From an uncultured Candidatus Saccharibacteria bacterium (GTDB taxonomy: Bacteria > Patescibacteriota > Minisyncoccia > Phycocordibacterales > UBA12088), in contig CAZMLK010000002.1 in NCBI GenBank assembly GCA_964567265.1, positions 138,813 through 202,812 of the forward strand: DNA of 64,000 nucleotides, read 5' to 3'. The notes under the pieces are model-generated. The model was given only the letters and a program-made list of their open reading frames with translations. It searched no databases and was not told where the DNA came from. The translations under genes were made by a program, and so were the position numbers. Within the stretch, counting starts at the first letter, position 1; each line of letters opens with the position of its first letter. Of this stretch, positions 1 through 64,000 are shown piece by piece.

Positions 1-141
1 TGTGCTGAGGACATCGCGAAGCGCCTCAAGCACTCGCCAGGCTACTTGCCGGAAGGCATCCTCCTCGAGGATATCGTAAAACCGTCTCCGCATGCGGAGA
101 CGATCCTCAAGAATTTTTTGAGGACAGTCGCGAGCGATTAA
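1..141 (+). CDS. 3' end of an unidentified CDS (5' part outside window)
   Basis: Frame open from window edge to TAA at 139-141 (...EDIVKPSPHAETILKNFLRTVASD*); no motif recognised. Confidence 0.25.
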   Translation, partial: CAEDIAKRLKHSPGYLPEGILLEDIVKPSPHAETILKNFLRTVASD

Positions 142-1328
142 CGGCTCAAGACGTCGACCAGCGTTTTCGTAAGTTTTGGTGCAACGGCGGTGTTGAACGT
201 GCGCGCATAGGCAGCGAGATTGCTTTTAAGCAGGCTGTCGAGTGTGATGCCTGCGTTCTCGGAAAGATCCCGGTTCACATGCGCGAGCGTGATCGCGCGG
301 AGGTCGCGATCTTCCGTTTTTTCCGCGTCGGTGCTCGTGACGACGAGGCCGATCGCATCTCCGTTCGCATTGACCACGGTGCCGCCCGACGAGCCCTTCT
401 GCGCGATCACGGTGCCGCCGACCGACATGAGGTCGGCAGTGCCTTTCTGGAGATCGAACGTGTACATCTTCTTGACCGTCGAAATTGCCGAGGCGCTGTA
501 CAAATCTTTTTGGATCGTGATGCCTCCCAAGAATCCGGCAGGGTAGCCGGCGACGAGCACATTCGCGCCTTCGGCAGGCTCGTTGATTTCTGGATGGATG
601 AAGGGAACGGGGAAGGAGACGACGAGGTTCGGATCGGTGCGTCCTGTGATGCGGAGAAGCGCGTAATCATGCTCGCCGGTGCCGGTCGGATTCTGCTCGA
701 TGAGCGTCTCCTTGTTGTTCGCGATCCACTCCGGCGAGATGTACAGGAGCTCGAGCGTGTACATGTTGCGCGCGGGGCTGCCGGTCCGCGCCACGCACTC
801 GACGTAATTCGGCATGCCGTAATCCTTGAGGAGGAGATACTGGGCGACGTGCGCATTCGTGAGGATCACGCCCTCCGGGCCTATGACGAGTCCGCTCCCA
901 GAAATGGGATTCAGTGACCCGCCGCTTTTCGTCGTGCAGAGGATGTTCACGATGGCGTTCCGGACGGATGCGTTCACGTTCGTAAACGATGACGGGACAG
1001 GAGCGGTTTGAATCGGCGGCAGGAACGGTACCGTGATGGTCGTTGTTTCGGCCGGTTTTGTTTCCGTCTTTGGTTTTGTCTCTGGAAGCGCTTTTGGAAT
1101 CGGTGTCGCTTTCGTGACCTTCTTCGGAGTCGTCGTTGCTCGAATGGTCGATGACGCCACCTCCCCCACTCTTTCAGTGAGAGCGGTCACGATTGTGCTC
1201 GTTCCGGTCTGTGAAGTGCTCGTGGCCATGTTCTCGATCGGAGCCATCGGCCCAAACAAGACCATGGTCAGGGTTGTTACGACTGCCGTGAACGATGCAA
1301 GAAGTTGTAAGAGGAACGACGTAAACAT
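138..1328 (-). CDS. Membrane-anchored trypsin-like (S1/HtrA-like) serine protease, no PDZ domain seen
   Basis: 396-aa ORF; N-terminal hydrophobic anchor, Thr/Pro/Lys-rich linker, catalytic motifs LTNAHV (His), DYALLRI (Asp), KGSSGGTVV (Ser). Confidence 0.8.
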   Translation of the reverse strand: MFTSFLLQLLASFTAVVTTLTMVLFGPMAPIENMATSTSQTGTSTIVTALTERVGEVASSTIRATTTPKKVTKATPIPKALPETKPKTETKPAETTTITVPFLPPIQTAPVPSSFTNVNASVRNAIVNILCTTKSGGSLNPISGSGLVIGPEGVILTNAHVAQYLLLKDYGMPNYVECVARTGSPARNMYTLELLYISPEWIANNKETLIEQNPTGTGEHDYALLRITGRTDPNLVVSFPVPFIHPEINEPAEGANVLVAGYPAGFLGGITIQKDLYSASAISTVKKMYTFDLQKGTADLMSVGGTVIAQKGSSGGTVVNANGDAIGLVVTSTDAEKTEDRDLRAITLAHVNRDLSENAGITLDSLLKSNLAAYARTFNTAVAPKLTKTLVDVLSR

Positions 1329-1470
1329 GGACCCAGTATACCAAAGCCGGCGGGTTGCTTCCGCTTGCCGGTCATCTATGGTACAAACAGTGCACCTCTA
1401 GGTCGGAGGAGGGGTCCCTATTCGCCCGCTGTGCCCGAGCTTGTTCGGGACAGTTCTAACCACACACACC

Positions 1471-1608
1471 ATGTCTGATGTCACCACCACTCCTGCGGAT
1501 GTTGCCGCAGAGGAAGTAGCAGTCGCCCCTGAGGCGGAAGTTGCTGCTGAGGTTGAAGCGGAGGCCCCTGAGGCTGTCGTTGCCGAGGAGGCACCGGCTG
1601 CTGAGTAA
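1471..1608 (+). CDS. Candidate 45-aa hyper-acidic Ala/Glu/Val-rich small protein
   Basis: ATG 1471 to TAA 1606-1608 (MSDVTTTPADVAAEEVAVAPEAEVAAEVEAEAPEAVVAEEAPAAE); below ORF-track cutoff; possible promoter TTGCTT-N16-TATGGT upstream; strong terminator directly downstream. Confidence 0.3.
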   Translation: MSDVTTTPADVAAEEVAVAPEAEVAAEVEAEAPEAVVAEEAPAAE

Positions 1609-1622
1609 GCCGACCGACACTC

Positions 1623-1664
1623 AAAACGGAAGCGCCCCGCGATTTCGCGGGGCGCTTCCGTTTT
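1623..1664 (+). terminator. Intrinsic terminator
   Basis: 15-bp GC-rich stem CGGAAGCGCCCCGCG/CGCGGGGCGCTTCCG with ATTT loop followed by TTTT; flanked by A-run. Confidence 0.7.
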
Positions 1665-1713
1665 GGTCAGATTTTGCTAGGATAGCAAAGCGGTCGGGCA
1701 GAGACCCCAATTC

Positions 1714-1784
1714 GCGGGATTAGTTTAATGGTAGAACATCAGTTTTCCAAACTGAGAGCAGGAGTTCGATTCTCCTATCCCGCA
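1714..1784 (+). tRNA. tRNA-Gly (anticodon UCC)
   Basis: 71-nt cloverleaf folded by hand: acceptor GCGGGAT/ATCCCGC, D stem GTTT/GAAC, anticodon stem TCAGT/ACTGA with loop TTTCCAA, T arm AGGAG-TTCGATT-CTCCT, discriminator A; CCA not encoded. Confidence 0.9.
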
Positions 1785-1839
1785 CAGAAAGAGCGAAGCG
1801 ATTGAGGGGCAGGATAGGGAGCCGCCTTCGCGCCTCCCG

Positions 1840-1850
1840 TAGGAGAATCG
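1840..1850 (-). repeat. Inverted copy of the tRNA-Gly T-arm 3' segment
   Basis: TAGGAGAATCG is the reverse complement of CGATTCTCCTA at 1767-1777. Confidence 0.6.
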
Positions 1851-1970
1851 AAGACCTTTTCGATGCTTCTGAGCGACTCTGTCGCGAGGAAACCGAAAAG
1901 GTGTACTGGTCCTGTAAGGACCGATCGGGCAGAGCGTTTCAAGCAAGACAAAATGTTTAGCACCTGTGAC

Positions 1971-1982
1971 CGATTCTCCTAT
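1971..1982 (+). repeat. Direct repeat of the tRNA-Gly T-arm 3' segment (possible att remnant)
   Basis: CGATTCTCCTAT identical to 1767-1778 inside the tRNA, 204 bp downstream. Confidence 0.6.
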
Positions 1983-2034
1983 TTCTGGTATGCAGTACCA
2001 TATATAAACACCTGTAACGTTATTCCTGTTTACA

Positions 2035-2075
2035 CAAAGCCGCCGGTCGCGAAGCGACCGGCGGCTTTGCTTTGT
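2035..2075. terminator. Bidirectional intrinsic terminator
   Basis: AAAGCCGCCGGTCGC-GAA-GCGACCGGCGGCTTT hairpin with A-run before and T-rich run after; sits after stop of the minus-strand ORF at 2087. Confidence 0.6.
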
Positions 2076-2086
2076 ACCCCACCTAT

Positions 2087-2377
2087 CTACACTCCCTTTC
2101 CTCCGTCACCTTCAGTCGCAGGCCGGACCTGGATGGGACTCGGCACGCCGTCCGACGGAAGCTCCGTTTCGAGGACGCCGTGTCGTTCCTCATACTCTTT
2201 CATGTTTTTCTGGAGCAAGAGGAGGAACCGCTTCGCATGTTTCGGTGACAAGATGTAGGGCGCGATGTGGTCGCCCGAACGGAGGACGAAATAGACTTCC
2301 TCGCCGGATGGTGGCAAGAGAAGTGCGATGTTGTCGCAGTAGATCCGTTCAGGTTCCATATGTTTTTCTGGCGGCAT
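2087..2377 (-). CDS. Small hypothetical protein, DUF3467-like by recollection
   Basis: ORF 2087-2434; start placed at internal Met (MPPEKHMEPERIY...); block SPKHAKRFLLLLQKNMKEYEERHG resembles DUF3467 family; start uncertain. Confidence 0.4.
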   Translation of the reverse strand: MPPEKHMEPERIYCDNIALLLPPSGEEVYFVLRSGDHIAPYILSPKHAKRFLLLLQKNMKEYEERHGVLETELPSDGVPSPIQVRPATEGDGGKGV

Positions 2378-2488
2378 GCTGTGTGTGCTTATCGAATACC
2401 TGTTCTGTATGCGCCCATTTTGAAACGATGTCAACGGAGGATTCGTATGCTAGGATACCCCCAGCCATAGAAAGAAAGGAGTCACCCT

Positions 2489-3172
2489 ATGAGTACGGCC
2501 GAAAGACAGACCGCGTTGATTGTAGGAGGTACTTCCGGCATAGGTTTCGAGCTCGCCTTGAAGCTCGTCGGAACTCACGATGTCATCGTGACGGGACGTC
2601 ATAACCCAAACCGGCAGGATCTCGAATATCTCCCTCTGAATCTGGATGGACTGCAGGTGAATGCAGACATTGCAAAAGTCTGTGCCACTCTTCCGAAGAT
2701 AGACTGTTTCATATATGCCGCTGGGTATCAGCAACCTCAGACAATTGCCGGACTTACAGAGCGAGACATTGATTCGATGACGAGCGTCGGCTTCACCGCC
2801 TGCGCAAAAATTATTGCACGGATACTACGCGAGCAGGACCACTTGCCGGGGCTCATACTGATCAGTTCTTCTGCACAGTGGAAGCCGCTCGAGCGACATA
2901 TTCTGTATCGGGTCACGAAGCATGCGCTCGGGTATCTTGGTGAGTGCCTCTCACTCGATCCCGCTATCAGCAAGGTCCTGGTGTTCGGACCTGGTGGGGT
3001 GAACGGTACGGGATTCCGCAAAGACCACGTACCTGGATACATGGACGCGTCGGTAGTGGCAGATGCAATACTATATGCGTTCAATGAGGACATCCCCGGT
3101 GCTCCATTCAAGTACCGTGAAGTAGAGATGCCCCATGATACCGGCATTCCGCGCACACATCAGTGCCGTTAA
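2489..3172 (+). CDS. Short-chain dehydrogenase/reductase (SDR) family oxidoreductase
   Basis: 227 aa; Rossmann motif VGGTSGIGFELA, catalytic YRVTK (YxxxK); AGGAG Shine-Dalgarno 8 nt upstream. Confidence 0.85.
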   Translation: MSTAERQTALIVGGTSGIGFELALKLVGTHDVIVTGRHNPNRQDLEYLPLNLDGLQVNADIAKVCATLPKIDCFIYAAGYQQPQTIAGLTERDIDSMTSVGFTACAKIIARILREQDHLPGLILISSSAQWKPLERHILYRVTKHALGYLGECLSLDPAISKVLVFGPGGVNGTGFRKDHVPGYMDASVVADAILYAFNEDIPGAPFKYREVEMPHDTGIPRTHQCR

Positions 3173-3259
3173 GATCTCGCGCACACCTCTCTCTGGGCAA
3201 CCAGCGAGAGGTGCTTTTTTGATACTCGCCAAAATTTTTGGGAAGCGTAGACTGAATGC

Positions 3260-4429
3260 ATGCAACCGCTCGCTGCAAAGATCAGGCCGGAATCACTCGA
3301 CGACTATGTAGGGCAGGATCATTTGGTCGGGGCAGGGAAGCCGCTCCGGATCGCGATCGAGAACCAGCACCGCTTCTCATTCATCCTGTGGGGCCCGCCC
3401 GGTTCCGGAAAGACGACGCTCGCGCGCATCTATGCACGTGCGCTTGATGCACACCTCCATGAGCTCTCTGCTGTCTCTGCCGGCAAGGAAGATATCCGTC
3501 AGCTCTTGAAAGAAGATACGGGCGGCAAGCCGCGCGTGCTTTTCCTCGATGAGATCCATCGGTTCAATAAAGCGCAGCAGGATTTTCTCTTGCCGTATGT
3601 CGAGTCGGGCGAGATCACCTTGATCGGCGCAACGACCGAGAATCCGAGTTTTGAAATCATCCCTGCGCTCCTTTCGCGGGCGCGCGTGTTCGTGCTCTAC
3701 GCGGTCTCGCCGGACGGCATGCGCCGCATACTGCATCGTGCCGGATACGACATCCCCGACGAAGCGCTCGACTGGCTCGTGGAGATGGCGAATGGTGATG
3801 CGCGCGCCGCGCTCTCCGTTCTTGGAAATGCGAAGGAGCTCTACGGCGACATCACGCTGTCGTCGCTGAAGGAATCGCTGCAGTCCACCTTCCTCCGGTA
3901 CGACAAGAAGGGTGAGGAACACTACGATACCGTGAGCGCGTTCATAAAAAGCATGCGCGCCTCGCAACCCGACGCCGCGCTCTACTATCTGTCGCGCATG
4001 CTCCAGGGCGGCGAGGACCCGAAGTTCATCGCGAGGCGCATGGTCATCTTCGCGTCCGAAGACATCGGGCTCGCCCAGCCGACCGCACTCGTCGTCGCAA
4101 ACGAAGTCTTCCGCGCGTGCGAGATCATCGGCCTTCCGGAATGTGCGATCAATCTCGCGCACGGCGTCGCGTATCTCGCGCTCGCCAAGAAGGACCGGTC
4201 GGCATACGATGCGCTCCGCGAAGCGGAAGCAGATGCGAAGAAGCACGGCAATCTCCCGATTCCGCTTCCGCTCAGGAATGCGCCGACCAAGCTCATGAAA
4301 GACCTCAAGTATGGAAAGGGGTACGAGATGTACAGTGCCGAATCATTCCTGCCTGAAAAATTAAAAGGAAAGAAATATCTGAAGGACGGCGTTCCGAAAT
4401 CAAAGAAGAAGCCGGATGCTGACATATGA
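3260..4429 (+). CDS. rarA: Replication-associated recombination protein A (AAA+ ATPase RarA/MgsA)
   Basis: 389 aa; Walker [10 protein letters not shown], Walker [12 protein letters not shown], MgsA C-terminal block [27 protein letters not shown]; TAGACT -10 ends 6 nt before ATG. Confidence 0.9.
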
Positions 4430-4480
4430 ACAAGCGGCCCGCCTGGAAGGCGGGCCGCTTGTTTCGAAAAGAGATGGATG

Positions 4481-4753
4481 CTATTTGACAGCGTCCTTGA
4501 GGGCCTTTGCAGCGCGGAACTTCGGTACGCGCATCGAGGGAACCTTGATGGATTCACCGGTGCGCGGATTGCGGCCGGTGCGTGCCGGACGGACCTTCGT
4601 TGAGAAGATGCCGAGTCCTGCGATCGAGACTTCGTCGCCTGCCTTCAGGGTCTTCACGATTGATTCGATGACCATTTCGACTGCGCGCTCAGCATCCGCT
4701 TTCGTGGTGCCGATGACGCCCTGTACTTTTTCTGCGAGATCTTGTTTGTTCAT
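4481..4753 (-). CDS. hup: HU family DNA-binding protein
   Basis: 90 aa; MNKQDLAEKV...GLGIFSTKVRPARTGRNPRTGESIKVP, classic HU arm. Confidence 0.9.
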   Translation of the reverse strand: MNKQDLAEKVQGVIGTTKADAERAVEMVIESIVKTLKAGDEVSIAGLGIFSTKVRPARTGRNPRTGESIKVPSMRVPKFRAAKALKDAVK

Positions 4754-4983
4754 TGCATTTTTCTTAAAAAAGAATAAACCGTCGACCCAACCTGCACTCT
4801 TCTTGGCGGTGTGCCGGTACGGGGTGCCTTGAGGCAGTGCCCGACCCTAAAAGAATTATATAGTAGGCCATTTTTCACGCAATACATAGCCGTTTGCCGG
4901 GAAATTCATACTGCGCCTGTCAAATCGGAGCCGGCATAGCGGCGCTTGTGCCCCCTTTGACTCTCAAGGTATGCTTATTTCCT

Positions 4984-5541
4984 ATGAAACTTGGAATCTC
5001 AGGGGCAAAAGGCAGTTTTTCAGAGGAGGCGGCTGGTGAATACTGTAGAAAAGAAGGGATCGGGGACGCAGAGATCCAATACCTGGTGAGTGTCGAGAAT
5101 GTGCTCGAATCGGTAGAAAATGGCTCTATAGAGCTGGGAATTTTCCCTATCGAGAACTCGAACGGGGGCATCGTCATCGAAGCAGTCTACGCCATGGCCA
5201 AACACCGCTTCTCAGTCCTCAAGATGTTCGAGATCGACGTCCACCACATGCTCCTTGCGCTTCCGGGTACCAATCCCGACCAGATCACCCTCATTACTTC
5301 CCACGATCAGGCCTTGAAGCAGTGCCGGATGTACTTGAAACGGAAATGGCCGAGTGTGGATATCCAACCCTATCCGGACACCGCGAAGGCCGCAAAAGAC
5401 CTTTCCGAAGGAAATCTGCCGAAAACGGCCGCGGTCATCGCCCCCAAGTCTTGCGCTGCACTCTACAAACTCGACATTCTTGAAGAAAGCATCCAGGATC
5501 TCAAATTCAACTTCACGACGTTCGTCGCGGCGGCTAAATAG
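4984..5541 (+). CDS. Prephenate dehydratase-like protein (PDT domain only, no ACT domain)
   Basis: Start set at MKLGISGAKGSFSEEAA, typical PDT N-terminus; about 185 aa; ends before any regulatory ACT domain. Confidence 0.5.
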   Translation: MKLGISGAKGSFSEEAAGEYCRKEGIGDAEIQYLVSVENVLESVENGSIELGIFPIENSNGGIVIEAVYAMAKHRFSVLKMFEIDVHHMLLALPGTNPDQITLITSHDQALKQCRMYLKRKWPSVDIQPYPDTAKAAKDLSEGNLPKTAAVIAPKSCAALYKLDILEESIQDLKFNFTTFVAAAK

Positions 5542-5587
5542 TGTGTGTTTCTCATAAAAAAGTCGCGGGCGCCCAGGGCGCCCGCTT

Positions 5588-6037
5588 CTACTTTTTCGTC
5601 TTGTTGAACCTGAGAGTAGTTGGCGTCATTCTGCCTCTGACGTAGATGTCCATCTCTGCGTACTCTAAAACATGAGGGTCAGCGTTCGTCATATCCATGT
5701 GGATCGCGCACATGCGTGTGAATATCCCAGTCTCCTCGAGGTGTGTGATCACGATCACGTGGGGAAGTGGGAGCACCTTCTCTCGAAATAGGACTGTCGA
5801 TTCAGCCCAATTTGTGTCTATACGCCAGAGTTTGCGTATGTCCAACCCCCCAAAGACCCTGGAAACGATTTCGGCGGTCTCAATACCGCGACCCCATTCG
5901 GAGCAGATGATGACCGGATTTGTTTCGAGAAAGAATCGACGTGCGAATCGTGCTGAAAACAGTATCTCGTTCCTGCCGTATGGAGTGACCGCGTCATCCC
6001 AGTCCTGACCATGCCGCAGGATAGCAGCGATTTCCAT
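5588..6037 (-). CDS. Histidine phosphatase superfamily protein (SixA/PGAM-like)
   Basis: Start set at MEIAAILRHGQ (RHG catalytic motif); later VIVITHLE His; short, about 149 aa. Confidence 0.45.
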   Translation of the reverse strand: MEIAAILRHGQDWDDAVTPYGRNEILFSARFARRFFLETNPVIICSEWGRGIETAEIVSRVFGGLDIRKLWRIDTNWAESTVLFREKVLPLPHVIVITHLEETGIFTRMCAIHMDMTNADPHVLEYAEMDIYVRGRMTPTTLRFNKTKK

Positions 6038-6154
6038 GTGCCTGTCCTCCTTGGTGCTCGGACAAAGATGCCATTTCATGCGAAGGAAGTCAATTCATTG
6101 ACAACATACAAAGCCCCGCCAGCGCAAAGCGCTGGCGGGGCTTTGGTACGGTCA

Positions 6155-7684
6155 CTATCTTGCCATCTCGAGCACGCGCTGTTCGCGGATGACCAAGACG
6201 CGGATTTCTCCTGGGTATTTGAGCTCCTGTTCAATCTTGAGCGCGATATTGCGCGCGAGATCGCGTGCTTCAAGGTCAGAGATCGCATCAGGACGTACAA
6301 ACACGCGGATTTCGCGGCCCGCCTGGATCGCATACGCTTTATCGATCCCATTGAATGAGTTCGCGATCGCTTCGAGGTCAGCAAGGCGCTTGATGTAGTT
6401 CTCGACGGAATCGCGGCGCGCGCCCGGGCGCCCGCCCGAAATCGCGTCCGCAACCTGCACGATCACCGATTCGATGGTGTCATACGGATATTCCTCGTGA
6501 TGGGCGCGCATCGCGTGGATGATGGCCTCGCTCGCGCCGAATTTCTGGAGGATGCGGATGCCGATCTCGACATGCGAGCCCTGGACCTCATGGTCGACCG
6601 CCTTCCCGAGATCATGGACGAGCGCGCCTGCCCGCGCGACCGCTGGGTCAGCGCCGAGCTCTGAGGCCAGCATGCCTGAGATGTGCGCCATTTCAACCGA
6701 GTGCTGGAGGACATTCTGGCCGTAGCTGGTACGGAAGTAGAGGCGGCCGAGGACCGCGAGAATGCGCGGGTCGAGGTTGAGGACTCCGGCTTCGTACGCT
6801 GCCTGCTCGCCTTTTTCCTTGATAATGCGGCCAATCTCTTCTTCAGCTTTCCGTACCATCTCCTCGATCTTCGCAGGCTGGATGCGTCCATCGAGTATGA
6901 GGTTCTCGAGCGCGATCCGCGCGATCTGCCGGCGGACCGGGTCGAAGGATGAAAGGGTGATGGTACCTGGGGTATCGTCGATGATGACTTCGACGCCGGT
7001 CGCACGCTCGAAGGCCTTGATGTTGCGGCCCTCCTTGCCGATGATCTTTCCCTTGATCTCATCGTTCGGGATGGTGATGGTGGTCGTGAGCACGTCCGAA
7101 TTCACTGAATTCCCGAGCCGGTGGATGATCGAGGTCAGGATTTCCTGCGCCTTCTTTTCCAACTTCTCCCGTCCGACGCCTTCGAGCTTGCGCATGCGGA
7201 TGCCGAGGTCTTCCTCTTCCTCGCGCTCGATGCGCTTCATGAGCTCGTTCTTCGCTTCTTCGGTCGTGAGCTTCGCAACGCGCTCAAGTGCTGCATGCTG
7301 CTCCTCTTCCGCCTTCGCGATCTTCTCGCGGATGACCTTGATCTCCTCGATCTTCGATTTCACATGCTCGACTTCGCGCGTCACATCATTCTGGCGCTGC
7401 TCGAGGGTCTCCTCCTTCTTGATGAGGCGCTGCTCGCTCTTCTTGATCTCGTCTTCCTTTTCTTTCAATTCCGCGAGCTTCGCCTTCGCGGCGATCTCGC
7501 CCTTCCGCTCGCCTTCGTCGGTCAGCCGCTTCGCCTCCTCCTTGGCTTCGAGCATCATCTTCTTGATCTCGAGCTCGACCGAACCCTTCTTCCCGAGGGA
7601 GACGATCAGGCGGAGGAAGTAGCCGAACCCTATGCCGAAGAGGCCAGCGAGGCCGAGGAGCATCAGTATTAATTTTAGGGACAT
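6155..7684 (-). CDS. rny: Ribonuclease Y
   Basis: 509 aa; N-terminal TM helix, long Glu/Lys coiled coil, KH domain (GKIIGKEGRNIK), HD domain (LVHDLGKA). Confidence 0.9.
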   Translation of the reverse strand: MSLKLILMLLGLAGLFGIGFGYFLRLIVSLGKKGSVELEIKKMMLEAKEEAKRLTDEGERKGEIAAKAKLAELKEKEDEIKKSEQRLIKKEETLEQRQNDVTREVEHVKSKIEEIKVIREKIAKAEEEQHAALERVAKLTTEEAKNELMKRIEREEEEDLGIRMRKLEGVGREKLEKKAQEILTSIIHRLGNSVNSDVLTTTITIPNDEIKGKIIGKEGRNIKAFERATGVEVIIDDTPGTITLSSFDPVRRQIARIALENLILDGRIQPAKIEEMVRKAEEEIGRIIKEKGEQAAYEAGVLNLDPRILAVLGRLYFRTSYGQNVLQHSVEMAHISGMLASELGADPAVARAGALVHDLGKAVDHEVQGSHVEIGIRILQKFGASEAIIHAMRAHHEEYPYDTIESVIVQVADAISGGRPGARRDSVENYIKRLADLEAIANSFNGIDKAYAIQAGREIRVFVRPDAISDLEARDLARNIALKIEQELKYPGEIRVLVIREQRVLEMAR

Positions 7685-8019
7685 AGTGCGTCAGAACTTG
7701 CCGACACAGAGCATCCACTTTCAAACGTATCGCAAAATTTCCACGCGCGGTGAAGCAAGAAAAACCATATGTGGAGCGTTCATTTGAAGCATAGGCTAGA
7801 GGTAAGCAAGTTTGAGATTACAATATTTCAAATAAGGACAGCATCCTCGTTGGCGGTCAGGAGAGAGGGAGTCCGGGTGATACCGGCCGTCCATCACTTC
7901 GTCGGAGACATCAAGGATACATTCACACTGTACCAGTTTTTCCGGCTTTTTCAACAAACCCCCGCCCATAGCCTCGAGGGCTAAGGGCGGGGGTTTCGGC
8001 GACTCCCTGAAAGGAAACC

Positions 8020-8607
8020 CTATTTCTTCGACTTGTGGATCTCGTCGATGATGCCGTATTTCTTTGCCTCGTCCGCGTCCATGAAGTAGTCACGGTCGAC
8101 GTCCTTCTCGATCTTCGAGAGCGGCTGGCCGGTAGCCTTCGAAAGCATCTTGTTGAGGCGGTCCTTGGTCTTCAGGATCTGCTTCGCGGTGATCTCGATG
8201 TCAGTCGCCTGGCCCTGCGCGCCGCCCCATGGCTGGTGGATCATGATTTCGGCGTTCGGGAGCGCGTAGCGCTTGCCCTTGGCACCGCCGGCAAGGAGGA
8301 TGGCCCCGCCTGAAGCCGCGATGCCGACGCAAACCGTCGCGACATCCGGTTTCACGTAGTTCATGGTGTCGAGCATGGCCAGGGTCGCGGTCACCGAGCC
8401 GCCCGGAGAGTTGATATAGAGGAAGATGTCTTTCTTCGCATCCTCGCTCTCAAGGAAGAGAAGTTGGGCGATCACGAGGTTGGCGGTCGTATCCTCAATC
8501 GGGCCGCCCATGAAGATGATGCGGTCGCGGAGCAGGCGGGAGTAAATGTCGTATGCGCGCTCGCCAAATGGCGACTTCTCGATGACGGTGGGTACCAGAT
8601 AGCTCAT
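8020..8607 (-). CDS. clpP: ATP-dependent Clp protease proteolytic subunit
   Basis: 195 aa; [21 protein letters not shown], active-site region [16 protein letters not shown]. Confidence 0.95.
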
Positions 8608-8732
8608 ATATTGAATGATTAGGTGGCTAGTCGTGTCGTTCGTGTGGGCAGTGTATCAAATTCCGCTAATTTCGGGAATCCAAAAGAAGAATGCCCGGGC
8701 GCTGACGCGCCGGGGCACACATGCCGACATAT

Positions 8733-9392
8733 TTAGAATTCCGCCGTTCTCACCGAGCTCCGGGGACCAATGCTCGGAACCTCCTCGATCGTAGAGTACA
8801 GACAATCGATGCGGCGGATTACTTCCGCAGTGCCGACTGCCCACTGGTGAGTGACCCACCCGTCTCCTTCCCAAATCTGCATATTGCTTCCGAAGAAAGT
8901 GGGGAGGATGCGCATGTACAAAAGTGGGAGACGAGCATGATCGTGCTCTTCAGCGTACGGATTCCGCGTCCGTAGATCAAGGAAGACCACGATGCCTTCG
9001 GCGACCACCCACTTTCCGTCCACGCGCGTGTGGACCGGAGAACCCTCGATTTCCCAGGACACCGTTTGCCCGCGCTGCCTTATGCGCACGCTTGCTCGCC
9101 GCTCGAGGTTGTCGAGCGAGGCTAAGAGCGTTCCTTTGAGAATTTCAGCAGACCGGGTGGCGGTTCTCTTGAGAAGCCAGAATTTGAACCGATTTTGTAC
9201 CTGCTGTATGCCTCCGAATCGTATAGCCGCACCAATGGCCGTGGAAAATATCCCGAGAAAAAAAGCATAGTACGAGAATATGCCCCCTCCGTAGCCGATT
9301 CCGTCCCGATAGAGGGGAAAGCCGAGCAGCACGGCACCAAGAAATAAGGGTCCATAGCCAAAATCTCGTGTTTGCATCGGAAAGTCCTCCAA
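8733..9392 (-). CDS. Hypothetical 2-TM membrane protein (paralog of 12646-13326)
   Basis: Two N-terminal hydrophobic helices; shares KRTA...L..L....E(R/K)R and C-terminal IW(E/D)G..W...(L/I)(Y)..(I/L) blocks with the 226-aa ORF at 12646. Confidence 0.4.
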   Translation of the reverse strand: MEDFPMQTRDFGYGPLFLGAVLLGFPLYRDGIGYGGGIFSYYAFFLGIFSTAIGAAIRFGGIQQVQNRFKFWLLKRTATRSAEILKGTLLASLDNLERRASVRIRQRGQTVSWEIEGSPVHTRVDGKWVVAEGIVVFLDLRTRNPYAEEHDHARLPLLYMRILPTFFGSNMQIWEGDGWVTHQWAVGTAEVIRRIDCLYSTIEEVPSIGPRSSVRTAEF

Positions 9393-9473
9393 CCACCGCC
9401 CCCAATAGCGGGGCCGATATCTGGTCTGAGGTGACTATACCTTCAGCGCCATTAATTTCAATAGGCAAGCTAC

Positions 9474-9504
9474 TTGACTCTGACGTTGCGTGATAGTTTA
9501 TGCT
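9474..9504 (+). promoter_or_regulatory. Candidate MerR-type promoter with 19-nt spacer
   Basis: TTGACT (9474-9479), 19-nt spacer, TATGCT (9499-9504), about 57 nt upstream of the MerR-family gene. Confidence 0.35.
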
Positions 9505-9561
9505 CTGGTAGGGTGAGGTCGTCACTCAATATAGGAGTATCAGCCGGAGTCTCGCATCGAC

Positions 9562-10320
9562 ATGTACTACACCGTCCAACAACTTGCTACGCTCGCGAAT
9601 ATCAGCGTGCGCACGCTCCATCACTACGATGCGATCGGGCTTTTGCGGCCCTCGCGCGAGGAGAAGAACGGCTACCGCCGCTATGGGGAGGCAGAACTCC
9701 TTCGGCTCCAGCAGATACTCTTCTTCCGAGAGCTCGATTTTCCGCTTCCGGAGATAAAAGTAATCCTTGCTTCACCCACCTTCGACATGCGGGCAGCGCT
9801 CCGGGACCAGCGGAATCTCATCGAGATCAAGAGGAAACGTCTCACCGACCTCATGCAGACGATCGACGAGACGATTACCAGACTCAATACCAACAGCAAT
9901 ATGGACGACAAGAAACTCTATGACGGGTTCGATACCGGGGAGCAGGATCAATATGCGGACGAGGTGAAAGCGCGCTGGGGCAACACCGAAGCATACAAGC
10001 AGTCCAAGGAACGGACCAAGAACTGGACCAAGGCCGACTACGATCGGCTGAAGCAGGATGCTGACACCTGGATGAAAGCATTCGTGCTTGAGGTGCCGAA
10101 AGGCGCGAAGAGCCCGGAGGTGCAGAAGATGATCGCCGAGCATTACAACGCGCTCCGCAAATTCTACGAGCCGAACCTCAAGATGTACCGCGGCCTCGCC
10201 GACATGTACGTCGATGATCCGCGTTTCAGTGCCTACTATGAGAAGTACATGCCCGGGCTCGCGCTCTTCATGCAGGAGGCGATGCATTTCTACGCGGATA
10301 CTGAGGAGGCGAAGCAATAA
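9562..10320 (+). CDS. MerR family transcriptional regulator with TipAS-like C-terminal domain
   Basis: 252 aa; N-terminal HTH YTVQQLATLANISVRTLHHYDAIGLL; C-terminal antibiotic-recognition-like helical domain of TipA/Mta/SkgA type. Confidence 0.85.
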   Translation: MYYTVQQLATLANISVRTLHHYDAIGLLRPSREEKNGYRRYGEAELLRLQQILFFRELDFPLPEIKVILASPTFDMRAALRDQRNLIEIKRKRLTDLMQTIDETITRLNTNSNMDDKKLYDGFDTGEQDQYADEVKARWGNTEAYKQSKERTKNWTKADYDRLKQDADTWMKAFVLEVPKGAKSPEVQKMIAEHYNALRKFYEPNLKMYRGLADMYVDDPRFSAYYEKYMPGLALFMQEAMHFYADTEEAKQ

Positions 10321-10382
10321 GCCGAAGACCCCGGCAAAACAAAAAGCCCTTCAGGGCTTTTTGTTTTGCCGGGGTCTTCGGC
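10321..10382. terminator. 62-bp perfect palindrome acting as bidirectional terminator
   Basis: 29-nt arm GCCGAAGACCCCGGCAAAACAAAAAGCCC, loop TTCA, exact reverse-complement arm; fills whole gap between two convergent genes. Confidence 0.7.
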
Positions 10383-10774
10383 TACCGATAGTACGCCGCC
10401 TTCTCGTCTTCCGGCTCTTCGAGCGAGTTGTAGTCGATCAGGATTTCCTCGTCAGCCGCGATGTCGCGTGCAGCGAAATAGAGGAAGTCCGTATGGATCG
10501 CATTCGGCTCTTTCGAATGGTTCAGATACCAGCCGATCTGCATCTTGCCGAAATCCATCGGGCAGTGGAGCTCATTACCTTCGATGATGCAGTGCTGGAT
10601 GAATGATTCCGGGATATCGCTCCGCTTCAAGATGCGTACTTCCTCGCCCGCGTCGGCATGATCGCCGAAGAGTCGGAGCGGAGCGCCCTTTGCGATTGCA
10701 TGGGTCGCGAAGACGCCGACGCCGTGAGCGCCGGGCCTGAGGACGAATGAGAATTCAGTGGTCGTTGTTTCCAT
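10382..10774 (-). CDS. SET domain-containing protein (putative protein lysine methyltransferase)
   Basis: 130 aa; GVGVFATHAIAKGAPL, NHSKEPN (NHSxxPN), ARDIAADEEILIDY, hallmark SET motifs. Confidence 0.75.
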   Translation of the reverse strand: METTTTEFSFVLRPGAHGVGVFATHAIAKGAPLRLFGDHADAGEEVRILKRSDIPESFIQHCIIEGNELHCPMDFGKMQIGWYLNHSKEPNAIHTDFLYFAARDIAADEEILIDYNSLEEPEDEKAAYYR

Positions 10775-10843
10775 GAGGTCAGTATATACAATCCCCCGCC
10801 GTTTTTGCTTCGCAAAAACGGCGGGGGATTGTATTTCCTCTAA

Positions 10844-11410
10844 CTATCGAATCCCGCTGTCACACGAGATATGCGCCTCGGTCGCTTGTCCTGCGGTGAC
10901 GGTTATCATCACATCCATGCAACTCGGAAGCACTTCAGCAGCTATGGGGTGGAGCGTGTATGCGCCTGGGGCGAGCGATACCATGAACCTGCCGGACTTG
11001 TCGCTTTTCACGGTCCCTGCGAGTACCATCGACTCCTGCCGATATATCTCAATTGTGGTGGAGTACGGCCGCGGCGCGCAGCCTGGCTCCGGCGGCACCC
11101 TCTCGACAGGGCATGTCGGCGAGACATCGACAAGACCGGTCACATCGCCCTTGGCGACGGTGCTGCCGATGCGGCCGGTAGTGCCTGCGGAGGTGCCAGG
11201 GCACTCAGCAAAGCTGCAGTTCGGGCCCGTGCGTCCAACGGAGCTTCCATCGGGGCATATCTTCGCATCAGCATCGCAGACCTGGCCGCCGATTACGTCC
11301 GGTCCGGGTGCCATCGCGTGACGGACGCTCGCACCATAGAGGGCGAAGATGCCGACACAGAAGAGAAGGAGTCCCGATACGATGATGCCGAATAAATGCT
11401 TGTGGTTCAT
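10844..11410 (-). CDS. Membrane-anchored secreted protein with 4-Cys module and Ig/carboxypeptidase-regulatory-like C-terminal domain
   Basis: 188 aa; N-terminal TM; C-x6-C-x12-C-x4-C motif VCDADAKICPDGSSVGRTGPNCSFAECPG; C-terminal KSDKSGRFMVSLAPGAYTL beta-sandwich-like pattern. Confidence 0.6.
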   Translation of the reverse strand: MNHKHLFGIIVSGLLLFCVGIFALYGASVRHAMAPGPDVIGGQVCDADAKICPDGSSVGRTGPNCSFAECPGTSAGTTGRIGSTVAKGDVTGLVDVSPTCPVERVPPEPGCAPRPYSTTIEIYRQESMVLAGTVKSDKSGRFMVSLAPGAYTLHPIAAEVLPSCMDVMITVTAGQATEAHISCDSGIR

Positions 11411-11682
11411 TGGATTTCGATTGATCCTTCAACGGCGGCGCCAGCTCCCGGACACTCAGCAAAGCTGCAGTTCGGGCCCGTGCGGCTTACATAACTTCCA
11501 TCCGGGCACTGCTTCGCGTCCTGTGTACAGATCTGACCGCCCGTGAATTCCTCGGGACCATTTCCTATCCCGCGATTTACCTTTGCCGCATAGAGCGCGA
11601 GGACGCCGACCCCGAAGAGAAGGAGGCCGACCACGATCATGATAAAGAGTGAATGAGGCTTCATGCGGGTCATACGATTCAA
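11407..11682 (-). CDS. Small membrane-anchored protein with the same 4-Cys module
   Basis: 91 aa; TM then ICTQDAKQCPDGSYVSRTGPNCSFAECPG; 32-nt DNA identity with downstream paralog; 4-nt overlap with next gene. Confidence 0.55.
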   Translation of the reverse strand: MNRMTRMKPHSLFIMIVVGLLLFGVGVLALYAAKVNRGIGNGPEEFTGGQICTQDAKQCPDGSYVSRTGPNCSFAECPGAGAAVEGSIEIQ

Positions 11683-11684
11683 GA

Positions 11685-12074
11685 TTACGAAATAAGGGTA
11701 CTAAAATATCCCTGCGAGAAATATGCACCTGCGAGGCCGACAATGACCGCGACGACGAAGTACGCGAAACTCTTGAGAGTCCGGACCGACGACAGCTGCC
11801 TGACGACCATGCCCCCCAAGGGAGCAAGGATGATGTACGGGGCCGCCATTGTCGCGAATCCGTATGCCGCCATCTGTCCGCCATTATAGCCTGAGAGCTT
11901 GATAATTTCCCCGGCCAGCTTCGATCCATACTCGAGGACCTCCTTCGGGCCGAAGAAGAGCATGAGACCGGCAACGAATCCGAACGCGATATTGATAATG
12001 ATGCTGAGCAGGTTAGTTTCATCCGGAGACGCGAACGCATTCGGCATCATGGGGTTCATCTGGAACGGGTCCAT
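11685..12074 (-). CDS. Hypothetical integral membrane protein
   Basis: 129 aa with four hydrophobic segments; tightly packed upstream of the two 4-Cys genes (probable operon). Confidence 0.5.
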   Translation of the reverse strand: MDPFQMNPMMPNAFASPDETNLLSIIINIAFGFVAGLMLFFGPKEVLEYGSKLAGEIIKLSGYNGGQMAAYGFATMAAPYIILAPLGGMVVRQLSSVRTLKSFAYFVVAVIVGLAGAYFSQGYFSTLIS

Positions 12075-12175
12075 ATAGGTAGAGTATATTGGCGAACCAC
12101 TGTTTCAGGAACAGGCGTTATGCACCGAGAGGGGGAGCATTGCATGCGCACCCGTTCGGCATATACTGTCGGCAT

Positions 12176-12526
12176 ATGGAAACAAACACACAGATGGTGC
12201 CGCACAACATGGTGACGACAGGCTTCGAGCTCCCGGAGCACAAGGTCATTAAGAACCTCGGGATGACGCGGGGGATTGTCGTCCGCTCGCGCTCGATCAT
12301 CGGCTCGATCGGTGCCGGCCTCCAGACCATCCTCGGCGGAGACATCACCCTCTTTACCAGTCTCTGCGAGAAGACGCGCGAGGATGCGTACAATCTCATG
12401 CTCCAGCATGCTGCTGCAATGGGCGCGAACGCGGTCATCGCGGCCCGCTATGACGCCACCGAGCTCGGCGGCGGCATCACCGAAGTCCTCGCGTACGGCA
12501 CGGCAGTTGTTGTGGAGTCGAAATAG
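12176..12526 (+). CDS. ybjQ: YbjQ/UPF0145 family protein
   Basis: Start at METNTQ; [13 protein letters not shown]...[22 protein letters not shown]...NAVIAARYD matches the UPF0145 pattern; TATACT ends 8 nt before ATG. Confidence 0.8.
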
Positions 12527-12539
12527 TTTCCGTACGTTT

Positions 12540-12583
12540 GAAACGGCAGAAGCCCGCGCGTGAGCACGGGCTTCTGCCGTTTC
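12540..12583. terminator. Intrinsic terminator
   Basis: GAAACGGCAGAAGCCCG ... CGGGCTTCTGCCGTTTC 17-bp stem. Confidence 0.7.
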
Positions 12584-12645
12584 AACACATCCAAAATAGA
12601 AAGCCCCGGATGCGTGCGCATCCGGGGCCACTTCACGATCTCGAT

Positions 12646-13326
12646 TCAGCTTCCAGTGCGGACGGTTCTCCCGCCATCGATCACTTGAAGTTGAGTGGAA
12701 CTATTCGGCGCGAGTAGTTGGTTATAGAGACTCTCCAGAGCCGCAATCGCCTTCGGGTAGGTGGGATACTCGCTCCAGCTCTTCCCGTCCCAGATCCACC
12801 ACGTACGTCTTTCCGAAATGGTGCTCGAGTTAAGCGGGAGCACTTGCACCCGGATCAATTCCTGCGCCCTCTGAAGAGGATCGCCGTTGCTGTTTCCGGG
12901 GTCCGGCACCTTGTAGGTGAGGGAGATACGGAACTCTTCACCTTGGAGCCACTGCCTGGTACTGCTCCGGCGGTCGAGTAGTGCGACGGGGATGCCGACG
13001 CACTTCAAGTGGATTGATGTCGAATGGGGGAAGTTGGCCTCCCATCGTTTCTCGACTCCCCTGGAGAAATCGACCAAGGCTTCCTCAAGAAGTACCGCGG
13101 TCCGTTTCGCCGCATATGATCGTTTGAAATACCCGAAGGTGTTTCGGAACATCCGGGCCCACTTGGGGTACGTGGCACTAGCGAGCGACATGCCAGCCAA
13201 TGTCCAGGTGTGCCAAGTAAAGCCACCTGACCAGGTCCACTTGGCGGTAGAGGCGAAGAGAAACCCAAGCAGGATTGAACCCATGATGTAGGCATTCTGC
13301 TCAACCCAGTCACGCAGAGCGTCCAT
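12646..13326 (-). CDS. Hypothetical 2-TM membrane protein (paralog of 8733-9392)
   Basis: 226 aa; two N-terminal helices and shared sequence blocks with 8733-9392. Confidence 0.45.
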   Translation of the reverse strand: MDALRDWVEQNAYIMGSILLGFLFASTAKWTWSGGFTWHTWTLAGMSLASATYPKWARMFRNTFGYFKRSYAAKRTAVLLEEALVDFSRGVEKRWEANFPHSTSIHLKCVGIPVALLDRRSSTRQWLQGEEFRISLTYKVPDPGNSNGDPLQRAQELIRVQVLPLNSSTISERRTWWIWDGKSWSEYPTYPKAIAALESLYNQLLAPNSSTQLQVIDGGRTVRTGS

Positions 13327-13422
13327 TCACATTCCTCCAGTCGGGCCGACCTCACCACGAGGTGGCGTCTGAATCTGTCAGGATTTTGACATATTCCTAA
13401 GAAATGTCAAATAGTCGGAGCT

Positions 13423-13950
13423 TTACGGCACGTAGATTTCCTCGATCTTCGTCACGATGTTCCCTTGGACCGTGAGGTGGTAGGGAAGGGTGTTCCAGTG
13501 GAGGGACTTGTCGTCGATGAGCTTGGCGAATGCCGCAATGTCGATCTCGTGCGGAGCGACACCCTTGGTCTCCATGTCCAAGGTCTGCATGATGACTTTC
13601 GCAGACGGGCTGGTCTCATAGAGAAGCGGGGTCGAGGTCGACGGGTTGTCGATGAAGTAGTCATTCGGGAGGCATTCATCGCGTGTTTCCTCGGTACAGA
13701 CGCCGGCCCGGATCGCCGCATCCTCGCCCGCCTTGCCCGAAAGCCACTCGGCTTCATCAAACGCGATCCGGACATCCTTCGAGGTATCAACGTAGCGGAT
13801 GAATCCGAGCGTCGTGGTCGCGCTCTCAGTGTCCTCAGGAGTCGGCACCTCAGCCTGCTGCTTGAGAGTGTTCGCATACCAAAACCCAGCTCCAGCGATG
13901 CAGAGGATGAAAAGCGAAGCAGATAGAAAAAAGCGTTTAGACATGTACAA
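13423..13950 (-). CDS. Hypothetical signal-anchored secreted protein
   Basis: 175 aa; N-terminal hydrophobic helix FFLSASLFILCIAGAGFW; no recognised domain. Confidence 0.5.
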   Translation of the reverse strand: MYMSKRFFLSASLFILCIAGAGFWYANTLKQQAEVPTPEDTESATTTLGFIRYVDTSKDVRIAFDEAEWLSGKAGEDAAIRAGVCTEETRDECLPNDYFIDNPSTSTPLLYETSPSAKVIMQTLDMETKGVAPHEIDIAAFAKLIDDKSLHWNTLPYHLTVQGNIVTKIEEIYVP

Positions 13951-13985
13951 AGTCTAAACGCTTTTCCAAAGACTGGCTATAGATT

Positions 13986-14624
13986 CTAATCAAGCAATTT
14001 GAAGCTTTTCCAGATCCGATCAAGATCTGCCATCGGAATTCCGCGTGTCGTTATGCGGTAAAAATATCCTTTCCAAATGAAAAGTGTTGTGCGCTCCTCA
14101 TCTTGCTCAGCCACGGTATGTACGGGATCTTTGGACATGTCGAACTTCCTCGTCAACGCAGGAACGCCAGAAACGGTCGTCTGCCCGATAAGATAATTTT
14201 CTTCATTGCCAACCCAGTGGTGGTATTCATCCGACAGTGATCCAGTCGCTGCTTGGGAGTTTACGGTAAGGATCCTCTCCTTCCCGGTCATATCATTTGC
14301 AATGAGCGCATAGGATGTATATTGATTCGGGTCGCCTTCGCCTACTAACATGCCGGAGGGGCGAAATTCCATATCGGAAGGCGCGTCAACGGAAAAGTGA
14401 AGAAAGTCATTTTTGTAGCGAACCCATTCACTAGAGAGCTGGGTGGATGACCCAGTGAATGATGTCGGAAGTTCATCTGCGCGTAATGTCCGACTTCCTT
14501 GCATACTCACACTCTGTGGAGCCTTACCAGAGTTCATTTTTGCAGCGAAATAAATAATACCCCCTGCGATAACGAGGGCCCCGAGAAAAATAAATGTAGC
14601 GACGCTGAGGTTTGATTTTTTCAT
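13986..14624 (-). CDS. Hypothetical signal-anchored secreted protein (AT-rich gene)
   Basis: 212 aa; N-terminal TM VATFIFLGALVIAGGIIYF; visibly lower GC than flanking genes. Confidence 0.5.
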   Translation of the reverse strand: MKKSNLSVATFIFLGALVIAGGIIYFAAKMNSGKAPQSVSMQGSRTLRADELPTSFTGSSTQLSSEWVRYKNDFLHFSVDAPSDMEFRPSGMLVGEGDPNQYTSYALIANDMTGKERILTVNSQAATGSLSDEYHHWVGNEENYLIGQTTVSGVPALTRKFDMSKDPVHTVAEQDEERTTLFIWKGYFYRITTRGIPMADLDRIWKSFKLLD

Positions 14625-14692
14625 GTGGATGCAATGATAGCAATAAGAAATTTTGGATTTAAAAAAAGTAGTTGCCCTATCTTACATGGAAC

Positions 14693-15553
14693 TTAATGCA
14701 ATTCGACATGTCCAAATGGTGATTTTTCCACTCTAACGCAAGGCAATGTCTGGGCAATTTCGTTGATCGTTTCCAATTGCGCTTGGCTCTTGGATGGGGG
14801 CCATGCTCCCTCAATCGACAATGCCCATTCACCCACATCCTCCAAAACATAAGTGTAAGTCACTATTTTTGCACCTCGTTTCTCGTGGATGATGATGGTT
14901 TGCGTCGTAACCTCTTTGATGGAGTCAACCAACTGCTGAACGACCTCACTGCGTGCATCTGGTGGAATTTCAAAAATAATGCTTGGCGCGTCAGCAGTTG
15001 TTGCTCGGTCGTAGTAGGAAGTCACTACTGCAATATTCCTTGAGTCAATTTTCTTACTGGTGATTGATTTCCAGATTGCAATAATTATTCCGTCTCGCAC
15101 TATTTCCCACATTGCTGAATCTATATCAGCTTGAATGTGAGCAATGGCCCAGTCTTTTATAGGAATGAGTATTGTTATGGCGTGGGAAGCGAAGTCCACC
15201 AGACCTATCATTTCTGCGCTCACCCCTCCTCCATATCCATGGGTATGCCAATTTAGCTCGTATTGATACTTCCCATCTATGTGTTCTTTGGCATGCTCAA
15301 CAGCCGCATCATCCACAATTGTCACCTCCAACCCCGTTTGTTTTGAGGTCAATTCAGAGACTAAGGGTGTAAGTAGGGAGTTCTCGATTTTTATGCGAAG
15401 TTTCAAGTCCCCGTTGCCAATAATGTTCTGGGCCGATTCTCTTGCCGCCTCAAGTTCTGCGTAATATTTTTGTGAAAAATCAAACACTCTAGCAGATTTT
15501 CGCTGTTCTAGGATACGGAGTAAAAAATTTTCGAGTTGTTCAAAAATTCGCAT
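14693..15553 (-). CDS. Hypothetical cytoplasmic protein (AT-rich gene)
   Basis: 286 aa, no TM, no motif recognised; visibly lower GC and weak GC3 bias. Confidence 0.5.
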   Translation of the reverse strand: MRIFEQLENFLLRILEQRKSARVFDFSQKYYAELEAARESAQNIIGNGDLKLRIKIENSLLTPLVSELTSKQTGLEVTIVDDAAVEHAKEHIDGKYQYELNWHTHGYGGGVSAEMIGLVDFASHAITILIPIKDWAIAHIQADIDSAMWEIVRDGIIIAIWKSITSKKIDSRNIAVVTSYYDRATTADAPSIIFEIPPDARSEVVQQLVDSIKEVTTQTIIIHEKRGAKIVTYTYVLEDVGEWALSIEGAWPPSKSQAQLETINEIAQTLPCVRVEKSPFGHVELH

Positions 15554-15594
15554 ATATTCGTAAACAGGCCTCCTTGCGGAAGCCTGTTTCTTTT

Positions 15595-16746
15595 CTACTC
15601 TTCTTTTTTGTCAGCTTTGCCTTCGAGGATTTCAAACACTTTCTCGTTACGCATGATGGTTTCGACGTACATGCGGACCGAGTCGGGGTTTGCTTCCTTG
15701 TAGTGCTCGAGGACGTGGTTCACGTCGCGGGCGACCTTGTCCTCAGGGAGGAGGATGGTCTCCTTCTCGCTGATCGCGTTCAGGATGAGCTGGAGCTTGG
15801 CGCGCTTCTCGGCTTCTGGCTCCCATTCCTTGCGGATGTCCTCAGGCGATTTGCCGAGGTGCTGGAAGTAGGTTTCCGGCTCGACGCCCATGCGCTCGAT
15901 CTCGGAGCGGAACTCGCCCATCATCTTGTCGAGCTCTGAGTCCTTGAGGATCTTCGGGAGGGCGATCGTTGCTTTCTCGACGAGCGCTTCGACGATGGCG
16001 AGGCGACGCTTCTCCTTTTCCTTCATTTCTTTCTCGGATTTGATGTTCTCACCAATCTTGGTGCGGAACTCGGCGACGGTGCCGAATGAGCCGAGCTTCT
16101 GGACGAACGCGTCGTCGAGCGCAGGAAGGTCCTCGTCCTTGATGTCGCTGCCGTCGTGCGCGCCGTGTTCGCCGGCTTCGTGACCTTCTTCGTCCTCATG
16201 CGCGTGATGCTGCTCGTAGTGCGCCATGCGGCGGCGGATGGCGAGAATGGCCTCATCCACTTCTGCTTCGGTTGGGTCGGCGACCGTGCTCTCCATCTTC
16301 TTCACGATCTTCTCGGAGATTGCCTTGTAGTCGGGGAGCTCGAAGGTCGGGACGACCGCCGTTTTCGCGACGAAGGAGACGGGGTTGCCGCGCGCGAGCT
16401 TGGTGATCGAGATATGCGGCCGGCCGATCACATCGAGCTCGTTGTCGATGATGATCGCGGGATACACGTCGGCGAGCGCTCGCTCGGCCATTTCTTCCAT
16501 GATCGCCATCTCGCCCACCTGCTTCACGAGCACCTCCTCAGGAACATGTCCTTTGCGGAAGCCGTCGATCTCTACCCGCTCGCTGACATACTTCACGGCC
16601 GCCTTCCGGTAGCTGTTGATGACTTCGACCGGGATATCGCCGCGGATTTCAAGCTCTGACTGCTCGAGCTTGATGATCTCGAGGTTGGTATATGGCTGAT
16701 TTCCTGGCTTCTTTACTTCGTTTGTTTCCTCGTGTGAGTCTTGCAT
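15595..16746 (-). CDS. tig: Trigger factor lacking the FKBP/PPIase domain
   Basis: 383 aa; ribosome-binding signature GFRKGHVP; C-terminal TF arm region; PPIase position occupied by about 30 aa His/Glu-rich linker HYEQHHAHEDEEGHEAGEHGAHDG. Confidence 0.8.
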   Translation of the reverse strand: MQDSHEETNEVKKPGNQPYTNLEIIKLEQSELEIRGDIPVEVINSYRKAAVKYVSERVEIDGFRKGHVPEEVLVKQVGEMAIMEEMAERALADVYPAIIIDNELDVIGRPHISITKLARGNPVSFVAKTAVVPTFELPDYKAISEKIVKKMESTVADPTEAEVDEAILAIRRRMAHYEQHHAHEDEEGHEAGEHGAHDGSDIKDEDLPALDDAFVQKLGSFGTVAEFRTKIGENIKSEKEMKEKEKRRLAIVEALVEKATIALPKILKDSELDKMMGEFRSEIERMGVEPETYFQHLGKSPEDIRKEWEPEAEKRAKLQLILNAISEKETILLPEDKVARDVNHVLEHYKEANPDSVRMYVETIMRNEKVFEILEGKADKKEE

Positions 16747-16828
16747 AGGCCCGACTATAGCAGAAAAACCACGCGCCCGTCCATGTGTGGACGGGCGCGT
16801 GGTTTTCGTCTATTTCAGGTCGTGGACA

Positions 16829-17269
16829 CTAGTTCCCGGACGTAGTATTGACTCCCTGCATGTCGCCATCGAGCGATTCGACATTGGTTGCGTTCAAGTC
16901 TGCTTCGATCGATGAGGTCTCGTCTGACGAGCTCTGCGTTTGAAGGGCTTTCACTGCCGGATCCTCTGAAGCGCCATTGCTGGTGCTGGTCGGCGGCGTC
17001 TGCGCCTTCTGATCTGGGACCGCACTGTTCTGCTCGTCGGAGAGCATCTGCTGGTTGAGGCGCATGCCCCAATAGTAGAGGCCTCCGATCGCGACCAGTG
17101 CGACGATGATGATCGCGCCGATCATCTGGCCGACGCTCGAGGAACCTTTCGGTGCCTCTGGAGGGGCGGCAGGCGGGACCATCATGTTCGGCACGCTGGT
17201 CGCCGGGGCAGGGGTTGGCGCTGCGGGAGCCGGAGCTACTCCTGGGGCGGAAGGCGTTTGTTCGTCCAT
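16829..17269 (-). CDS. Hypothetical single-pass membrane protein, Pro/Ala-rich N-terminus
   Basis: 146 aa; central TM MIGAIIIVALVAIGGLYYW; low-complexity flanks. Confidence 0.45.
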   Translation of the reverse strand: MDEQTPSAPGVAPAPAAPTPAPATSVPNMMVPPAAPPEAPKGSSSVGQMIGAIIIVALVAIGGLYYWGMRLNQQMLSDEQNSAVPDQKAQTPPTSTSNGASEDPAVKALQTQSSSDETSSIEADLNATNVESLDGDMQGVNTTSGN

Positions 17270-17295
17270 AGCGGATGTTTTACGGATTTTTAATA

Positions 17296-18285
17296 CTATT
17301 CACCGGCATGCTCACCCTCATTGCTCTCCCTAGTCGTCGTCGCGGTCGGAGCTTTTTTCTTCGGTTCGAACGTTTTGAGGAGTCGGACGGCAGCTTCGAG
17401 CTCGCTCTGCGCTGTCTTCAGGTTCCCCTTGATGCTCTCGACAAGGTCGCGCACCTTCGAGAACTCGCCTTCAGGATCATCGGATGCAATCACGGTGGCG
17501 AAAGTCGTCTTGATGTTCCCGATGCTCGACTGTGCTGCCGCAAGCGCTGCGCGGGCAGTGATGACATGGGACTTCGCTTCCCCGACATCCTTGCCGTCGG
17601 CTTCAAGCTTCGCGATCCGTGAATCGATACGGTCTGCGATCTTGAGGAGGCGGCCGTACGCGACATCGAGGCGCGCGGCGACATGGCTCACTTCATCGGC
17701 AACCTTCGCCTTTATGCGCTCCCTTGTCGACGACGCGATCTTCTGCCACATCTCCTGGCGCTTCTCGCGAAGCTCATCGAGCGGTCCGCCGTTCCCCTTC
17801 ATCTGGCCAGGGAATACTGCTGGCCGCGTGCCGGTCGCCATGCCCGGCTTGGTCGTTGAGGCCATGCGCATGCGCATCTCCTTCTCGCGCATTTCCATCA
17901 TATTTGAAGCCGTCGTTGATGCTTGGATCTTCTTCAACATCTCTGGGGTCGGCTTCTGGAGCGGACGATTCGTCGTTGACCCTTCTGATCCCCTTGCCGG
18001 CGGCATCGGAGGCGGGGGTACGTCGCCCTCAACATGGTCTCCGCCAGTCCGTGCTCCCGTCGGAGGCTTCGCGGTGGCCGCTCCCGGACACTTCGCGAAT
18101 TCGCAGTGCGGGCCGGTGCGTCCGACGGCGCTGCCGTCTGGACACATCTTCGCTTCCGCGGTACAGATTACGCCGGCACTCGCGTCGGCGTCCGCCGTCT
18201 CGTCAGCAAGCGCGAACGATACGCCGAACAAAAAAACAAATCCAATGGACAGGAAAGTACTGCCCAGTACGCGCATTCTCGTCAT
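17296..18285 (-). CDS. Secreted protein with 4-Cys module and C-terminal coiled coil
   Basis: 329 aa; signal/anchor; ICTAEAKMCPDGSAVGRTGPHCEFAKCPG (third copy of the module); helical C-terminal half. Confidence 0.55.
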   Translation of the reverse strand: MTRMRVLGSTFLSIGFVFLFGVSFALADETADADASAGVICTAEAKMCPDGSAVGRTGPHCEFAKCPGAATAKPPTGARTGGDHVEGDVPPPPMPPARGSEGSTTNRPLQKPTPEMLKKIQASTTASNMMEMREKEMRMRMASTTKPGMATGTRPAVFPGQMKGNGGPLDELREKRQEMWQKIASSTRERIKAKVADEVSHVAARLDVAYGRLLKIADRIDSRIAKLEADGKDVGEAKSHVITARAALAAAQSSIGNIKTTFATVIASDDPEGEFSKVRDLVESIKGNLKTAQSELEAAVRLLKTFEPKKKAPTATTTRESNEGEHAGE

Positions 18286-18414
18286 AGCTATTACCTTAGT
18301 AGTAAGAATCTTCTCAGAGATTGAAAAGATCGGGAACCAGTGGTGTTGTATGTAGTATACAAACGAGCGCTCGCATATGCGAGCGCTCGTTTGTTGATAA
18401 CTCAGGGGTTTCGC

Positions 18415-18939
18415 CTACTTCGCGAACTTCTCGTTGTAAAGCTCGAGGCTCTTCTCGAAGTCCTTCTTTGCGTCAGCGGCGCCGCGGAAGCCCTTTACCT
18501 CCACTTCCTTGTTCTGGAGCTTCTTGTAGGTCGAGAAGAAGTGCTCGATTTCCTTGAGGGTGTGCTTGTTGATGTCGGAAAGGTCCTTCACATCGCTCCA
18601 CCGTGGGTCTTTGACCGGCACGGCGATTATCTTGTTGTCGGATTCGCCGTCATCCACCATGTCCATGACTGCGACTGGCCGGACGCGGACCAGGATGCCG
18701 GGCGCGAGCGGGTAGGTCGTGAGGACGAGCGCGTCGAGCGCATCCTCGTCGTACCAGTACGACTGCGGAATGAAGCCATAATCGAACGGATAGTCCTGGG
18801 AAGTATGCATCGCGCGGTCGAGGGCGATCAAGCCCGTTTCCTTGTCGATCTCGTACTTGTTCTTCGAGCCCTTCGGGATCTCGATGATGACATTCATCTC
18901 GTCAGCCGTTCCCGGCTTCACATCGTGCCAATAGTTCAT
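18415..18939 (-). CDS. ppa: Inorganic pyrophosphatase (family I)
   Basis: 174 aa; IIEIPKGSKNKYE, YPFDYGFIP, DEDALDALVL, DDGESDNKIIAV. Confidence 0.9.
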   Translation of the reverse strand: MNYWHDVKPGTADEMNVIIEIPKGSKNKYEIDKETGLIALDRAMHTSQDYPFDYGFIPQSYWYDEDALDALVLTTYPLAPGILVRVRPVAVMDMVDDGESDNKIIAVPVKDPRWSDVKDLSDINKHTLKEIEHFFSTYKKLQNKEVEVKGFRGAADAKKDFEKSLELYNEKFAK

Positions 18940-19002
18940 AGTTCTAGTCTTTAAGTGCTTAGTCTGTAGTCTATAACCAGTCCTTTGGAGGAGAAAGGGG
19001 GA

Positions 19003-20193
19003 TTACTCCTCGGTTTTCTCTGCTGCTGCCTCCTCAGTCGCGGCTTCTGCCGGCGCTTCCGGGGCGGCTTCCTCTTCCGAAGCTTCATCTGCGGCTACGG
19101 TCGGCGCTTTTGCGGAGTGGATGTCGATCTTCCAGCCGGTCAGCTTTGCGGCGAGGCGGACATTCTGTCCGGCCTTGCCGATCGCGAGAGACTGCTGGTC
19201 TTCCGCGACCTCGACGAGCGCGCGGTGCGCGCCGTCGTCGATGACGACATTCATGACCTTTGCAGGGGAGAGTGCGTCCTCGACGAACTGCTTCTGGTTC
19301 TCAGACCACTCGATGATGTCGATCTTCTCGCCACCGAGCTCGCTCATGACGGTCGAGACGCGCACTCCGCGCTGGCCGACGAGGGAACCGACTGGGTCGA
19401 TGTGGGTATCGGTCGACGCGACGGCGATCTTGGAGCGGCTTCCCGGCTCGCGGGCGATCGCCTTCACGACGACGGTGCCGGAAACGAGCTCAGGCGCCTC
19501 GAATTCGAAGAGCTTCTCGAGGAATTTCGGGTGTGAGCGTGAAAGGCGGAGGAAGACGCCGCGTGGTCCTTCCTCGACATTGTAGAGGTAAGCGCGGAGG
19601 CGCTCTCCCTGGCGGAATCGCTCGCCGGGGATCTGTTCGTCATACGGGAGGATGCCGGTCGCGCGGCCAAGGTCGATGTAGATGTTGCCGCGCTCGATGC
19701 GCTGGACCGAACCGCTCACGATATCGCCTTCGCGCTCGCCGAATTCGTTGAGCACGGAGACCTTTTCCGCTTCGCGGATCTTCTGGATGATGACCTGCTT
19801 GGCAGTCTGGGCGGCGATGCGTCCAAAATCATCCTGCGGCTCGAGCGGGAAGACGATCTCGTCGTCGAGCTCGGCGCCTTTCTTGATGCGGCGTGCATCC
19901 TCGAGGAGGATGTGGTGTTCCGGGTTGAAGCGGACGCGCTCGTCGTCTTCCGGAGCGTCTTCCTCGTCCATGCGGACCTGGGTATCATCAACGACCAGCT
20001 TTACCTGGTAGAACTCGGTCGAACCGGTGCCAATGTCGAACTTGGCACGCACGATCTGGCCGCGCTTGCCGAATTCCTTGCGGTACGCGGTCGCGAGCGA
20101 CTGCTCGATCGCCTCGATGACTTTCGCGCGGGGGATGCCGCGCTCTTCCTCGAGCTGGTCGAGGACGGAATTGATTACTTTGAGATCAAACAT
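19003..20193 (-). CDS. nusA: Transcription termination/antitermination factor NusA
   Basis: 396 aa; N-terminal domain, S1 (GDIVSGSVQRIERGNIYIDLG), two KH domains (VGQRGVRV, IGKAGQNVRLAAKLTGWKIDI); acidic C tail. Confidence 0.9.
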   Translation of the reverse strand: MFDLKVINSVLDQLEEERGIPRAKVIEAIEQSLATAYRKEFGKRGQIVRAKFDIGTGSTEFYQVKLVVDDTQVRMDEEDAPEDDERVRFNPEHHILLEDARRIKKGAELDDEIVFPLEPQDDFGRIAAQTAKQVIIQKIREAEKVSVLNEFGEREGDIVSGSVQRIERGNIYIDLGRATGILPYDEQIPGERFRQGERLRAYLYNVEEGPRGVFLRLSRSHPKFLEKLFEFEAPELVSGTVVVKAIAREPGSRSKIAVASTDTHIDPVGSLVGQRGVRVSTVMSELGGEKIDIIEWSENQKQFVEDALSPAKVMNVVIDDGAHRALVEVAEDQQSLAIGKAGQNVRLAAKLTGWKIDIHSAKAPTVAADEASEEEAAPEAPAEAATEEAAAEKTEE

Positions 20194-20360
20194 GGTTGTG
20201 TTGGTTATGAATTGGGTGGGCTCTTAAAAAAACGTGCCCGCCAAAGGCGGACAGGTCAGATAGCAAAACTATAGGCTTGCATCCGGCTTCTGTCAAGTCT
20301 GTCTGTGTTCCCCGATATCCGCATTGTAAGCCTGCTGTACACAAAAGAGAATCAACACCC

Positions 20361-20371
20361 TTTGCTATACT
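20361..20371 (+). promoter_or_regulatory. Candidate extended -10 promoter element TTTGCTATACT
   Basis: TGcTATACT 22 nt upstream of the pilB GTG; identical 11-mer recurs at 34952-34962 upstream of rnhA. Confidence 0.4.
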
Positions 20372-20393
20372 AATGAACGAATAGAAACTTGCT

Positions 20394-22145
20394 GTGTACG
20401 TTAATACAGAACAACTGAAGGAGTTTGTCCTCGATTCGGGCCTGGTGTCCCGGAAAGACTTTGAGGCTGCGGAAAAGGCGGCTGAAGAGAAGGGGGTGAC
20501 GGTCGAGCAGGCGCTCATGAATGCGGGCAAGGCGAGCGAGGACGACATCCGCCGTGTCCAAGCCTACGTGCTCGGGATCCCGTTCATCAACCTCAAGAAG
20601 CAGAAGATCGATTTCGATATCCTCTCCCTGATCCCCGAGCCGATCGCCCGGAAGCACAACATCGTCGCCTTCAAGAAGGCGGAAGGGGCGCTCGAGGTCG
20701 CGATGCTCGACATCGACAACCTCCAGGCGATCGAGTTCGTGAAGAAGAAGGTGGGTCTCAAGATCTTGCCACGCCTCACCGACGCGGATTCCATCAAGGA
20801 ACTCCTCCTGCAGTACCAGAAGACACTCAAGGACGAATTCGGCGACCTCATCAAGAAAGAATCTGCAACACTCGACGTGCTGCCGGAAGGGGAGGACGCG
20901 TCCGTCTCCGAGAAGGACCTCAAGAAGATCGCGGAGGACCTGCCGGTGGTGCGCATCGTGAATTCGCTCCTCAAGCATGCGATCATCCAGGACGCATCCG
21001 ACATCCACATCGAGCCCATGGAGAACGAGGTGCTGGTGCGGTACCGCATCGACGGCCTCCTCCATGACGCGATGACGCTTCCGAAGAACGCAGGCGCGTC
21101 GATCACCGCGCGCATCAAGGTGCTTTCGAACCTGAAATTGGATGAGAAGCGCCTCCCGCAGGACGGCCGCTTCAAGATGCGCATCGACAACGACAAGGTG
21201 TCATTCCGCGTCTCGATCCTCCCGACGTATTTCGGCGAGAAGACCGTGATGCGCCTCCTTCGCGAGTCGGGCGGCGGCTTCACACTCGAAAGTCTCGGCT
21301 TCCACGGCGAAGGACTGGAACGCATCCATGCAGCGACCAAGCTCGCCACCGGCATGATCCTCACGACCGGACCGACCGGAAGCGGCAAGACGACGACGCT
21401 CTATACCGTGCTTGATATCTTGAATACGCCGGATGTGAACATTTCTACTATCGAGGACCCGATCGAGTACCAGATGGCGCGTGTCAACCAGACGCAGGTC
21501 AAGCCGGAGATCGGATTCACGTTCACGAACGGCCTCCGCTCGCTGGTGCGCCAGGACCCGGACATCATCATGGTGGGAGAAATTCGCGACGGAGAGACGG
21601 CGTCGCTCGCCATCAATGCGTCTTTGACCGGCCACTTGGTGCTTTCGACGCTCCACACCAACAGCGCTACGGGAACCATGCCGCGCCTCATCGACATGGG
21701 CTGCGAGCCGTTCCTGATCGTTTCCACCTTGAATGTGGTCATTGGCCAGCGCCTCGTGCGCAAGCTGACCGGGGGGAAGGAGGAATACAATCTCTCGTCC
21801 GCGGAAATCAAATCATTGTCCGAGCATGCCGATCTCGACCTAGTCTTGAAGACATTGAAGGATGAGAGCATCGTCCCCAAGAACGCCACCTTCGACAAGA
21901 TCCCGTTCTACAGGCCGGTCGCCTCTCCCGAAGCAGGGGATGGCTACAAGGGTCGTATCGGCATCCACGAGGTGTTCAAGATGACGCCGACCATCCGCGA
22001 GATGGTGATGCAGGGAAAGACCGCGGCTGATATCGAGGTGCAGGCGAAGAAAGAAGGTATGCTCACGATGCTCGAGGACGGCATCTTCAAGGCTGTCGAG
22101 GGCGTGACGACGATCGAGGAGGTCTTGCGCGTCGTCAGCGAATAA
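20394..22145 (+). CDS. pilB: Type IV pilus / type II secretion assembly ATPase (PilB/GspE family)
   Basis: 583 aa; GTG start; N-terminal GSPII domain; Walker A GPTGSGKTTT, Asp box, Walker B IIMVGEIRD, His box TGHLVLSTLHTN. Confidence 0.9.
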   Translation: MYVNTEQLKEFVLDSGLVSRKDFEAAEKAAEEKGVTVEQALMNAGKASEDDIRRVQAYVLGIPFINLKKQKIDFDILSLIPEPIARKHNIVAFKKAEGALEVAMLDIDNLQAIEFVKKKVGLKILPRLTDADSIKELLLQYQKTLKDEFGDLIKKESATLDVLPEGEDASVSEKDLKKIAEDLPVVRIVNSLLKHAIIQDASDIHIEPMENEVLVRYRIDGLLHDAMTLPKNAGASITARIKVLSNLKLDEKRLPQDGRFKMRIDNDKVSFRVSILPTYFGEKTVMRLLRESGGGFTLESLGFHGEGLERIHAATKLATGMILTTGPTGSGKTTTLYTVLDILNTPDVNISTIEDPIEYQMARVNQTQVKPEIGFTFTNGLRSLVRQDPDIIMVGEIRDGETASLAINASLTGHLVLSTLHTNSATGTMPRLIDMGCEPFLIVSTLNVVIGQRLVRKLTGGKEEYNLSSAEIKSLSEHADLDLVLKTLKDESIVPKNATFDKIPFYRPVASPEAGDGYKGRIGIHEVFKMTPTIREMVMQGKTAADIEVQAKKEGMLTMLEDGIFKAVEGVTTIEEVLRVVSE

Positions 22146-22292
22146 CTCACCATACTAAAAAGATTCGCCGCGGGCCCCTTTGGGGCCCGCGGCGTTTCGC
22201 TACGATACAGGTTCTTCCATATCGAACTCTATCTGGCGCACGGGGATACTAGTGCCCGGTATTCGCTCGCAAGCAGCGAAGAAGTCGCGATT

Positions 22293-22325
22293 ATCCGCAT
22301 TTCTCGCGTAGCGAGAAATGCGGAT
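22293..22325. repeat. Perfect 15-bp inverted repeat directly upstream of pilC
   Basis: ATCCGCATTTCTCGC-GTA-GCGAGAAATGCGGAT, 21 nt before the pilC ATG; not followed by a T-run. Confidence 0.6.
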
Positions 22326-22346
22326 TGCTCTTACAATTGAAATGCA

Positions 22347-23567
22347 ATGGCGATCTTTACGTACAAGGCGACGAACAAGGAAGGGGAAGAGTATGAAGGG
22401 ACCGCGACCGTCGCCGACCGATTCGAGCTCTACTCGCATATCCAGAAGGAAGGCGGCACGATCATTTCCTATGCCGAGGGTAGTGCGGGCGGCGGTTTCA
22501 CGCTCGATGCGCTCATTAGCAAGATTTTCGGCCGCGTGAAGGAAACGGACAAGATCGTTCTTACAAGGAATCTCTCCGCGATGCTTACGGCAGGACTCTC
22601 GCTCACGCGCGCGATGGCCGTGATGAACCGCCAGACCAAGAACAAGAAGCTCAAAACCATCCTTGGGATGGTCGAGGGCTCGATCGAGAAGGGCGGCACC
22701 TTCCATGAGGCGCTGATCCCGTACCCGAACGTATTCAGTCCGCTCATGGTCGCCATGGTGAAGGCGGGCGAGGAAGGCGGCCGCCTCGCGGAATCGCTCT
22801 CGACGATCTCGAACCAGCTCGACCGCTCGTACAACCTCAAGAAGAAGATCCGCGGCGCGCTCATCTATCCCTCGATCGTCATCTTCGCGCTCGTGGTCGT
22901 CGGCATCCTGATGCTCATCTTCATCGTGCCGACCTTGACGAAGACCTTCACCGAGCTCCATGTTGAGCTCCCGGCCAGCACGAAGTTCGTCATCGCGTCG
23001 AGCAATTTCCTCACGCACCATACAGCCACCGCCGTCGCGATCGCCCTCCTCATCGCGGGCGGGGTCTGGATGGCGCTGCGGACCAAGAACGGCCGGCGCA
23101 CGTTCGAGTGGCTCCTTCTCCGCATCCCGATCATCGGCACGCTGGTCCGCGAGACGAATGCCGCCCGCACTGCGCGCACGCTCTCCTCGCTGCTTTCGTC
23201 GGGCGTCGAGATCGTCCGCTCGCTCGAGATCACCGTCGAGGTGGTGCAGAACTCGTACTACAAGGAAGTGATCGTCGAGGCGGGGGAGCGCATCCAGAAA
23301 GGACTCCCGCTCTTCGAGGTGTTCAACAAGTACGAGTCGTTGTACCCGCCCTTGGTCGCGGAACTGATCGCGGTCGGCGAGGAGACTGGAAAGCTCCCGG
23401 ACATGCTGCTCCAGATCGCGGATTTCTACGAGCGCGAAGTCGAGCAGAAGACGAAGGATATGTCGACCATCATCGAGCCGTTCCTCATGATCATCGTGGG
23501 CTCGGTCGTCGGCTTCTTCGCGGTCTCGATGATCACGCCGATCTACTCCATCACGGAGAATATTTAA
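22347..23567 (+). CDS. pilC: Type IV pilus platform protein (PilC/GspF family)
   Basis: 406 aa; duplicated GspF domains, three TM segments, LSRAMAVM / LSSLLSSG repeats. Confidence 0.9.
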   Translation: MAIFTYKATNKEGEEYEGTATVADRFELYSHIQKEGGTIISYAEGSAGGGFTLDALISKIFGRVKETDKIVLTRNLSAMLTAGLSLTRAMAVMNRQTKNKKLKTILGMVEGSIEKGGTFHEALIPYPNVFSPLMVAMVKAGEEGGRLAESLSTISNQLDRSYNLKKKIRGALIYPSIVIFALVVVGILMLIFIVPTLTKTFTELHVELPASTKFVIASSNFLTHHTATAVAIALLIAGGVWMALRTKNGRRTFEWLLLRIPIIGTLVRETNAARTARTLSSLLSSGVEIVRSLEITVEVVQNSYYKEVIVEAGERIQKGLPLFEVFNKYESLYPPLVAELIAVGEETGKLPDMLLQIADFYEREVEQKTKDMSTIIEPFLMIIVGSVVGFFAVSMITPIYSITENI

Positions 23568-23596
23568 TGCAGGCGTAATCCTGGCATTCTGCCGCA

Positions 23597-25357
23597 ATGA
23601 CTTTTCGCACCACACATTCGGCCGCGCGCGGCTTCTCACTCATCGATACCATCATCGGCATCGCGCTCATGACCATCGTCTTCTTCGCGCTCTTCGGCGC
23701 GTTCCGCTTCAGCTTGATCCTACTCGGCATCGCGAAGGCAAAGATCAGCGCGATCGCGCTCGCGAACGAGCAGATGGAATACATCCGCTCCATCGATTAC
23801 GACTCGGTCGGTACCGTGTCCGGCATCCCGGCAGGCGCGATCCCTCAGATAGAGAATTTCACCTACAACAATATCGCCTACACGCGGCGCGTGCTGGTGC
23901 AGTACGAGGATGCGCCGCAGGACGGGCTCGGCGCCGCCGACTCGAACAGTCTCACCGCCGACTACAAGCGCATCAAGGTCACGGTCTCGTGGACGGCGCG
24001 CGGCCGCGCGTTCGAGTACTCGCTCATCTCGACCATGGTGCCGCGCGGCGTCGAGAGCGTCGCGGGCGGCGGTACGCTCCGCATTTATGCGCTCTCAGCG
24101 CTCGGCGCGCCGCTCGATGATGCGACCGTACGAATCCAGAACCCGTCAACAACGCCCGCGATCGACGTCACGGTGAATACGAACAGCGCCGGCAAGGTCG
24201 AATTTCCGGGCGGCACGCCGGCCGCGAGCGGCTACCAGATCACCGTCTCGAAGAGCGGATACAGCACGGCGAAGACGTATTCGGTCACGGCCGCGAACCC
24301 GAGCCCAAGCCCTGGCCATCTCACGGTGGTCGCCGGCGGCACCACGAGCTCGACCTTCTCGATCGATCAGACGGCGACGAATACCATCCGCACCTTCATC
24401 CCGCTCCAGGCAGGCAGCTTCTCGGATTCGTTCCCGAACAGCGCGCAGACATCGCTCCTCGCCTCGACGACGGTTGCGGGAGGCGAGGTGGATCTCGTGA
24501 TTGATCCAGATACCAGCGATTATGCGCCGCAGGGGGAGGTGCGCTCGACGACTGTGAATCCGTCATACCTGTACTCGTGGGAATCGTTCTCCTGGACCGA
24601 CGACCGGCCAGCGGGCACGGATATCCGTTATCGCGTGTACTACGATACCGGTTCTGGATACGCGCTCGTGCCGGATAGCGCCCTGCCGGGAAATGCGCTC
24701 GGCGCGACGACTTCACCGATTGTGCTCACGACGCTTGCAACGACCACCTATCCGCGCCTCCGGCTCTCGGCAACACTTGCGGCCTCTGTGGGATCAACTA
24801 CGCCGAGCGTCCATGACTGGGATCTCTCATACAAAGGCGGCCCGACGCCGCTTCCGAATATCGCATTCACGCTCCAGGGTGCGAAGACTATCGGCACCAA
24901 TGGCGTCGGCACGCCTATATATAAGTACTCGCAGAGCCTGAATACGGGCGCGAGCTCCGTGGTTGCGGTTCCCGGCCTCGAGTGGGACAACTACACCATC
25001 ACGCTTTCAGGCGGCACCTATGACATCGCGGAATCCTGCAAGCCGCAGCCGGTCGGCGTGACGCCCGGGAGCATGATCACGACTGATCTCACACTTGCGG
25101 CGCATACCACGAACTCGCTCCTGGTCGCGGTCCGTGACAATGCCGGCGCACTCGCTTCTGGCGCGACGGTGCGCCTCTATGGCGGCGCGACCGACATCAC
25201 GAAGACAAGTTCCGAATGCGGGCAGGCCTTCTTCAGCAGCCTCTCTTCAAGCCTTCCGTACACGCTCGAGGTGTCGAAGTCTGGCTTCCAGACGACCACC
25301 ATCACGCCGGTCAATGTGGGCGGGAACCAGAGTATGAGCGCGACCATCAATCCGTAA
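23597..25357 (+). CDS. Large prepilin-type N-terminal domain protein with carboxypeptidase-regulatory-like repeats
   Basis: 586 aa; class III signal-like RG/FSLIDTIIGIALMTIVFF (Asp instead of Glu at +5); two segments TVRIQN...VSKSGYSTAKT and TVRLYG...VSKSGFQTTTI resemble CarboxypepD_reg folds. Confidence 0.65.
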   Translation: MTFRTTHSAARGFSLIDTIIGIALMTIVFFALFGAFRFSLILLGIAKAKISAIALANEQMEYIRSIDYDSVGTVSGIPAGAIPQIENFTYNNIAYTRRVLVQYEDAPQDGLGAADSNSLTADYKRIKVTVSWTARGRAFEYSLISTMVPRGVESVAGGGTLRIYALSALGAPLDDATVRIQNPSTTPAIDVTVNTNSAGKVEFPGGTPAASGYQITVSKSGYSTAKTYSVTAANPSPSPGHLTVVAGGTTSSTFSIDQTATNTIRTFIPLQAGSFSDSFPNSAQTSLLASTTVAGGEVDLVIDPDTSDYAPQGEVRSTTVNPSYLYSWESFSWTDDRPAGTDIRYRVYYDTGSGYALVPDSALPGNALGATTSPIVLTTLATTTYPRLRLSATLAASVGSTTPSVHDWDLSYKGGPTPLPNIAFTLQGAKTIGTNGVGTPIYKYSQSLNTGASSVVAVPGLEWDNYTITLSGGTYDIAESCKPQPVGVTPGSMITTDLTLAAHTTNSLLVAVRDNAGALASGATVRLYGGATDITKTSSECGQAFFSSLSSSLPYTLEVSKSGFQTTTITPVNVGGNQSMSATINP

Positions 25358-25364
25358 GAGCGAT

Positions 25365-25988
25365 ATGAACCCTTTTTTCAAACATGAGGATACCGGCGGG
25401 GTGCGCGGCATGACGCTCATCGAGATGCTCGTCGTGATCGCGGTCGGTACCGCCGCGTCTCTCGTCCTCAGCGCGAACATCATCTATCTCTACAAGATCA
25501 ACCAGATCAGCTACGAGCAGGGCTTCGCCCTCGAGAGCGCGCGCCGCGGCATCGAGCTTTTGGTGCGCGATATCCGCGAGGCGACCTATTCCGACGACGG
25601 CTCGTTCCCGATCGTCGCCATGAGCCCGTACTCCTTGATCGTCTACAGCGACACCGACCGCGATTCGAGCGTCGAGCGCATACGCTATTTCATTTCAGGA
25701 ACCAACCTGAAGCGCGGTATTGTAGATGCGACGGGCACGCCGCTCACGTATCCGACTGCAAATGAGAAGGTGACGCTCGTTTCCGACTACGTGCGCAATT
25801 CCGAGCAGAGCATTCCTTCGTTCACGTACTACAACGCGGCAGGGGCGGAGATCACCGATTTCACCGATGTCTCCGACGTGACCTTCGTGAAAGTGAATCT
25901 CATCGTCAACATCAGCCCGACGCACCTGCCTGACGAATTCCTACTCCGCTCGAGCGCGGCGGTGAGAAACCTTCGCCCAAACCCTTAA
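25365..25988 (+). CDS. Prepilin-type minor pilin/pseudopilin
   Basis: 207 aa; canonical G/MTLIEMLVVIAVG prepilin cleavage-methylation motif. Confidence 0.7.
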   Translation: MNPFFKHEDTGGVRGMTLIEMLVVIAVGTAASLVLSANIIYLYKINQISYEQGFALESARRGIELLVRDIREATYSDDGSFPIVAMSPYSLIVYSDTDRDSSVERIRYFISGTNLKRGIVDATGTPLTYPTANEKVTLVSDYVRNSEQSIPSFTYYNAAGAEITDFTDVSDVTFVKVNLIVNISPTHLPDEFLLRSSAAVRNLRPNP

Positions 25989-25993
25989 CAGGT

Positions 25994-27421
25994 ATGCACT
26001 TCTTCCCAAAAGCAGGACGCGAGAAGGGGAGTCTCATCCTCCTCACCTTGGTATTCGCGGGCATCTTCACCATGATCGTCGCGTCCTTGGCATCATTCCT
26101 CATCGTCCAGCAGAAGGTGGAGCGCGGGAAGGAAGCGCGCGAGCAGGCGATCCAGATCGCAGAAGGCGGGCTCGACTATTACAAATGGTTCCTCGCGCAT
26201 TACCCGAACGACCTCAAGGACGGCACAGGCGTCGCAGGACCGTATGTTCACGACTATACCGATCCGGAGGGCGGCTCGATCGGCAAGTTCTCGCTCTCGG
26301 TGTCAGGAAATTCTCAGTGCGGGTCGGTCGCGTCTATCGACATCACTTCGACCGGCTGGACCAATGACCGGGCCGAGCTGAAGCGTACGGTCTACGGACG
26401 CTATGCGCGGCCATCAGTCGCGGAATTCTCACATATATTGAACAGCAGTGTCTGGGCCGGAAGCGACCGTGAGATCTACGGGCCCTACCACTCGAACGGC
26501 GGCATCCGCATGGATGGCACCAACTATTCGAAGGTCACGAGCGCCGTCTCGACCTGGTCGTGCACCGCGAGCTTCGGCTGCTCGCCGACGGCGACCAAGA
26601 ACGGCGTATTCGGGAGCGGGCCGAACGCGAGCCTTTGGCAGTTCCCGGTCGCGCCGGTCGATTTCAACGGGCTCACGGTGGACCTGGTCGCGATGAAGAA
26701 TCTCGCGCAGACCCAGGGCGGCGTCTATTATCCGCCGGCAGGAAAGGGATATCACATCATCTTCAACGCGAATGGCACCATGACGGTGTACCGCGTGAAT
26801 AACACTTCCACGGTCTGGAGCTATTCCACTGAGGATGGGTGGGTACAAGACCCGCAGATCATCACGAACCAGACAAATCTCGGGACCATTGCCGTTCCGG
26901 CGAACTGCAAGGTCATCTTCGTCGAGGACAATCTGTGGCTTGAAGGGATCGTTTCTGGGAAAGTTGCGATCGCTGCCGCGAACGTGATCAACGCGACCAT
27001 CTCGCCGCGCATCCTCCTTTCGGGAAATATCACGTACGTGACCGGCGGCACGACGGATGGCCTTACCGCGATCGCCGAGGATTCCGTGTTGATCCCGCTC
27101 CAATCGCCGACGAACATGGAGCTCCACGGCGTATTCATTGCCCAGAATGGACGGTTCGCGCGCGACCACTATGTGACCTCGGGTACCAACCAAGTGCCGA
27201 GCGCCTACGATTCCTACGTGCAGCAGAATGACCTCATCATGTACGGCACCATCGTCTCGAATGGCCGCGTCGGGACCCAGTGGACCTGCGGCGGCACCTT
27301 CTGCTCCGGCTATGCGAACCGTGAGAATTACTACGACCGCAATCTCGCGACCTCGCCGCCGCCCCTTACCCCGCACACGAGCGAGGACTACCGGTTTATC
27401 GAGTGGCGGGAGAATGACTAA
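25994..27421 (+). CDS. Pilus-associated protein with N-terminal hydrophobic helix (PilX-like position)
   Basis: 475 aa; KGSLILLTLVFAGIFTMIVASLASF anchor; last gene of pilus cluster; no other motif recognised. Confidence 0.5.
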   Translation: MHFFPKAGREKGSLILLTLVFAGIFTMIVASLASFLIVQQKVERGKEAREQAIQIAEGGLDYYKWFLAHYPNDLKDGTGVAGPYVHDYTDPEGGSIGKFSLSVSGNSQCGSVASIDITSTGWTNDRAELKRTVYGRYARPSVAEFSHILNSSVWAGSDREIYGPYHSNGGIRMDGTNYSKVTSAVSTWSCTASFGCSPTATKNGVFGSGPNASLWQFPVAPVDFNGLTVDLVAMKNLAQTQGGVYYPPAGKGYHIIFNANGTMTVYRVNNTSTVWSYSTEDGWVQDPQIITNQTNLGTIAVPANCKVIFVEDNLWLEGIVSGKVAIAAANVINATISPRILLSGNITYVTGGTTDGLTAIAEDSVLIPLQSPTNMELHGVFIAQNGRFARDHYVTSGTNQVPSAYDSYVQQNDLIMYGTIVSNGRVGTQWTCGGTFCSGYANRENYYDRNLATSPPPLTPHTSEDYRFIEWREND

Positions 27422-27486
27422 GAGTGCGCGCTGCCTCGCAAGGCCAGCCGGACCCTTCGGGTCCGGCTGGCCTTTTCTAAACATGG

Positions 27487-27492
27487 TATTAT
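27487..27492 (+). promoter_or_regulatory. Candidate extended -10 (TGgTATTAT) giving leaderless tpiA mRNA
   Basis: TATTAT ends 7 nt before the tpiA ATG; preceded by terminator hairpin GGCCAGCCGGACCC-TTCG-GGTCCGGCTGGCC. Confidence 0.45.
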
Positions 27493-27499
27493 AGGCCGG

Positions 27500-28270
27500 A
27501 TGAAAAAGCCGAAACGGATCGTCGCCGCCAACTGGAAAATGAACCCGGACACCCTGTTCCGGGCCAAGAAGATATTCGAGCCCTTGAAGCGGAACGCCTC
27601 CAAACTCCGGAATGTGAATCTCCTCCTCCTGCCGCCCTTCCCGTACCTGGCACCGCTCCGCGAATCCTACAAAGGGAAGAGTGTCGCGTTCGGGGCGCAG
27701 GACGTCTTCCCTGAGCTCCGCGGTTCGTTTACCGGCGAAGTCTCGCCGCTCATGCTCCAGAGCGTCGGTGCGTCTCATATATTGGTAGGCCATTCCGAGC
27801 GCCGGGCGCTCGGCGATACCGACGAGAAGGTCCACAAGAAGCTCCGCGGCGCGCTTGATAACAAGTTCGCAGTCATTCTTTGCATTGGGGAACATGAGCG
27901 CGACCATGGCGGCCACTATCTCGGCTTCCTGCGCGACCAGATCGTGGCTGCCCTCAAAGGTGTCACCGTGAAAGAATTGAAGGACATCACGATCGCGTAC
28001 GAGCCGATCTTCGCGATCGGCAAATCCGCCGACAACGCGATGAAGCCGTTCGAGATCCACGAGACCGTCCTCTTCATCCGTCGCGTCCTCACCGAGATCT
28101 ATGATCGGGACAGCGCGTTCCGCCTTCCGATTCTGTATGGTGGTTCTGTCGAGGTGTCGAATGCTGAAGGGATTCTCCGCGACGGGGAAGTGCAAGGATT
28201 TCTCGTCGGCCACGCGTCGCTCGTCCCGGACGAATTCCTGGAAATCCTCCGCATCGCGGACCGAACATGA
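27500..28270 (+). CDS. tpiA: Triosephosphate isomerase
   Basis: 256 aa; AANWKMN, VGHSERR, YEPIFAIG, GGSV. Confidence 0.9.
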   Translation: MKKPKRIVAANWKMNPDTLFRAKKIFEPLKRNASKLRNVNLLLLPPFPYLAPLRESYKGKSVAFGAQDVFPELRGSFTGEVSPLMLQSVGASHILVGHSERRALGDTDEKVHKKLRGALDNKFAVILCIGEHERDHGGHYLGFLRDQIVAALKGVTVKELKDITIAYEPIFAIGKSADNAMKPFEIHETVLFIRRVLTEIYDRDSAFRLPILYGGSVEVSNAEGILRDGEVQGFLVGHASLVPDEFLEILRIADRT

Positions 28271-29409
28271 ATCTTCCAACACTTGAAAGTCTGGGTGATC
28301 TCTCCGGCAAGCGTGTCCTCCTGCGTACGTCTTTGAATGTGCCCCTCGATGAAGGCGATGTCCGCAACGACTACCGGCTCCAGAAAGCACTTCCGACCAT
28401 CGACTATTTGAGAAACGCCGGGGCGAAAGTGCTGATCCTCGCGCACCTCGGCCGCGACGGCAACTCGCTCCTCCCGATTTTCGAGGCGCTCACAAAGACG
28501 CACCCGATGCTGTTCGCCCATGATTTTGAGAGCGATGAGACGAAAGTGCGGGTCGGTGGCATGAAGAATGGCGACGTGCTCCTCTTCGAGAATGTCCGCC
28601 GCGACCCCCGTGAGGAAGCGAACGATCCCGCATTTGCGGCGATGCTCGCGCACTTCGGCGATGCGTACGTGAACGACGCCTTCGCGGATTCGCATCGCGC
28701 GCATGCGTCGATCGTCGGCATCCCCCCGCTCCTTCCGTCTGCTGCAGGACTCCTCATGATCGAGGAAGTGCAGCATCTTTCGCGCGCGCTCAGCCCCGTC
28801 CACCCATCCCTCTTCATCCTCGGAGGCGCCAAGTTCGAGACGAAACGGCCGCTCCTCGAGAAATGCCTCCCGCTGTATGACCATGTCTTCACCGGCGGCG
28901 CGATCGCGAACGATTTCTTCAAGGCAATGGGCTACGAAACGGGTACCTCGCTCGTGTCTCCGAACATCGCGGGCGCCTTCGACACCTTGCGCGCGCATGG
29001 CAATCTTCTCCTCCCGCTCGACGTCACCGTCACGAAAGATGGAGCCGCACGCACCGCGACTCCGGAGACCGTGGCGCGCGATGAGATGATCGTCGATGCC
29101 GGCCCGGCGACCTTGGAAGCCCTAACCCATCACATTAACGAAGGGAAGTTCATCCTCTGGAACGGCCCCTTAGGGAACTACGAGCTCGGATTCAATACCA
29201 ACACCGAAGCGGTGGCGCACGCGATTGCAGGATCGAGCGCGACCTCGATCGTCGGCGGCGGCGACACCGTCGCAGCGATCGCGAAACTCGGCCTCTCTGA
29301 CAAATTCACCTTCCTCTCGACCGGTGGCGGCGCGATGCTCGACTTCCTCGCGACGGGTACGTCACCCGCGATCGATGCGCTCCTTGCTCCAAAAACTTCT
29401 GCCGCCTAG
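28267..29409 (+). CDS. pgk: Phosphoglycerate kinase
   Basis: 380 aa; RTSLNVPL, ILAHLGR, NVRRDPREE, WNGPLG, STGGGA; 4-nt overlap with tpiA. Confidence 0.95.
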   Translation: MNLPTLESLGDLSGKRVLLRTSLNVPLDEGDVRNDYRLQKALPTIDYLRNAGAKVLILAHLGRDGNSLLPIFEALTKTHPMLFAHDFESDETKVRVGGMKNGDVLLFENVRRDPREEANDPAFAAMLAHFGDAYVNDAFADSHRAHASIVGIPPLLPSAAGLLMIEEVQHLSRALSPVHPSLFILGGAKFETKRPLLEKCLPLYDHVFTGGAIANDFFKAMGYETGTSLVSPNIAGAFDTLRAHGNLLLPLDVTVTKDGAARTATPETVARDEMIVDAGPATLEALTHHINEGKFILWNGPLGNYELGFNTNTEAVAHAIAGSSATSIVGGGDTVAAIAKLGLSDKFTFLSTGGGAMLDFLATGTSPAIDALLAPKTSAA

Positions 29410-29430
29410 TCATTTTCCATACCAAGCAAT

Positions 29431-29991
29431 ATGTTTCTCGATATCGGCGTCGGCATCCTGGTCGCTCTCTTCGTCGGAAAAGTGTTCGCGCTCCCGGTAA
29501 GTGCAGCGCTTGTACTCGTCGGCATCTTATTCTCGCTCCTCGTTGACGCTGATTTCATCATCCACAAGCTGAATCCGCACATCATCGGCAAGGACCACCA
29601 GCACCGCGACCTCTTCCACTACCCACTCCTCTACATCTCGATCGGCGCCGTCCTTCTCTCGGTGATCGCGAGTCCGGCGATCGTCCTCATCTTCGTACTC
29701 TCTTCCTTCCTCCACTTCGTCCACGACAGCATCGGGATCGGCTGGGGCGTGCAGTGGCTGTACCCATTCGACACCCGGCACTTCTCATTCCTGTACATCT
29801 ACCAGCCGCGCCACAAGGAGCCGCACCCGAAACAGCTCGTCTATATCTGGAAGCATGAGGAGATCAATGAGATCAACCACAAGTTCGGCGATCCGGAGTG
29901 GGTCAAGAATGTCTACTTCAAGCTCCATCCGTATGCGCTCGTCGAATTCCTCGTGTTCGTCGTGGCGCTCATCGCGCTTTTGTCCTCATAA
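29431..29991 (+). CDS. Integral membrane protein, possibly DUF457/YdjM-like metal-dependent hydrolase
   Basis: 186 aa; multiple TM helices with conserved-looking His/Asp (LVDADFIIH, HQHRDLFHYP, HFVHDSIG). Confidence 0.4.
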   Translation: MFLDIGVGILVALFVGKVFALPVSAALVLVGILFSLLVDADFIIHKLNPHIIGKDHQHRDLFHYPLLYISIGAVLLSVIASPAIVLIFVLSSFLHFVHDSIGIGWGVQWLYPFDTRHFSFLYIYQPRHKEPHPKQLVYIWKHEEINEINHKFGDPEWVKNVYFKLHPYALVEFLVFVVALIALLSS

Positions 29992-30217
29992 TTTTTTCAT
30001 CGGCGTTTTGCTTTCATACGCGTAGGGTGTACCAAATCCCTAAGGATGCTTCCCATGTATCCAACACGGGAGAGCGCTGGCAAGCTTTTGAGCATAGGAG
30101 GTCTGCGAAATCGGTCGCTGCATGACCGCCGAGTGTTAAGGCCGACACACGGACTCGAAAGAAGCGTCAGCGCTTCTTCTTGCCTCACTCCGGAAAACAG
30201 AAGATACTGGGCGGTAC

Positions 30218-30706
30218 ATGCAAGATCCTCATCCAACGGTCGCAAAGATAGAAGCGCTCCTCACGGAGCGCGGCGTCGCGTATGAGAAGTTTGAGCACGA
30301 GCCGGTTCGCACGAGCGAGGAGGCGGCTGCGATCCGTCCCGGCTTCACGCTTCAGGAAGGGGCGAAGGCACTCATCATCCGCGTGAAGAAGGGCGGCGAG
30401 AAGTCGTTCGCGATGGTCGTCGTCCCCGGCGACAAGAAGTTCGACTCCGGGAAGGTGAAAGCGATCCTCAGCGCCTCGGACATCCGCTTCGCGACTCCTG
30501 AAGAAGTCGGAGCCATCACTGACGGCGTCCAGCCTGGCGGAGTGCCTCCGTTCGGGAATCTCTGGAATCTCCCGGTTCTCGCTGACGAATCACTGTTCAA
30601 GAACGACCGCATCATCTTCAATGCGGGCGACCGCGGCGTTTCGATCACCATTCCGTCCGAAGTGTATCGAGCAGTCGTCGCGCCCAGAACGGCAGATATT
30701 TGCTAA
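30218..30706 (+). CDS. YbaK/ProX-type aminoacyl-tRNA deacylase domain protein
   Basis: 162 aa; KALIIRVKKGGEKSFAMVVVPGDKKFDSGKV...PGGVPPFG pattern typical of YbaK/EbsC family. Confidence 0.65.
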   Translation: MQDPHPTVAKIEALLTERGVAYEKFEHEPVRTSEEAAAIRPGFTLQEGAKALIIRVKKGGEKSFAMVVVPGDKKFDSGKVKAILSASDIRFATPEEVGAITDGVQPGGVPPFGNLWNLPVLADESLFKNDRIIFNAGDRGVSITIPSEVYRAVVAPRTADIC

Positions 30707-30720
30707 CCAGACAACAATCC

Positions 30721-31287
30721 ATGAATAAAAATCAGGTCATCGCGTTCGCAGTTTTTGCTGTCTTCCTCAATCTTGGCGTATTTTTCCTTTTGAATAGGTC
30801 AGAAGAGGTGGTTCCAACTCCGAATCCGGAGAACAACCCACCTGTAACATCGGCAACGACCACGTCGCCGATCGGAACAACGTCTGTGAAGATCGCGCTT
30901 CTCGATACCACCGGGAACGGAACCGGCAAATCACGAGGCTGCGACACGGTGACCGTGGTCACGCGTACCGTGGCGACTACAACCGCGCCCCTCACTGCAG
31001 CGCTCAAGGAATTGTTCGCATACCCCGAAGGAATGCAGCCAAGCACAACGTACAATTTCATTGCCCGGACGAAGGGAACACTCAAATTCGATCATGCGAC
31101 CGTAGAGAATGGAGCCGCGAATATCTATCTCACGGGCTCGCTCTCAGGTCTCGCAGGCGTCTGCGATGACCCGCGTGCCGCCATCCAGCTCGAAGAAACC
31201 GCGCTCCAGTTTCCAACCGTCGAGAAAGTGCAGCTCTATCTGAACGGAACGGCGACCACGCTCACACCGAACGAAAAAGGGGAATAG
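30721..31287 (+). CDS. Signal-anchored protein, GerMN-like domain suspected
   Basis: Start at MNKNQVIAFAVFAVFLNLGVFF; C-terminal LTAALKELFA...ANIYLTG...VQLYLNG resembles GerMN pattern. Confidence 0.4.
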   Translation: MNKNQVIAFAVFAVFLNLGVFFLLNRSEEVVPTPNPENNPPVTSATTTSPIGTTSVKIALLDTTGNGTGKSRGCDTVTVVTRTVATTTAPLTAALKELFAYPEGMQPSTTYNFIARTKGTLKFDHATVENGAANIYLTGSLSGLAGVCDDPRAAIQLEETALQFPTVEKVQLYLNGTATTLTPNEKGE

Positions 31288-31342
31288 GCGCCGTAGGAGG
31301 GATCCACACTTTGAAGATTATCGCTTTTGTTATACTTACCGC

Positions 31343-31795
31343 ATGCAAAAGATACACCTTACAACGTTTATCAATGCCCCGCGGGAGAAGGTTTGGAACA
31401 CGATGCTTGAGGATGCGACGTACCGGGAATGGACGAGCGTGTTTAGCCCGGGCGGGTATTACAAAGGTAGCTGGGAAACGGGCTCGAAAATACTTTTTGT
31501 CGGCACTGACCCGGTAACCGGACTCGAGGGCGGCATGGTGAGCCGCATTGCGGAAAATCGGTTACACGAATTTGTCTCGATTGAGCATCTGGGTATTGTT
31601 GCAAACGGTGTCGAGGACACCACCAGCGAGTTGGCAAAAAAGTGGACCCCTGCATTTGAAAACTATACCTTCGCCCACAAAGACGGCGGTACGGAGCTGA
31701 CCATCGACATGGATATTACAGAGGAAGAGAAAGAACCGATGGAAGAGATGTGGAAGAAAGGACTCGAGAAGCTCAAAGAGATTTCGGAACAATAG
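31343..31795 (+). CDS. SRPBCC/AHSA1 (Aha1-like) domain protein
   Basis: 150 aa; INAPREKVWNTMLEDATYREWTS start typical of AHSA1/SRPBCC; TGtTATACT ends 6 nt before ATG. Confidence 0.7.
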   Translation: MQKIHLTTFINAPREKVWNTMLEDATYREWTSVFSPGGYYKGSWETGSKILFVGTDPVTGLEGGMVSRIAENRLHEFVSIEHLGIVANGVEDTTSELAKKWTPAFENYTFAHKDGGTELTIDMDITEEEKEPMEEMWKKGLEKLKEISEQ

Positions 31796-31863
31796 CGGAC
31801 AAAGCAAGAAAACGCCTAGGCGTTTTCTTGCTTTGTAATCGAGTTATTCTCAGCAGCATTCAG

Positions 31864-32271
31864 CTATTCGAATGCGTGGCGGATTTGCTCGGCAAGTTGT
31901 TCGAGTTCAACATCGTCGGCCATCGCGCCGGGGTGCGGATCGAGTGGCTCGCCTGCGGGGACAGGGTAGAGGCGGATGTGGGTATGGGGCACCTGGAATC
32001 CTTCGATGACGACGCAGACGCGCTTCGGCTTGAAAGCGGCGTCGAGCGCCTTTGCGATCTTCTTTGATACTTCGAAAAGATGTGAGTATAGGGGATCGGG
32101 GATGTCGAAGATATAGTCTATCTGTTCCTTCGGGATCACCAGCACCTGACCCTTCGTGGAAGGGAACTTGTCCATGAGGACGATGACGGACTCATCCTCG
32201 AAGACACGGACGCCGGGGATTTCGCCCTTGATGATCTTGGTGAAAATGGATGGCTCGGGGGTGTTTTCCAT
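31864..32271 (-). CDS. HIT family (histidine triad) protein
   Basis: Start at MENTPEPSIFTKIIKGEIP; histidine triad VPHTHIRLYP. Confidence 0.8.
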   Translation of the reverse strand: MENTPEPSIFTKIIKGEIPGVRVFEDESVIVLMDKFPSTKGQVLVIPKEQIDYIFDIPDPLYSHLFEVSKKIAKALDAAFKPKRVCVVIEGFQVPHTHIRLYPVPAGEPLDPHPGAMADDVELEQLAEQIRHAFE

Positions 32272-32342
32272 CGCTCCAGTATACCGAGTTTTAGAGAGTG
32301 GAAAAGAAAACCGGCGCGCCACACTGAGGTGGCGCGCCGAGT

Positions 32343-32621
32343 TCAGGGAGCGACTGCATCCGAGGGTTGGACTTTGAACGCTGCTTGGAGTGCTTCAAAG
32401 AGATGGGCACTTTTCCGCTCTTCGCGGAGGATTCCCATTACGTATTCGATGTACCGCACCGGCACTCGGATTCCTTGGGTCCCATAGAGCGTGAATTGAA
32501 AAAGACGCGTGTCCATCAGCTCGAGGAGAAGATAGACCAGCTGCTTCCGCTCTGCGGGGTCAATGACCAGAAGGTCGACTTCTTGCCCGACGATGACGAC
32601 TTGGTTCTGCACGTTCTGCAT
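32343..32621 (-). CDS. Hypothetical protein
   Basis: 92-aa ORF, natural-looking composition, no motif. Confidence 0.35.
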   Translation of the reverse strand: MQNVQNQVVIVGQEVDLLVIDPAERKQLVYLLLELMDTRLFQFTLYGTQGIRVPVRYIEYVMGILREERKSAHLFEALQAAFKVQPSDAVAP

Positions 32622-32701
32622 GAGTGGTCTCCAGTTGCTGGCTTCATACTAGCGGAAGCGCGCATTTCTGCAAGGATTTATATTTCAGGTACAATACCCC
32701 G

Positions 32702-34399
32702 ATGAGTTACACCGTCCGCGAGGCAGTTCCTGAAAGCGTGAGTACCGAACTCTCCGCGTACGACCCCTTGCTGCAATCCCTCCTCTACGGACGCGGTATC
32801 GAGACGGCAACTGATGCCGCTTTCTTCCTCAATCCCGACTACGAGCTCCATACCCATGATCCGTACCTCTTCCTCGACATGGAGAAAGCGGTTCAGCGTA
32901 TCGTGACTGCAATTAAAAAAGACGAGCGTATCGTCATTTGGAGCGACTATGACACCGACGGCATCCCGGGCGCGGTCATCCTCCATGACTTCTTCAAGAA
33001 GATCGGCTATGACAATTTCGAGAATTACATCCCGCACCGGACGCTCGAAGGCTTCGGGCTCAATATCGCGGGCATCGAGGAACTCAAAGAGCGCGGCGCG
33101 AACGTAATCATCTCGATCGACTGCGGCATCACCGATGTCGCTCCGGTCGCCCGCGCCCGCGTGCTCGGCATCGACGTCATCATCACCGACCACCACCTTC
33201 CGCATGGCGTGATCCCGGATGCCTTCGCGATCGTGAACCCGAAGCAGGAAGCGTGCGCGTATCCGGAGAAGATGCTCTGCGGTGCGGGCGTCGTCTACAA
33301 GCTGGTGCAAGGGCTCGTGAAGAGCGGCGCATTTGATGTGCCCGTCGGCTGGGAAAAATGGCTTCTCGATATGGCTGGCCTCGCGACGCTCTCCGACATG
33401 GTGCCGCTCCGGGGCGAGAACCGCGTCTTCGCACGCTACGGCATGCAGGTGCTTCGGAAGTCACGTCGGCCAGGACTCCAGACCTTGCTTCGGAAACTCA
33501 AGATCGACCAGCGGACCCTCTCAGAAGACGACATCGGATTCATGATCGCGCCGCGCATCAATGCGGCGTCGCGCATGGGCGTGCCGCAGGATGCGTTCCG
33601 CCTGCTCGCGACGAGCGATACAGGCGAAGCAAGTGTCCTCGCCGCGCACCTCGACCAGATCAACAACGAGCGGAAAGGCCATGTTGCTGCGATGGTGAAG
33701 GAAGCGAAGCATCGACTTGAGGAACTCGGCGAGCCGCGTGCGGTCATTGTGCTCGGGAGCATCGATTGGAAGCCTTCCTTGCTTGGGTTGGTCGCGAACA
33801 CGCTCGTCGAAGCCTACGGCCGGCCGGTGTTCCTTTGGGGCCGCGAGACGGGTACCGTCATCAAGGGCTCATGCCGCTCAGATGGTTCGGTGAACTTGGT
33901 CACGCTCATGGACGGCGCACGCGAGATATTCATCGACGCGGGCGGCCATGCGTTCTCCGGCGGATTCTCGATCACCTCGGAAATGCTGCATCTTCTTGAA
34001 GATCGGCTCGTCGAGGCATATCCGAAAGCCCGCGACGCAGACGGCGGGCTCCAGGTACTCCGCGCGGATGCGGAGGTGACGCTCGGCATCGTGAACGAGA
34101 AGACCTGCAAGGTCTTGGATCAGCTTGCGCCGTTTGGGGAAGGGAATCCGAAGCCGATCTTTCTGTTCAAGGGTTCGCGCATTGCGTCCATGCGACAGTT
34201 CGGGAAGGAGGCGAATCATTTGGAATTGATGCTTGAGGACGGCGGCCCCGCGAAAAAGGCGATCGCCTTTTTCGCGGGGCCCGCGAGCTTCGCGAAGCCC
34301 GCCGAAAAAGGAACGGTTGCCGACATCCTCGGCACCATTGAGCGCTCCAGTTTCGGCGGCAAGACCGAGGTCCGGCTCCGACTTCTTGGCATCTTTTGA
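32702..34399 (+). CDS. recJ: Single-stranded-DNA-specific exonuclease RecJ
   Basis: Start at MSYTVRE; DHH motifs IWSDYDTDG, ISIDCG, IITDHH; DHHA1 GGHAFSGG; TACAAT ends 6 nt before ATG. Confidence 0.85.
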   Translation: MSYTVREAVPESVSTELSAYDPLLQSLLYGRGIETATDAAFFLNPDYELHTHDPYLFLDMEKAVQRIVTAIKKDERIVIWSDYDTDGIPGAVILHDFFKKIGYDNFENYIPHRTLEGFGLNIAGIEELKERGANVIISIDCGITDVAPVARARVLGIDVIITDHHLPHGVIPDAFAIVNPKQEACAYPEKMLCGAGVVYKLVQGLVKSGAFDVPVGWEKWLLDMAGLATLSDMVPLRGENRVFARYGMQVLRKSRRPGLQTLLRKLKIDQRTLSEDDIGFMIAPRINAASRMGVPQDAFRLLATSDTGEASVLAAHLDQINNERKGHVAAMVKEAKHRLEELGEPRAVIVLGSIDWKPSLLGLVANTLVEAYGRPVFLWGRETGTVIKGSCRSDGSVNLVTLMDGAREIFIDAGGHAFSGGFSITSEMLHLLEDRLVEAYPKARDADGGLQVLRADAEVTLGIVNEKTCKVLDQLAPFGEGNPKPIFLFKGSRIASMRQFGKEANHLELMLEDGGPAKKAIAFFAGPASFAKPAEKGTVADILGTIERSSFGGKTEVRLRLLGIF

Positions 34400-34951
34400 A
34401 ATATTCTCGGACTCTGTTCTGTAAGAAAGGGGAGAGGAGTGCGTCACCCCAAATAGGACCACTCTATAAATGGCTAAGTTGAGCCATAACTGGGAGCTAC
34501 ACAATGCTTGCCACCGTTCTTTCTCGAATCGTCGCCGTTACTGGTTTGACCACGAAAAGTCCCCCCACCACCACTGATTTCACTATGAGCATCAAATCTC
34601 ATGTGGGAGCGCCTTTCGACGCCAAACTCATTGAACGCCGCCGCAATCGCCGACCGCGCATAGGAAGCACTCGCCACCTCATCGCCGTCTGGTGTCATGA
34701 GACGAAGCAGCAGTACCGCATCATCGTCCGCCGTTCGTTGATCGAAAAATTGGCTCGCGGCAAGTCGGTCATCGCCAACGTCTATCATCCTGATCTTGGA
34801 CGTGCAGGCGCGCTTCCCGCCGAGCTTATACTCCGCTTCAACCACGCCGAGCCCGGTCTCGGCGCGACTACCGCGCAGCTCTTACATCTGCTTCACTAAC
34901 CTGAAGCATTCCCACATCCCGTGGCCGCATCCTGCGGCCACGGGATTCCTT

Positions 34952-34962
34952 TTTGCTATACT
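34952..34962 (+). promoter_or_regulatory. Candidate extended -10 promoter TTTGCTATACT (leaderless rnhA)
   Basis: TATACT ends 7 nt before rnhA ATG; preceded by plus-strand terminator hairpin CCCGTGGCCGCA-TCC-TGCGGCCACGGG plus T-run. Confidence 0.45.
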
Positions 34963-34969
34963 GCTCAGC

Positions 34970-35404
34970 ATGGAATCACCAAAACAGACAATCACGGTCT
35001 ACACTGACGGCGGCGCGAGAGGAAATCCGGGTCCCTCCGGCATCGGCGTCTTCATCGTCGGTGCAGACGGGAAGCCGCTCAAGGCCGTTTCAAAATATCT
35101 CGGCAAGCAGACCAACAACTTCGCTGAATACGAGGGCGTTGCGCTCGGACTCGAGACCTTGAAGAAAATGTTCGGTACAAAAACGAAGTCGATCCACGTT
35201 TCCGTGAAGCTCGACAGCGAGCTCATAAAGAAGCAGCTTACGAACGAATACCAAATCAAAGAAGAGACGCTCTGGCCGCAGTACATCAAGGTGCACAACC
35301 TCATCGTCTCCTCGTTCCCGCACATCTCATTCACCCATATCCCGCGCGCGGAGAACGCGAAAGCAGATGCGCTCGCGAACGAAGCGATGGACAGGGCTGC
35401 GTAG
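34970..35404 (+). CDS. rnhA: Ribonuclease HI
   Basis: Start at MESPKQTITVYTDGGARGNPGPSG; NNFAEYEG, ADALANEA (DEDD residues). Confidence 0.85.
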   Translation: MESPKQTITVYTDGGARGNPGPSGIGVFIVGADGKPLKAVSKYLGKQTNNFAEYEGVALGLETLKKMFGTKTKSIHVSVKLDSELIKKQLTNEYQIKEETLWPQYIKVHNLIVSSFPHISFTHIPRAENAKADALANEAMDRAA

Positions 35405-35470
35405 GAAAGCAACGCAGGAATGCACACGCCGCCGGGCATACTTGCCCGGCGGCTTTGTATAATGATTCCC

Positions 35471-36925
35471 ATGTTTCTCTATCCACTCATCGGTGGATTC
35501 GCAACAGGCGTCCTCCTCCGGTCCTTCCTCGTGATCGGGCTTCCGGGAGTCGGTTTCGGTGCCGTGATCGCGGCTGCACTCCTCGCGCTCGGTTTCCGCC
35601 GGGGCGAGCGATCGCTCACCCTCGCGGCGATTGTCTGTTTCGGTATCGTGCTCGGCATCTGCCGCTACACGCTTGCAGAGGATGCGCTCCCGTACGCGCT
35701 CGTCGATTCTCTTGGCGAAGGGCGCATGGTCGGGGCGGGCGTCATTGTCGCCGACCCGGATCTCCGCGAAGGGAACACCAAGCTCACCATCGATCTCGAT
35801 ACCATGAACAGCGCGACGACGACGCTCCGCATCCTCGCAACCGTGGATCGTTTCCCTCGCTTTGCATACGGGGATCGTGTGCAGTTGAATGGCATCCTCA
35901 AAAAACCCACAGCATTTTCCGGCGACACGGAGCGCGTCTTCGATTATCCCGCATGGCTCAAGAAAGATGGCATTGTCGCCGTCATGTCATATCCGCGCAT
36001 CGAACGCATCGAGGACGGAGGAGGCAACATCATTTTTCGATACCTGTTCCGCATCAAGCACGCCTTCCTCTCGAATATCGAGGAGCGCATTCCGGAACCG
36101 GAATCGGGACTCCTCGCGGGGCTCTTGGTTGGCTCGAAGCAGTCCTTGGGGAAGGAGCTCCAGGATACGTTCCGCGTCGCGGGTGTCATCCATATCGTCG
36201 TCCTCTCAGGCTACAACGTGACCATTGTCGCGGAAGCCATCATGCGGGCGCTCGCATTCCTGCCGCGCATGCTCTCCTATGCCGCAGGAGGGGTAAGTAT
36301 CATCCTCTTCGCGATCATGGCGGGCGGCTCGGCGACGGTGGTCCGTGCGAGCATCATGGCGGTCCTTGTCCTCATCGCGCGTGCGACGGGACGCACCAAT
36401 GATCTCCTTCGCGCGCTCCTTGTGACCGGCTTCGTGATGCTGATCCACAACCCCTTCATCTTGGCGTTCGATCCCTCGTTCCAACTCTCGTTCCTCGCGA
36501 CCTTCGGCCTCATATTGATCGCCCCGAAGCTTGAGACGCGGGTCACGTGGATTCCGGCAAGATTCGGCATTCGCGAGATTGTCGTCGCGACGCTCTCGAC
36601 GCAGCTCATCGTCTTGCCGCTCCTCCTCTGGATGACCGGTATCTTCTCGGTCGTCGCGCTTCCGGCGAACCTCCTTATCCTCGGCGCGGTGCCGCCCGCG
36701 ATGCTGTTCGGCTTCCTCGCCGGAATGCTCGGGTTCGTGAGTACCTGGCTCGCGCTCCCGTTTGCGCTCATCGCGGATGCGATCCTCCGTTACCAGCTTT
36801 TCGTCGTCCACGTGCTTGCTGGGCTTCCGTTCGCGGCCTTCACGCTCCCTGCCTTTCCGTTCTCAGTATCGCTGGTTGCGTACGTGCTCTTGGCGCTCGT
36901 CTATGTGCGCGTGTCGAAAAAATAA
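35471..36925 (+). CDS. comEC: ComEC/Rec2 DNA internalisation channel protein (DUF4131 + competence domains, no MBL domain)
   Basis: Start at MFLYPLIGG (TATAAT ends 7 nt upstream); OB-like N-domain; competence-domain block GLLAGLLVGSKQSL...FRVAGVIHIVVLSGYNV; many TM helices. Confidence 0.8.
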   Translation: MFLYPLIGGFATGVLLRSFLVIGLPGVGFGAVIAAALLALGFRRGERSLTLAAIVCFGIVLGICRYTLAEDALPYALVDSLGEGRMVGAGVIVADPDLREGNTKLTIDLDTMNSATTTLRILATVDRFPRFAYGDRVQLNGILKKPTAFSGDTERVFDYPAWLKKDGIVAVMSYPRIERIEDGGGNIIFRYLFRIKHAFLSNIEERIPEPESGLLAGLLVGSKQSLGKELQDTFRVAGVIHIVVLSGYNVTIVAEAIMRALAFLPRMLSYAAGGVSIILFAIMAGGSATVVRASIMAVLVLIARATGRTNDLLRALLVTGFVMLIHNPFILAFDPSFQLSFLATFGLILIAPKLETRVTWIPARFGIREIVVATLSTQLIVLPLLLWMTGIFSVVALPANLLILGAVPPAMLFGFLAGMLGFVSTWLALPFALIADAILRYQLFVVHVLAGLPFAAFTLPAFPFSVSLVAYVLLALVYVRVSKK

Positions 36926-36963
36926 GAACGGCCGCGCGAAGCGCGGCCGTTCTTATTTTTTTT
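36917..36963. terminator. Bidirectional intrinsic terminator
   Basis: 21-bp arms AAAAAATAAGAACGGCCGCGC / GCGCGGCCGTTCTTATTTTTT between convergent comEC and sod. Confidence 0.75.
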
Positions 36964-36971
36964 AGAAAGTA

Positions 36972-37556
36972 TTACGCAATCTTCTCGAACCTTGCGGCGA
37001 TCGTCTCCATATTGAGCGCCGCGAGATACGCGTCGACATACTTCATCTTGTCGCCAGGAAGATAGTCGACCATATAGGCGTGCTCCCACACATCGAGGGC
37101 GACGACGACGGGAAGCGTGGCGAGCTGACCCTCGTCGTGATTGGTAACCCAGTTCATGTGGAGGCACTTCGCGATCGGATCGTAATTGAGGAGCGCCCAG
37201 CCGCTGCCGCGCGCGACGATCTTCTTGAATGACTCCTTCCAGGCATCCACCGATCCGTATTCGGCGATGAGGAGGTTCGAGAGCGGGCTTGCGGGTAGTA
37301 CTTTCGGGCCGCCTTCCAAATCCCCGAAATAGTATTCGTGGAGGCGCATGCCGTTGAACTCGAATCCGAGCCGGCGGCGGAGTTCCTGCATCAGGTGGCC
37401 GTTCTTCGCGGCATCCGCTCCGAGTTCCTTGAGTTCGTCATCGATCAGGTTCACGTGCTTCACGTAGCCCTGGTACAGCTTCACATGTTCCTCGATCTGC
37501 TTTGCGGAGACGCCGGGCACTTCGGGAAGTGTGAATATTTTGGCTTCGTATTTCAT
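36972..37556 (-). CDS. sod: Fe/Mn superoxide dismutase family protein (divergent N-terminus)
   Basis: 194 aa; C-terminal metal-ligand motif DVWEHAY, GWALL; N-terminal domain lacks the usual HHxKHH block. Confidence 0.8.
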   Translation of the reverse strand: MKYEAKIFTLPEVPGVSAKQIEEHVKLYQGYVKHVNLIDDELKELGADAAKNGHLMQELRRRLGFEFNGMRLHEYYFGDLEGGPKVLPASPLSNLLIAEYGSVDAWKESFKKIVARGSGWALLNYDPIAKCLHMNWVTNHDEGQLATLPVVVALDVWEHAYMVDYLPGDKMKYVDAYLAALNMETIAARFEKIA

Positions 37557-37596
37557 GGACGGGTTTGGTTAGCTGGTCTCGAAAAGTATACACCAA

Positions 37597-37628
37597 AGAA
37601 AAAAGCCAGGGTCCGGGTGGACCCTGGC
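37597..37628 (-). terminator. Intrinsic terminator (minus strand), copy 1
   Basis: GCCAGGGTCC-N4-GGACCCTGGC followed on the minus strand by TTTTTTCT; 41 nt upstream of the sod start codon. Confidence 0.75.
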
Positions 37629-37742
37629 AAGTAAGATCAGGGAGGCTAAACGTCTGGGAGGAGATAAGCACGCGGCAATGCGTGTGCCCCAAGTCATGTG
37701 AATGACCAGGTGGGCTTGAAGCCCAGGAACCGCAAGTCCACT
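37597..37742 (-). ncRNA. Candidate ~145-nt structured small RNA or sod leader/attenuator
   Basis: Minus-strand TTGACA (37772-37777), 17-nt spacer, TACAAA (37749-37754); several hairpins; ends at terminator copy 1; no ORF. Confidence 0.35.
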
Positions 37743-37808
37743 GACACCTTTGTACCAGTGTCTTGGAATGCTGTCAATGCCGCGTGAGTGAGGGGTGCGG
37801 GGGAAATG

Positions 37809-37837
37809 AAAAAGCCAGGGTCCGGAGGGACCCTGGC
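37809..37837 (-). terminator. Intrinsic terminator (minus strand), copy 2
   Basis: Same 10-bp stem GCCAGGGTCC/GGACCCTGGC, loop differs, TTTTT on minus strand. Confidence 0.7.
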
Positions 37838-37860
37838 AGTCAGTCGAGGAACTGGGAGGC
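37809..37860 (-). ncRNA. Candidate ~50-nt small RNA
   Basis: Minus-strand TTGACA (37891-37896), 18-nt spacer, TATGGT (37867-37872); transcript would run only about 50 nt into terminator copy 2; contains GCCUCCCAG. Confidence 0.3.
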
Positions 37861-37981
37861 ACGATTACCATAGCAGTCTTCATGATATTTTGTCAATTAA
37901 CCAGGCGTTTTTACAGGTAATCCACATGACAGGCCAAGCGATTCCTAGAGCGGAAACGGGGCCATGGTACCATTTCCAGAT

Positions 37982-38185
37982 ATGCGTACCGCCCTTTTCT
38001 TCATTACTATCCTTGCGGTCGTCGTCGGCGCCTTTCTCTATCTGAACCGGACGCCGTGCGAGGGGAAGTGCCCTGAATCAGCGGGCAAGGAATACTGCCG
38101 AAGCCTCGACAAACGCCGCAAGAATACAGAATTCAACCTCTCATATGGCGACCGTGTCCGCATGGTCATAAACGGCTGCTACTAG
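37982..38185 (+). CDS. Small membrane protein, Cys-rich tail
   Basis: Start at MRTALFFITILAVVVGAFLYL; 67 aa; CEGKCPESAGKEYC; directly upstream of MBL gene. Confidence 0.4.
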   Translation: MRTALFFITILAVVVGAFLYLNRTPCEGKCPESAGKEYCRSLDKRRKNTEFNLSYGDRVRMVINGCY

Positions 38186-38191
38186 GCTTTC

Positions 38192-39049
38192 ATGACATTC
38201 TCTCCGCTCCGGATTCGGATCGGCACACTCGCGCTCCTCGCCGGCGTGACCATTTTCATCTGGTACCTCGCGCTCCAGGCGACGTCCTCTCAGCTCACGG
38301 TCGCATTCCTCGATATCGGACAAGGAGATGCGATTTATATCGAGGGGCCGAACGGGAATCAGATTCTCATCGACGGCGGTGCGGACACCAAGGTGCTTGC
38401 CCGCCTCGGGGAGGTGATGCCGCTCGGCGACCGCTCGATCGATGTCGTCATCGGGACGCATCCAGACAAGGATCATATCGGCGGACTGCCTGACGTCTTG
38501 AAACGCTACGATGTTTCCTATGTATTCGAGCCCGGCATGGCGAATGATACGGCCGCATGGGACGCGTTCCTTCAGGCGATCGCGGACGAACACGCCGGGC
38601 ACATCATCGCGCGCCGGGGAATGGAGATCGATCTCGGACAGGGTGTCATGCTTTCGATATTGTTCCCGGACAAGCAGATCGCCGGCAAGGAGACGAACGC
38701 GGCTTCGATCGTCGCGAAGCTCTCGTATGGCGCCGTCGGCGTGATGCTGACTGGCGATGCGCCGCAGTCAGTCGAAGATCATCTTGTTACCTTGGATGGC
38801 GGGAATCTGAAAAGCGACATCCTCAAGGCAGGGCACCATGGATCGAAAACCTCAAGCGCTCCGCAGTTTCTCGATGCGGTCCGCCCGGCGTACGGGATCA
38901 TTTCCGCAGGGAAGGGAAATTCCTATGGCCATCCGCACAAGGAGGTCGTGAGCGCGCTCACGGAACGGAATGTGCGCACTCTGAGCACCATCGACAGGGG
39001 GACCATCATCTTTACTTCGGATGGGACGGCCGTCGCCTTACAGGAGTAG
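38192..39049 (+). CDS. Membrane-anchored MBL-fold hydrolase, ComEC C-terminal-domain-like
   Basis: 285 aa; N-terminal TM; FLDIGQGDAIYIE, GTHPDKDHIGG, GHHGS, typical of the ComEC beta-lactamase-like nuclease domain. Confidence 0.8.
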   Translation: MTFSPLRIRIGTLALLAGVTIFIWYLALQATSSQLTVAFLDIGQGDAIYIEGPNGNQILIDGGADTKVLARLGEVMPLGDRSIDVVIGTHPDKDHIGGLPDVLKRYDVSYVFEPGMANDTAAWDAFLQAIADEHAGHIIARRGMEIDLGQGVMLSILFPDKQIAGKETNAASIVAKLSYGAVGVMLTGDAPQSVEDHLVTLDGGNLKSDILKAGHHGSKTSSAPQFLDAVRPAYGIISAGKGNSYGHPHKEVVSALTERNVRTLSTIDRGTIIFTSDGTAVALQE

Positions 39050-39108
39050 GGCTCCAAAACAAAACCCCGCCGCAAGCACTCGTGCTTGCGGCGGGGTTTT
39101 GTTTTGGC

Positions 39109-39351
39109 CTAGATAACCCCTGCGTCCTTGAGCGCCTTGAACGGGCCCTTCTTGGTGATGGTCCGGAGACCCTTCGTGGAGACGGTGATCGTCACAAACT
39201 TCTTGAGTTCAGGGACGTAGAAGCGCTTCTTCATAAGGTTGGAGTGGCGCGTGACCTTTCCAGTCGGGTTGAACTGGGTAGCGCGAACACGGTTGGAGTA
39301 GCGGCCTCCGACCTGGGTTCCTTTATTGGTGATTGCGCAGACACGTGCCAT
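39109..39351 (-). CDS. rpmB: 50S ribosomal protein L28
   Basis: Start at MARVCAITNKGTQVGGRYSNRVRATQ; 80 aa. Confidence 0.85.
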   Translation of the reverse strand: MARVCAITNKGTQVGGRYSNRVRATQFNPTGKVTRHSNLMKKRFYVPELKKFVTITVSTKGLRTITKKGPFKALKDAGVI

Positions 39352-39457
39352 AGCCAGAAGACTGTACCACAGCCCTAAAAAAGAGACAAATCGAGAGGGT
39401 GGTCGGCAATCCTCTTCGATTCGGGGCAAAGGGGTTTCGTGCTACAAATAGTGGTGC

Positions 39458-40087
39458 ATGGATCCGTTCGTCATATTCCATCTCCTGGTGCTCATCCTCT
39501 CCATCGTCATCCACGAGGTGTCGCACGGCTATGCCGCGCTCGCGCTTGGGGACGCGACAGCCAAGTATCAGGGCCGCCTGACCCTGAATCCGTTGAAGCA
39601 CATTGACCCGGTCGGCTCTGTCGCTATCCCCGCCATTCTCATCCTCACGCATTCTTCCTTCCTCTTTGGATGGGCGAAGCCAGTACCCTATAATCCATAT
39701 AATCTCCGCAATCAGCGCTGGGGCGAGGCCTTTGTTGCTGCTGCCGGCCCCCTGGTAAACCTCACGATCGCGCTCTGTTTCGGGCTCCTCATCAAGTTCG
39801 GGGGAGGGGCACTCTCTTCGTCATTTGTGGATCTCGCCGCCCAGATCGTCTACATCAACCTCCTTCTCGGGATCTTCAACCTCATGCCGATCCCGCCCAT
39901 GGATGGGTCAAAGATCCTTCGCGCCGCGCTTCCATTCCGCCTGGCATTGTCCTTCCAGCGCCTCGAGGATCGCCTGTTCATGTTCGGCCCGGTCGCGGGA
40001 TTCATCCTCGTCTTCCTGGTCGTCTCCTTCCTCTGGCCGATCTTTTCGCCTCTCGTCGGTGCCCTATTCACCCTGCTTGTCGGGTAG
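39458..40087 (+). CDS. Site-2 protease (M50) family zinc metalloprotease
   Basis: 209 aa; HEVSHG (HExxH) in first TM region, multi-[15 protein letters not shown]. Confidence 0.75.
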
Positions 40088-40200
40088 ATTGCGACTCTCT
40101 GGCATTTGCCTGCAACAAAGCGTCTTGCCTTTTTAGAGCGCACATAGTAGAGTATTCGGCGTGGGCATTTGGCCCTTTTCTTTTATCGAAGCCAGGCGAA

Positions 40201-40614
40201 ATGACAACAATCAACCAGCTCATCCGCAAGAATCGCAAGACCCCGGTCAGGAAATCCAAGACCGTGGTGCTTCGCCGTGGTTTCAACACTCTCGAGAACC
40301 GTCCAACCTTCTACCCATCGCCTTTCAAACGCGGTGTCTGTACGAAGGTCACGACCAAGACTCCTCGTAAGCCGAACTCAGCTATCCGTAAGATCGCCCG
40401 CGTCCGCCTCACGAACGGCATGGAAGTGACTGCATACATCCCGGGTATGGGCCACAACCTCCAGGAGCACTCTGTGGTGCTTCTCCGCGGCGGCCGCGTT
40501 AAGGACATTGGCGTCCGCTACACTGTGGTTCGTGGCAAGCTCGATGCAACCGGCGTTGCCAACCGTAAGACCTCACGCTCAAGCTATGGCGCAAAGCGTG
40601 CTAAGAAAGCATAA
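40201..40614 (+). CDS. rpsL: 30S ribosomal protein S12
   Basis: 137 aa; [31 protein letters not shown]. Confidence 0.97.
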
Positions 40615-40619
40615 TCACC

Positions 40620-41087
40620 ATGCGACGCCCACTCAAGAAAAAACTGACCGTAGCTCCGGATGTCATCTACCAGTCTGAAAAGGTAGCGAAATTCGTAAAC
40701 TCGATCATGCAGGACGGCAAGAAGGTTGCTGCCCGCAAGATCGTGTACGGCGCGCTCGACATCATCAAGGAAACGGATGGACTCGATCCTCTCGAAGTCT
40801 TCGAGACGGCGCTCCGCAATGTCGGTCCGTCTGTCGAAGTCCGCTCACGCCGCGTCGGCGGTGCCAACTACCAGGTGCCCCGCGAAGTCCGTCCTGAGCG
40901 CCGTTCAGCACTCGCGATGCGCTGGATCATCACCGCGGTCCGCGCAAAGAAGGGCGTGAAGACCGCAAAGTCCCTGGCCGAAGAACTCATCGCCGCATCG
41001 AAGAACGAAGGAACGGCCGTGAAGAAGAAGGAGGATACGCACAAGATGGCAGAATCGAACCGCGCGTTCGCTCACTTCGCCTGGTAA
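40620..41087 (+). CDS. rpsG: 30S ribosomal protein S7
   Basis: 155 aa; [22 protein letters not shown]-terminus. Confidence 0.97.
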
Positions 41088-41099
41088 TTTCACAAAATC

Positions 41100-41140
41100 A
41101 AAACAAAACCACGCCGGCTCCGCCGGCGGGGTTTTGTTTT
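41100..41140. terminator. Bidirectional intrinsic terminator
   Basis: AAAACAAAACCACGCCGGC-TC-GCCGGCGGGGTTTTGTTTT between rpsG and convergent orphan gene. Confidence 0.7.
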
Positions 41141-41154
41141 GAGACGCCAATCAA

Positions 41155-41994
41155 TTACTCTGCCTCCGCATGCACCTCGTGGATGCGCTCGACGTCATCA
41201 TGGAGCCGTGAGAGCCGCGGCCCGATCCGATCGACGAGCTCGCTTCCAAATACCACAAAGGGGACGAGATCCTTGCTCTGGAACAGTGTTCCGTTCTCGA
41301 TCACGTACATGCGCTTGTCGCGCATCTCGATCGAGTAGGCGCTCCCGCGATCGATGAGGAATTCCATGATCTCCGGCGTGAGGATTTCGAGTGCCTCGAT
41401 CTCCAGATCTTCAGCGACGTACAGGTTGAACCGCTTCGCGAATCCCGCATCCAGGGTCAGCGATTTGTGATAGGTGTCTGCAAGCGCCTCTCCCTCAAAA
41501 AACCGATTTTCCTCGAGGATGAGATCAGGCAGGGGACCACTGAAATCGAAGCAGCAGACGGTATAGAAATGGCTCTGGCTGTTCTTCCCGCTCCCGGTGG
41601 TGTACTGGAAATGGAACAGCTCGAAGGCAGTCGCCCCGTATTCACCGCTCACCACGTTCGCGATTGCACGGGAGTGACCCTTCTTAAAGAGCATGCTCGC
41701 GTAGGAATCGTCGAGGTCAGAGTACGACGCGTACTCAAAGCCGCACGCGTCGGCAAAACGGCGCATGGACTCTGCCTGGTACCGGCTCGCCCGGTAGCTC
41801 GCGTAGAGGAAGAGGGGAAGGAGGACTCCGTACAGGAACACGTTCAGCGGCTGGCCAAGCCCGAACAGCGAAAGGAAGAGTGCAATGACTCCGAGCACGA
41901 TCCCGATAAGCGCGATCTTCCGGAGTTCTCCGACCACCATGGCACGTGTCATATTCGCGGGGAATGATGCGCCGGGTTTGGGGCCGATTGGCAT
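41155..41994 (-). CDS. Hypothetical 2-TM membrane protein inserted between rpsG and fusA
   Basis: 279 aa; two N-terminal TM helices then soluble domain; TATACT -10 ends 10 nt before ATG. Confidence 0.5.
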   Translation of the reverse strand: MPIGPKPGASFPANMTRAMVVGELRKIALIGIVLGVIALFLSLFGLGQPLNVFLYGVLLPLFLYASYRASRYQAESMRRFADACGFEYASYSDLDDSYASMLFKKGHSRAIANVVSGEYGATAFELFHFQYTTGSGKNSQSHFYTVCCFDFSGPLPDLILEENRFFEGEALADTYHKSLTLDAGFAKRFNLYVAEDLEIEALEILTPEIMEFLIDRGSAYSIEMRDKRMYVIENGTLFQSKDLVPFVVFGSELVDRIGPRLSRLHDDVERIHEVHAEAE

Positions 41995-42073
41995 AGATAG
42001 CGTCAGTATAGGCTAATTGCGGATTTGGTAAATAAAGAAAGCGCCGGCCCGAATTTTCGGGCCGGCGCGGCGG

Positions 42074-42544
42074 CTAGCAGGTGCCAGAACAGATGTACAT
42101 GGCCATAAGTCTGTGGGACGTGCGCAAGGCGCGCTCACCGATTGCTGTCCCAGGATAGCGCTCGGAAAGATCCTTATAATACTTTGCCAGCTTCCAGAGC
42201 GACCTTCGCGCTTCTCCAAGGTGAACATAGAGGTCGATCTCAGGGAGACCGGCGTCGCCATTTCTCCCGTGTGGATCCCTCCAGGTTGTCGTTCTCAGGT
42301 GGATCGGTTTCGGCATCCCCCCGCGCCAAAAATAGAAATCGATGCGACGGCGGAGCAGGCTTTGGAGTGGACTTACGATGACCACTGTTTCCGGGGGTGC
42401 CGCCACCTTCGCGAGGAGGTCTTTGCAGAGAGCGATTCCCAAGCCGTCCATTTTGTCTAAGGATGCGGACTGGGCCCTCCATGTAATCAAATCGAGCTTG
42501 GGGCGATGATATCCCCTGAGGGAGGTGGTTGAGTTCGATGACAC
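42074..42544 (-). CDS. Hypothetical protein inserted between rpsG and fusA
   Basis: 156 aa, Trp/Arg-rich, no motif; minus-strand terminator hairpin (GCGCCGGCCCGAA/TTCGGGCCGGCGC) directly after its stop supports orientation. Confidence 0.4.
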   Translation of the reverse strand: MSSNSTTSLRGYHRPKLDLITWRAQSASLDKMDGLGIALCKDLLAKVAAPPETVVIVSPLQSLLRRRIDFYFWRGGMPKPIHLRTTTWRDPHGRNGDAGLPEIDLYVHLGEARRSLWKLAKYYKDLSERYPGTAIGERALRTSHRLMAMYICSGTC

Positions 42545-42699
42545 GCATGCGGCCTTCTCCTGATGCTCTGAGGTCTGTGAAGCAATCTCTCACAGCTCCT
42601 CTATATTGTCTATTTCCCGAATTTGATTTATAGTCCTCCTACAAGCGCAAAGCGCCTTTTTGTTTCTTATAAGCCGCCGCCTCATCATTTAGCACCACT

Positions 42700-44853
42700 A
42701 TGGAAGGAAGAGATTATCCGCTCGAGAGAGTACGAAACTTCGGGATCATCGCCCACATCGACGCCGGAAAGACCACCACGTCCGAGCGTATTCTGTATTA
42801 CACCGGCGAATCCCATAAGATCGGCGAGGTGCACGAGGGCGAGACGGTCACCGACTGGATGGAACAGGAGCGCGAGCGCGGCATCACCATCACTGCAGCG
42901 GCCATCACCTGCTTCTGGACCAAGACGGATGAGGATCCAGCAGACAAGGCCAAGAAGCAGCGCTTCAACATCATCGACACCCCGGGACACATCGACTTCA
43001 CCGTCGAGGTGAAGCGCTCACTCCGTGTGCTCGACGGCGCGGTCGTCGTCTTCGACGGCGTTGCCGGCGTCGAACCGCAGTCTGAGACCAACTGGCGCTA
43101 CGCAGACGAGGCAAAGGTGCCGCGTATCTGCTTCATCAACAAGCTCGACCGCACCGGCGCATCATTCGAGCGCTCGTACCAATCCATCCTCGACCGCCTC
43201 AACAAGAAGGCGGTCCGCATGCAGCTCCCGATTGGCGACGAGGATGCCTTCTCAGGCGTCATCGACCTCCTCAAGATGAAGGCATTCACCTTCACCGGCG
43301 AGCTCGGCAAGATCGTCGTCGAAGGCGAGATCCCTGCAAACATGATGGCCGAAGCGGAGAAGTACCGCGCAGAACTCATCGAGCGCATCGTCGAACACGA
43401 TGACGAGCTCATGAGCGGCTACCTCGAAGGGAAGATCCCGACGATGGAAGAACTCAAGAAGACGCTCCGGAAGGCAGTGATCGCGAACGATATCTTCCCG
43501 GTCTACACCGGCTCAGCGCTCAAGAACAAGGGCGTCCAGCTCGTCCTCGACGCGGTCGTCGACTATCTCCCGTCTCCCTTGGACATGCCGCCGGTCACAG
43601 GCATCAACCCGAACAACGGCGAGGCGATCGAGCGCCATGCGGATGATTCCGAGCCGTTCTCAGCGCTCGCCTTCAAGCTCCAGGCAGACCCGTTCGTGGG
43701 CCAGCTCACCTTCTTCCGTGTCTACTCAGGTACGATCGAAGCGGGTTCATATATCTACAATTCAACCACCGGCGACAAGGAGCGCCTCGGCCGCATCGTC
43801 CGCCTCCAGGCGAACGACCGCGAAGAAGTAAAGAAGGTCTACGCCGGCGAGATCGCCGCAGCCGTCGGGCTCAAGAACACCCGTACCTCGCACACGCTCT
43901 GCGACGAGAATGATCCGATCATCCTCGAAGAGATCGTCTTCCCGGAGCCAGTCGTGTCGCTTCGCATCGAACCGAAGACAAAGGCTGACCAGGAGAAAAT
44001 GGGCATCGCGCTCAAGAAGCTTTCCGATGAGGATCCAACCTTCCGCGTCACCTCTGATGCTGAGACCATGGAAACCATCATCGCGGGCATGGGCGAGCTC
44101 CATCTCGAGATCCTCGTCGACCGCATGAAGCGCGAATTCAACGTCGAAGCGAATGTCGGCAAGCCGCAGGTCGCGTACCGCGAGACCATCCAGCGCGAAG
44201 CCGAGGCAGAACACAAGTACATAAAGCAGACCGGCGGTCGCGGCCAGTACGGTCACGTGAAGATCCGCGTGAAGCCGATGGAAGCATGGCCGGAAGACAA
44301 GAAGATGCCAAACAACGTGAAGCGCGAAGATCACTTCGAGTGGATCAACAACATCAAGGGAGGCGTCATTCCGCAGGAATACATCCCGGCTGTCGAGAAG
44401 GGCGTGAAGGAAGCAATGGAGCGCGGTATCGTCGCCGGCTACAAGCTCGAGGATGTCTCATGCGAACTCTACGATGGCTCGTACCACGATGTGGACTCAT
44501 CCGAAATTGCCTTCAAGATCGCAGGATCCCAGGCGTTCCAGGAGGCAGCCAAGAAGGCGGGCGCCGTCATCCTCGAACCGATCATGCGCGTCGAAGTCGT
44601 CATCCCGGAGAAATTCATGGGCGACATCAACGGCAACCTTTCCTCGAAGCGCGGTCAGATCGAAGGCATGGAAGATCGCGGCATGCTCCGCGTCGTGAAG
44701 GCCAAGGTCCCGCTCTCCGAAATGTTCGGATACACGACGGCGCTTCGCTCCATGACGGAGGGTCGCGGTTCCATGACCATGGAATTCGACCACTACGAAG
44801 TGGTTCCGAAGAACGTCTCCGACACCATCGTCGCGGCACGCGGAGGGAAGTAA
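42700..44853 (+). CDS. fusA: Elongation factor G
   Basis: 717 aa; [21 protein letters not shown], full domain set. Confidence 0.97.
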
Positions 44854-44869
44854 CTCTGAATCAAACAAC

Positions 44870-44909
44870 ACAAAGCCGGCGCGAGCTTTGCTCGCGCCGG
44901 CTTTGTTTT
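44870..44909 (+). terminator. Intrinsic terminator of fusA
   Basis: AAAGCCGGCGCGAGC-TTTG-CTCGCGCCGGCTTT plus TTTT. Confidence 0.75.
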
Positions 44910-44920
44910 CACCCTCCATA

Positions 44921-44964
44921 CAAAAAACACCCCGGAAATTGGCTGAAAGCCAATTTCCGGGGTG
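44921..44964 (-). terminator. Intrinsic terminator of the minus-strand orphan gene
   Basis: CACCCCGGAAATTGGC-loop-GCCAATTTCCGGGGTG followed on minus strand by TTTTTTG. Confidence 0.7.
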
Positions 44965-44971
44965 CAAAGAC

Positions 44972-45406
44972 TCAAGCAATAATCCGCTTCCGCACCCTCT
45001 CAAAGTAGAGAAGAGAGGCGAGGAAAGTGGCGATGGTGGGGAGCATTGTTGCACCGATTATAAATCCAATCGGATCCTGTATTGCTTCTGTCCGAGTAGC
45101 CACGTTTACCCAGCTCAGGTGAAGCATTATGGATCCCACCGCAGCCACCAGCAAACTTAAGGCGATCTGCAGGAGAAAGGAGTCGCCCTCAACGACATAG
45201 TCAGCGATGACCAATGACGCGAAGACCAAGATCGTCACAATGAGGACTGTCGAGATAGCCCCTCCGCCGAGCTGCCACCCGGGCCGGTCCAAGACCACGG
45301 CCATGGTTTCTGGGGCACTGTTTCTGAGAAAGAGCACCAGCATCGTCAAGCAGGTGAGTATGCTGGCGATTAACGAGCGCACAAAAGCACCTCTCATTTT
45401 CGGCAT
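44972..45406 (-). CDS. Hypothetical 4-TM membrane protein inserted between fusA and tuf
   Basis: 144 aa, four hydrophobic helices, no motif. Confidence 0.5.
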   Translation of the reverse strand: MPKMRGAFVRSLIASILTCLTMLVLFLRNSAPETMAVVLDRPGWQLGGGAISTVLIVTILVFASLVIADYVVEGDSFLLQIALSLLVAAVGSIMLHLSWVNVATRTEAIQDPIGFIIGATMLPTIATFLASLLYFERVRKRIIA

Positions 45407-45506
45407 CCTTCCGTCGGTTCAGTACTCGTGCCAGCATGCCGGCGTCTCCGCGACGAATCAAGCCGTCCTCCGGGAGGGTACCGAAGCCTTCACCCCTGCC
45501 CGTTTA

Positions 45507-45535
45507 TTGACGTACCCCTTGCTTTCCGCTATTAT
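45507..45535 (+). promoter_or_regulatory. Candidate tuf promoter
   Basis: TTGACG, 17-nt spacer, TATTAT; implies about 170-nt leader. Confidence 0.5.
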
Positions 45536-45709
45536 CTCGCTACCGCAGTTGTTGCGTCCTTTTTTGTCATTGGACCTTGTCATTTGGAGGGCCTTGGGAG
45601 AAAGGGAGGTAGAAAAGGTGGTAGGTGTTCATTATAAATCGCTACCGTCTCGAATTGAGCCCTGGTTCTCGCGCGCTCATACGGGACAGTAGCCAAACAA
45701 GAAAATCAT

Positions 45710-46909
45710 ATGGCAGGTACATTCGATCGCTCGAAGCCCCATGTCAACGTCGGCACCATCGGCCACGTCGACCACGGCAAGACGACCCTCACAGCCGGCA
45801 TCCTCCACGTGCTCCACATGGCGGGGAATGGCTTTGGCGCATCCGAGAAGGGTGTTGACCAGATTGACAACGCGCCTGAAGAAAAGGCACGTGGTATTAC
45901 GATTTCGCTCTCGCACTCTGAGTACGAGACCCCGAACCGTCACTACGCGCACATCGACGCGCCAGGTCACGCTGACTACATCAAGAACATGATCACGGGC
46001 GCAGCCCAGATGGACGGTGCGATCCTCGTGGTCGCAGCGACCGACGGCATGATGCCCCAGACGCGCGAACACGTCCTCCTTGCAAAGCAGGTTGGCGTGC
46101 CTCGCATGATCGTCTTCATCAACAAGGTGGACATGGTCGAAGACCAGGACCTCGTTGACCTCGTCGAAGAGGAAATCCGCGACCTTCTCACGAAGCAGGG
46201 TTTTGATGGCGCAAACGCACCGATCATTCGCGGTTCAGGCCTCAAGGCCCTCGAATCGAAGTCGGTTGACGATCCGTACGCTCAGAAGATCATCGAACTC
46301 GCAAAGGCACTCGATGAATACATCCCGATGCCGGTTCGCGAGACTGAGAAGCCGTTCCTCATGCCGATCGAAGACATCTTCTCGATCGAAGGACGCGGTA
46401 CCGTCGTTACCGGACGCATCGAGCGCGGCCAGGTGAAGGTGGGCGAGGATGTTGAAATCATTGGCCTCCAGCCAACCGCGAAGACGACCATCACGGGTAT
46501 CGAAATGTTCAACAAGCAGCTTGATAGCGGTATGGCAGGCGACAACGCCGGCATCCTCCTCCGCGGAACCAAGAAGGAAGACGTGCACCGCGGACAGGTC
46601 CTCGCAAAGACGGGATCAGTTACGCCGCACACTGAATTCGAGGCAGAAGCATACATCCTCAAGAAGGAGGAAGGAGGCCGCCACACGCCGTTCTTCACCG
46701 GTTACAAGCCGCAGTTCTATGTCCGCACCACGGACGTGACGGGCGACGTGACCCTCCCAGAAGGTGTTGAAATGGTCATGCCAGGCGACACCACGAAGTT
46801 CAAGGTGAAGCTCGTCGCACCAATCGCGCTCGAAGAGCAGACCCGTTTCGCCATCCGCGAGGGCGGCAAGACGGTCGGTGCAGGCGTCGTCACCAAGGTG
46901 ATCGCCTAA
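45710..46909 (+). CDS. tuf: Elongation factor Tu
   Basis: 399 aa; [25 protein letters not shown]. Confidence 0.98.
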
Positions 46910-46958
46910 CCCACAAAGTACTTACCAAAACCACTACTAGGACCTTTGACAACACGAT

Positions 46959-47339
46959 ATGGCAACGAAAGAAACTACAGAAGCTCCGAAGCGCGCCAAG
47001 CGCGCGGCGAAAGCTGTCAAAGGAGTTGAAGCCGTCTCCAAGCTCCGCATTCGCGTGCGCGCCTATGAGCACAAGCTCCTCGACGCATCCGTAAAGCAGA
47101 TCATGGACACCGCGCTTCGCTTCGATGCCACCATCGTCGGTCCGATCCCGCTTCCGACGGAAATCAAGAAGTACACGGTGAACCGCGCCGCATTCGTCTA
47201 CAAAGACGCGCGAGAACAATTTGAAATGCGAGTGCACAAGCGCCTCATCGACATCCTGAATCCGTCCGCGAAAGTCATCGAGTCCCTGACCAACCTCACC
47301 CTCCCATCCGGCGTCAACATCGACGTCAAGATGGTTTAG
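46959..47339 (+). CDS. rpsJ: 30S ribosomal protein S10 with Lys/Ala-rich N-terminal extension
   Basis: 126 aa; core KLRIRVRAYEHKLLD...GPIPLPT; about 25 extra N-terminal residues. Confidence 0.95.
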   Translation: MATKETTEAPKRAKRAAKAVKGVEAVSKLRIRVRAYEHKLLDASVKQIMDTALRFDATIVGPIPLPTEIKKYTVNRAAFVYKDAREQFEMRVHKRLIDILNPSAKVIESLTNLTLPSGVNIDVKMV

Positions 47340-47384
47340 GTAAAAGGAGTCAAACAAAAAATCCCCTCACGGGGATTTTTTGTT
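47319..47384 (+). repeat. rpsJ 3' end plus terminator, repeat copy 1 (native)
   Basis: ATCGACGTCAAGATGGTTTAGGTAAAAGGAGTCAAACAAAAAATCCCC-TCAC-GGGGATTTTTTGTT. Confidence 0.85.
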
Positions 47385-47426
47385 ACACTATGGAGGATTT
47401 CTTTTACATACTAACCGTTCAATCTC

Positions 47427-48131
47427 ATGTCAGAAGGATTCCACGAGGCGAGTGCAGAAAAATCACCCAAGGAGGCATTTACAGAAAAATTCCTTGATCA
47501 GCCTTACGGGAACCTGACAGAAGAACAGCAGGCGATGCTTCGTACGCATGTTGAGGGGCGGGAGGGTCCATGGACAACGGTGCCGAACATATTCGATGTA
47601 ACTTGGGATGATGAAGCGAAACGGATTGTCATCGAGCTGTCTGAGGGAGGAAGCCAAACGTTTATATACGACCCCTTCGTGCCGAAGGTGCCACAAGCTG
47701 CACCACCTGTAGAATCAAGAGGAGACTCCGAGCCGAGTGGCGCAGTAAAAGTCGGGGAAGAACCCGTCTCAGTTGTGACTCAGAGCAACGAGGCGTTGCG
47801 CACCGTGATCCCTGGCGGGGAATGGATCGATTTGTCTGGGAAAAAGATCGTAACCGATCAGGCTGGCTTGTATTCAGGCAAAGAACTGGTCATGAAAACG
47901 GGTGCCGCGAACACGATGAATTTTGTCGGCAAATATAATTTCCACGAGGGAACGATGATCGTTGGAGGGCCCGATGGCTCACTGCACGCGGCTCCGTACT
48001 CGGCAGAGAGAGAGGAGGCGCTCAAAAGCGCAGGGTACAAGCAAGAGTTCGAGCTGGTGCCGAGTTTAACAGGTCATCAAAGGTTCGAAGACGAGGAGAC
48101 CCAGAGGGTATTTGAAGCGCTAAAAAACTAG
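47427..48131 (+). CDS. Hypothetical protein (cassette 1 of rpsJ-rplC island)
   Basis: 234 aa, acidic, no TM, no motif; flanked by repeat copies 1 and 2. Confidence 0.45.
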   Translation: MSEGFHEASAEKSPKEAFTEKFLDQPYGNLTEEQQAMLRTHVEGREGPWTTVPNIFDVTWDDEAKRIVIELSEGGSQTFIYDPFVPKVPQAAPPVESRGDSEPSGAVKVGEEPVSVVTQSNEALRTVIPGGEWIDLSGKKIVTDQAGLYSGKELVMKTGAANTMNFVGKYNFHEGTMIVGGPDGSLHAAPYSAEREEALKSAGYKQEFELVPSLTGHQRFEDEETQRVFEALKN

Positions 48132-48191
48132 CTTCACTCTTCCTAGAAGTCAGGCGCTTCACGTGCGGGTGTTCTGTGTCACGGTACCGGA

Positions 48192-48272
48192 ATCGACGTC
48201 AAGATGGTCTAGGCGAAGGAGTCAAACAAAGAATCCCCCCAAGATAATTTCTCTAGGGGATTTTTTGTTTTT
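48192..48272 (+). repeat. rpsJ 3' end plus terminator, repeat copy 2
   Basis: ATCGACGTCAAGATGGTCTAGGCGAAGGAGTCAAACAAAGAATCCCC...GGGGATTTTTTGTTTTTT; by eye 4 substitutions and one 1-nt indel over 48 nt versus copy 1. Confidence 0.85.
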
Positions 48273-48401
48273 TAAGAAAATAGAGATTCCGCAGAAAGGG
48301 AGGATCGGATCAAATAGAGACATTGACAAATCTATTATATGTGGTATATAATACCGCCAGATAAAGTCCTTCAATCATCGCGCTTCGGACGGAGAAAACC
48401 C

Positions 48402-48866
48402 ATGCGCCTTTCCTTGATTCTGGCCTTCGTACTCGGTCTCCAGAGCGGTTTTGTCGGCAATTCTGCTCACGCAGAGATTGCGACACCCGCCGATCTGCCC
48501 GCAGACTATGCTACCTGGCAAACGTTGCATGAACTCTCTTGTGAACCGCTGTCGATCAAAGTGTATTCGACAATCACGCCGGATGCCGAGATGGAGCTTC
48601 TGACCTACACCCTCGGCAAGAATCTGGTCGCGTACTCGATGTCATCATCCACAAATGCTGGCAAGGTAATCACCGACCATGGCCTCTACAAAGGGGAATG
48701 GAAATCGGTCGATGGCACCGATGCCAATAAGGAGAAATCGGAGCGTCTCGTGAATGCCGCCCTTCTCGATAACGGTGGACAGCCTGCTCTCGTTGCGTTC
48801 GGCCAGTGTAAGCAGGAGCTTGTGCGTAAAATCATAAAGGCTTTCTTTGCACCACTTGGCAGGTAA
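48402..48866 (+). CDS. Hypothetical secreted protein (cassette 2)
   Basis: Start at MRLSLILAFVLGLQSGFVGNSAHA (signal peptide, AHA-E cleavage site likely); own terminator CCCCCAGTCCA-CGC-ATGGACTGGGGG plus T-run. Confidence 0.5.
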   Translation: MRLSLILAFVLGLQSGFVGNSAHAEIATPADLPADYATWQTLHELSCEPLSIKVYSTITPDAEMELLTYTLGKNLVAYSMSSSTNAGKVITDHGLYKGEWKSVDGTDANKEKSERLVNAALLDNGGQPALVAFGQCKQELVRKIIKAFFAPLGR

Positions 48867-48951
48867 AACGGAGCCCATTGCATCAGTGTGTGTTCCTCGC
48901 CGTTGATACCCGCCCCCAGTCCACGCATGGACTGGGGGCTTCATTTTTTTG

Positions 48952-48969
48952 CCTCATGGGGATTTTTTG
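48952..48969 (+). repeat. Partial third copy of the rpsJ terminator right half
   Basis: CCTCATGGGGATTTTTTG versus CCTCACGGGGATTTTTTG at 47365-47382 (17 of 18). Confidence 0.6.
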
Positions 48970-49155
48970 ATTTTTGTTGAAAATAGAAAAAGCCGAAATG
49001 CGCTGTTTCGGCTTTCTTCCTCGTGCATGAGGGTCACGGGTTCGGTGGTTAGTATAGTCTGCCACGAACAGGCATTGGTACAGCTTCTCATTGGACGTAG
49101 CGTTGCTAAAGCAAAAGAAAATCGCTGCGGGCCCGATGGTCCGCAGCGACATCCG

Positions 49156-49767
49156 TCATGCGCTCTGAGGGAATGAGGGCGTCAGAGTGGTGCGACGTCC
49201 CCAGAGATACATACAGAGGAGGATAAGTCCCGAAACGACGAGCAGGATCCCGCCAATTGCAGGGATGAGCCATGCTTGGCGCGTTCCGTCCGAATAGAAA
49301 TCGAACGTGAGATTTTCTCGGTCAACGCGCACTTTCCCCACGTAGGTGAAAAAAGTGTAGTCAGGAAGTGGCACTGCCGCGCTGATGTAGGTCGATAGGC
49401 CGTTCTCCAGCCTGACCAATGCGGTATATTCGACCACCCCATGGAGACCTTTGCCGTCCATGCTCCCGTCGTCCCGCCACCCATTCTGGATTACCACGAA
49501 TGTTGGAACGCTATTCCCCGTTCGTTGCTGAAAATCCTGCATTGGCAATTCTGCCGAAGGCGTACCGTTCTCGAAGGAAAGCACGCTGAGGGTCGTTGAA
49601 TTGTTCGGCTTCCACAACTCGACGTGTATCGGATCAGGCATAGGACTTGCAGTCCATCCAATCAGCATCCATGCACCGAGGGCAAAAATGCCCAGAGGCC
49701 ATCGATAGGTTTTCCACGCACATTTCAGTATCTTTCGAAACGGCTTTCTCTTCGAATTACCAGTCAT
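49156..49767 (-). CDS. Hypothetical membrane protein with N- and C-terminal TM helices (cassette 3)
   Basis: ORF 49156-49803; start tentatively at MTGNSKRK; TM1 WPLGIFALGAWMLIGW, TM2 LIPAIGGILLVVSGLILLCMYLW. Confidence 0.45.
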   Translation of the reverse strand: MTGNSKRKPFRKILKCAWKTYRWPLGIFALGAWMLIGWTASPMPDPIHVELWKPNNSTTLSVLSFENGTPSAELPMQDFQQRTGNSVPTFVVIQNGWRDDGSMDGKGLHGVVEYTALVRLENGLSTYISAAVPLPDYTFFTYVGKVRVDRENLTFDFYSDGTRQAWLIPAIGGILLVVSGLILLCMYLWGRRTTLTPSFPQSA

Positions 49768-49915
49768 CTTCCATGCTCCATGGATAGAGTGAACCCACGC
49801 CACCGTACCATCCGATCTTCAAAATGTAAATAAATATCTTCGCCCTCTGTGCGTAGACCGAGGGCTCCGTCGTTCCATGGTTCCTGAAAGCCGTTTGGTG
49901 CTATGCTACGGAGTC

Positions 49916-50377
49916 ATGAAGCAGAAGCTGAAAGCGCTATTCAAGTTCGCCTCCCCGGCCATCCTGCTGGTATTCCGGACGTACTACTTCATCTTCCGCC
50001 CGAAGGGGGAGAGCGTGAAGTGCGTGATCCGGAACGGTGGCAACATCCTCCTCATCCGCAATTCGTACGGCGCGAAGTTCTGGACGCTTCCCGGTGGCGG
50101 CGTGAAGTCGAGCGAGACCCTGGAACAGGCGGCCGTCCGCGAAGCACATGAGGAAGTCGGCATCGAGATCCGCGAGCAGGACCTCACCAAGCACGGCAAG
50201 GTGCGCTACCTCCTCGACTTCCGCCGCTCCACGGTCTGGGTGTTCAGCGTCACGGTGCCGTCTCCCGCATTCCACCTTCATGGCGTCGAGATCGAGGAAG
50301 CGAAGTGGTTTCCCGAGAACGCAATCCCCGGCATGCGCTCGCATCTCCTGGAACGTTTCCTCGATTTGGCGAAATAA
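49916..50377 (+). CDS. NUDIX hydrolase (cassette 4)
   Basis: Start at MKQKLKAL (TGcTATGCT ends 8 nt upstream); Nudix box GGGVKSSETLEQAAVREAHEEVGI. Confidence 0.8.
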   Translation: MKQKLKALFKFASPAILLVFRTYYFIFRPKGESVKCVIRNGGNILLIRNSYGAKFWTLPGGGVKSSETLEQAAVREAHEEVGIEIREQDLTKHGKVRYLLDFRRSTVWVFSVTVPSPAFHLHGVEIEEAKWFPENAIPGMRSHLLERFLDLAK

Positions 50378-50433
50378 CCGACCGATTTTAGAGTCGGTAT
50401 TGACTATGAAATTAAATTCGTCATGCTGGCACA

Positions 50434-51069
50434 ATGACTAGGTCCACAGAGGAATCACTTGAAATCATCTCAAACCAATTTGTCGTGAAGCGTCGGTTTA
50501 CCACGGGTACATTCAACCTTATATTGGGTGCGGTACTAGGCGCCACTTTGACTTTTTTAGTAGGAGCTATTAATTCTTACATCTCCAACCAAACCTTACG
50601 TCAAGCGGTTGCAAAGAGCATCTACATTGAAATTGAGCATAATAAAATTTTTTTAAATAGCTCTGTATCTGATTTAAACAGCGCAGTTTTAGATTGGAAA
50701 GGCAACAAAGGAAATAAATTAAATATGCAAGTATTCGCCCTGCATAGAGAAGACTTCTACCAAATTTATCTCCAAGATTTAACTCTATTAGATAAAAACA
50801 CTCTAGATGAAACCTACGAATTTTACGGAAGACTTAGGACCATTGATTACCTAACAAAATTAATCACTGATGATTTTGATCTCTATTACAGAAATGAAAA
50901 TCTAATTTCTAGAGCTGATATCTTGTCCCGACTAATGGAATTACAGCAGGATGTGGATGAGGCGCTTCGGAATGCTGACAAAATCCAAAGAGATTTAATT
51001 ACTAAATATGATGTTAACAGTGTTCAGAGTTCCTGTAATCCAACCAATTGTCTAACAAACTCTTGGTAA
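50434..51069 (+). CDS. Hypothetical single-TM protein, strongly AT-rich gene (cassette 5)
   Basis: 211 aa; TM FNLILGAVLGATLTFLVGAI then Asn/Leu/Asp-rich helical region; composition clearly unlike flanking genes. Confidence 0.45.
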   Translation: MTRSTEESLEIISNQFVVKRRFTTGTFNLILGAVLGATLTFLVGAINSYISNQTLRQAVAKSIYIEIEHNKIFLNSSVSDLNSAVLDWKGNKGNKLNMQVFALHREDFYQIYLQDLTLLDKNTLDETYEFYGRLRTIDYLTKLITDDFDLYYRNENLISRADILSRLMELQQDVDEALRNADKIQRDLITKYDVNSVQSSCNPTNCLTNSW

Positions 51070-51075
51070 AGAGAG

Positions 51076-51104
51076 TTGCATCCTTTCAGACCTTCCTGTA
51101 TAGT
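51076..51104 (+). promoter_or_regulatory. Candidate rplC operon promoter
   Basis: TTGCAT, 17-nt spacer, TATAGT. Confidence 0.45.
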
Positions 51105-51110
51105 CCATTT

Positions 51111-51249
51111 ACTCTCGTTCTGAGAGATTCTATGTCCCAATAGGGACCAATGGACTGAAATCCGCAAGGGATTCGTCCTTGGCGGTATTTTTAATACCAA
51201 AAACGATCAAAAGACGGTAGAAATCTTCAAAAAACCTATAAAACTCAAC
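51111..51249 (+). promoter_or_regulatory. Structured 5' leader of rplC-rplD-rplW-rplB (possible r-protein autoregulatory leader)
   Basis: Four consecutive hairpins: CTCTC/GAGAG, GTCCC-AATA-GGGAC, AATCC-GCAA(G)-GGATT, GGTATT-TTTA-ATACC. Confidence 0.3.
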
Positions 51250-51861
51250 GTGAAATTCATCCTCGGCACAAAAGAAGAAATGACGCAGGTCTTCGATGAG
51301 AAGGGCGTCGTCCACGCAGGAACCATCCTCAATGCAGGTCCTTTGACCGTCACCAAGGTCCTCACCAAGGACTCTGACGGATATGAGGCAGTCCAGGTCG
51401 GATACGGCGTCCGCAAGGAAAAGCATGCATCGAAGCCAGTCATGGGCCAGACCAAGGCGTTCGGTATCTTCCGGACCCTCAAGGAGTTCCGCGATGTCGA
51501 GGGCATGACCGCAGGCGACAAGATCGATGTCTCGGTCTTTGCCCCAGGCGACACCATCCAGGTCTCAGCGATCTCGAAGGGTAAGGGCTTCCAGGGCGTC
51601 GTGAAGCGTCATGGTTTCCATGGCGGTCCGCGTTCGCACGGCCAGAAGCACTCCGAGCGCTCCCCGGGTTCTATCGGCGGCGGCGCGCGTGCCGGAGGCC
51701 GTGTCGCGAAGGGCATGAAAATGGGTGGCCGCATGGGTACTGACCGCGTCACGGTCAAGAATCTCAAGGTGCTCGTTGTCGATGCTGCCGCGAACACCAT
51801 CATCGTGTCAGGAGCCGTTCCGGGTCGTCGCGGAACGCTCGTTGAAGTAGTTTCAAAATAA
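51250..51861 (+). CDS. rplC: 50S ribosomal protein L3
   Basis: 203 aa; GTG start; KGKGFQGVVKRHGFHGGPRSHG. Confidence 0.96.
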   Translation: MKFILGTKEEMTQVFDEKGVVHAGTILNAGPLTVTKVLTKDSDGYEAVQVGYGVRKEKHASKPVMGQTKAFGIFRTLKEFRDVEGMTAGDKIDVSVFAPGDTIQVSAISKGKGFQGVVKRHGFHGGPRSHGQKHSERSPGSIGGGARAGGRVAKGMKMGGRMGTDRVTVKNLKVLVVDAAANTIIVSGAVPGRRGTLVEVVSK

Positions 51862-51865
51862 AATC

Positions 51866-52642
51866 ATGGAAGCGACAATTTACAGCATGGACGGAAAGAA
51901 GACGGGCGCTCTCACGCTCCCGGAGAGCCTCTTCGCGCTTCCGTGGAACGCAGACCTCGTGCACCAGGTGACCGTCTCTGAGGCGGCAAACCTCCGCACG
52001 CCGGTTGCAGACACCAAGGGACGCGGCGAAGTACGCGGCGGCGGCAAGAAGCCGTGGCAGCAGAAGGGTACGGGCCGCGCACGCGCAGGTTCCCGTCGTT
52101 CACCAATCTGGAAGGGAGGTGGTGTTTCTCATGGTCCAAAGGCTGAGAAGGTCTTCGCACAGAAGATCAACAAGAAGATGAAGTCGAAGGCGCTCTTCAC
52201 CGTCCTCTCGAAGAAGTTCAAGGATGGCGAGGTTCTCTTCGTCGACCAGCTTTCATTCTCAGCACCAAAGGCGAAGCTCGCCAAGGAGACGCTGTTTGCA
52301 CTCGCAAAGGTCTCTGGTTTCGAGAAGCTCGCAACCAAGCGGAAGAATGCAGCACTCATCGGCCTCGGTACGCATGATTTGAATGCAAAGAAGAGCTTCC
52401 GCAACTTCGGCAATGTCGAACTCGGCGAGATCCGCAACTGGACCGCGTCTGACCTCCTCAAGTACAAGTTCCTCATCGTCGGGACTCCGGACGCGTCGAT
52501 CGCGCTCCTCCAGTCACGTGCAGAGGGTGGTGCCGCACCGGCAGCAGCTGTGGTTGCACCGAAGAAGTACGCTCCGAAGAAGGTTGCGGCAAAGAAGCCG
52601 GCAGCCAAGAAAGCGGTAAAGCCTGCAAAGGCCGCAAAATAA
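51866..52642 (+). CDS. rplD: 50S ribosomal protein L4 with Ala/Lys/Pro-rich C-terminal tail
   Basis: 258 aa; GGGKKPWQQKGTGRARAGS; tail AAPAAAVVAPKKYAPKKVAAKKPAAKKAVKPAKAAK. Confidence 0.96.
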   Translation: MEATIYSMDGKKTGALTLPESLFALPWNADLVHQVTVSEAANLRTPVADTKGRGEVRGGGKKPWQQKGTGRARAGSRRSPIWKGGGVSHGPKAEKVFAQKINKKMKSKALFTVLSKKFKDGEVLFVDQLSFSAPKAKLAKETLFALAKVSGFEKLATKRKNAALIGLGTHDLNAKKSFRNFGNVELGEIRNWTASDLLKYKFLIVGTPDASIALLQSRAEGGAAPAAAVVAPKKYAPKKVAAKKPAAKKAVKPAKAAK

Positions 52643-52646
52643 ACAT

Positions 52647-52994
52647 ATGGCACTCTTCAGCAAGAAAAAGGAATCAGGAGCAGCACCGAAAACGACAACC
52701 GGCACCATTCGTGATATCGGCAGCGCGATCATCCGCCCGCACATCACGGAGAAGGCGGCTATCCAGACCGGCAACGATGTCTATGTCTTCGAGGTGACCT
52801 CGAAGGCGACCAAGATGGAGATCGCGAAGGCAATCGTCGCCCTCTACAAGGTCGTTCCGGTGAAGGTCAACATCGTCACCAAGTCGCCACGCCGCGTCGC
52901 ATCACGCACGCGCCGCGGGATCATGGGCACAAAGACGGGCATGAAGAAGGCCTACGTCTACCTGAAGAAGGGCGACAAGATCGAATTTGTATAA
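52647..52994 (+). CDS. rplW: 50S ribosomal protein L23
   Basis: 115 aa; IIRPHITEKA...VFEV...ATKMEIAKAI..LYKV.PVKVN. Confidence 0.93.
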   Translation: MALFSKKKESGAAPKTTTGTIRDIGSAIIRPHITEKAAIQTGNDVYVFEVTSKATKMEIAKAIVALYKVVPVKVNIVTKSPRRVASRTRRGIMGTKTGMKKAYVYLKKGDKIEFV

Positions 52995-52998
52995 ACAT

Positions 52999-53841
52999 AT
53001 GAAGACCTACAAGCCAACAACACCGTCGCGCCGCCACATCTCGAATCCGAACTACAAGGAGCTTTTGTCTGCGACGACTCCGCACAAGGCGCTCACGAAG
53101 GGACGGAAGCGGAACATGGGCCGCAACAAGGACGGACGCATCACCACCCGCCACAAGGGAGGAGGCAGCAAGCGCCGTTTCCGCGATGTGGATTTCCTCT
53201 ACTCCAAGAAGGACATCGTCGCGAAGATCGAGAGCATCGAATACGATCCGAACCGTACTGGCTTCATCGCGCTCGCGCTCTATGCTGACGGAACCCGCTC
53301 GTACGTCCTCGCACCGAAGTCTCTCAAGGCCGGCTCAACCTTCCTCGTTTCAGAGAAGGCCAAGATCCAGCCGGGGAACCGCCTCCCGCTCGCGAATATC
53401 CCGGTTGGTACCTTTGTGTACAACCTCGAGATCAAGCCGGGAAATGGCTCGAAGATGGTCCGCTCAGCAGGAAACTACGCTGAGGTCATTGCGCAGGACG
53501 GCATTTATGCCCTCGTGAAGATGCCATCGACCGAAGTTCGCAAGTTCCTCGGAAGCGCATGGGCATCGGTTGGTGAGGTCTCAAACGATGAGCACCACCT
53601 CGCGAATGTCGGAAAGGCAGGACGCTCACGCAACAAGGGTATCCGCCCAACGGTTCGCGGTACTGCCATGAACCCAGTCGACCACCCACACGGAGGCGGC
53701 GAAGGAAAGTCTGGACGCGGTCACCGCCGCGCACGCTCTCTCTGGGGCAAGCCGACCGGCAAGGGTCACAAGACTCGCACGCCGAAGAAGTACTCGAACC
53801 ACCTCGTCGTTTCTCGCCGCAAGGTTGGAAAGAAGAAATAA
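52999..53841 (+). CDS. rplB: 50S ribosomal protein L2
   Basis: Start at MKTYKPTTPSRR; RGTAMNPVDHPHGGGEGK. Confidence 0.96.
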   Translation: MKTYKPTTPSRRHISNPNYKELLSATTPHKALTKGRKRNMGRNKDGRITTRHKGGGSKRRFRDVDFLYSKKDIVAKIESIEYDPNRTGFIALALYADGTRSYVLAPKSLKAGSTFLVSEKAKIQPGNRLPLANIPVGTFVYNLEIKPGNGSKMVRSAGNYAEVIAQDGIYALVKMPSTEVRKFLGSAWASVGEVSNDEHHLANVGKAGRSRNKGIRPTVRGTAMNPVDHPHGGGEGKSGRGHRRARSLWGKPTGKGHKTRTPKKYSNHLVVSRRKVGKKK

Positions 53842-53859
53842 GATCAAGACACGGGAAGA

Positions 53860-53898
53860 AACAAAAGGGCCGCGCGAACGCGCGGCCCTTTTGTTTTT
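53860..53898 (+). terminator. Intrinsic terminator after rplB
   Basis: AAAAGGGCCGCGCG-AA-CGCGCGGCCCTTTT plus GTTTTT. Confidence 0.75.
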
Positions 53899-53913
53899 GA
53901 TTGGAAATGATCA

Positions 53914-53957
53914 TAAAAAGATGAAGCCGCCGGCGTGCGTACGTGCGCCGGCGGCTC
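53914..53957 (-). terminator. Intrinsic terminator of the minus-strand cassette
   Basis: GCCGCCGGCG...CGCCGGCGGC hairpin, followed on minus strand by TTCATCTTTTTA. Confidence 0.65.
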
Positions 53958-53980
53958 TTCAATTACACCCGGAAGGGGAG

Positions 53981-54262
53981 CTATCTTTTGCCGTTCTCGG
54001 CCGATAGCAGAAACGCCGTCTTGTCGTTGCGGACGGGACGCGCAGTCATCCTGTTGCCTGTAAGGGCTGCTAGGAGACGCGCAATCTGCTGGAGCTGGCC
54101 TTCGTCGGCGATCGTCACATCAGAACGCATTCCATCCACCAAAAGGTAGATTTGATTATTGCCCCTCATGATGAGCAGGGTGCCGCCGGGAGCCGAGACA
54201 ACGTCCCCCTCTTGGGGTGCTGTGGATCCGAGCTCACCATTGCATCTCAGTTCACATGCCAC
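53981..54262 (-). CDS. Hypothetical protein inserted between rplB and rpsS (gene B)
   Basis: ORF 53981-54289 begins at TTG; start tentatively at GTG 54262, 8 nt after AGGAAGG; no motif. Confidence 0.4.
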   Translation of the reverse strand: MACELRCNGELGSTAPQEGDVVSAPGGTLLIMRGNNQIYLLVDGMRSDVTIADEGQLQQIARLLAALTGNRMTARPVRNDKTAFLLSAENGKR

Positions 54263-54343
54263 AATTAGTACCTTCCTGCAGTTTTCCAAGTGACATTAAG
54301 AAGCAATCTGACGATTTGTCAAATTTCTTCTTTAGGGAAGCCC

Positions 54344-54381
54344 TAAAAAGATACGCCCCCGAGCTGCTCTGCAGCTCGGGG
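54344..54381 (-). terminator. Intrinsic terminator between the two cassette genes
   Basis: CCCCGAGCTGC-AGA-GCAGCTCGGGG followed on minus strand by GCGTATCTTTTT; a TTGACA box follows. Confidence 0.6.
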
Positions 54382-54390
54382 TACGTGTGT

Positions 54391-54765
54391 TCAGTAGGGG
54401 AGGGTCATTTCTCCCTGACGCGGCATCTGTGGTTCAAGAGGGACGGAGGACTTGAGCTCCTTCAGCTTGCAAACAAGCCTGAACGCCCTACCTATTTCCT
54501 GCGCCATGCGGTACTTCTGCTTGCCCTTCAGCAATATCGGCGTTTCCAAATAGAAGCTTGCTTCTGCCCTGGACCAGAAACAACGTCGTACCCGTTTCCG
54601 GCCAAGTATCCTGATGGCAACCGCAATTGCCACGGCTTCGAAGTAAGGACGCTCGACAACATAAAGCCCTTTGCACCGGATGAGGAGAAACTCGCAATTG
54701 GTCGTGGCATCTCGGCACCCAAAGTCGCGAACGCTCACGCGCTTGGGGGAAAACGCCTTGGTCAT
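54391..54765 (-). CDS. Hypothetical basic protein inserted between rplB and rpsS (gene A)
   Basis: 124 aa, Arg/Lys/Cys-rich, no motif securely recognised. Confidence 0.45.
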   Translation of the reverse strand: MTKAFSPKRVSVRDFGCRDATTNCEFLLIRCKGLYVVERPYFEAVAIAVAIRILGRKRVRRCFWSRAEASFYLETPILLKGKQKYRMAQEIGRAFRLVCKLKELKSSVPLEPQMPRQGEMTLPY

Positions 54766-54861
54766 CCACTTTCCTCCAGAAAAGGCGGTAAAGAACAGCC
54801 GATATTAAAAACTCTATACGCCAATCTGTCAAGGGTAAGGAAAGAGGAAAGCGCCTTTTGT

Positions 54862-54890
54862 TTGACAGAAACCCCCGTTTTGCGTACTAT
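54862..54890 (+). promoter_or_regulatory. Candidate promoter restarting the S10-operon remainder at rpsS
   Basis: CCTTTTGTTTGACA context; TTGACA, 17-nt spacer, TACTAT; 39 nt before rpsS ATG. Confidence 0.5.
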
Positions 54891-54929
54891 GCTTCCCAAG
54901 CTCTCTCGCGAGCTATTTTCTTTACAGAA

Positions 54930-55280
54930 ATGACACGATCACTCAAAAAAGGCCCATACGTCGACGAAAAGCTCCTCAAGAAGATCGAGGGGAAGAAGGC
55001 TGGCACCACCGGCCCGATTAAGACGTGGGCACGCCGCTCGCAGATCGCCCCAGAGATGGTCGGCTTCACGTTTGGCGTTCACAATGGCAAAGACCATGTC
55101 CCGGTCCTTGTGAGCGAAGAAATGGTCGGCCATCGCCTTGGAGAGTTCTCTCCGACAACCAAGTTCGTCCGCCACGGCGGTAAGATGCAGAAGGAGCTTG
55201 AATCCAAGCGCAAGGAGGCAGAAGTCGCAGCAGCAAAGGCCGCAAAGGCTCCCGCAGCCGCGCCTGCTAAGAAGAAATAA
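54930..55280 (+). CDS. rpsS: 30S ribosomal protein S19 with Ala/Lys-rich C-terminal tail
   Basis: Start at [11 protein letters not shown]; [10 protein letters not shown]; tail [22 protein letters not shown]. Confidence 0.95.
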
Positions 55281-55285
55281 GGCAT

Positions 55286-55720
55286 ATGAAGGCTTCCCTC
55301 AACAACTACCGCCAGGCACCTCGCAAGGTCCGCCTCATCACCGATTCCGTCAAAGGGAAGCGCGTTGAGGTCGCACTTGTCGAACTGACCCATGCCCAGA
55401 AGAAGGGAGCCGACCAGATCAAGAAGCTCGTCGCCTCAGCCGTCGCGAACGCGAAGGTCCAGGACAGTGGCCTCAATGTCGCCGAGCTCGTCATCAAGAA
55501 CATCACCGTCGACCAGGGCGTCACTCTCCGCCGCTTCCGTCCGCGCGCCCGCGGACGCGCAGCGCCGATCAATCACGAATCCAGCCATGTCCGCGTGGTC
55601 CTGATGAAGGCAGCGGTCAAGGAAAAGGTCCGTGAGGTCTCTGGAAAGGAGGAGGCAGCAGCGCCAAAGGCAGCCAAGAAATCTGCCAAGATGGCTCCAA
55701 AGGCGGAGACCACCGAGTAA
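55286..55720 (+). CDS. rplV: 50S ribosomal protein L22 with C-terminal extension
   Basis: 144 aa; RQAPRKVRLITDSVKGK, RFRPRARGRA. Confidence 0.95.
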   Translation: MKASLNNYRQAPRKVRLITDSVKGKRVEVALVELTHAQKKGADQIKKLVASAVANAKVQDSGLNVAELVIKNITVDQGVTLRRFRPRARGRAAPINHESSHVRVVLMKAAVKEKVREVSGKEEAAAPKAAKKSAKMAPKAETTE

Positions 55721-55741
55721 TTTTCCTATACACCAGACACC

Positions 55742-56515
55742 ATGACACACATTGTCCATCCATATGCACACCGCCTCGGAATCCTTCGCGAATGGAAGTC
55801 GCGCTGGTTTGCCGGCAATCCGAAGATGTTCGCGGAATATTTGAAGTGCGACACCATGCTCCGTGAGTACCTCACGAAGCGCCTTCGTACCATGTACATT
55901 GGCGGACTCGAGTTCGAACGGAATGGTAATACGCTCCGCATCATCATCAAGACATCCCGCCCGGGCATGATCATCGGACGCTCAGGCGAGGGTGCAACCA
56001 AGCTGAAGAGCGACATCGAGAAGGTCCTCTCGAAGCTCAAGCTCTCTGAGAAGCCGGAGCTCAAGATCGACGTCGAGGAAATCCGCAATCCGGAGGCAAA
56101 TGCTGCCATCGTCGCCTACATGGTCGCTGAAGGACTCGAGAAGCGCCTCCCATTCCGCCGCGTGATGAAGCAGACCATGGAGAAGGTTATGGCGAGCCGT
56201 GATGTGCTCGGCTGCCGCATCGTTCTCTCTGGCCGCCTCGGCGGTGCTGAAATGGGTCGCCGCGAAGAGCTCAAGAAGGGACGCATTCCTCTTCAGACCC
56301 TGCGCGCGGACATCGACTTCAAGCGTGAGAAAGCCTACCTTCCGTACGGCGTCGTCGGCGCGAAGGTGTGGATCTACCGCGGCGATGTCTTTGATGCATC
56401 TTCGAAGGACACCCAGGCCCCAAGCAATGACCGCCGCCCGTCATCATCTGACCGCCGCGATTCAGCTCCTCGGAGCGACCGCCCGCGTTCAAGCGCCCCA
56501 GTAAAGCGCTCATAA
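55742..56515 (+). CDS. rpsC: 30S ribosomal protein S3 with Ser/Arg/Asp-rich C-terminal tail
   Basis: 257 aa; HIVHPYAHRLG, KH domain GMIIGRSGEG, GRLGGAEMGR. Confidence 0.96.
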   Translation: MTHIVHPYAHRLGILREWKSRWFAGNPKMFAEYLKCDTMLREYLTKRLRTMYIGGLEFERNGNTLRIIIKTSRPGMIIGRSGEGATKLKSDIEKVLSKLKLSEKPELKIDVEEIRNPEANAAIVAYMVAEGLEKRLPFRRVMKQTMEKVMASRDVLGCRIVLSGRLGGAEMGRREELKKGRIPLQTLRADIDFKREKAYLPYGVVGAKVWIYRGDVFDASSKDTQAPSNDRRPSSSDRRDSAPRSDRPRSSAPVKRS

Positions 56516-56522
56516 AAACACC

Positions 56523-56948
56523 ATGCTTTTCCCAAAGAAAGTAAAATTCAGGAAGTGGCAGCGCCAGCGGAAGAACCCGCTCAAGGATACTTCGGCGTCC
56601 CGCGGCACCAAGCTCGCATTCGGCTCGTTCGGCATGAAGGCGATCACCCCTGCGCGCATACGCTCGAATCAGATCGAGGCTGCTCGCAAGGTCCTCGCCC
56701 GCCACATGGGCAAGACCGGCCGCACCTGGATCCGTATCTTCCCGGACCGCCCATGGACCCAGAAGGCCGCGGAAGTGGGCATGGGCAAGGGAAAGGGTGA
56801 TGTGCAGGGCTTCGAGTTCGAAGTCTGGCCAGGACGCCTTCTCTTCGAAATCGATGGCGTGCCCGAGAAGGTCGCCATGGAAGCCCTCATATCGGCATCG
56901 TCGAAACTGCCGGTGAAGACAAAGATTGTGCGTAGAACCGAAGCATAG
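56523..56948 (+). CDS. rplP: 50S ribosomal protein L16
   Basis: 141 aa; MLFPKKVKFRKWQR, RMGKGKG. Confidence 0.96.
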   Translation: MLFPKKVKFRKWQRQRKNPLKDTSASRGTKLAFGSFGMKAITPARIRSNQIEAARKVLARHMGKTGRTWIRIFPDRPWTQKAAEVGMGKGKGDVQGFEFEVWPGRLLFEIDGVPEKVAMEALISASSKLPVKTKIVRRTEA

Positions 56949-56952
56949 TAGT

Positions 56953-57138
56953 ATGGCCGACACTCAGAACAAAACAGTCGAAGAGCTCCAGAAGCTCCTG
57001 GCAGAGAAGCGCGAAGGCCTTCGAAGCTTCCGCTTCGGGATTACCGGCTCAGGAACGAGGAACGTCAAGGACGGACGGAACTCGAAGCGGGACATCGCAC
57101 GCATCCTGACCGAGCTCCGGAAGCGCGAGCAGGCATAA
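56953..57138 (+). CDS. rpmC: 50S ribosomal protein L29
   Basis: Start at [28 protein letters not shown]. Confidence 0.9.
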
Positions 57139-57158
57139 GACGGAAGAAACCAAACACC

Positions 57159-57419
57159 ATGGCAACCAAAACCACAACAGAACAGGTAGAAAAGGCGGGC
57201 AAGCGCTTCAGTGGCGTTGTCGTGTCGACCAAGATGAAGGACACGGTTGTGGTGTCTGTGGAGCGCTACGTGAAGCACCCGAAGTACCAGAAGTACATCA
57301 AGCGCGCGAAGAAGCTCCATGCGCATGATCCAGGGAACACCAAGGCGCTTGGCGACAAGGTGACCATCAAGGAGACTCGCCCGATTTCGAAGACGAAGAA
57401 TTTCATCGTCGTAAACTAA
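57159..57419 (+). CDS. rpsQ: 30S ribosomal protein S17
   Basis: 86 aa; [29 protein letters not shown]. Confidence 0.95.
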
Positions 57420-57420
57420 T

Positions 57421-57792
57421 ATGATCCAGCCACAATCACTCGTGAAGATCGCAGATAACTCCGGCGCCAAGATCGGACGCGTCTTCAAGATTCTTGGCGG
57501 CTCGAAGAAGCGCTACGCGGAGATCGGCGAGATCGTGGTCTTTTCAGTACAGACGGCAGAGCCGCGCAAGATGGTCAAGAAGAAGGACATCCTTTATGGC
57601 CTCGTCGTCCGCCAGACCAAGCCGCTTCGCCGAAAGGATGGCTCGTACATTCGCTTCGACGAGAATGCGGTCGTCGTGATGGAAAAGGGAAAGCCAGAGC
57701 CACGCGCAGGACGCATTTTCGGCCCGATCCCACGCGAGATCGCAGAACTCGGCTACCAGACCATCGTGTCTCGGGCCCCGGAAATCGTGTAG
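57421..57792 (+). CDS. rplN: 50S ribosomal protein L14
   Basis: 123 aa; MIQPQSLVKIADNSGAK. Confidence 0.97.
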   Translation: MIQPQSLVKIADNSGAKIGRVFKILGGSKKRYAEIGEIVVFSVQTAEPRKMVKKKDILYGLVVRQTKPLRRKDGSYIRFDENAVVVMEKGKPEPRAGRIFGPIPREIAELGYQTIVSRAPEIV

Positions 57793-57808
57793 TCGATTCT
57801 ATAAATAT

Positions 57809-58117
57809 ATGAAGATCAAGAAAGGCGACAAAGTAATCGTTTCAACCGGCAAGGACAAGGGCAAGACAGGCTCTGTGCTCAAGGTCTTTCCTCGTGAGGA
57901 TCTCGTCCTCGTTGAAGGGGTGAATATTCGCAAGCGCCATCAGAAGGGCACCCGCACCGGACAGAAGGGCCAGATCGTCGAGAAGGCGATGCCGATCCAC
58001 ATTTCAAACGTGATGGTGAAGGACGACAAGACCGGCAAGGGAACCCGCGTCCAGTACAAGATGGAAGGAGACAAGAAAATCCGCGTCGCTCAGAAGAGCG
58101 CTGCTAAGATCGGCTAA
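57809..58117 (+). CDS. rplX: 50S ribosomal protein L24
   Basis: 102 aa; KIKKGDKVIVSTGKDKGKTG KOW motif. Confidence 0.95.
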   Translation: MKIKKGDKVIVSTGKDKGKTGSVLKVFPREDLVLVEGVNIRKRHQKGTRTGQKGQIVEKAMPIHISNVMVKDDKTGKGTRVQYKMEGDKKIRVAQKSAAKIG

Positions 58118-58126
58118 TCTACCACT

Positions 58127-58660
58127 ATGGAAATGGTTCAGGAAAAACAGAATAGCGCCTTCGCAACCCTCAAGGGAGATTTCGGATACACGAACAAGAT
58201 GCAGTCACCGAAGCTCGTGAAGGTGGTCATCTCGGTCGGAACCGGCTCAAACAAGGATAAGGAGAAGATCAAGGTCATCGAGAACCGCCTGCCGAAGATT
58301 ACAGGCCAGAAGGCTGCACAGCGGACGGCGAAGAAGGCTATCGCCTCATTCAAGACACGCACCGGCATGGTGATCGGCTACCAGGTGACGCTCCGCGGCC
58401 AGCGCATGATGGACTTCCTCAACAAGCTCATCCACGTCGCCCTCCCGCGTACGCGCGACTTCCGCGGCCTCTCCGCAAAGTCTATCGATGACATGGGCAA
58501 CTACACCCTCGGCATCAAGGAGAACACCATTTTCCCAGAGACATCGGACGAAGACTTGAAGGATGTGTTTGGTCTCGCGATCACGATTGTGACGACTGCG
58601 AAGTCGAAGCCGGAAGCAGAAGCCTTCCTCCGCCACATCGGCATGCCGCTTCAGAAATAG
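58127..58660 (+). CDS. rplE: 50S ribosomal protein L5
   Basis: 177 aa; YTNKMQSPKLVKVVISVG, ALPRTRDFRG. Confidence 0.96.
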   Translation: MEMVQEKQNSAFATLKGDFGYTNKMQSPKLVKVVISVGTGSNKDKEKIKVIENRLPKITGQKAAQRTAKKAIASFKTRTGMVIGYQVTLRGQRMMDFLNKLIHVALPRTRDFRGLSAKSIDDMGNYTLGIKENTIFPETSDEDLKDVFGLAITIVTTAKSKPEAEAFLRHIGMPLQK

Positions 58661-58679
58661 ACCCAGAAATTTTAAAGAA

Positions 58680-58720
58680 ACAAAAGGCCCCCGGCGCTTC
58701 GCGCCGGGGGCCTTTTGTTT
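58680..58720 (+). terminator. Intrinsic terminator after rplE
   Basis: ACAAAAGGCCCCCGGCGC-TTC-GCGCCGGGGGCCTTTTGT plus TT, fused to a TTGACA box. Confidence 0.75.
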
Positions 58721-58747
58721 GACAAGCCGCCAAATCATCAGTACCAT
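58719..58747 (+). promoter_or_regulatory. Candidate promoter of small basic ORF
   Basis: TTGACA, 17-nt spacer, TACCAT. Confidence 0.4.
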
Positions 58748-58803
58748 CGATTTTTGGAACGATAGCCGGGCAATTCCGCCCCTATCCATCCGGAGAGTTT
58801 CAG

Positions 58804-58986
58804 ATGCCGACCAAGGGTTCGCCGATGAAGCGGTTCCGTCCGAATCGGGGCCAGCAAACACCAGGACAGCGTGCTTCAGCGCTCCGAAAACTGCGGCAAC
58901 GAGGGCACAAAGTAGCAACCCGGACCATCGAGGACGCGAGACGCGCGGCATATGGCGCTCGAAAGGCAAATTTGACTGCCGACTGA
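58804..58986 (+). CDS. Candidate 60-aa highly basic protein inserted between rplE and rpsN
   Basis: MPTKGSPMKRFRPNRGQQTPGQRASALRKLRQRGHK...; GGAGAG 8 nt upstream of ATG; own promoter and terminator; overlapping alternative frames exist. Confidence 0.35.
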   Translation: MPTKGSPMKRFRPNRGQQTPGQRASALRKLRQRGHKVATRTIEDARRAAYGARKANLTAD

Positions 58987-59012
58987 TCATTCACGCTAGG
59001 AGCTGGTAACGT

Positions 59013-59049
59013 ACACCGGCCGAGGTTCCCTCGGCCGGTGTTTGCTTTT
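59013..59049 (+). terminator. Intrinsic terminator
   Basis: ACACCGGCCGAGG-TTC-CCTCGGCCGGTGT plus TTGCTTTT. Confidence 0.7.
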
Positions 59050-59075
59050 GACAATGGCTGAGAAGGTCGTACTAT
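59048..59075 (+). promoter_or_regulatory. Candidate promoter of 59109 ORF
   Basis: TTGACA, 16-nt spacer, TACTAT. Confidence 0.45.
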
Positions 59076-59108
59076 CGTCAGTAGTGTGCTCTGTGCGGAG
59101 GGGATGAG

Positions 59109-59516
59109 ATGACACAGGTAAGCATGTTCGGGTTGCCGACGCTCGCAGTCGAGATCGTGGGTGACCATGTCCACAGCCTTACGCACTACTTGTTCGAGAC
59201 GAGTCGGATGGTCGGGGAGGATGGGGCCGTTTCCCATTACGCAGCAGTCGTGTACGCCAGGCTTCCGTTCGGATTAGATGCGGTGTATCGGAATGAGGGA
59301 GCTGCCAGCGTTCCAACCAGCAGGCTGATCGAATCCGGCTCCCGTGACCCCATTTTGGCGGCGGTACCAGGGCTTTTCAAGTATCAGGCCGATACGAAAG
59401 CATCCTGGGACGCATTTCTCCGGGAAAAGCTCCTGCCGTATGTGCCTGCCGGCAGAATTCTAGTCCTTTGGATCAGTGAAGACGGCGCCACTGAGACCTC
59501 GTTTGTCGTATCGTAG
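59109..59516 (+). CDS. Hypothetical protein inserted between rplE and rpsN
   Basis: 135 aa, soluble, no motif; GGAGGGG upstream of ATG; own promoter and terminator. Confidence 0.45.
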   Translation: MTQVSMFGLPTLAVEIVGDHVHSLTHYLFETSRMVGEDGAVSHYAAVVYARLPFGLDAVYRNEGAASVPTSRLIESGSRDPILAAVPGLFKYQADTKASWDAFLREKLLPYVPAGRILVLWISEDGATETSFVVS

Positions 59517-59533
59517 CCGCCCCTTGAGACTAC

Positions 59534-59570
59534 GCCGCCGGCCAGGTTTCCTGGCCGGCGGCTCTCTTTT
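59534..59570 (+). terminator. Intrinsic terminator
   Basis: GCCGCCGGCCAGG-TTTC-CTGGCCGGCGGC plus TCTCTTTT. Confidence 0.7.
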
Positions 59571-59580
59571 CCGCCTTTGT

Positions 59581-59609
59581 TTGACAATGTATATTCAGGC
59601 TGTTAGTAT
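59581..59609 (+). promoter_or_regulatory. Candidate promoter restarting the spc-operon remainder at rpsN
   Basis: TTGACA, 17-nt spacer, TAGTAT. Confidence 0.5.
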
Positions 59610-59666
59610 AGCCGGAAGCTCGTTTAGGGCTTTCTTTTTTAGTTAGGCCTCGAAGAAGCACGCCAC

Positions 59667-59852
59667 ATGGCAAAGACATCAGTAAAGGTCCGGGCAGCCC
59701 GGACACCGAAGTTCGCAAGCCGCGTCGTACGACGCTGTTTCCGTTGTGGCCGCAAGCATGCGTTCATGCGCGATTTCGGACTTTGCCGCATCTGCTTCCG
59801 CGAACAGGCTAACGAAGGAAATATCCCAGGAATCAAGAAATCATCATGGTAA
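59667..59852 (+). CDS. rpsN: 30S ribosomal protein S14, short zinc-ribbon type (S14Z)
   Basis: 61 aa; [20 protein letters not shown]. Confidence 0.95.
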
Positions 59853-60241
59853 CCGACCCGGTAGCAGACCTGATCACGCAGATCAACAATGCGAGCCGCG
59901 CCAAGAAGGCGCTGGTGTCGGTTCCGTACTCTGCCCTCAAGTTCGCGATCGCGCTCAAGCTCGTCGAGACAGGGTACGTGAAGACTGCCGTGAAGCACGG
60001 CAAGAAGGCGCGCAAGAATCTCGACATCGAGCTCAGCTACGATGCTGCAGGTGTTCCTCGCATCGAAAAGATGATTCGCGTCTCGAAGCCAGGAAAGCGC
60101 GCATACAAGAAGGTCGCTGACATGCAGCCGGTCAAGGGTGGTATGGGGTCTCTTTTCCTCACCACGCCGAAAGGAATCCTCACGAATGACGAAGCCCGCA
60201 AGGAAAAAGTCGGCGGCGAAGCCCTCTTCACTGTTTGGTAA
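59846..60241 (+). CDS. rpsH: 30S ribosomal protein S8
   Basis: 131 aa; [13 protein letters not shown]; start overlaps rpsN stop (ATGGTAA). Confidence 0.96.
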
Positions 60242-60247
60242 AAACAT

Positions 60248-60793
60248 ATGAGCCGCGTAGGAAAACAACACATCCAAATCCCAGCACAGACAACCGTGAC
60301 CCTCGCGGACGGCGTGCTTTCGGTGAAGGGTCCACTGGGCGCGCTCTCGAAGCCGGTCAAGGATACGATCGTCATCACCATTGCTGAGAAGGAAGTCACC
60401 TTCATGCCGAAGGGCGGAGAAGAAGCAAAGAAGGCAGACCGCTCCCTCTGGGGCACCTACGCCTCGCACCTCGACAACATGATCGAGGGTGTCACGAAGG
60501 GATTCTCGAAGAAGCTCATCCTCGAAGGCATCGGCTACCGCGCCGAAGTGCAGGGCAGCACCATGGTGTTCGCGCTCGGCCTCTCGCATCCGGTCCGCCT
60601 CCCGATCCCGGAAGGCATCAAGGTCCTCGTCGAGAAGACGGCGATCACGATCTCAGGAATCAACAAGGAGCAGGTCGGCCAGTTCGCCGCGACCGTCCGC
60701 GACCTGAAGCCGCCAGAGCCGTACAAGGGCAAGGGCATGCGCTATGACGGAGAAATCATCCGCCGCAAGCAGGGCAAGAAGTCCACCGCATAG
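60248..60793 (+). CDS. rplF: 50S ribosomal protein L6
   Basis: 181 aa; MSRVGKQHIQIP, PEPYKGKGMRY. Confidence 0.96.
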   Translation: MSRVGKQHIQIPAQTTVTLADGVLSVKGPLGALSKPVKDTIVITIAEKEVTFMPKGGEEAKKADRSLWGTYASHLDNMIEGVTKGFSKKLILEGIGYRAEVQGSTMVFALGLSHPVRLPIPEGIKVLVEKTAITISGINKEQVGQFAATVRDLKPPEPYKGKGMRYDGEIIRRKQGKKSTA

Positions 60794-60827
60794 GCAACAC
60801 CTCCAACGCGTTTCAAACCAACCGACC

Positions 60828-61181
60828 ATGAACCACAAAGCAACGACAAAGAAAGAGAAGCGAGACATGCGCCACAACCGCATCCGGGCGCGTGTGTCTG
60901 GTACGGCTGACAAGCCGCGCCTCGCGCTCTACAAGTCGAACAAGGCGGTATACGTCCAGCTTATCGACGACACGGTCGGCAAGACCATCGCGGCGGCTTC
61001 AAGCATGAACGAGAAGAAGGGTACGATGACCGAGAAGGGAACCGCAGTCGGCGTCGCGATCGCGAAGGCTGCTGCTGAAAAGAAAATCACCACCGCAGTA
61101 TTCGATCGCGGCGGCTTCCTCTATACGGGAGTCGTAAAGGCGGTCGCTGACGGCGCGCGCGCCGGCGGACTCAACTTTTAA
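60828..61181 (+). CDS. rplR: 50S ribosomal protein L18
   Basis: Start at MNHKATTKKEKRDMRHNRIRARVSG; FDRGGFLYTGVVKAVADGAR. Confidence 0.93.
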   Translation: MNHKATTKKEKRDMRHNRIRARVSGTADKPRLALYKSNKAVYVQLIDDTVGKTIAAASSMNEKKGTMTEKGTAVGVAIAKAAAEKKITTAVFDRGGFLYTGVVKAVADGARAGGLNF

Positions 61182-61184
61182 TAT

Positions 61185-61817
61185 ATGGCAGAGGAACCCA
61201 TGACAACAGAAGACACACTCGTGACCCCGACAGAAACGGATGCGGTTCCGGCCGTGGACGGTGTTGCCGATGAAGTTGCCGCTCCTGAGGCTGCTCCCGC
61301 AGAAGCTGTACGCGCACCACGCGCTGCATTTTCGAAGAACCGCCGCGAGCCGAGCCGCTCACGCCGCACTCCGCGCGAGCGCGTCCGTCCTGAATTCGAT
61401 CAGAAGATGATCTCGATCCGTCGCGTTGCCCGAGTGGTCGCCGGAGGCCGCCGCTTCAGCTTCTCCGTCGCGCTCGTCGCGGGAGATCGCCGCGGACGCG
61501 TCGGTGTCGGACTCGGGAAGGCGGGCGATACGTCGCTCGCGATCGAGAAGGCGCTTCGCGCCGCAAAGAAGGCGATGATCACTGTTTCTCTCACTGAAAA
61601 CAAGTCTATTCCGCATGATGTCGACGCCAAGTATGCGAGCGCGCGCATCATGATGCGCCCGGCTCCAGGTCGCGGTCTCGTCGCCGGCAGTGCCGCTCGT
61701 ACGGTCCTTGAACTCGCAGGCATCACCGATGTCTCCGCAAAGATCCTCTCCGGCAGCAAGAACCGCCTCTCGAATGCGATGGTTGCGATCGAAGCGCTTA
61801 AGAAATTCAGCGCGTAA
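61185..61817 (+). CDS. rpsE: 30S ribosomal protein S5 with acidic/Ala-rich N-terminal extension
   Basis: 210 aa; VARVVAGGRRFSFSVALVAGD, GVGLGKAGD; about 60 extra N-terminal residues. Confidence 0.95.
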   Translation: MAEEPMTTEDTLVTPTETDAVPAVDGVADEVAAPEAAPAEAVRAPRAAFSKNRREPSRSRRTPRERVRPEFDQKMISIRRVARVVAGGRRFSFSVALVAGDRRGRVGVGLGKAGDTSLAIEKALRAAKKAMITVSLTENKSIPHDVDAKYASARIMMRPAPGRGLVAGSAARTVLELAGITDVSAKILSGSKNRLSNAMVAIEALKKFSA

Positions 61818-61826
61818 CCTACTATC

Positions 61827-62276
61827 ATGCAAAGCAACACACTCAAGCGTCATACACCGAACGAGGGATCGCGCCGCGTTGGACGTGGCGGCAAGCGCGG
61901 AAAGACCTCGGGTCGCGGCGGCAAGGGCCAGACCGCGCGCGCAGGCTCACGCCTCCGCCCGGAAATGCGAGATACGATCAAGCGCCTTCCGAAGCTCCGC
62001 GGTCACGGCAAGAACCGTTCGCACACCGTGAAGAGCGAGATGGCGCGCATCGTCCCGGTGAATCTCCGCGTGCTTGAGACCCATGTCTCAGTCGGCGACA
62101 CCGTGAACCCGGCATACCTCGTCCAGAAGGGTATCGTGAATGCAGCCCGCGGCCGCGCGCCGAAGGTGAAGATCCTCGGTGTCGGCGAGCTCACGAAGAA
62201 GATCACGATCTCCGGATGCGCAGTCTCCGAGTCCGCGAAGGCGGCAGTCGAGAAGGCAGGCGGTACGGTACTCTAG
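61827..62276 (+). CDS. rplO: 50S ribosomal protein L15
   Basis: 149 aa; GRGGKRGKTSGRGGKGQTAR; only 9 nt after rpsE, so no L30 gene. Confidence 0.95.
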   Translation: MQSNTLKRHTPNEGSRRVGRGGKRGKTSGRGGKGQTARAGSRLRPEMRDTIKRLPKLRGHGKNRSHTVKSEMARIVPVNLRVLETHVSVGDTVNPAYLVQKGIVNAARGRAPKVKILGVGELTKKITISGCAVSESAKAAVEKAGGTVL

Positions 62277-62298
62277 ACCAACACTCCCCAGAAACCCC

Positions 62299-63570
62299 AT
62301 GTCGGTTTTCATACAGAAACTCAAACTCATTTTCTCAGACCGGGTGCTCCGCTCCCGGGTTCTGTTCGTGGTCGCGATGCTCGGCCTTTTCCGCCTCTTG
62401 GCAGCCATCCCAGTTCCAGGCATTGATGCGGCGCAGCTGAAGGCCCTCCTCGAAGGCAACCAGTTCCTCGGCCTCCTCAATATTTTCTCGGGAGGCGGCC
62501 TTTCGACCCTCTCGATCATGATGCTCGGCGTCTCGCCGTACATCACCGCGTCGATCATCATGCAGCTCTCGACCATCATGGTCCCGCAGCTCAAATCGAT
62601 GTACCAGGAAGAAGGGGAAGCGGGCCGCGCGCGCTTTGCGCAGTACACACGCCTCCTCTCGGTCCCGATGGCGCTCCTCCAGGGCTTCGGCTATGCGGTC
62701 CTGCTTTCACGCCAGGGCGTCCTCGTCGGGCTTGATACCTTCGGCTTCGCGACGGTCATCATCGTCATGACTGCCGCTTCCGTCCTCCTCATGTGGATCG
62801 GCGAGCTGATCACTGAATTCGGCATCGGCAACGGCGTTTCCCTCATCATCTTCGCCGGTATCGTCGCGCACCTCCCGACCGTGGCTGGCCAGGCGCTCTT
62901 CAGCTTCGATGTCTCCCAGATACCGCTCTACATCGGCTTCCTCGTCGCCGCACTCCTTGTCGTGACTGCAGTCGTTGTCATTACCGAAGCAGAACGCCCG
63001 ATCCCGATCACCTACGCGAAGAGCGTCCGCGGCGCAAAGAGCTTCGGCGGCTCCTCGACGTACCTGCCGCTCCGCGTGAACCAGGCCGGCGTGATCCCGA
63101 TTATCTTCGCGCTCTCGATCCTCCTCTTCCCGCAGATGATCCTCAACCTCGCGATTCGATTCATGACCGGCCCCGCTGCGGGGTACGCCACGGAGGCGCT
63201 CCAGTTCCTCTCGAATCAGTACGTCTACGGCATCCTCTACTTCATCCTCGTCTTCTTCTTCACGTACTTCTACACCGCCGTCACCTTTGATCCGGATTCC
63301 ATCGCCAAGAACCTCCAGCAGACGGGCGCGTTTGTGCCGGGTGTCCGCCCAGGTGCTCCGACGTCCGAATACATTGCCAACATCCTGACCCGCATCACGC
63401 TCGTCGGCGCGGTCTTCCTCGGACTCATCGCGATCCTCCCGCTCGTCATGCAGGCCATCACCGGCCTCCAGTCGCTCGCTATCGGCGGCACGGCGCTCTT
63501 GATCGCGGTCTCCGTGATCCTCGACCTCGTTCGAAAGATTGACGCGCAAATCTCAATGCGCGAGTATTAG
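62299..63570 (+). CDS. secY: Preprotein translocase subunit SecY
   Basis: Start at MSVFIQKLKLIF; 10 TM pattern; GVSPYITASII, GELITEFGIGNG. Confidence 0.95.
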   Translation: MSVFIQKLKLIFSDRVLRSRVLFVVAMLGLFRLLAAIPVPGIDAAQLKALLEGNQFLGLLNIFSGGGLSTLSIMMLGVSPYITASIIMQLSTIMVPQLKSMYQEEGEAGRARFAQYTRLLSVPMALLQGFGYAVLLSRQGVLVGLDTFGFATVIIVMTAASVLLMWIGELITEFGIGNGVSLIIFAGIVAHLPTVAGQALFSFDVSQIPLYIGFLVAALLVVTAVVVITEAERPIPITYAKSVRGAKSFGGSSTYLPLRVNQAGVIPIIFALSILLFPQMILNLAIRFMTGPAAGYATEALQFLSNQYVYGILYFILVFFFTYFYTAVTFDPDSIAKNLQQTGAFVPGVRPGAPTSEYIANILTRITLVGAVFLGLIAILPLVMQAITGLQSLAIGGTALLIAVSVILDLVRKIDAQISMREY

Positions 63571-63574
63571 AAGA

Positions 63575-64000
63575 ATGGATACCAACACTATCGTTTTCAT
63601 GGGGCGGCCCGGTTCTGGCAAGGGCACGCAGGCAAAGCGCATTGCTGCGCATTTCGGCTACGACTACTTCGGCACGGGCGCGCTCTTCCGCGAACTCAAG
63701 GCGGAAGACTCCATGCTCGGGCGTAAAGTCGCCTCGACCATCGATGAGGGACACCTCATGCCCCATTGGTTCGCGTCCCATCTCGTCGTCGACAAGCTTG
63801 TCACGACGCCGCTTGAGACCGGCATCGTCTTCGATGGTTCCAACCGAACGCTCGCGGAAGCGGAACTCTTCTTCGAGGTCGCGACCTGGCTCGGGCGTCC
63901 GTACCGCGTCATCTGCCTCGCGGTAAGCGAGGAGACGATCGCGAAGCGGATCCAGATCCGTGGAGAGCAAAGCGGCCGCCCAGAGGACGCGCTCGCGATC
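63575..64000 (+). CDS. adk: Adenylate kinase (3' end outside window)
   Basis: MDTNTIVFMGRPGSGKGTQAKRIA P-loop; open to window end. Confidence 0.9.
   Translation, partial: MDTNTIVFMGRPGSGKGTQAKRIAAHFGYDYFGTGALFRELKAEDSMLGRKVASTIDEGHLMPHWFASHLVVDKLVTTPLETGIVFDGSNRTLAEAELFFEVATWLGRPYRVICLAVSEETIAKRIQIRGEQSGRPEDALAI

Follow-up and report, generated by a model that had tools for sequence, protein, structure and literature searches.

Boundaries of a modular ribosomal-protein gene cluster as probable hotspots of accessory gene turnover in a Paceibacteria lineage

The str-S10-spc cluster analysed here is interrupted by accessory DNA at a small set of junctions; these breakpoints are shared across a clade of related loci, whereas the cargo they hold is almost wholly different between genomes. 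We propose that the cluster is organized as six autonomous transcription modules and that recombination hotspots free of mobile elements lie at their boundaries, a reading to which we assign a probability of roughly 0.65.

Within the window—the whole 64,000-nt stretch of DNA under study, part of a CPR genome of Paceibacteria type—the gene order of the cluster is intact save for rpmD (L30), which is absent. All modules lie on the plus strand: rpsL and rpsG (module 1, 40201-41087; Pfam S12 and S7); fusA, encoding EF-G (module 2, 42700-44853); tuf and rpsJ (module 3, 45710-47339); rplC, rplD, rplW and rplB (module 4, 51250-53841, by Pfam on an identical contig); rpsS, rplV, rpsC, rplP, rpmC, rpsQ, rplN, rplX and rplE (module 5, 54930-58660); and rpsN (a 61-aa zinc type), rpsH, rplF, rplR, rpsE, rplO, secY (to 63570) and adk, the last cut by the window end (module 6, 59667-64000). 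Inserts ranging from 0.86 to 3.9 kb and totalling 8.5 kb occupy rpsG|fusA (gap 1, 1612 bp), fusA|tuf (gap 2, 856 bp), rpsJ|rplC (gap 3, 3910 bp), rplB|rpsS (gap 4, about 1088 bp) and rplE|rpsN (gap 5, 1006 bp), while the remaining 19 junctions measure -7 to 49 bp. In E. coli, all five of these junctions lie within single operons. The same order was read from Pfam-annotated gene calls on independent, 100%-identical contigs, so that the gene order and five breaks given in a preliminary description of this DNA hold. That description had also raised mis-assembly, a reading for which we found nothing in favour: junctions 1, 3, 4 and 5 recur at 98-100% identity in independent assemblies from several other runs, which contradicts a chimera and, as far as the tools used allow, confirms the breaks as real.

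All five gap-facing modules were predicted to close with a bidirectional terminator-like hairpin, a palindrome that reads AAACAAAAGG...CCTTTTGTTT, bearing out the earlier claim of terminators at every break. These motifs lie 3' of rpsG (41098-41142), fusA (44867-44909, the first of two hairpins at 44867-44964, the second of which, at 44928-44964, is the putative minus-strand terminator of the gap-2 ORF O3), rpsJ (47348-47389), rplB (53859-53896) and rplE (58678-58720, overlapping a TTGACA box). Promoters were likewise predicted from motifs only. All five exact matches to TTGACA-N16-18-TAnnAT in the 64-kb window sit in gaps (0.15 expected), as do all three occurrences of TTTGTTTGACA. The suggestion that every break carries a fresh promoter of this type stands for rpsS (TTGACA-17-TACTAT, 54862-54890, plus strand, fused to a T-tract as CCTTTTGTTTGACA) and rpsN (TTGACA-17-TAGTAT, 59581-59609, plus strand), the only downstream modules with an exact site. 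It does not stand for tuf (TTGACG-17-TATTAT, 45507-45535, plus strand), for rplC (TTGCAT-17-TATAGT, 51076-51104, which together with a leader of roughly 140 nt spans 51076-51249 on the plus strand) or for fusA, where the match is weak; a consensus -35 box is missing for both fusA and rplC. The rplC promoter-like site and leader are nonetheless kept in four haplotypes with differing upstream cargo, and comparable sites were found in 56% (tuf), 83% (rpsS) and 53% (rpsN) of relatives.

We compared 156 non-redundant related loci from one clade (L4 50-63% identical), scoring a junction as open where its gap exceeded 300 bp. Such gaps were present in 195 of 422 cases at six hot junctions versus 3 of 1,339 at all others. 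The hot set comprises the five breaks of the window—rpsG|fusA (open in 20/30), fusA|tuf (50/54), rpsJ|rplC (29/110), rplB|rpsS (56/85) and rplE|rpsN (29/51)—plus tuf|rpsJ (11/92); rplC|rplD was open in 3 of 148 loci and the other 17 junctions in none. Several relatives have four to six of the six hot junctions open, and in some (L005, L006, L008, L014) whole modules have been relocated. The S10 gene also accompanies the str genes in cyanobacteria, plastids and archaea; the clade resembles them in keeping tuf and rpsJ together with a break before rplC, but it has six variable junctions rather than a single fixed one. A set of 314 gap ORFs fell into 264 clusters, 238 of them singletons, and the Pfam content of gap ORFs was heterogeneous (judged from the top 25 of 60 families); the gap ORFs of the window had no homolog in 80 syntenic loci. 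The breaks, which the preliminary description took for five independent and highly unusual events, are thus breakpoints common to the clade: their positions are ancient, and the inserted genes are not conserved. Shared breakpoints would fit an ancient fixed architecture, but one with conserved inserted genes is at odds with this turnover and has, together with an assembly artefact, a negligible probability.

Where hot junctions are unbroken, median spacers are 70-216 nt at four of them, compared with at most 20 nt elsewhere. Along with the heterogeneous cargo, these long spacers would also suit purely permissive sites, whereby DNA arrives genome-wide by illegitimate joining, selection purges it from translationally coupled junctions and the flanking genes are irrelevant. 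Tolerance alone, though, leaves several features described below unexplained—remnants of diverged functional alleles, the coincidence of changed cargo with raised divergence of the adjacent core module, and cargo being exchanged while the linkers around it stay fixed—and we consider this account unlikely.

The preliminary description found no recognizable motif in the 12 inserted ORFs except for one NUDIX hydrolase. Their status as orphans stands for most of them, the further exceptions being O1 and O6. In gap 1, O1 (41155-41994, minus strand) encodes a DUF3137-family membrane protein of 279 aa whose fold is TtfA-like: its AF2 model (pLDDT 91.7) matches TtfA (6T84; Foldseek E 7e-7), its homologs span 2,340 representative clusters at E<=1e-3, and 30 of 80 homologs match PF11335. 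O1 has native-like codon usage (GC3 0.75) and differs between strains by 38 synonymous versus 8 non-synonymous changes. Its neighbour O2 (42074-42451, minus strand, with a predicted minus-strand terminator at 42068-42041) spans 125 aa, or 156 aa from an upstream GTG; it was called as 125 aa on an identical contig and is the best of six frames, with atypical codon usage. O3 in gap 2 (44972-45406, minus strand), a predicted multi-pass membrane protein of 144 aa, is likewise the best frame (GC3 0.66). Neither O2 nor O3 yielded a family match.

Five accessory genes had been described in gap 3; by way of correction, one of them, A3, lies on the minus strand. A1 (47427-48131, plus strand), a 234-aa ORFan that found only itself in a search of 5.8e9 proteins and gave a poor single-sequence AF2 model, is located between rpsJ and a 'ghost' of the rpsJ 3' end (48192-48273, plus strand). 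This ghost comprises the last 18 nt of rpsJ, the stop codon and the terminator; over 48 nt it is 90% identical to 47319-47366 (E 2e-6), its coding part retaining IDVKMV* with one synonymous change. There follows the A2 cassette (48323-48975, plus strand), in which a secreted-looking ORF (48402-48866) is preceded by a perfect TTGACA-18-TATAAT promoter-like site (48323-48352) and followed first by a predicted terminator (48912-48939) and then, at 48953-48975, by a repeated terminator right arm; a strain 98% identical lacks the block 48237-48964. A3 (49156-49767), a 203-aa membrane-anchored ORF, is absent in strains L174 and L175. The NUDIX hydrolase A4 (49877-50377, plus strand; Pfam E 6e-19), with native-like codon usage (GC3 0.81), is found in three of four haplotypes, and A5 (50434-51069, plus strand), a 211-aa ORFan among 5.8e9 proteins with a GC3 of 0.34, is swapped in sister strains for either a 338-aa HATPase_c/DUF4325 gene or a 356-aa gene.

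Gap 4 holds two minus-strand slots. The first (O4, 93-102 aa, 53981-54289) has three alleles among near-identical strains: the two alternatives, of 113 and 134 aa, share 26% identity, and O4 has no detectable similarity to either. For the second (O5, 124 aa, 54391-54765, with a putative minus-strand terminator at 54381-54357), sister strains carry homologs at 90% and 32% identity, compared with 93-96% for the flanking DNA. In gap 5, O6 (58719-59009) is probably not a gene: it scores as non-coding, a -35 box contains its start, and on an identical contig it was passed over by the gene caller. The plus-strand unit containing it (58719-59041), with a promoter-like site at one end (58719-58747) and a terminator-like one at the other (59013-59041), showed no convincing ORF and no excess RNA structure; it may contain a basic ORF of 60 aa (58804-58986). 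The O7 cassette (59048-59562, plus strand), kept in three strains, carries a 135-aa ORF (59109-59516), a promoter-like TTGACA-16-TACTAT and a predicted terminator (59534-59562). Judged by GC3 (0.56-0.66 for nine inserted ORFs and 0.34 for A5, against 0.75 +/- 0.05 for native genes) and by the ORFan status of A1 and A5, the cargo looks foreign.

The preliminary description suggested that the locus serves as a landing pad or as an expression platform for accessory genes. The former is supported: most relatives are open at these junctions too and there carry unrelated cargo, which differs even among strains with identical S10 or L2 proteins. The latter, in which cargo would be selected for being driven by strong ribosomal promoters, is not. 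Gaps do contain the window's strongest promoter-like sites, and in relatives ~69% of the larger gap ORFs share the orientation of the ribosomal genes, so that some read-through expression is possible. However, 6 of the 11 plausible inserted genes of the window are antisense to the ribosomal genes, bidirectional terminator-like hairpins part the cargo from the modules, and plus-strand cargo (A2, O7) has promoter-like and terminator-like sites of its own, making this explanation highly improbable.

Closer strains reveal how quickly cargo changes. At rpsJ|rplC, contigs with identical S10 (95-98% nucleotide identity) fall into four cargo haplotypes, one consisting of a lone, unrelated 130-aa gene in 593 bp. 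Ghosts of flanking gene ends were detected in about 6 of about 190 gaps, derived from the 3' ends of rpsJ (window, L003), rplB (L124) and rpsG (L027), and from the 5' ends of the downstream genes fusA (L123) and tuf (L095). Their coding parts are 21-45 nt long, and the adjoining terminator is included in the window and L124. A hand count over the window, L003, L124, L027 and L123 gave 21 synonymous and 2 non-synonymous differences between ghost and resident codons; since they differ almost only synonymously, the ghosts derive from diverged functional alleles. Divergence is also mosaic, in pairwise comparisons of short metagenomic contigs that could mix populations: a 400-bp tract in O1 is 12% diverged within flanks at 0.4%, and relative to strain SRR28480386 the core genes of the block running from the NUDIX gene and rplC through rplB and O5 to rpsS are 3-5% diverged and the cargo is different, versus 0-2% for most genes flanking that block.

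In the window, L003 and L124, cargo lies between direct repeats of an upstream gene's 3' end plus terminator, and the A2 cassette is bordered by a repeated terminator arm. Such repeats, and the short, similar size of the ghosts, would also fit an att-like mechanism, with the inserts being decayed site-specific islands at ribosomal gene 3' ends whose integrases have since been lost. As in islands at tRNA or tmRNA 3' ends, the repeats hold a conserved gene 3' end, leaving the gene intact after insertion; unlike those, the targets are protein-coding, ghosts also occur at 5' ends, and the inserts span 0.6-4 kb rather than tens of kb. The gaps likewise recall integron cassette arrays in lining up single-gene units with an imperfect palindrome after each one, in border repeats and in the presence or absence of units among strains, but the units point in either direction, every unit comes with a predicted promoter, and the palindromes resemble ordinary terminators with no attC core seen. 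A Pfam scan of the window gaps and of ten strain-variable or ghost-bounded cargo ORFs returned no integrase (IntI-type or other), recombinase or transposase, although rare integrases may exist in gaps of relatives, whose ORFs were judged by the top 25 of 60 Pfam families. Islands would moreover require six different genes as targets and sit poorly with cargo units comprising one small gene each, complete with a promoter-like site, and whole-module divergence blocks better match homologous exchange; we regard this origin as distinctly unlikely.

Under the favoured reading of recombination hotspots at module boundaries, the cluster in this lineage would be not one super-operon but the modules rpsL-G, fusA, tuf-rpsJ, rplC-B, rpsS-rplE and rpsN-secY, each ending in a bidirectional intrinsic terminator and most restarting from their own promoter. 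The inter-module spacers would be the sole sites in this essential tract to tolerate extra DNA, with bordering sequence that ranks among the most conserved of the pangenome, a combination expected to make them hotspots of gene flux without mobile elements. Accessory genes would be gained, replaced and lost by homologous or homology-facilitated recombination with DNA of related strains and species. The ribosomal genes on either side would provide the anchor, and in some cases an illegitimate or single-crossover join would finish the exchange. DNA uptake may supply the donors: a ComEC-type channel is encoded 4 kb upstream, and natural competence has been demonstrated in CPR Saccharibacteria (PMC10187176).

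The general model, in which hotspots lack mobile elements and recombination takes place at the core genes beside them, is already known (PMC5635113). Like the hotspots of Oliveira et al. 2017 (PMC5635113), a given core-gene interval holds different accessory genes per genome, with rapid turnover, no integrase found, signs of homologous recombination in flanking core genes and a link to DNA uptake. Here, by contrast, five to six are nested inside a ribosomal-protein gene cluster, use of the same junctions extends to species with L4 50-63% identical rather than stopping at one species, and cargo units are mostly single small genes. Invasion of a spacer between ribosomal transcription units by a few unrelated genes, after which the units may separate, is rare in Gammaproteobacteria and Bacilli and mostly occurs between classical operons (PMC6735719), whereas it is frequent in this clade. 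The cargo would then represent a shifting, strain-specific set of mostly small membrane, secreted or unknown proteins with their own signals, and no functional part of the ribosomal operon.

The str-S10-spc cluster runs from rpsL to secY-adk in canonical order, with all genes present except rpmD (L30), which is absent at rpsE|rplO (61817-61827), as is typical of CPR bacteria. It falls into six modules: rpsL-rpsG (40201-41087), fusA (42700-44853) and tuf-rpsJ (45710-47339), each assigned by translation and Pfam; rplC-D-W-B (51250-53841) and rpsS-rplV-rpsC-rplP-rpmC-rpsQ-rplN-rplX-rplE (54930-58660), assigned by Pfam and gene calls on 100%-identical contigs; and rpsN-rpsH-rplF-rplR-rpsE-rplO-secY-adk (59667 to the window end), assigned by Pfam and gene calls. 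In place of the short spacers that would permit long polycistronic transcripts in the conserved cluster, the modules are separated by five gaps of 0.86-3.9 kb, each with terminator-like hairpins: 1612 bp at rpsG|fusA, 856 bp at fusA|tuf, 3910 bp at rpsJ|rplC, about 1088 bp at rplB|rpsS and 1006 bp at rplE|rpsN (gaps 1 to 5). The remaining 19 junctions measure -7 to 49 bp, and inserted DNA amounts to ~8.5 kb within the 23.4-kb locus. The C-termini of L4 (52400-52642), S19 (55200-55280), L22 (55600-55720) and S3 (56400-56515) and the N-termini of S10 (46959-47050) and S5 (61185-61330) carry Lys/Ala/Pro-rich tails, and a tandem pair of adenylate-kinase-like genes lies 3' of secY (63575-64000; in a related locus, L083:8404-9608).

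By L4, the closest matches (52-63% identity) belong without exception to Patescibacteria of Parcubacteria/Paceibacteria type, under the labels Taylor-, Kaiser-, Zambryski- or Nomurabacteria; the host is therefore a CPR bacterium. A metagenome scan returned no relative above 63% L4 identity, and close strains were obtained via exact-protein look-ups instead. The host has a GC content of ~57%; positions 14001-16000, at 0.46-0.49 against ~0.57 elsewhere, may represent another foreign island.

Junctions 1, 3, 4 and 5 are not products of mis-assembly. Logan assemblies of SRR16481186/7 reproduced all four at 100% identity, and the rpsG-O1-O2, rpsJ-A1-ghost and rplE-O7-rpsN arrangements recur in a second population (SRR14932526, 98-99.9% identical), where O and A numbers denote inserted ORFs and a ghost is a short copy of a flanking gene end inside a gap. 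For O3, O5 and Tuf, exact-protein look-ups returned no entry; the independent assemblies and strain comparisons therefore cover every junction but 2. The interrupted cluster of the preliminary description is thus real, with corrections to its gene map.

All junctions were sized in 156 non-redundant related loci, located by mapping the window's 25 proteins onto them. Gaps of >300 bp were concentrated at six hot junctions (195/422 observations versus 3/1,339 elsewhere): rpsG|fusA (20/30 loci), fusA|tuf (50/54), tuf|rpsJ (11/92), rpsJ|rplC (29/110), rplB|rpsS (56/85) and rplE|rpsN (29/51). The three exceptions all lay at rplC|rplD (3/148), and the other 17 junctions were never open. Five of the six hot junctions fall within single operons of E. 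coli. In the 17 loci with all six visible, 0 to 6 were open, mostly three or four, so the window, with five, sits at the high end of the range and is of the same kind as its relatives. What had been described as five independent, unusual insertions are instead clade-wide module boundaries with fast-changing cargo (the inserted accessory ORFs). Even when closed, hot junctions had median spacers of 106 nt (rplB|rpsS), 136 nt (rplE|rpsN), 216 nt (fusA|tuf) and 70 nt (rpsG|fusA), compared with ~20 nt or less elsewhere in the cluster. Whole modules are also relocated: rplB is followed by rpsN in L005, L008 and L014, and L006 reads rpsG, then rpsS...rplE, then fusA. In a few relatives, rplJ-rplL (L10, L12) lies inside a gap (L027:12564-13052, L051:13904-14263 and similar)—for the most part probably rplB|rpsS, and in one case fusA|tuf, judged by cluster sizes and lengths—and would, if so, be a further ribosomal module moving among hot junctions. 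Gene families recurring at different junctions were also considered as mobile cassettes and set aside; the most clear-cut of these families are probably rplJ-rplL, going by lengths and L10/L12 Pfam matches.

The cargo itself is highly diverse. Clustering of 314 ORFs from 139 gaps yielded 264 clusters, 238 of them singletons, and the first 80 syntenic loci contained no homolog of any of the window's 12 ORFs. A Pfam census covering part of the relatives' gap ORFs (150) gave a mixed picture, with peptidoglycan-binding and PKD domains, glycosyltransferases, a mechanosensitive channel, prephenate dehydratase, pyruvate kinase and DUF559, as well as L10/L12 in a few genomes.

Turnover is visible even between close strains, which we compared on contigs of other runs encoding an identical S10, L2 or S8 protein. 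Contigs 95-99% identical in their ribosomal genes carried four cargo haplotypes at rpsJ|rplC: the window's A1-A2-A3-NUDIX-A5; A1-A3-NUDIX followed by a HATPase_c/DUF4325 gene and missing the A2 block (48237-48964); A1-A2-NUDIX followed by a 356-aa gene, with A3 missing and A5 replaced; and, within 593 bp, just one unrelated gene of 130 aa. In all of them, homology resumes within ~40 nt of the rplC promoter-like site. The replacement for A5 in the sister strain (L172:3796-4812) combines HATPase_c with a STAS-like DUF4325 domain and had no PADLOC match. At rplB|rpsS, the O4 slot has three alleles: products of 113 and 134 aa are 26% identical, and the window's O4 has no detectable similarity to either. 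The O5 slot has homologs at 90% and 32% identity, and the linkers (54281-54395 and 54790-54912) remain 93-95% identical despite the changed cargo. Gap 5 was stable in the three strains compared.

Among the window's inserted ORFs, O1 (279 aa) had been taken for an orphan, yet it has 2,340 representative relatives, and DUF3137 is matched by 30 of 80 homologs. The family is marked by PF11335 and by N-terminal TM helices plus a beta-rich domain. On its own O1 stays below Pfam thresholds for PF11335; its AlphaFold model (AF2, pLDDT 91.7) predicts a soluble domain resembling mycobacterial TtfA (6T84). O1 uses native codons, strains differ in it by 38 synonymous and 8 non-synonymous changes, and the closest homolog whose context is visible (41% identity) has an unrelated neighborhood. 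O2, O3, A1, A2, A3, O4, O5 and O7 are each the top-scoring of six frames at their own location, with a GC3 of 0.56-0.66 (native genes, 0.75 +/- 0.05); A5 has a GC3 of 0.34. Neither A1 nor A5 has a relative outside its own species among 5.8 billion proteins, and a single-sequence AlphaFold model of A1 was too poor to use (pLDDT 44). A4 (49877-50377) is a NUDIX hydrolase by Pfam; its match to the PADLOC candidate defense family PDC-S07 (E 4e-12) is probably generic NUDIX similarity.

O6, by contrast with its earlier listing as an ORF, scores as non-coding, has its start codon in a -35 box and was left uncalled by the gene caller on an identical contig. The unit it occupied (58719-59041) has a promoter-like site and a strong terminator at its ends but no convincing ORF, and does not differ among three strains; positions 58804-58986 may hold a very basic ORF of 60 aa. 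A structured RNA in this region was dropped, the folded RNA having no excess stability (z = +0.9).

Mobility genes are absent from these gaps as far as profile searches extend. The window ORFs gave no mobility match in Pfam, NCBIfam, PHROGs or PADLOC, nor did ten variable cargo ORFs from relatives in Pfam. NCBIfam, PHROGs and PADLOC returned no match at all for ten inserted ORFs, PADLOC on nine relatives' cargo ORFs plus the window NUDIX found the generic NUDIX match only, and, that match aside, no mobility, phage or defense family was hit by the window's inserted ORFs.

How the cargo arrived is suggested by ghosts. In the window, A1 sits between rpsJ and a 48-nt copy of the rpsJ end plus the left terminator arm (47319-47366 versus 48192-48238; 90% identity, E 2e-6), with IDVKMV-stop kept and one synonymous change. 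Relatives contain further copies. L003 has one of the rpsJ 3' end (3 synonymous differences), L124 one of the rplB 3' end with terminator (3 synonymous, 1 stop-to-stop and 1 non-synonymous change) and L027 one of the rpsG 3' end (4 synonymous changes and 1 non-synonymous); L123 repeats codons 1-15 of fusA (10 synonymous changes, no non-synonymous), L095 has a tuf 5' end in degraded form, and L174 a NUDIX 3' end. Counted from the sequences, the five best ghosts together hold 21 synonymous versus 2 non-synonymous differences, implying that the copies diverged as parts of working genes, in different genomes; decay of in-place duplications would not produce this excess. Ghost-bounded cargo is unremarkable: L124 has HIT plus nucleotidyltransferase, L027 an aspartyl protease-like ORF, and neither includes an integrase. 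A decayed site-specific element is a possible alternative source, given how short the ghosts are and that they take in the terminator. Islands of the tRNA type carry an integrase, which was not found in the window ORFs or the cargo inspected; their attL/attR direct repeats with the target gene's 3' end do have counterparts, in a few gaps: the window's rpsJ pair and those of L003 and L124.

The same duplication of gene end plus terminator, together with the terminator arm repeated at the A2 cassette borders, could also be read as the work of a system dedicated to cassette capture, of an integron-like or hairpin-targeting kind, in which a putative enzyme would use the module-closing AAACAAAA-hairpin-TTTTGTTT elements as recombination sites. 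If true, the Paceibacteria ribosomal locus would be a programmed store of exchangeable single-gene cassettes. We consider this very improbable. An integron in the strict sense was considered as well and rejected: it needs an adjacent IntI tyrosine recombinase, whereas the window's gap ORFs showed no recombinase domain; and integron cassettes are promoterless, share one orientation and carry attC, whereas the cargo here has mixed orientation, its own promoter-like sites and terminator-like palindromes without clear attC cores.

Divergence between strains forms a mosaic. Relative to SRR14932526, flanks differ by 0.2-0.5%, a 400-bp tract in O1 by 12% and rpsL by 2.2%, with every rpsL change synonymous. 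Relative to SRR28480386, the stretch NUDIX-[A5 slot]-rplC...rplB-[O4 slot]-O5-rpsS has core genes 3-5% diverged and carries other cargo; divergence is 0-2% in tuf-rpsJ and rplV...rplE, and spans 0-3.3% in module 6, itself a mosaic. Within modules, rpsL (40434-40587), rpsS (54930-55280) and rpsH (59846-60241) are 2-3% diverged between strains at synonymous sites only, next to neighbors at 0-0.6%, and look like short recombination tracts. Mosaic tracts in these pairwise comparisons, with the ghost alleles, would be in keeping with elevated homologous recombination in the flanking core genes.

We propose that the cluster in this clade would constitute six transcription units and tolerate extra DNA only at module boundaries, because genes within modules are packed at 0-20 nt and probably translationally coupled. 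The highly conserved flanks may then serve as homology arms for DNA arriving from related strains and species: a double crossover would swap cargo cleanly, and a single-crossover or homology-facilitated illegitimate event would leave ghost gene ends behind. A ComEC-type channel is encoded at 35420-36925, and natural competence has been described in CPR Saccharibacteria (PMC10187176); we infer homologous recombination after DNA uptake as the source of the footprints. The proposal follows the model of hotspots without mobile elements put forward by Oliveira et al. 2017 (PMC5635113), at an unexpected location: the same core-gene interval holds differing accessory genes across genomes, turnover in close strains is rapid, and mobility genes are absent from the window ORFs and ten cargo ORFs. 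The preliminary reading as a 'landing pad' is accordingly supported; that as an 'expression platform' is not. In Gammaproteobacteria and Bacilli, a few genes occasionally invade the cluster, mostly at inter-operon spacers, and separation may ensue (PMC8046335, PMC6735719), whereas invasion here is frequent, recurs at fixed junctions and is coupled to fast cargo turnover. The literature we searched in full text, with incomplete coverage, yielded no description of interrupted ribosomal clusters in CPR bacteria.

The transcription signals of these units are motif predictions. Module ends carry a long palindrome, AAACAAAAGG-hairpin-CCTTTTGTTT, that reads as a putative intrinsic terminator on both strands (41098-41142, 44867-44909, 47348-47389, 53859-53896 and 58678-58720). 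Exact TTGACA-N16-18-TAnnAT sites occur five times in the whole 64-kb window (0.15 expected), all inside gaps, upstream of A2, rpsS, the O6 unit, O7 and rpsN. Promoter-like sites precede tuf (TTGACG-17-TATTAT) and rplC (TTGCAT-17-TATAGT, 51076-51104), the latter kept with its 140-nt leader in four strains with unrelated upstream cargo; fusA has a weak match only. In the 200 nt preceding each module or gene, relatives have a near-consensus site at rpsS in 83%, tuf in 56%, rpsN in 53%, rpsJ in 21%, rplC in 6% and fusA in 4% (background, 0.04 per 200 nt).

Rfam searches at the gathering threshold, over the whole window and seven related loci, found no ribosomal leader, the sole match being a tRNA-Gly far upstream. 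Upstream of rplC, at a distance of 20-170 nt, 15 relatives share a predicted structured RNA motif, GGCAAUGUUG-variable hairpin-CAUUACUGUCCG within an outer helix, that occurs at no other place within the loci (L009:9180-9300, L026:9255-9372, L045:9198-9316 and 12 others, all outside the window). Compensatory changes affect 9 of its 20 predicted pairs, rpsJ and rplC are separated in 10 of 12 motif-bearing loci with a visible junction, and no Rfam family matches it, making it a candidate new autoregulatory leader of the L3-L4-L23-L2 module. The window's own rplC leader (51108-51249) is of another type, with hairpins CTCTCGTTCTGAGAG and GTCCCAATAGGGAC followed by CAAGGGATTCGTCCTTG and a T-run; kept in the four strains and partly common to L039 and L052, it could be an attenuator.

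The ribosomal-protein cluster is a textbook case of change-resistant gene order and a marker block for placing uncultured bacteria in the tree of life. Across a large CPR clade, cuts at fixed points divide it into modules, whose borders are among the most dynamic sites in these contigs; contigs of the 'syntenic ribosomal block' tend to break or differ precisely at the hot junctions, which calls for caution. Selection for co-transcription of ribosomal genes appears relaxed or reorganized in these slow-growing organisms with tiny genomes. Conserved-gene-anchored recombination may be one of the main routes by which CPR bacteria, poor in mobile elements, gain genes, and the gaps offer a readily available supply of genes peculiar to individual strains—chiefly envelope or secreted proteins and ORFans—that may matter for a host-attached lifestyle.

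Follow-up and report, generated by a model that had tools for sequence, protein, structure and literature searches.

Repeated rpsJ 3′ ends and terminators around orphan genes at a ribosomal-cluster junction of a CPR genome

Genes, repeats and joints between rpsJ and rplC

The window, that is, the whole 64-kb stretch of DNA analyzed, contains an expanded interval between two ribosomal protein genes (features are on the + strand unless stated otherwise). On the left, rpsJ (46959–47339; Pfam Ribosomal_S10, E=2.8e-31) is intact and encodes the 126-aa ribosomal protein S10, and on the right the conserved border is formed by the rplC leader (51070–51249) together with rplC, the two spanning 51070–51861 (Pfam Ribosomal_L3). 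The first added gene, at 47427–48131, encodes a 234-aa orphan without family assignment, for which neither Pfam nor PADLOC returned a match. It has an atypical GC skew and is probably a real gene, because its pN/pS is 0.17 (vs L003, one of the related strains described below); an AF2 model of the protein, built with no alignment, was uninformative (pLDDT 43.9). The second added gene comes with a consensus sigma-70 promoter (TTGACA-18-TATAAT, 48323–48352; 12/12 match), codes for a 154-aa orphan with a signal-like N-terminal segment (48402–48866; pN/pS = 0.28), and has its own intrinsic terminator with a 12-bp stem, nine GC pairs and a T run (48912–48950; fold energy of 48905–48975, -31.3 kcal/mol). 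Homologues of the 234-aa and 154-aa proteins were limited to near-identical copies, with none elsewhere among 5.8 billion clustered proteins, and both bracketed genes are lineage-restricted orphans.

Three further genes precede the rplC leader. A terminator (48987–49017) and a gene for a membrane-anchored orphan of 161–215 aa occupy 48987–49803 on the - strand, followed by a Nudix hydrolase gene (49877–50377; Pfam NUDIX, E=5.9e-19) and a 211-aa orphan (50434–51069) with 33–39% GC, compared with 55–62% in its neighbours. PADLOC recovered nothing but one generic Nudix match, and Rfam searches of the window and of two other loci (L017 and L035) found one tRNA and no other family.

The end of rpsJ and its terminator are present in three copies. 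Copy 1 (47319–47389) consists of the functional rpsJ tail (21 nt with the stop codon), an 18-nt spacer and the intrinsic terminator AAAAAATCCCC-TCAC-GGGGATTTTTT. Copy 2 (48192–48272) holds a relic rpsJ tail (48192–48212), the spacer and a terminator with a 16-nt loop, and now serves as the terminator of the 234-aa gene. In copy 3 (48952–48987), the copy-2 terminator's loop and right arm stand displaced, together with a linker (CCTCATGGGGATTTTTTGATTTTTGTTGAAAATAGA). The duplicated lengths are about 66 nt and about 30 nt, and as direct repeats that take in the target gene's 3′ end the copies have the form of attL and attR, the third being partial.

An earlier note had reported, by eye, that 47319–47384 recurs at 48192–48272, 873 bp downstream, with four substitutions and one 1-nt indel; a gapped alignment of 47319–47366 and 48192–48238 gave 43/48 identities (89.6%), in agreement with that count. 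Its check on whether the likeness goes beyond generic terminator features also came out in favour of a true repeat, as both copies share the 18-nt spacer and 21 coding nucleotides, stop codon included. The last 21 nt of rpsJ, ATCGACGTCAAGATGGTTTAG (47319–47339), had a single further match in the 64-kb window, at 48192–48212 with one mismatch, where 0.01 would be expected by chance, and the pair formed by copies 1 and 2 was among just four direct repeats detected at the same threshold in the whole window. The partial third copy of the terminator described in that note was recovered as well (CCTCATGGGGATTTTTTG, 48952–48969; 17/18 identical to copy 1), and it extends about 18 nt further than had been noticed, in register with the sequence that follows copy 2 (GGGGATTTTTTG.TTTTT.T..GAAAATAGA). 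Sites for GGGGATTTTTTG on the + strand lie at 47371, 48256, and 48958 and nowhere else in the window (0.17 expected). Folding gave hairpins of -21.0 kcal/mol (z -5.8) for copy 1 and -21.5 kcal/mol (z -4.0) for copy 2, and only half a hairpin for copy 3. An assembly artefact can be dismissed, because independently assembled contigs from six or more sequencing runs (L001–L007, L009) have the same repeat structure and yet differ in sequence.

Immediately before the relic rpsJ tail, local alignment exposed a second relic, at 48140–48189, which matches the interior of the Nudix gene (50210–50260) at 37 of 50 positions. Its score was 18.5, whereas no other match on the two strands of the window exceeded 11 and none of 2000 shuffles exceeded 13.5. 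The source of this relic lies about 2 kb downstream of it, and the relic was also found in L001 and L003. Two joints are thus legible, the first at 48189–48192 (Nudix interior, GA, rpsJ -21) and the second at 48951/48952, where the T-run of the 154-aa gene's terminator meets the terminator loop that begins copy 3. On the left side of both inserts no joint was detectable. This is the pattern expected of homology-facilitated illegitimate recombination (HFIR) or of additive single crossover, in which just one side has a novel joint of non-homologous sequences, with 0–10 bp of microhomology. Since the first joint links two points of one locus, it points to a homologous locus, in a related strain or a sister chromosome, as the origin of the added DNA, rather than to a foreign element.

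Alleles of related strains and comparable junctions

The population sample comprised nine short contigs (L001–L009), across which the S10 protein is 100% identical. Among these strains we found four different gene sets between rpsJ and rplC. The single relative without the inserted genes, L008, has one rpsJ tail, not repeated, followed by its terminator, one unrelated minus-strand gene and the rplC leader. The 154-aa gene was found in the window, L002, L003, and L005 and is missing from L001, in which copy 2, with one undivided terminator, directly abuts the stretch that, in the window, comes after copy 3. The empty sites of L008 and L001 therefore define two nested insertion scars. The earlier note had called for a search for such empty-site alleles and for alternative cassettes at the same place; the latter were found too, as other gene sets fill the interval in L001, L003, and L008. 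The slot of the 211-aa orphan contains a different gene (HATPase_c/DUF4325) in L001, and a small 2-TM gene with a minus-strand 356-aa gene in L003; the 161–215-aa membrane-anchored orphan is missing from L003 and L008. The strain alleles rejoin the window at 51070 (L008), 51108 (L001), and 51123 (L003).

The terminators themselves vary among strains. The relic terminator of L001, CCGCCAGCAATGGCGG, is the same allele as the functional rpsJ terminator of L008, and every strain with insertions carries the CCCC-TCAC-GGGG allele as its copy 1. On this basis, copies 1 and 2 look like two population alleles, one incoming and one resident, and not like one duplicated sequence, which would fit a related donor. 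A donor allele, with rpsJ, terminator, 234-aa gene and Nudix but no relic, was not recovered among homologue, exact-protein and metagenome searches: a metagenome scan for ATCGACGTCAAGATGGTYTAGG gave 0 matches, exact-protein look-ups of rplC, tuf, and P0002 gave no record, and those of Nudix and P0006 gave no contigs beyond the ones already compared.

Across about 75 species, the str/S10/spc cluster is expanded at five junctions only. The gap between rpsJ and rplC ranges from 9 bp to 6 kb over 76 loci and reaches at least 1 kb in 21 of them; this operon boundary is a permissive, hypervariable insertion hotspot throughout Paceibacteria. A scan for tail relics, run with a reverse-complement control, detected them in about 5 of 208 expanded gaps (~2–3%), namely for rpsJ in L079 (16 nt), fusA in L077 (65 nt; the insert includes HicA) and L017 (30 nt), rplE in L035 (82 nt), and Nudix in L003 (50 nt), where a small inserted gene is followed by a second copy of the Nudix 3′ tail. 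Such rarity is what randomly placed illegitimate joints would produce, as few of them would lie within the upstream gene. Next to the other tail relics (L077, L079, L017, the L003 Nudix, and copy 3), a second relic like that of the window's Nudix gene did not rise above background, and among downstream genes the one relic of a 5′ head that came to light was borderline (L036 rplC, 27/36).

Some candidates were set aside. Apparent duplications that flank runs of N, one of 45–55 nt in L048 and others like it in L047, L069, L075, and L088, were discarded as scaffolding artefacts. At 41% over 49 aa (pairwise E 3e-5), the likeness between the small 2-TM proteins of L003 and L079 was judged too weak to count as established homology.

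The L035 repeat stands apart in that it is identical at 82/82 positions and surrounds a 100-nt non-coding structured element, which is not present in the window; a second copy of this element is also flanked by a direct repeat, of 33 nt. This resembles a true target duplication more than a pair of alleles.

Readings of the scars

The earlier note had seen no integrase or transposase, and our searches agree: Pfam matches to a recombinase, integrase or transposase were absent from the five genes of the interval, from 30 larger ORFs of the window and from the inserts of comparable events. The insert ends have no terminal inverted repeats, and the set of transposase, terminal inverted repeats and short fixed-length target duplication that marks a transposon is missing. 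Neither a common core nor a fixed crossover point recurs among independent integrations (rpsJ -21 in the window vs -16 in L079), and the fusA, rplE, Nudix, and bare-terminator events share no motif. Among DNA-uptake and processing genes, the window encodes ComEC (as a Competence domain and a separate MBL-domain gene), PilB, a pseudopilin, and RecJ, from which the host is plausibly able to take up and recombine DNA.

We consider it probable, if by no means assured, that the three copies are junction scars of two successive events of additive recombination, each homologous on one side and illegitimate on the other. The donor of the first event would have been DNA from a homologous locus arranged as rpsJ, terminator, 234-aa gene and, further on, Nudix. 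The left side of this DNA would have found its partner on the resident chromosome, either within rpsJ or upstream of it, and illegitimate joining would have attached the right end, broken inside Nudix, to the resident strand at a point 21 nt short of the rpsJ stop; alternatively, the same product would arise if a recircularised fragment integrated by a single crossover. With the incoming allele thereby added, not swapped, rpsJ would have come to end in the incoming tail and terminator (copy 1), and those of the resident would have been shifted downstream to persist as a relic (copy 2), behind a truncated Nudix piece of which most would have been deleted later. In a second event of the same kind, the incoming allele would have comprised terminator, linker, promoter, 154-aa gene and terminator. 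The joint at its right end would have fallen within the loop of the copy-2 terminator then resident, so that this terminator's loop and right arm, with the linker, would survive as copy 3. As a by-product, every added gene would inherit or keep a terminator and rpsJ would stay intact. The DNA may have entered by natural transformation, and the later deletions may have followed in the order given here.

Several details lie outside this scheme. The 16-nt loop of copy 2 has no account in it, and the difference between the copy-2 terminator alleles of L001 and those of the window and L003 calls for extra inter-strain recombination. Transforming DNA enters the cell single-stranded, which makes the circular single-crossover variant awkward. 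The missing donor allele, the tendency of classical HFIR to delete recipient DNA and the L035 repeat, with its look of a target duplication, also weigh against the scheme.

The earlier note had interpreted the locus as serial cassette capture. Its serial part agrees with the empty sites and alignments, which record footprints of successive gene addition, but the notion of discrete foreign cassettes finds no support, given that the joint beside the relic tail is a fragment from the interior of the resident Nudix gene. Likewise, of the site-specific or homology-driven insertion that it had envisaged, the homology-driven form is retained, and the site-specific form is set aside for want of a recombinase in the ORFs and inserts searched and of a common core, and on account of the varying repeat boundary.

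The same joint would also be expected, exactly as found, from a tandem duplication within one genome, in which unequal exchange or template switching between sister chromosomes (rpsJ -21 x Nudix +384) involved no incoming DNA and reciprocal deletions followed, after which the left unit retained the 234-aa gene and the right unit the others. We regard this as unlikely, although the divergence between copies (4–10%) is no more than the synonymous divergence of the strains (pS 0.06–0.21), so that the copies were possibly identical at birth, and although the L035 repeat shows no divergence at all. At least three events would be needed, a duplication and two precise deletions, and beyond the terminator the two units have no sequence in common. 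Moreover, copies 1 and 2 of L001 hold different terminator alleles, one of them identical to that of the insertion-free L008, and a 154-aa gene with its own promoter and terminator inside a terminator loop is left unexplained. A genuine long target-site duplication of 16–82 nt, from a staggered double-strand break or replicative template switching and possibly with small mobile sequences, appears less likely still. It would accommodate the variable repeat lengths, the perfect L035 repeat and the 33-nt repeat at the second copy of its element, and the small 2-TM protein genes of similar type that precede the relic tails in L003 and L079. The window copies, however, look like different alleles, the insert ends in a Nudix fragment and not in an element terminus, insert ends are not conserved across events, and the structured element is confined to loci other than the window.

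Three tandem direct repeats with the 3′ end of a conserved gene are the classical signature of site-specific integration, and the rpsJ tail was duplicated independently in L079. A trans-acting recombinase, tyrosine or Xer-type, could have used the rpsJ tail and terminator as att, with the segments being non-autonomous elements accreted in tandem, like cis-mobilisable elements beside ICEs or Xer-dependent elements. We judge this very improbable in view of the failure to find a recombinase in the interval, the 30 larger ORFs and comparable inserts, the variable boundaries and lack of a shared core, the resident gene fragment at the insert's right end, and the absence of a relic from about 97% of expanded gaps; nor is L001 the product expected of recombination between copies 2 and 3. 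Chance likeness of generic terminators, or an assembly artefact, is hardly credible. GC hairpins flanked by A/T recur in any genome, and some tail duplications in public MAGs are artefacts next to N runs, as in L048, but here the common sequence includes coding nucleotides and spacer, there is no N run, and the structure recurs with substitutions in independent assemblies.

A broader possibility, which we hold to be doubtful, is that a Paceibacteria process, recombinase-independent or encoded in trans, inserts self-contained mini-cassettes (promoter, small gene, terminator) and structured elements of about 95 nt at gene 3′ ends or terminator hairpins, with long, variable target duplications (16–82 nt). 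The rpsJ repeats would then be one product and the five ribosomal-cluster hotspots preferred landing sites. If true, this would be a new kind of mobile-DNA mechanism.

Related systems and the ribosomal cluster as a record

The nearest known counterparts of the rpsJ–rplC scars are products of HFIR and of single-crossover integration. In HFIR, studied together with single crossovers in Acinetobacter, Streptococcus pneumoniae, Pseudomonas stutzeri, and E. coli, the end opposite the homologous one is joined with little or no homology; when a recircularised molecule with truncated homology integrates by a single crossover, part of the homologous locus comes to flank the insert in two copies, over 109–950 bp in the E. 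coli experiments (PMC3240628). The window shares with these the probable one-sided homology, the non-homologous joint on the other side, the lack of a dedicated recombinase and a host with DNA-uptake genes, and with the single-crossover variant the partly duplicated locus around the insert. It differs in that the events are natural, ancient and known from scars alone, the duplicated homology is short (about 30–66 nt), and the putative donor is an alternative allele of the same locus, not foreign DNA. Classical HFIR, for its part, mostly deletes recipient DNA instead of duplicating it (PMC3240628).

In the E. coli pangenome, integration hotspots lie between the same pairs of core genes, mostly without integrases, and spread by homologous recombination of the flanks has been proposed (PMC2617782). 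Gain and loss at a few fixed core-gene junctions, strain-specific content and the lack of an integrase are common to both cases. The rpsJ–rplC hotspot, however, lies inside the ribosomal-protein supercluster of a reduced CPR genome, its cargo is one to five small orphans, and relic copies of the flank record the stacking of alleles.

Other systems show partial likeness. Islands, ICEs and cis-mobilisable elements integrate in the 3′ end of tRNA or protein genes and can accrete in tandem, as ICESt1 and CIME do at fda of Streptococcus thermophilus. There, as here, direct repeats contain the 3′ end of an intact target gene, and several in a row bracket successive segments; the window differs in that no integrase was found within the inserts or close to them, the core is not constant, the boundaries vary and one insert end is a fragment of a resident gene. 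Mobile ORFs of fungal mitochondria, inserted at gene 3′ ends, bring a replacement C-terminal piece and leave the original as a downstream relic, for example at atp6 of Allomyces. The replacement of a resident 3′ end by an incoming one, with the resident tail persisting as a pseudogene fragment past the insert, is alike in both, whereas homing endonucleases drive the Allomyces-type events and the window inserts encode no nuclease. Finally, integron arrays also comprise tandem, small, strain-variable genes, mostly promoter-less or self-contained, between repeated hairpin-containing sequences. Here, by contrast, no intI, attI or attC was found, and the repeats copy the neighbouring gene's own end and terminator.

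CPR/Patescibacteria have small genomes with few recognisable mobile elements and many orphan genes, and to our knowledge their gene gain is poorly documented; our literature search for an interrupted ribosomal cluster in CPR found nothing. The rpsJ–rplC locus offers a readable record in which occupied alleles can be compared with empty ones, two scars lie stacked and one joint indicates origin from a homologous locus. This record argues that strain-specific genes stack at operon boundaries via imprecise, homology-guided recombination, plausibly fed by DNA uptake. The five ribosomal-cluster junctions are predictable sites at which to search for strain-variable, possibly host-interaction, genes, and their expansion calls for caution with software that takes the ribosomal protein genes of CPR bins to form one unbroken block.

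The repeated rpsJ tail and the inserted genes

A second copy of the final 21 nt of rpsJ (47319-47339) lies at 48192-48212, differing by one mismatch, and no further site in the window carries this tail; the chance expectation is 0.01 matches. The alignment between the first copy (rpsJ tail, spacer and terminator, 47319-47389) and the second (relic tail and terminator, 48192-48272) extends past the tail, through the spacer and into the terminator (47319-47366 versus 48192-48238), with 89.6% identity over 48 columns, one gap and an offset of 873 bp, and the whole 64 kb yields only three other direct repeats at that threshold. A search of the window's plus strand placed GGGGATTTTTTG at three sites only, those named in the earlier note; the third (48952-48969) matches the first copy at 17 of 18 positions and runs on in register with the sequence after the second copy, through GAAAATAGA, as far as 48987. 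In predicted folds, copies 1 and 2 form A/T-flanked terminator hairpins and copy 3 contributes loop and right arm only. Our reading of the sequence thus agrees with the region as first described, an observation that is both correct and non-trivial.

The gene order is fusA, a minus-strand gene of 144 aa, tuf, rpsJ, five inserted genes and rplC-rplD-rplW-rplB. The inserted genes encode a 234-aa orphan (47427-48131, plus strand, between copies 1 and 2), a 154-aa orphan (48402-48866, plus strand, between copies 2 and 3) whose gene has a terminator of its own and a perfect sigma-70 promoter, a membrane protein of 215 aa on the minus strand, a Nudix hydrolase, and a 211-aa orphan (50434-51069) that is compositionally foreign given its GC content of 33-39%, against 55-62% in the surroundings. 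Homologue searches with the 234-aa and 154-aa proteins gave near-identical copies and no other homologues, and the structure model of the former was too poor in quality for use; pN/pS values of 0.17 and 0.28, respectively, against the related strain contig L003 suggest that both ORFs are real genes. The 180 nt 5′ of rplC (51070-51249) were kept in the window and in strain contigs L001, L003 and L008 whatever adjoined them upstream, and contain stem-loops, the last a terminator-like hairpin with a T run (51165-51190); this segment may be a leader or attenuator of the rplC operon.

Strain alleles and two probable recombination scars

The S10 protein placed the organism in Patescibacteria, class Paceibacteria. 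Its best match among 185,579 species genomes was 78-88% identical, and a genome of the same species is therefore absent from that set. An exact-protein look-up of S10 recovered nine contigs from independent sequencing runs (L001-L009), identical in S10 and 96-100% identical to the window in DNA, among which the content between rpsJ and rplC varied. The arrangement in L002, L005 and L007 was that of the window. L001 had the 234-aa gene, the minus-strand gene and the Nudix gene, lacked the 154-aa gene, and carried a HATPase_c/DUF4325 gene in the slot of the low-GC 211-aa gene. L003 and L004 had the 234-aa gene, a 152-aa gene and the Nudix gene, the last followed by a small gene for a protein with two transmembrane segments (2-TM) and a minus-strand 356-aa gene, and lacked the minus-strand membrane protein gene. 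L008 was without all of these genes, having rpsJ, a single tail, spacer and terminator, then one unrelated minus-strand gene and the rplC leader. The relic tail was present in all strains with the 234-aa gene; the claim of the earlier note, that the repeat is a footprint of insertion, survives the comparison with a relative free of the inserts, L008 being single-tailed.

Between the 234-aa gene stop and the relic tail lie 60 nt, in which 48140-48189 aligned with the Nudix gene interior (50210-50260; 37 of 50 identical, score 18.5), the runner-up over the whole window and both strands scoring 11 and the maximum of 2000 shuffles 13.5. This Nudix relic is common to the window, L001 and L003. From left to right, the novel joint is thus Nudix interior, GA, rpsJ position -21, a link between two points of one locus. 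Such a joint is expected when another copy of that locus is added, be it from a related strain or from the sister chromosome, and not when a foreign element with its own termini inserts.

The second scar concerns copy 3. L001 has a single undivided terminator after the relic tail and spacer, and this terminator runs straight into TTTTGAGTTTTGTTGAAAATAGAAAAAGCCG, the sequence found 3′ of copy 3 in the window. The window and L003 have the terminator split, with its left arm at copy 2 and its loop, right arm and linker at copy 3 (48952-48987), so that copy 3 is a displaced part of the copy-2 terminator. The block between the halves starts with a right arm and a linker of its own, and within it are the promoter and coding sequence of the 154-aa gene and a strong terminator. 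L001 and L008 share one terminator allele, CCGCC-AGCAAT-GGCGG, as the relic terminator in the former and as the functional rpsJ terminator in the latter, whereas all insertion-bearing strains have CCCC-TCAC-GGGG at copy 1; thus, copies 1 and 2 look like two alleles circulating in the population. The different terminator allele of L001 also means that this strain did not arise from the window arrangement by simple deletion.

Additive recombination as the probable mechanism, and its rivals

The slot is hypervariable, and the best-supported explanation is that its alternative alleles recombined additively, the added DNA being, on the sequence evidence, from a homologous locus. On the left, pairing would be homologous, in or upstream of rpsJ; on the right, the incoming DNA end would be joined illegitimately upstream of the end of homology, such that the resident flank would be kept as a relic and not replaced. 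Of two proposed successive gene additions, the first would have left the Nudix fragment with the rpsJ tail and terminator relic, and the second the half terminator. Homology-facilitated illegitimate recombination provides experimental precedent (PMC3240628), and the duplication outcome specifically has one in single crossovers of recircularised fragments with truncated homology, which in E. coli left the insert bracketed by duplicates of 109-950 bp from the homologous locus (PMC3240628). The same joint would result if a tandem duplication arose purely internally and reciprocal deletions came after it, but this route takes more steps and leaves the two terminator alleles unexplained, and we consider it unlikely.

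Pfam searches of the interval genes, of 30 larger ORFs distributed over the window and of inserts from comparable events at other loci gave no integrase, transposase or resolvase, and no inverted repeats were found at the insert ends. A site-specific recombinase acting in trans is disfavoured, since relic boundaries are variable, the insert end is a fragment of a resident gene, and relics are rare. True long target duplication, via a staggered break or template switch, is a possible route, and better fits a 100% identical repeat around a small structured element in another Paceibacteria locus, L035. Serial capture, as first suggested, is backed by the empty-site alleles, but it is judged to be homology-guided and imprecise, not site-specific. 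E. coli offers well-described cases of integrase-free hotspots between fixed core-gene pairs that are propagated by homologous recombination of their flanks (PMC2617782). The locus is a well-documented new example of a known process, an integration hotspot with scars of illegitimate or additive recombination, from a lineage in which gene gain is poorly understood.

The window encodes ComEC, PilB, a pseudopilin and RecJ. ComEC is split into two genes, a Competence/DUF4131 part (35420-36925) and a metallo-beta-lactamase (MBL) part (38192-39049), between which lie a minus-strand 194-aa ORF (36972-37556) and a stretch of 210 nt that has a minus-strand terminator hairpin at either end (37600-37629 and 37809-37838), the two hairpins being near-identical. 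The stretch holds a promoter-like TTGACA, had no Rfam match, and could be a small RNA gene.

Hotspots and gene-tail relics across Paceibacteria

We located the conserved str/S10/spc genes in 80 Paceibacteria loci (about 75 species). Only five junctions were expanded (rpsG-fusA, fusA-tuf, rpsJ-rplC, rplB-rpsS and rplE-rpsN), reaching at least 1 kb at 24-67% of loci and up to 8 kb; the remaining 16 had medians of 5-26 nt (tuf-rpsJ, 105 nt) and never reached 1 kb. In the window all five are expanded and filled with orphan genes (41087-42700, 44853-45710, 47339-51250, 53841-54858 and 58660-59667).

Each of 208 expanded gaps was searched for a second copy of the last 45 nt of the upstream gene, against a reverse-complement control (99th percentile 12.5). 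The clear relics were the rpsJ tail of the window lineage; an rpsJ tail in L079 (16 nt, exact), 3′ of a small gene that has both a promoter and a terminator of its own; fusA tails in L077 (65 nt, 3′ of a HicA-containing block; relic end GAKA-stop versus new end GVK-stop) and L017 (30 nt); and an rplE tail in L035 (82 nt). L003 had an additional relic, 50 nt of the Nudix tail, 3′ of the small 2-TM gene. The relics differed in boundary and length, shared no motif, and were absent from about 97% of the gaps. An apparent tail duplication in L048 and several others were rejected as scaffolding artefacts, being perfect 55-86-nt direct repeats around runs of N (L048:2438-2647, L047:7923-8132, L075:10948-11157, L069:1846-2069 and L088:632-1418). 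In these public MAGs the repeats represent scaffold overlaps left unmerged; they imitate duplicated gene tails and would contaminate any automated search for these scars. Relic 5′ heads of downstream genes were rarer than tail relics, with one borderline case, L036:11299-11334, situated 2.6 kb upstream of the genuine start of rplC. It matches the ribosome-binding site and initial codons of rplC at 27 of 36 positions, and is possibly a degenerate rplC 5′ relic, which would be the mirror image of the tail relics.

A structured element of ~95 nt with two hairpins occupies hotspot gaps of three species (L035:18877-18976, L035:13375-13472, L017:1586-1687 and L060:7625-7722), with compensatory changes in 12 of 26 predicted pairs across the four copies; it had no Rfam match and is absent from the window. 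Both L035 copies are preceded by GGCGGAGCGT, and each lies between long direct repeats, of 82 nt (100% identical) in one case and 33 nt (94%) in the other. Mini-cassettes of like build (promoter, gene, terminator) at L003:3860-4195 and L079:4693-5096 each encode a 2-TM protein of roughly 60 aa in which an FFGG motif occurs, the two being only weakly similar (41% over 49 aa), and each precede a tail relic of their own upstream gene, Nudix in L003 and rpsJ in L079. Directly 3′ of the L079 relic, a DUF559 (Vsr-like endonuclease fold) gene (L079:5097-5598) sits between inverted repeats of about 40 nt, and together they are possibly a small mobile unit. In L017, three tandem terminator modules follow rpsJ (L017:5483-5760), each preceded by CA(T/C)TCGGA, and a 45-nt repeat from the stop codon onward recurs 195 nt downstream with no gene between.

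The rplB-rpsS gap has two minus-strand gene slots (window 53898-54790; L001:7631-8060; L003:8206-9149) around a conserved 115-nt linker (54281-54395). The slots hold unrelated or hyper-divergent alleles by strain (a 124-aa window protein and a 119-aa L003 protein are 32% identical), between flanks about 94% identical. Finally, two adjoining minus-strand ORFs at 11196-11641 contain segments 81-85% identical and about 250 nt apart, and look like a tandem paralogue pair.

Follow-up and report, generated by a model that had tools for sequence, protein, structure and literature searches.

In many other Patescibacteria, the genes for ribosomal proteins S10 and L3 (rpsJ and rplC) lie 4-100 bp apart. 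In the window, by which we mean the whole 64-kb stretch of DNA analysed here, rpsJ extends to 47339 and rplC begins at 51250, and the 3,910 bp between them hold five ORFs, which encode an acidic orphan (p1), a secreted protein (p2), a minus-strand two-TM protein (p3), a NUDIX hydrolase (p4) and, in an AT-rich gene, a single-TM protein (p5). The question is whether this interval was acquired as one functional unit or gene by gene. All elements of the five-gene island in mixed orientation that a preliminary description had placed between rpsJ and rplC are present, as follows.

46959-47339, plus strand: rpsJ (S10), left conserved flank; ORF of 126 aa with a Lys/Ala-rich N-terminal extension
47319-47389, plus strand: repeat copy A; last 21 nt of rpsJ with the stop codon, a spacer and the terminator-like hairpin AAAAAATCCCC-TCAC-GGGGATTTTTT
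47427-48131, plus strand: p1, acidic soluble ORFan (ORF); 234 aa, pI 4.7, no TM segment
48167-48284, plus strand: junction after p1; NUDIX-like fragment, repeat copy B and a T-rich tail
48323-48352, plus strand: consensus sigma-70-type promoter before p2; TTGACA-18-TATAAT, a perfect 12/12
48402-48866, plus strand: p2, secreted ORFan; 154 aa counted from the likely start; cleavable signal peptide
48912-48987, plus strand: p2 intrinsic terminator (48912-48939 plus a T run), then repeat copy C
49105-49898, no strand assigned: variable segment 1, holding p3; unrelated 233 bp in the sister strain
49156-49767, minus strand: p3, strain-specific ORFan membrane protein; 203 aa, a hydrophobic segment near each end
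49916-50377, plus strand: p4, NUDIX hydrolase; 153 aa, intact NUDIX box GGVKSSETLEQAAVREAHEEVGI, PF00293 at E 6e-19
50379-51096, no strand assigned: variable segment 2, AT-rich single-gene cassette with p5; 1,574 bp in the sister strain
50434-51069, plus strand: p5, member of a rare, unannotated family; 211 aa, N-terminal TM helix and four-helix bundle
50947-50967, plus strand: GC-rich patch of 21 nt within p5; matches rpsJ 47238-47258 as reverse complement (20/21)
51076-51104, plus strand: probable rplC promoter, read from sequence; TTGCAT, 17-nt spacer, TG-extended TATAGT
51105-51249, plus strand: rplC leader, conserved with the sister strain; moderately structured (MFE z = -2.45)
51250-51861, plus strand: rplC (L3), right conserved flank and first gene of rplC-rplD-rplW-rplB...; dN/dS 0.06

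The best L3 matches are from Paceibacterota (71%) and Kaiserbacteria (65-66%), and we take the host to be a Paceibacteria (Kaiserbacteria-like, Patescibacteria/CPR) genome. The sole close relative compared was a sister strain (L092/L093, from other SRA runs) that is ~95% identical in DNA. Its S10 shows 100% amino acid identity to that of the window, with 10 synonymous and 0 non-synonymous differences between the genes, and an rpsJ gene identical to that of the window, in L001, was matched by Pfam Ribosomal_S10. The rplC gene appears to have its own promoter, both hexamers of which are kept in the sister strain with a different spacer; homology to that strain restarts at 51097 and continues at 94.7% identity (BLASTN).

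The mixed composition reported earlier was borne out by GC, GC3 and a CAI-like index (reference set: ribosomal and EF genes), and the deviation is large. The 64-kb window has a GC of 0.568, and typical host genes have a GC3 of 0.70-0.83. GC3 is 0.81 (host-like) in the NUDIX gene and 0.56-0.60 (atypical) in p1-p3, and p5 has a GC of 0.36 (GC1/GC2/GC3 = 0.41/0.32/0.34), which places it 5.9 sd under every other 636-bp window in the 64 kb taken together (z = -5.9; the lowest other is 0.42). On the CAI-like index, host genes score 0.52-0.79, the NUDIX gene 0.60, p2 0.45, p1 0.38, p3 0.36 and p5 0.21. The interval is made of three layers: the NUDIX gene is native, p1-p3 are older imports or fast-evolving genes of the lineage, and p5 is the newest.

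The NUDIX gene also looks native in that strong purifying selection acts on it (dN/dS 0.03 against the sister strain), and the idea that it is imported cargo is not supported. Its ORF spans 49877-50377 on the plus strand, and the start at 49916 is common to the sister strain. Similar to other members of the NUDIX superfamily (PF00293), p4 has a full domain match and an intact NUDIX box, but it falls below every NCBIfam equivalog cut-off (MutT, 40 bits against 148; NAD diphosphatase, 39 against 158).

The gene order in the sister strain is tuf-rpsJ-p1-p2-[233 bp]-NUDIX-[1,574 bp with a minus-strand gene of 356 aa]-rplC. Parts common to both strains are 94-96% identical, and BLASTN places clean breakpoints at 49104/49105, 49898/49899, 50378/50379 and 51096/51097. 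The accessory nature of the interval was supported, and its content differs between strains this close. The sister's replacement gene in the p5 slot is AT-rich (GC 0.40), lies on the opposite strand and encodes a tail-anchored acidic protein; GC falls to 0.31 in the promoter-proximal spacer of this cassette. The sister strain lacks p3 and fills the p5 slot with another gene, so the five genes do not form a unit.

The preliminary description had entertained surface or interaction functions, or phage-defence-like functions. Such a module, in which the NUDIX hydrolase would work with the secreted and membrane proteins after acquisition as a unit, would fit the physical clustering of the genes, the export or membrane location of three or four of the five products, and a match of the NUDIX hydrolase to the PADLOC candidate model PDC-S07 (E 4e-12). 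However, the retention of p1, p2 and NUDIX in a strain without p3 and p5 largely refutes it, and the genes fall into three compositional classes of differing age, have their own promoters or terminators, and include a convergent pair (p2 and p3). The PDC-S07 match reflects the generic NUDIX fold, with no other PADLOC component matched, and no defence system could be identified in the island. Homologs of p1, p2, p3 or p5 were not found near any NUDIX or L3 gene in 80 + 9 loci, and the five families did not occur jointly anywhere searched. We therefore regard a single module as highly improbable. It is nevertheless plausible that the variable cargo has a surface or interaction flavour, with p2 predicted to be secreted and p3, p5 and the sister's replacement gene product predicted to be membrane-anchored.

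We also considered whether binning or assembly could have made the AT-rich segment a chimera, or whether p1-p3 and p5 could be non-coding or pseudogenic filler, as GC changes abruptly at either end of the cassette and homologs of p1-p3 are confined to near-identical strains. Neither p1 nor p2 has a match in Pfam, NCBIfam, PADLOC or PHROGs. A search of 5.8 billion clusters retrieved for p1 a single match, a strain variant 99% identical to it, and its single-sequence AF2 model (pLDDT 44) is too low for use; nevertheless, its dN/dS of 0.17 against the sister strain marks it as a real gene. The ORF of p2 spans 48339-48866 on the plus strand, with 48402 most likely the true start, giving the signal peptide MRLSLILAFVLGLQSGFVGNSAHA; NCBI and Logan both call the gene at 154 aa, and the sister's protein is 95% identical. 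The ORF of p3 runs on to 49803 on the minus strand, 49767 is probably the start, and a terminator lies at 49017-48987 on the same strand. Its 90% cluster holds nothing beyond the calls from its own genome, no relative was found among JGI metagenome contigs, and no trace of it was found in the sister strain.

A separate Logan assembly, possibly built from the same reads as the NCBI record, contains this 4.9-kb region at 100% identity, which argues against an assembler-specific chimera. Independent projects yielded the same junction of an AT-rich gene and L3 (L083 and L088), and exactly the same slot holds another AT-rich cassette in the sister strain. The selection on p1, the consensus promoter, signal peptide and terminator of p2, and the full-length homologs and confident predicted fold of p5 likewise speak against artefact or filler, to which we give almost no credence.

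At the junctions between the genes, the 3' end and terminator of the preceding gene recur as diverged duplicates. The rpsJ 3' end and hairpin at 47319-47378 recur at 48192-48250, within repeat copy B (48192-48270), where the hairpin has an enlarged loop; a 22-mer at this junction occurs only twice in the 64 kb against 0 expected. Just before copy B, a 23-nt fragment (48167-48189) resembles NUDIX codons, and the sister strain has the same junction structure after p1. Repeat copy C (48947-48987) consists of GGGGATTTTTTG and a GAAAATAGA tail, and the GGGGATTTTTTG motif occurs five times, all within the island, where 0.17 occurrences would be expected. The sister strain has a second copy of the final 63 nt of its NUDIX gene 346 bp downstream, at 84% identity. 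Some of the hairpin repetition could reflect similar terminators instead of duplication, but this would leave the duplicated rpsJ and NUDIX coding ends unexplained.

Across the bacteria surveyed, the gap from rpsJ to rplC exceeds 500 bp in 10 of 35 Patescibacteria-like loci (maximum 9.8 kb) and in none of 39 other bacteria (maximum 407 bp). The expanded junctions carry mutually unrelated cargo, including a full DGR with a Fib_succ_major target, bAvd and RVT_1 (L022), a ParE toxin pair (L014), a sigma-70 r4-like protein (L003), and TPR and membrane proteins (L004 and L012). No match to p1-p5 was found in the 80 surveyed rplC loci: in these 80 other species, the 10 kb upstream of rplC contained no detectable homolog of any of the five, and so gave no sign that they are core genes of the lineage. 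We conclude that the interval is probably a gene-turnover hot spot, filled by single-gene units that were acquired independently and form a mosaic, not one system. The hot spot would lie at the boundary of two transcription units, ...fusA-tuf-rpsJ and rplC-rplD-rplW-rplB....

Within this hot spot, the AT-rich p5 is the newest arrival. The earlier suggestion of recent foreign origin stood up: p5 is missing from the ~95% identical strain, which has another gene in the slot, and its relatives are proteins of 21-28% identity, all in unrelated contigs. Roughly 20 members of the family were found in about 15 billion proteins. The window protein has one TM segment (residues 25-48) of ambiguous topology (flanking positive charges 3 vs 2) and is 13.3% Leu and 8.5% Asn. 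It might be supposed that selection keeps p5 AT-rich, either as a poorly expressed toxic gene or as an AT-rich upstream element for the rplC promoter that the cassette adjoins, in which case p5 could be an old resident. The sister's replacement cassette is AT-rich too, and so is the gene in all four family members from GC-rich hosts (for L083, L088 and L089, gene GC is 0.39, 0.33 and 0.34 against host GC of 0.57, 0.57 and about 0.5). However, GC1 and GC2 of p5, and hence its amino acid composition, are shifted along with GC3, a pattern typical of long residence in an AT-rich genome. The family also occurs in contigs that are AT-rich throughout (L082, L086 and L087), and these look like its home background. 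With p5 missing from the closest strain as well, we consider selected AT-richness very unlikely.

A tie between the p5 family and the L3 operon deserves somewhat more weight, although we still find it unlikely. The family would then be a selfish cassette homing just upstream of the operon, or a membrane-anchored factor acting on ribosomal-protein gene expression, and in neither case a chance passenger of a hot spot. Members adjoin the L3 operon start in three of seven loci with usable flanks (2.3 kb or more), an adjacency whose chance probability we roughly estimate at <1e-3: in the window, where 6 nt separate the end of p5 from the -35-like element of the rplC promoter; in L083, directly upstream of rplC, with an L3 only 45% identical to that of the window; and in the archaeal contig L088, ~370 bp from the start of the L3-containing operon, beside three HicAB pairs and a transposase. 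In a fourth locus, L087, the gene is 1.9 kb from rpsI, less than 2 kb from the alpha/L13-S9 cluster, beside a DUF4258-like/DUF2283 pair and an IS200-like fragment. When the cassette is compared with the remainder of the 64 kb, the 21-nt patch complementary to rpsJ mRNA is the sole match of its kind, and none of 300 shuffles yielded one. However, no analogue of this patch was found in the other family loci, p5 is absent from all 35 Patescibacteria relatives examined as well as from the sister strain, and orientation to the operon varies (co-directional in the bacteria, divergent in the archaeon). Other members have IS fragments, Bro-N, PolA or a Panacea antitoxin as neighbours, and no ribosomal genes are visible nearby. 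As the same type of site holds other accessory genes (TA pairs, DGR, transposase), a general hot-spot effect suffices.

For the gene-turnover hot spot, a mechanism can be proposed from the end states in two strains. Recombination anchored in the conserved flanks or in short 3'-end homologies would bring in or exchange cassettes, and p5 would come from an AT-rich mobile gene pool common to ultra-small bacteria and archaea. DNA may be taken up and then integrated by homologous or homology-facilitated recombination, or circularised fragments may integrate by a single crossover; neither route would require an integrase or transposase encoded in the island. Natural competence and integration by flanking homology have been demonstrated in Patescibacteria, for Saccharibacteria (PMC10633639). 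Because the flanks share no DNA similarity, homology-anchored exchange alone cannot explain the presence of the p5 family beside L3 operons in both a bacterium and an archaeon.

Similar to chromosomal HGT hot spots between core genes of the Oliveira/Touchon/Rocha type, the island is bounded by highly conserved core genes, varies in content between close strains, holds unrelated cargo in the same interval across the clade, lacks an integrase or transposase, and would recombine through its flanks in a naturally transformable group. It differs in lying inside the most conserved gene cluster of bacteria (the str/S10 junction), in being built of single genes, each with its own signals, and in retaining diverged duplicates at its junctions. 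Small variable segments between conserved core genes of chromosomes have been described (Touzain et al. 2010, PMC2884548), and a literature search found no description of such a hot spot in ultra-small CPR genomes.

In cyanobacteria/plastids and in archaea, rpsJ travels with tuf in the str operon, apart from the rplC-led operon. The window likewise keeps tuf and rpsJ contiguous, with a terminator-like hairpin after rpsJ and an apparent rplC promoter and leader, but here the separation is only a few kb, strain-variable and filled with accessory genes. Like an integron cassette array, the island lines up, downstream of a fixed site, single-gene units that are promoter-poor or self-contained, with a hairpin-containing repeat recurring between them. 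In contrast to such arrays, it has no intI and no attI/attC architecture, its repeat copies the terminator and coding end of rpsJ, and its units lie in mixed orientations.

As to what p5 does, four-helix bundles say little about function. Family neighbours elsewhere include toxin-antitoxin modules, transposase fragments, a SocA_Panacea antitoxin (L082), rve_3 fragments (L091 and L103) and Bro-N (L091), and because of such neighbours the most likely role, by weak analogy, may be a part in genetic conflict, as a toxin-like or exclusion protein acting at the membrane, or that of a variable envelope protein. No antitoxin-like partner is adjacent to p5 in the window, which makes a classical toxin role doubtful. 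The adjacency to Panacea was seen once, on a contig of 1.8 kb. Panacea antitoxins are known to counter toxins that contain TM segments and depolarise the membrane (PMC8832971). From the PanT toxins described there, p5 differs in its missing antitoxin-like neighbour, in a sequence unrelated to any described PanT, and in the length of its family members (200-290 aa, above the PanT "small peptides"). It resembles them in that membrane-depolarising proteins with TM segments, one of which has a coiled-coil part, are among the validated PanTs, and in that the p5 homolog P0002 is directly followed by a SocA_Panacea ORF, in the toxin-upstream order.

The ribosomal-protein cluster of the window, whose overall GC content is 0.568, places the island between rpsJ, which encodes S10, and rplC, which encodes L3. 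The interval between these two genes is 3,910 bp long and holds exactly five ORFs (here p1 to p5), the same five that had been listed in the preliminary description. Past rplC, the gene series continues with rplD, rplW, rplB, rpsS, rplV, rpsC and rplP, then rplN, rplX and rplE, then rplF, rplR and rpsE. The features of the junction are as follows:

fusA, 42700-44853
tuf, 45710-46909
rpsJ, 46959-47339
p1, 47427-48131, plus strand, acidic protein (pI 4.7) without a hydrophobic segment
p2, best start 48402, protein with a typical signal peptide from that start
p3, minus strand, protein with a hydrophobic segment near each end; gene with its own terminator
p4, NUDIX hydrolase (PF00293, E 6e-19) with an intact NUDIX box
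p5, 50434-51069, plus strand, Leu- and Asn-rich protein with one TM helix
rplC, 51250-51861

A search with L3 among GTDB representatives (one genome per species) retrieved its closest matches from Paceibacterota (71%) and Kaiserbacteria (65-66%), then from other Parcubacteria-type Patescibacteria. S10 begins with an extension of about 24 residues rich in Lys and Ala (46959-47030), and L4 ends in a tail of about 50 residues rich in Ala, Lys and Pro (52480-52642); to our knowledge, such histone-H1-like tails are absent from the usual bacterial S10 and L4.

Composition was assessed by GC3 and by a CAI-like index with the ribosomal and EF genes as reference set:

Host genes, GC3 0.70-0.83, CAI-like index 0.52-0.79
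NUDIX (p4), GC3 0.81, CAI-like index 0.60
p2, GC3 0.58, CAI-like index 0.45
p1, GC3 0.56, CAI-like index 0.38
p3, GC3 0.60, CAI-like index 0.36
p5, GC3 0.34, CAI-like index 0.21

The mixed composition is therefore real and has three layers by these two measures, and the earlier observation of an accessory island of mixed composition is confirmed as a whole. The p5 gene has a GC content of 0.36, lying 5.9 sd under the rest of the 64 kb in 636-bp windows (the next-lowest window, at 0.42, belongs to an unrelated block near 15000). Its GC1 (0.41) and GC2 (0.32) are also low, and thus the amino-acid composition itself, beyond codon choice, is AT-shaped.

Searches of Pfam, NCBIfam, PADLOC and PHROGs with all five proteins named only the NUDIX hydrolase. 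Its score against PF00293 is 68.8 bits, above the gathering cut-off of 21.1, and its translated box (G-GVKSS-E-TLEQAAV-RE-A-H-EE-V-G-I) was read against the consensus Gx5Ex7REUxEExGU. No substrate-defined equivalog (MutT, NudC, RppH etc.) could be assigned to p4, as all NCBIfam scores were far below their cut-offs, and all relatives in JGI metagenome contigs were distant, reaching no more than 50% across short segments, and none lay between rpsJ and rplC. For p1 and p5, a word-indexed search of 5.8-billion clusters retrieved only the query itself or a 99% variant; p3 had no relatives among the JGI metagenome contigs, and an AF2 model of p1 made without an alignment reached a pLDDT of 44. A 12/12 consensus promoter (48323-48352) stands in front of p2 and a strong terminator behind it, and because p3 lies on the minus strand, p2 and p3 converge. 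Apart from a tRNA at 1714, Rfam yielded only sub-threshold noise from terminators, with the gathering threshold applied to the window and an E-value threshold to the island. The products of p1 (cytoplasmic, acidic), p2 (secreted) and p3 (membrane-bound) are lineage-specific, and none could be assigned a function from these searches.

The most informative comparison is with a sister strain that is about 95% identical in DNA (locus L092, with L093 identical to it). There, the gene order is tuf-rpsJ-p1-p2-NUDIX, then a minus-strand gene for a 356-aa product, then rplC-rplD-rplW-rplB. BLASTN of L092 against the window gave three collinear blocks of 94-96% identity with two interruptions. At the first, positions 49105-49898, which hold p3, correspond to an unrelated 233 bp in the sister strain; at the second, 50379-51096, which hold p5, correspond to 1,574 bp containing a different AT-rich gene (GC 0.40) with an acidic, C-terminally anchored product. 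The left breakpoint of the p5 segment falls one base past the NUDIX stop codon, and on the right side homology is back at TGTATAGT (51097-51104), a TG-extended -10-like element. The hexamer TTGCAT, 17 nt upstream of the -10-like TGTATAGT, is kept with it in both strains, and we infer that the two form the rplC promoter. The 145-nt rplC leader that follows (51105-51249) is conserved in the sister strain, moderately structured and folds better than its shuffles (z = -2.45); it has no match to the ribosomal-protein leaders in Rfam, and may be a lineage-specific autoregulatory leader.

The rpsJ and rplC products have 100% and 99% amino-acid identity to those of the sister strain. The dN/dS values between the two strains are 0.17 for p1, 0.03 for NUDIX and 0.06 for rplC, so that p1 is a genuine, constrained gene and the NUDIX gene behaves like a housekeeping gene. 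Clustering at 90% identity placed a variant from other sequencing runs with each of p1, p2, NUDIX and L3, and none with p3 or p5. On these data, the island splits three ways, into an older shared pair (p1 and p2), a native-looking NUDIX gene, probably encoding a native enzyme, and strain-variable slots occupied by p3 and p5. Inheritance of the five genes as one unit is ruled out by these data, and the idea that they form one system finds no support, as the sister strain keeps p1, p2 and NUDIX without p3 and p5. The suggestion that the AT-rich gene is of recent foreign origin gains support, since its segment is replaced by unrelated DNA in a strain this close.

To place the junction in relatives, fusA, tuf, rpsJ, rplC, rplD, rplW and rplB were located in each of 80 loci. 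Both rpsJ and rplC are present in nearly all of them, and thus form core flanks on both sides. Among the 35 Patescibacteria-like loci with both genes, the gap between them ranges from 4 bp to 9.8 kb, exceeding 500 bp in 10 and 1 kb in 7; in the 39 other bacteria, it is never longer than 407 bp. The closest relative, L004, has no rpsJ within 10 kb of rplC. The cargo differs from locus to locus and is mutually unrelated among the Patescibacteria: L014 carries a ParE toxin pair and L003 a sigma-70 region-4-like protein, L004 and L012 both hold genes for TPR and membrane proteins, and the Kaiserbacteria locus L005 has a single AT-rich membrane ORF directly upstream of rplC (9049-9840, 263 aa, GC 0.35 in a 0.50 genome, with a weak winged-helix match). 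The Nomurabacteria-labelled locus L022 holds a complete diversity-generating retroelement (DGR) between rpsJ and rplC (1709-4518), comprising a Fib_succ_major/Lcl_C lectin-fold target, bAvd and a reverse transcriptase. The expanded gaps and unrelated cargo make the junction a clade-wide insertion-tolerant site, and the content of the island is specific to its own lineage, as no homolog of p1-p5 was detectable in any of the 80 loci.

The island is best described as a chromosomal gene-turnover hot spot, a variable segment between core genes, because all three features that define this class were tested and found here: core flanks, strain-variable content and unrelated cargo across lineages. A prophage or integrase island was rejected, as p1-p5 gave no integrase, recombinase, phage or conjugation matches (Pfam, PHROG, NCBIfam), and the only tRNA in the 64 kb is the one at 1714, leaving no tRNA target at the island. 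Defence-like functions had also been proposed, and no recognisable system emerged: in PADLOC-DB 2.0, NUDIX alone matches, to a single candidate model (PDC-S07), the signature proteins of no system are co-located, and a Cas5 match of p5 (E 0.015) is noise. A type II toxin-antitoxin (TA) pair, including PanAT, was rejected because neither p4, p5 nor the flanks contain a toxin or antitoxin domain; p5 has just 56 bp in front of it, and its stop codon is 6 bp away from the rplC promoter. In contrast to PanAT, p5 has no antitoxin neighbour here, whereas its homolog P0002 does have a Panacea neighbour. Integrons are defined by intI, attI and attC, and the island has no integrase, its repeats reproducing instead the 3' end and the terminator of rpsJ, so an integron cassette array was rejected as well. 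Three things are unusual here: the site is the str/S10 junction of the ribosomal supercluster, and specifically that of Patescibacteria; the units are single genes with duplicated 3' ends; and the p5 family recurs beside L3 operons in two domains. Our literature search found no description of such a Patescibacteria hot spot or of the p5-L3 pattern in the searchable literature.

These duplicated 3' ends bear on how the units arrived. A stretch made up of the final 21 nt of rpsJ including the stop codon, a spacer and a terminator-like hairpin (47319-47389) is repeated after p1 with an enlarged loop (48192-48270), and the right half of the hairpin with its T-rich tail occurs again after p2 (48947-48987). 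The 12-mer GGGGATTTTTTG has five copies in the 64 kb, all in the island (0.17 expected), and the rpsJ-end 22-mer occurs exactly twice. The sister strain has the same repeats. Around an insert, diverged duplicates of the 3' end of the preceding gene are expected when incoming DNA recombines through its own copy of that end; they are also expected from the single-crossover integration of a circular fragment. No integrase, transposase or tRNA was found in the island by Pfam, NCBIfam, PHROGs and a tRNA search. We favour DNA uptake followed by homology-anchored recombination as the route by which the island units would have been inserted, because experiments on Saccharibacteria have demonstrated, within the Patescibacteria, natural competence and integration through flanking homology (PMC10633639).

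Two further duplications were also observed. In L092, the last 63 nt of NUDIX with the stop codon (3795-3857) are repeated at 84% identity 346 bp downstream (4141-4203), at the edge of the alternative cassette, which parallels the rpsJ-end duplication around p1. In the spacer between p1 and p2, directly upstream of the rpsJ-end copy, 23 nt (48167-48189) match NUDIX-internal positions 50238-50260 at 20/23; this fragment, which the sister strain shares, resembles the trace of an older rearrangement in which NUDIX and rpsJ sequence became joined.

A word-indexed search with p5 retrieved nothing besides p5 itself. When 1.84 billion representatives were searched in full with HMMER, ten relatives emerged (E 2e-8 to 7e-4, 21-28% identity), to which a profile search added eight further members. 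Pairwise alignments are near full length (E 1e-13 for P0003, 3e-8 for P0017). In the alignment and an AF2 model, an N-terminal TM helix, present as a TM segment in 19/19 members, precedes a helical bundle of about 150 aa, and p5 conforms to the conserved motifs A..Y.EI, Y..Y..D...LD and FY. No Pfam family recurred among 11 aligned members, the p5 profile matched nothing under E 0.07 among PDB sequences, and p5 had no match in IMG/VR, INPHARED phages or PLSDB plasmids. Two candidates were rejected at hhalign probabilities below 1%, namely the 356-aa replacement in the sister strain and the AT-rich ORF of L005, which is merely analogous in position and composition. The loci of homologs are as follows:

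L083 (P0003), groundwater, gene GC 0.39 in a contig of GC 0.57, directly upstream of rplC on the same strand
L088 (P0017), archaeal, gene GC 0.33 in GC 0.57, about 370 bp from the start of an L3-containing operon, divergent
L087 (P0004), CPR-like contig that is itself AT-rich, gene 1.9 kb past rpsI, between a DUF4258-like/DUF2283 pair on the rpsI side and an IS200-like fragment
L082 (P0002), gene with a SocA/Panacea antitoxin ORF directly after it
L091 and L103, adjoining integrase-core fragments, with Bro-N also in L091
L089, gene GC 0.34 versus about 0.5 for the rest, adjoining a PolA gene
L090, neighbourhood unremarkable

The L3 of L083 is just 45% identical to that of the window. L088 is archaeal by S4e, RNase P p29 and other archaeal-type genes, and its p5 homolog adjoins three HicAB pairs and a mutator-type transposase. 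The family gene is AT-rich in every GC-rich host, which fits an AT-rich mobile pool and a residence too short for amelioration. Of the seven loci whose flanks are usable (at least 2.3 kb), three abut the start of an L3 operon, a frequency beyond chance. General landing sites can explain this adjacency, as TA pairs, DGR and transposases also lie at r-protein operon boundaries. That the family is instead a cross-domain element of CPR bacteria and archaea, specifically targeting or acting on the DNA just upstream of the L3 operon, seems to us improbable; such a link could take the form of an integrase-less selfish cassette homing to ribosomal-operon promoters or of a membrane-anchored modulator of r-protein expression. 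Within p5, a 21-nt GC-rich patch (50947-50967) is the reverse complement, at 20/21, of rpsJ 47238-47258 (the KRLIDIL codons). No second match of this kind connects the cassette with the other 63 kb, and 0/300 shuffles give one; the p5 and rpsJ mRNAs could thus pair, and the patch hints at an RNA-level link. A search of the other p5-family loci for rpsJ-like complementary patches found none.

The p5-family loci also bear on the assembly. The 4.9 kb that run from the end of tuf to the start of rplC are 100% identical in a separate Logan assembly, and the same type of junction was found in independent projects; both argue that the island is not an artefact, and the latter evidence is the more telling.

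The p5 protein is predicted to be a membrane-anchored four-helix bundle, and probably comes from a mobile pool. Because its homologs elsewhere lie near TA modules, a Panacea antitoxin and IS fragments, it may have a conflict-type role, e.g. as a membrane-acting toxin or exclusion factor, and validated toxins neutralised by Panacea include membrane-depolarising TM proteins (PMC8832971). We consider this role possible, though less likely than not. In the window, p5 has no partner gene, which argues against it. That p5 is a variable envelope protein is equally possible, given that the replacement gene of the sister strain likewise encodes a membrane-anchored protein.

Genomes of CPR/Patescibacteria are tiny and usually described as streamlined and stable, and the ribosomal-protein cluster serves as their phylogenetic and binning backbone. 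Here, accessory genes occupy the junction rpsJ|rplC, and apparently fusA|tuf and rplB|rpsS as well. If such junctions swap genes between strains, ribosomal-protein contigs can hold DNA of foreign composition, at risk of wrong trimming by binning and decontamination tools, and the junctions would offer an easily located view of strain-level variation in envelope and conflict genes of unculturable organisms. In ultra-small genomes, foreign genes may enter preferentially at the junctions of r-protein operons, on the proposal that only this DNA is conserved enough to anchor recombination between distant lineages. With genes swapped at such junctions, the recurrence of a rare AT-rich membrane-protein family beside bacterial and archaeal L3 operon starts would be a concrete, testable lead on gene movement among episymbionts; the hot spot alone would be a tidy case of a known phenomenon at an unusual site.

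A second variable slot in the same operon is rplB-rpsS, interrupted by an ORF for a basic 238-aa protein (54217-54933, atypical codon usage with GC3 0.52 and CAI-like index 0.30, no family match), whose sister-strain version is 46% identical in protein between flanks of about 95% in DNA. Between fusA and tuf lies a minus-strand ORF for a 144-aa polytopic membrane protein (44972-45406, codon usage atypical, CAI-like index 0.32), and the fusA-tuf distance is likewise expanded, to 5-6 kb, in several Patescibacteria relatives (e.g. L007, L017, L018, L024, L025). From rplE to the probable rpsH, about 1.2 kb (58661-59845) exceed what rpsN needs; a 135-aa ORF there (59109-59516, no Pfam match) may represent another insertion of non-ribosomal DNA, this one within the spc section. 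Elsewhere in the window, the only other low-GC block (13900-15550, 0.42-0.47) holds two minus-strand ORFs without a Pfam match (13986-14624 and 14693-15553, CAI-like index 0.36 and 0.29), and is probably another imported segment.
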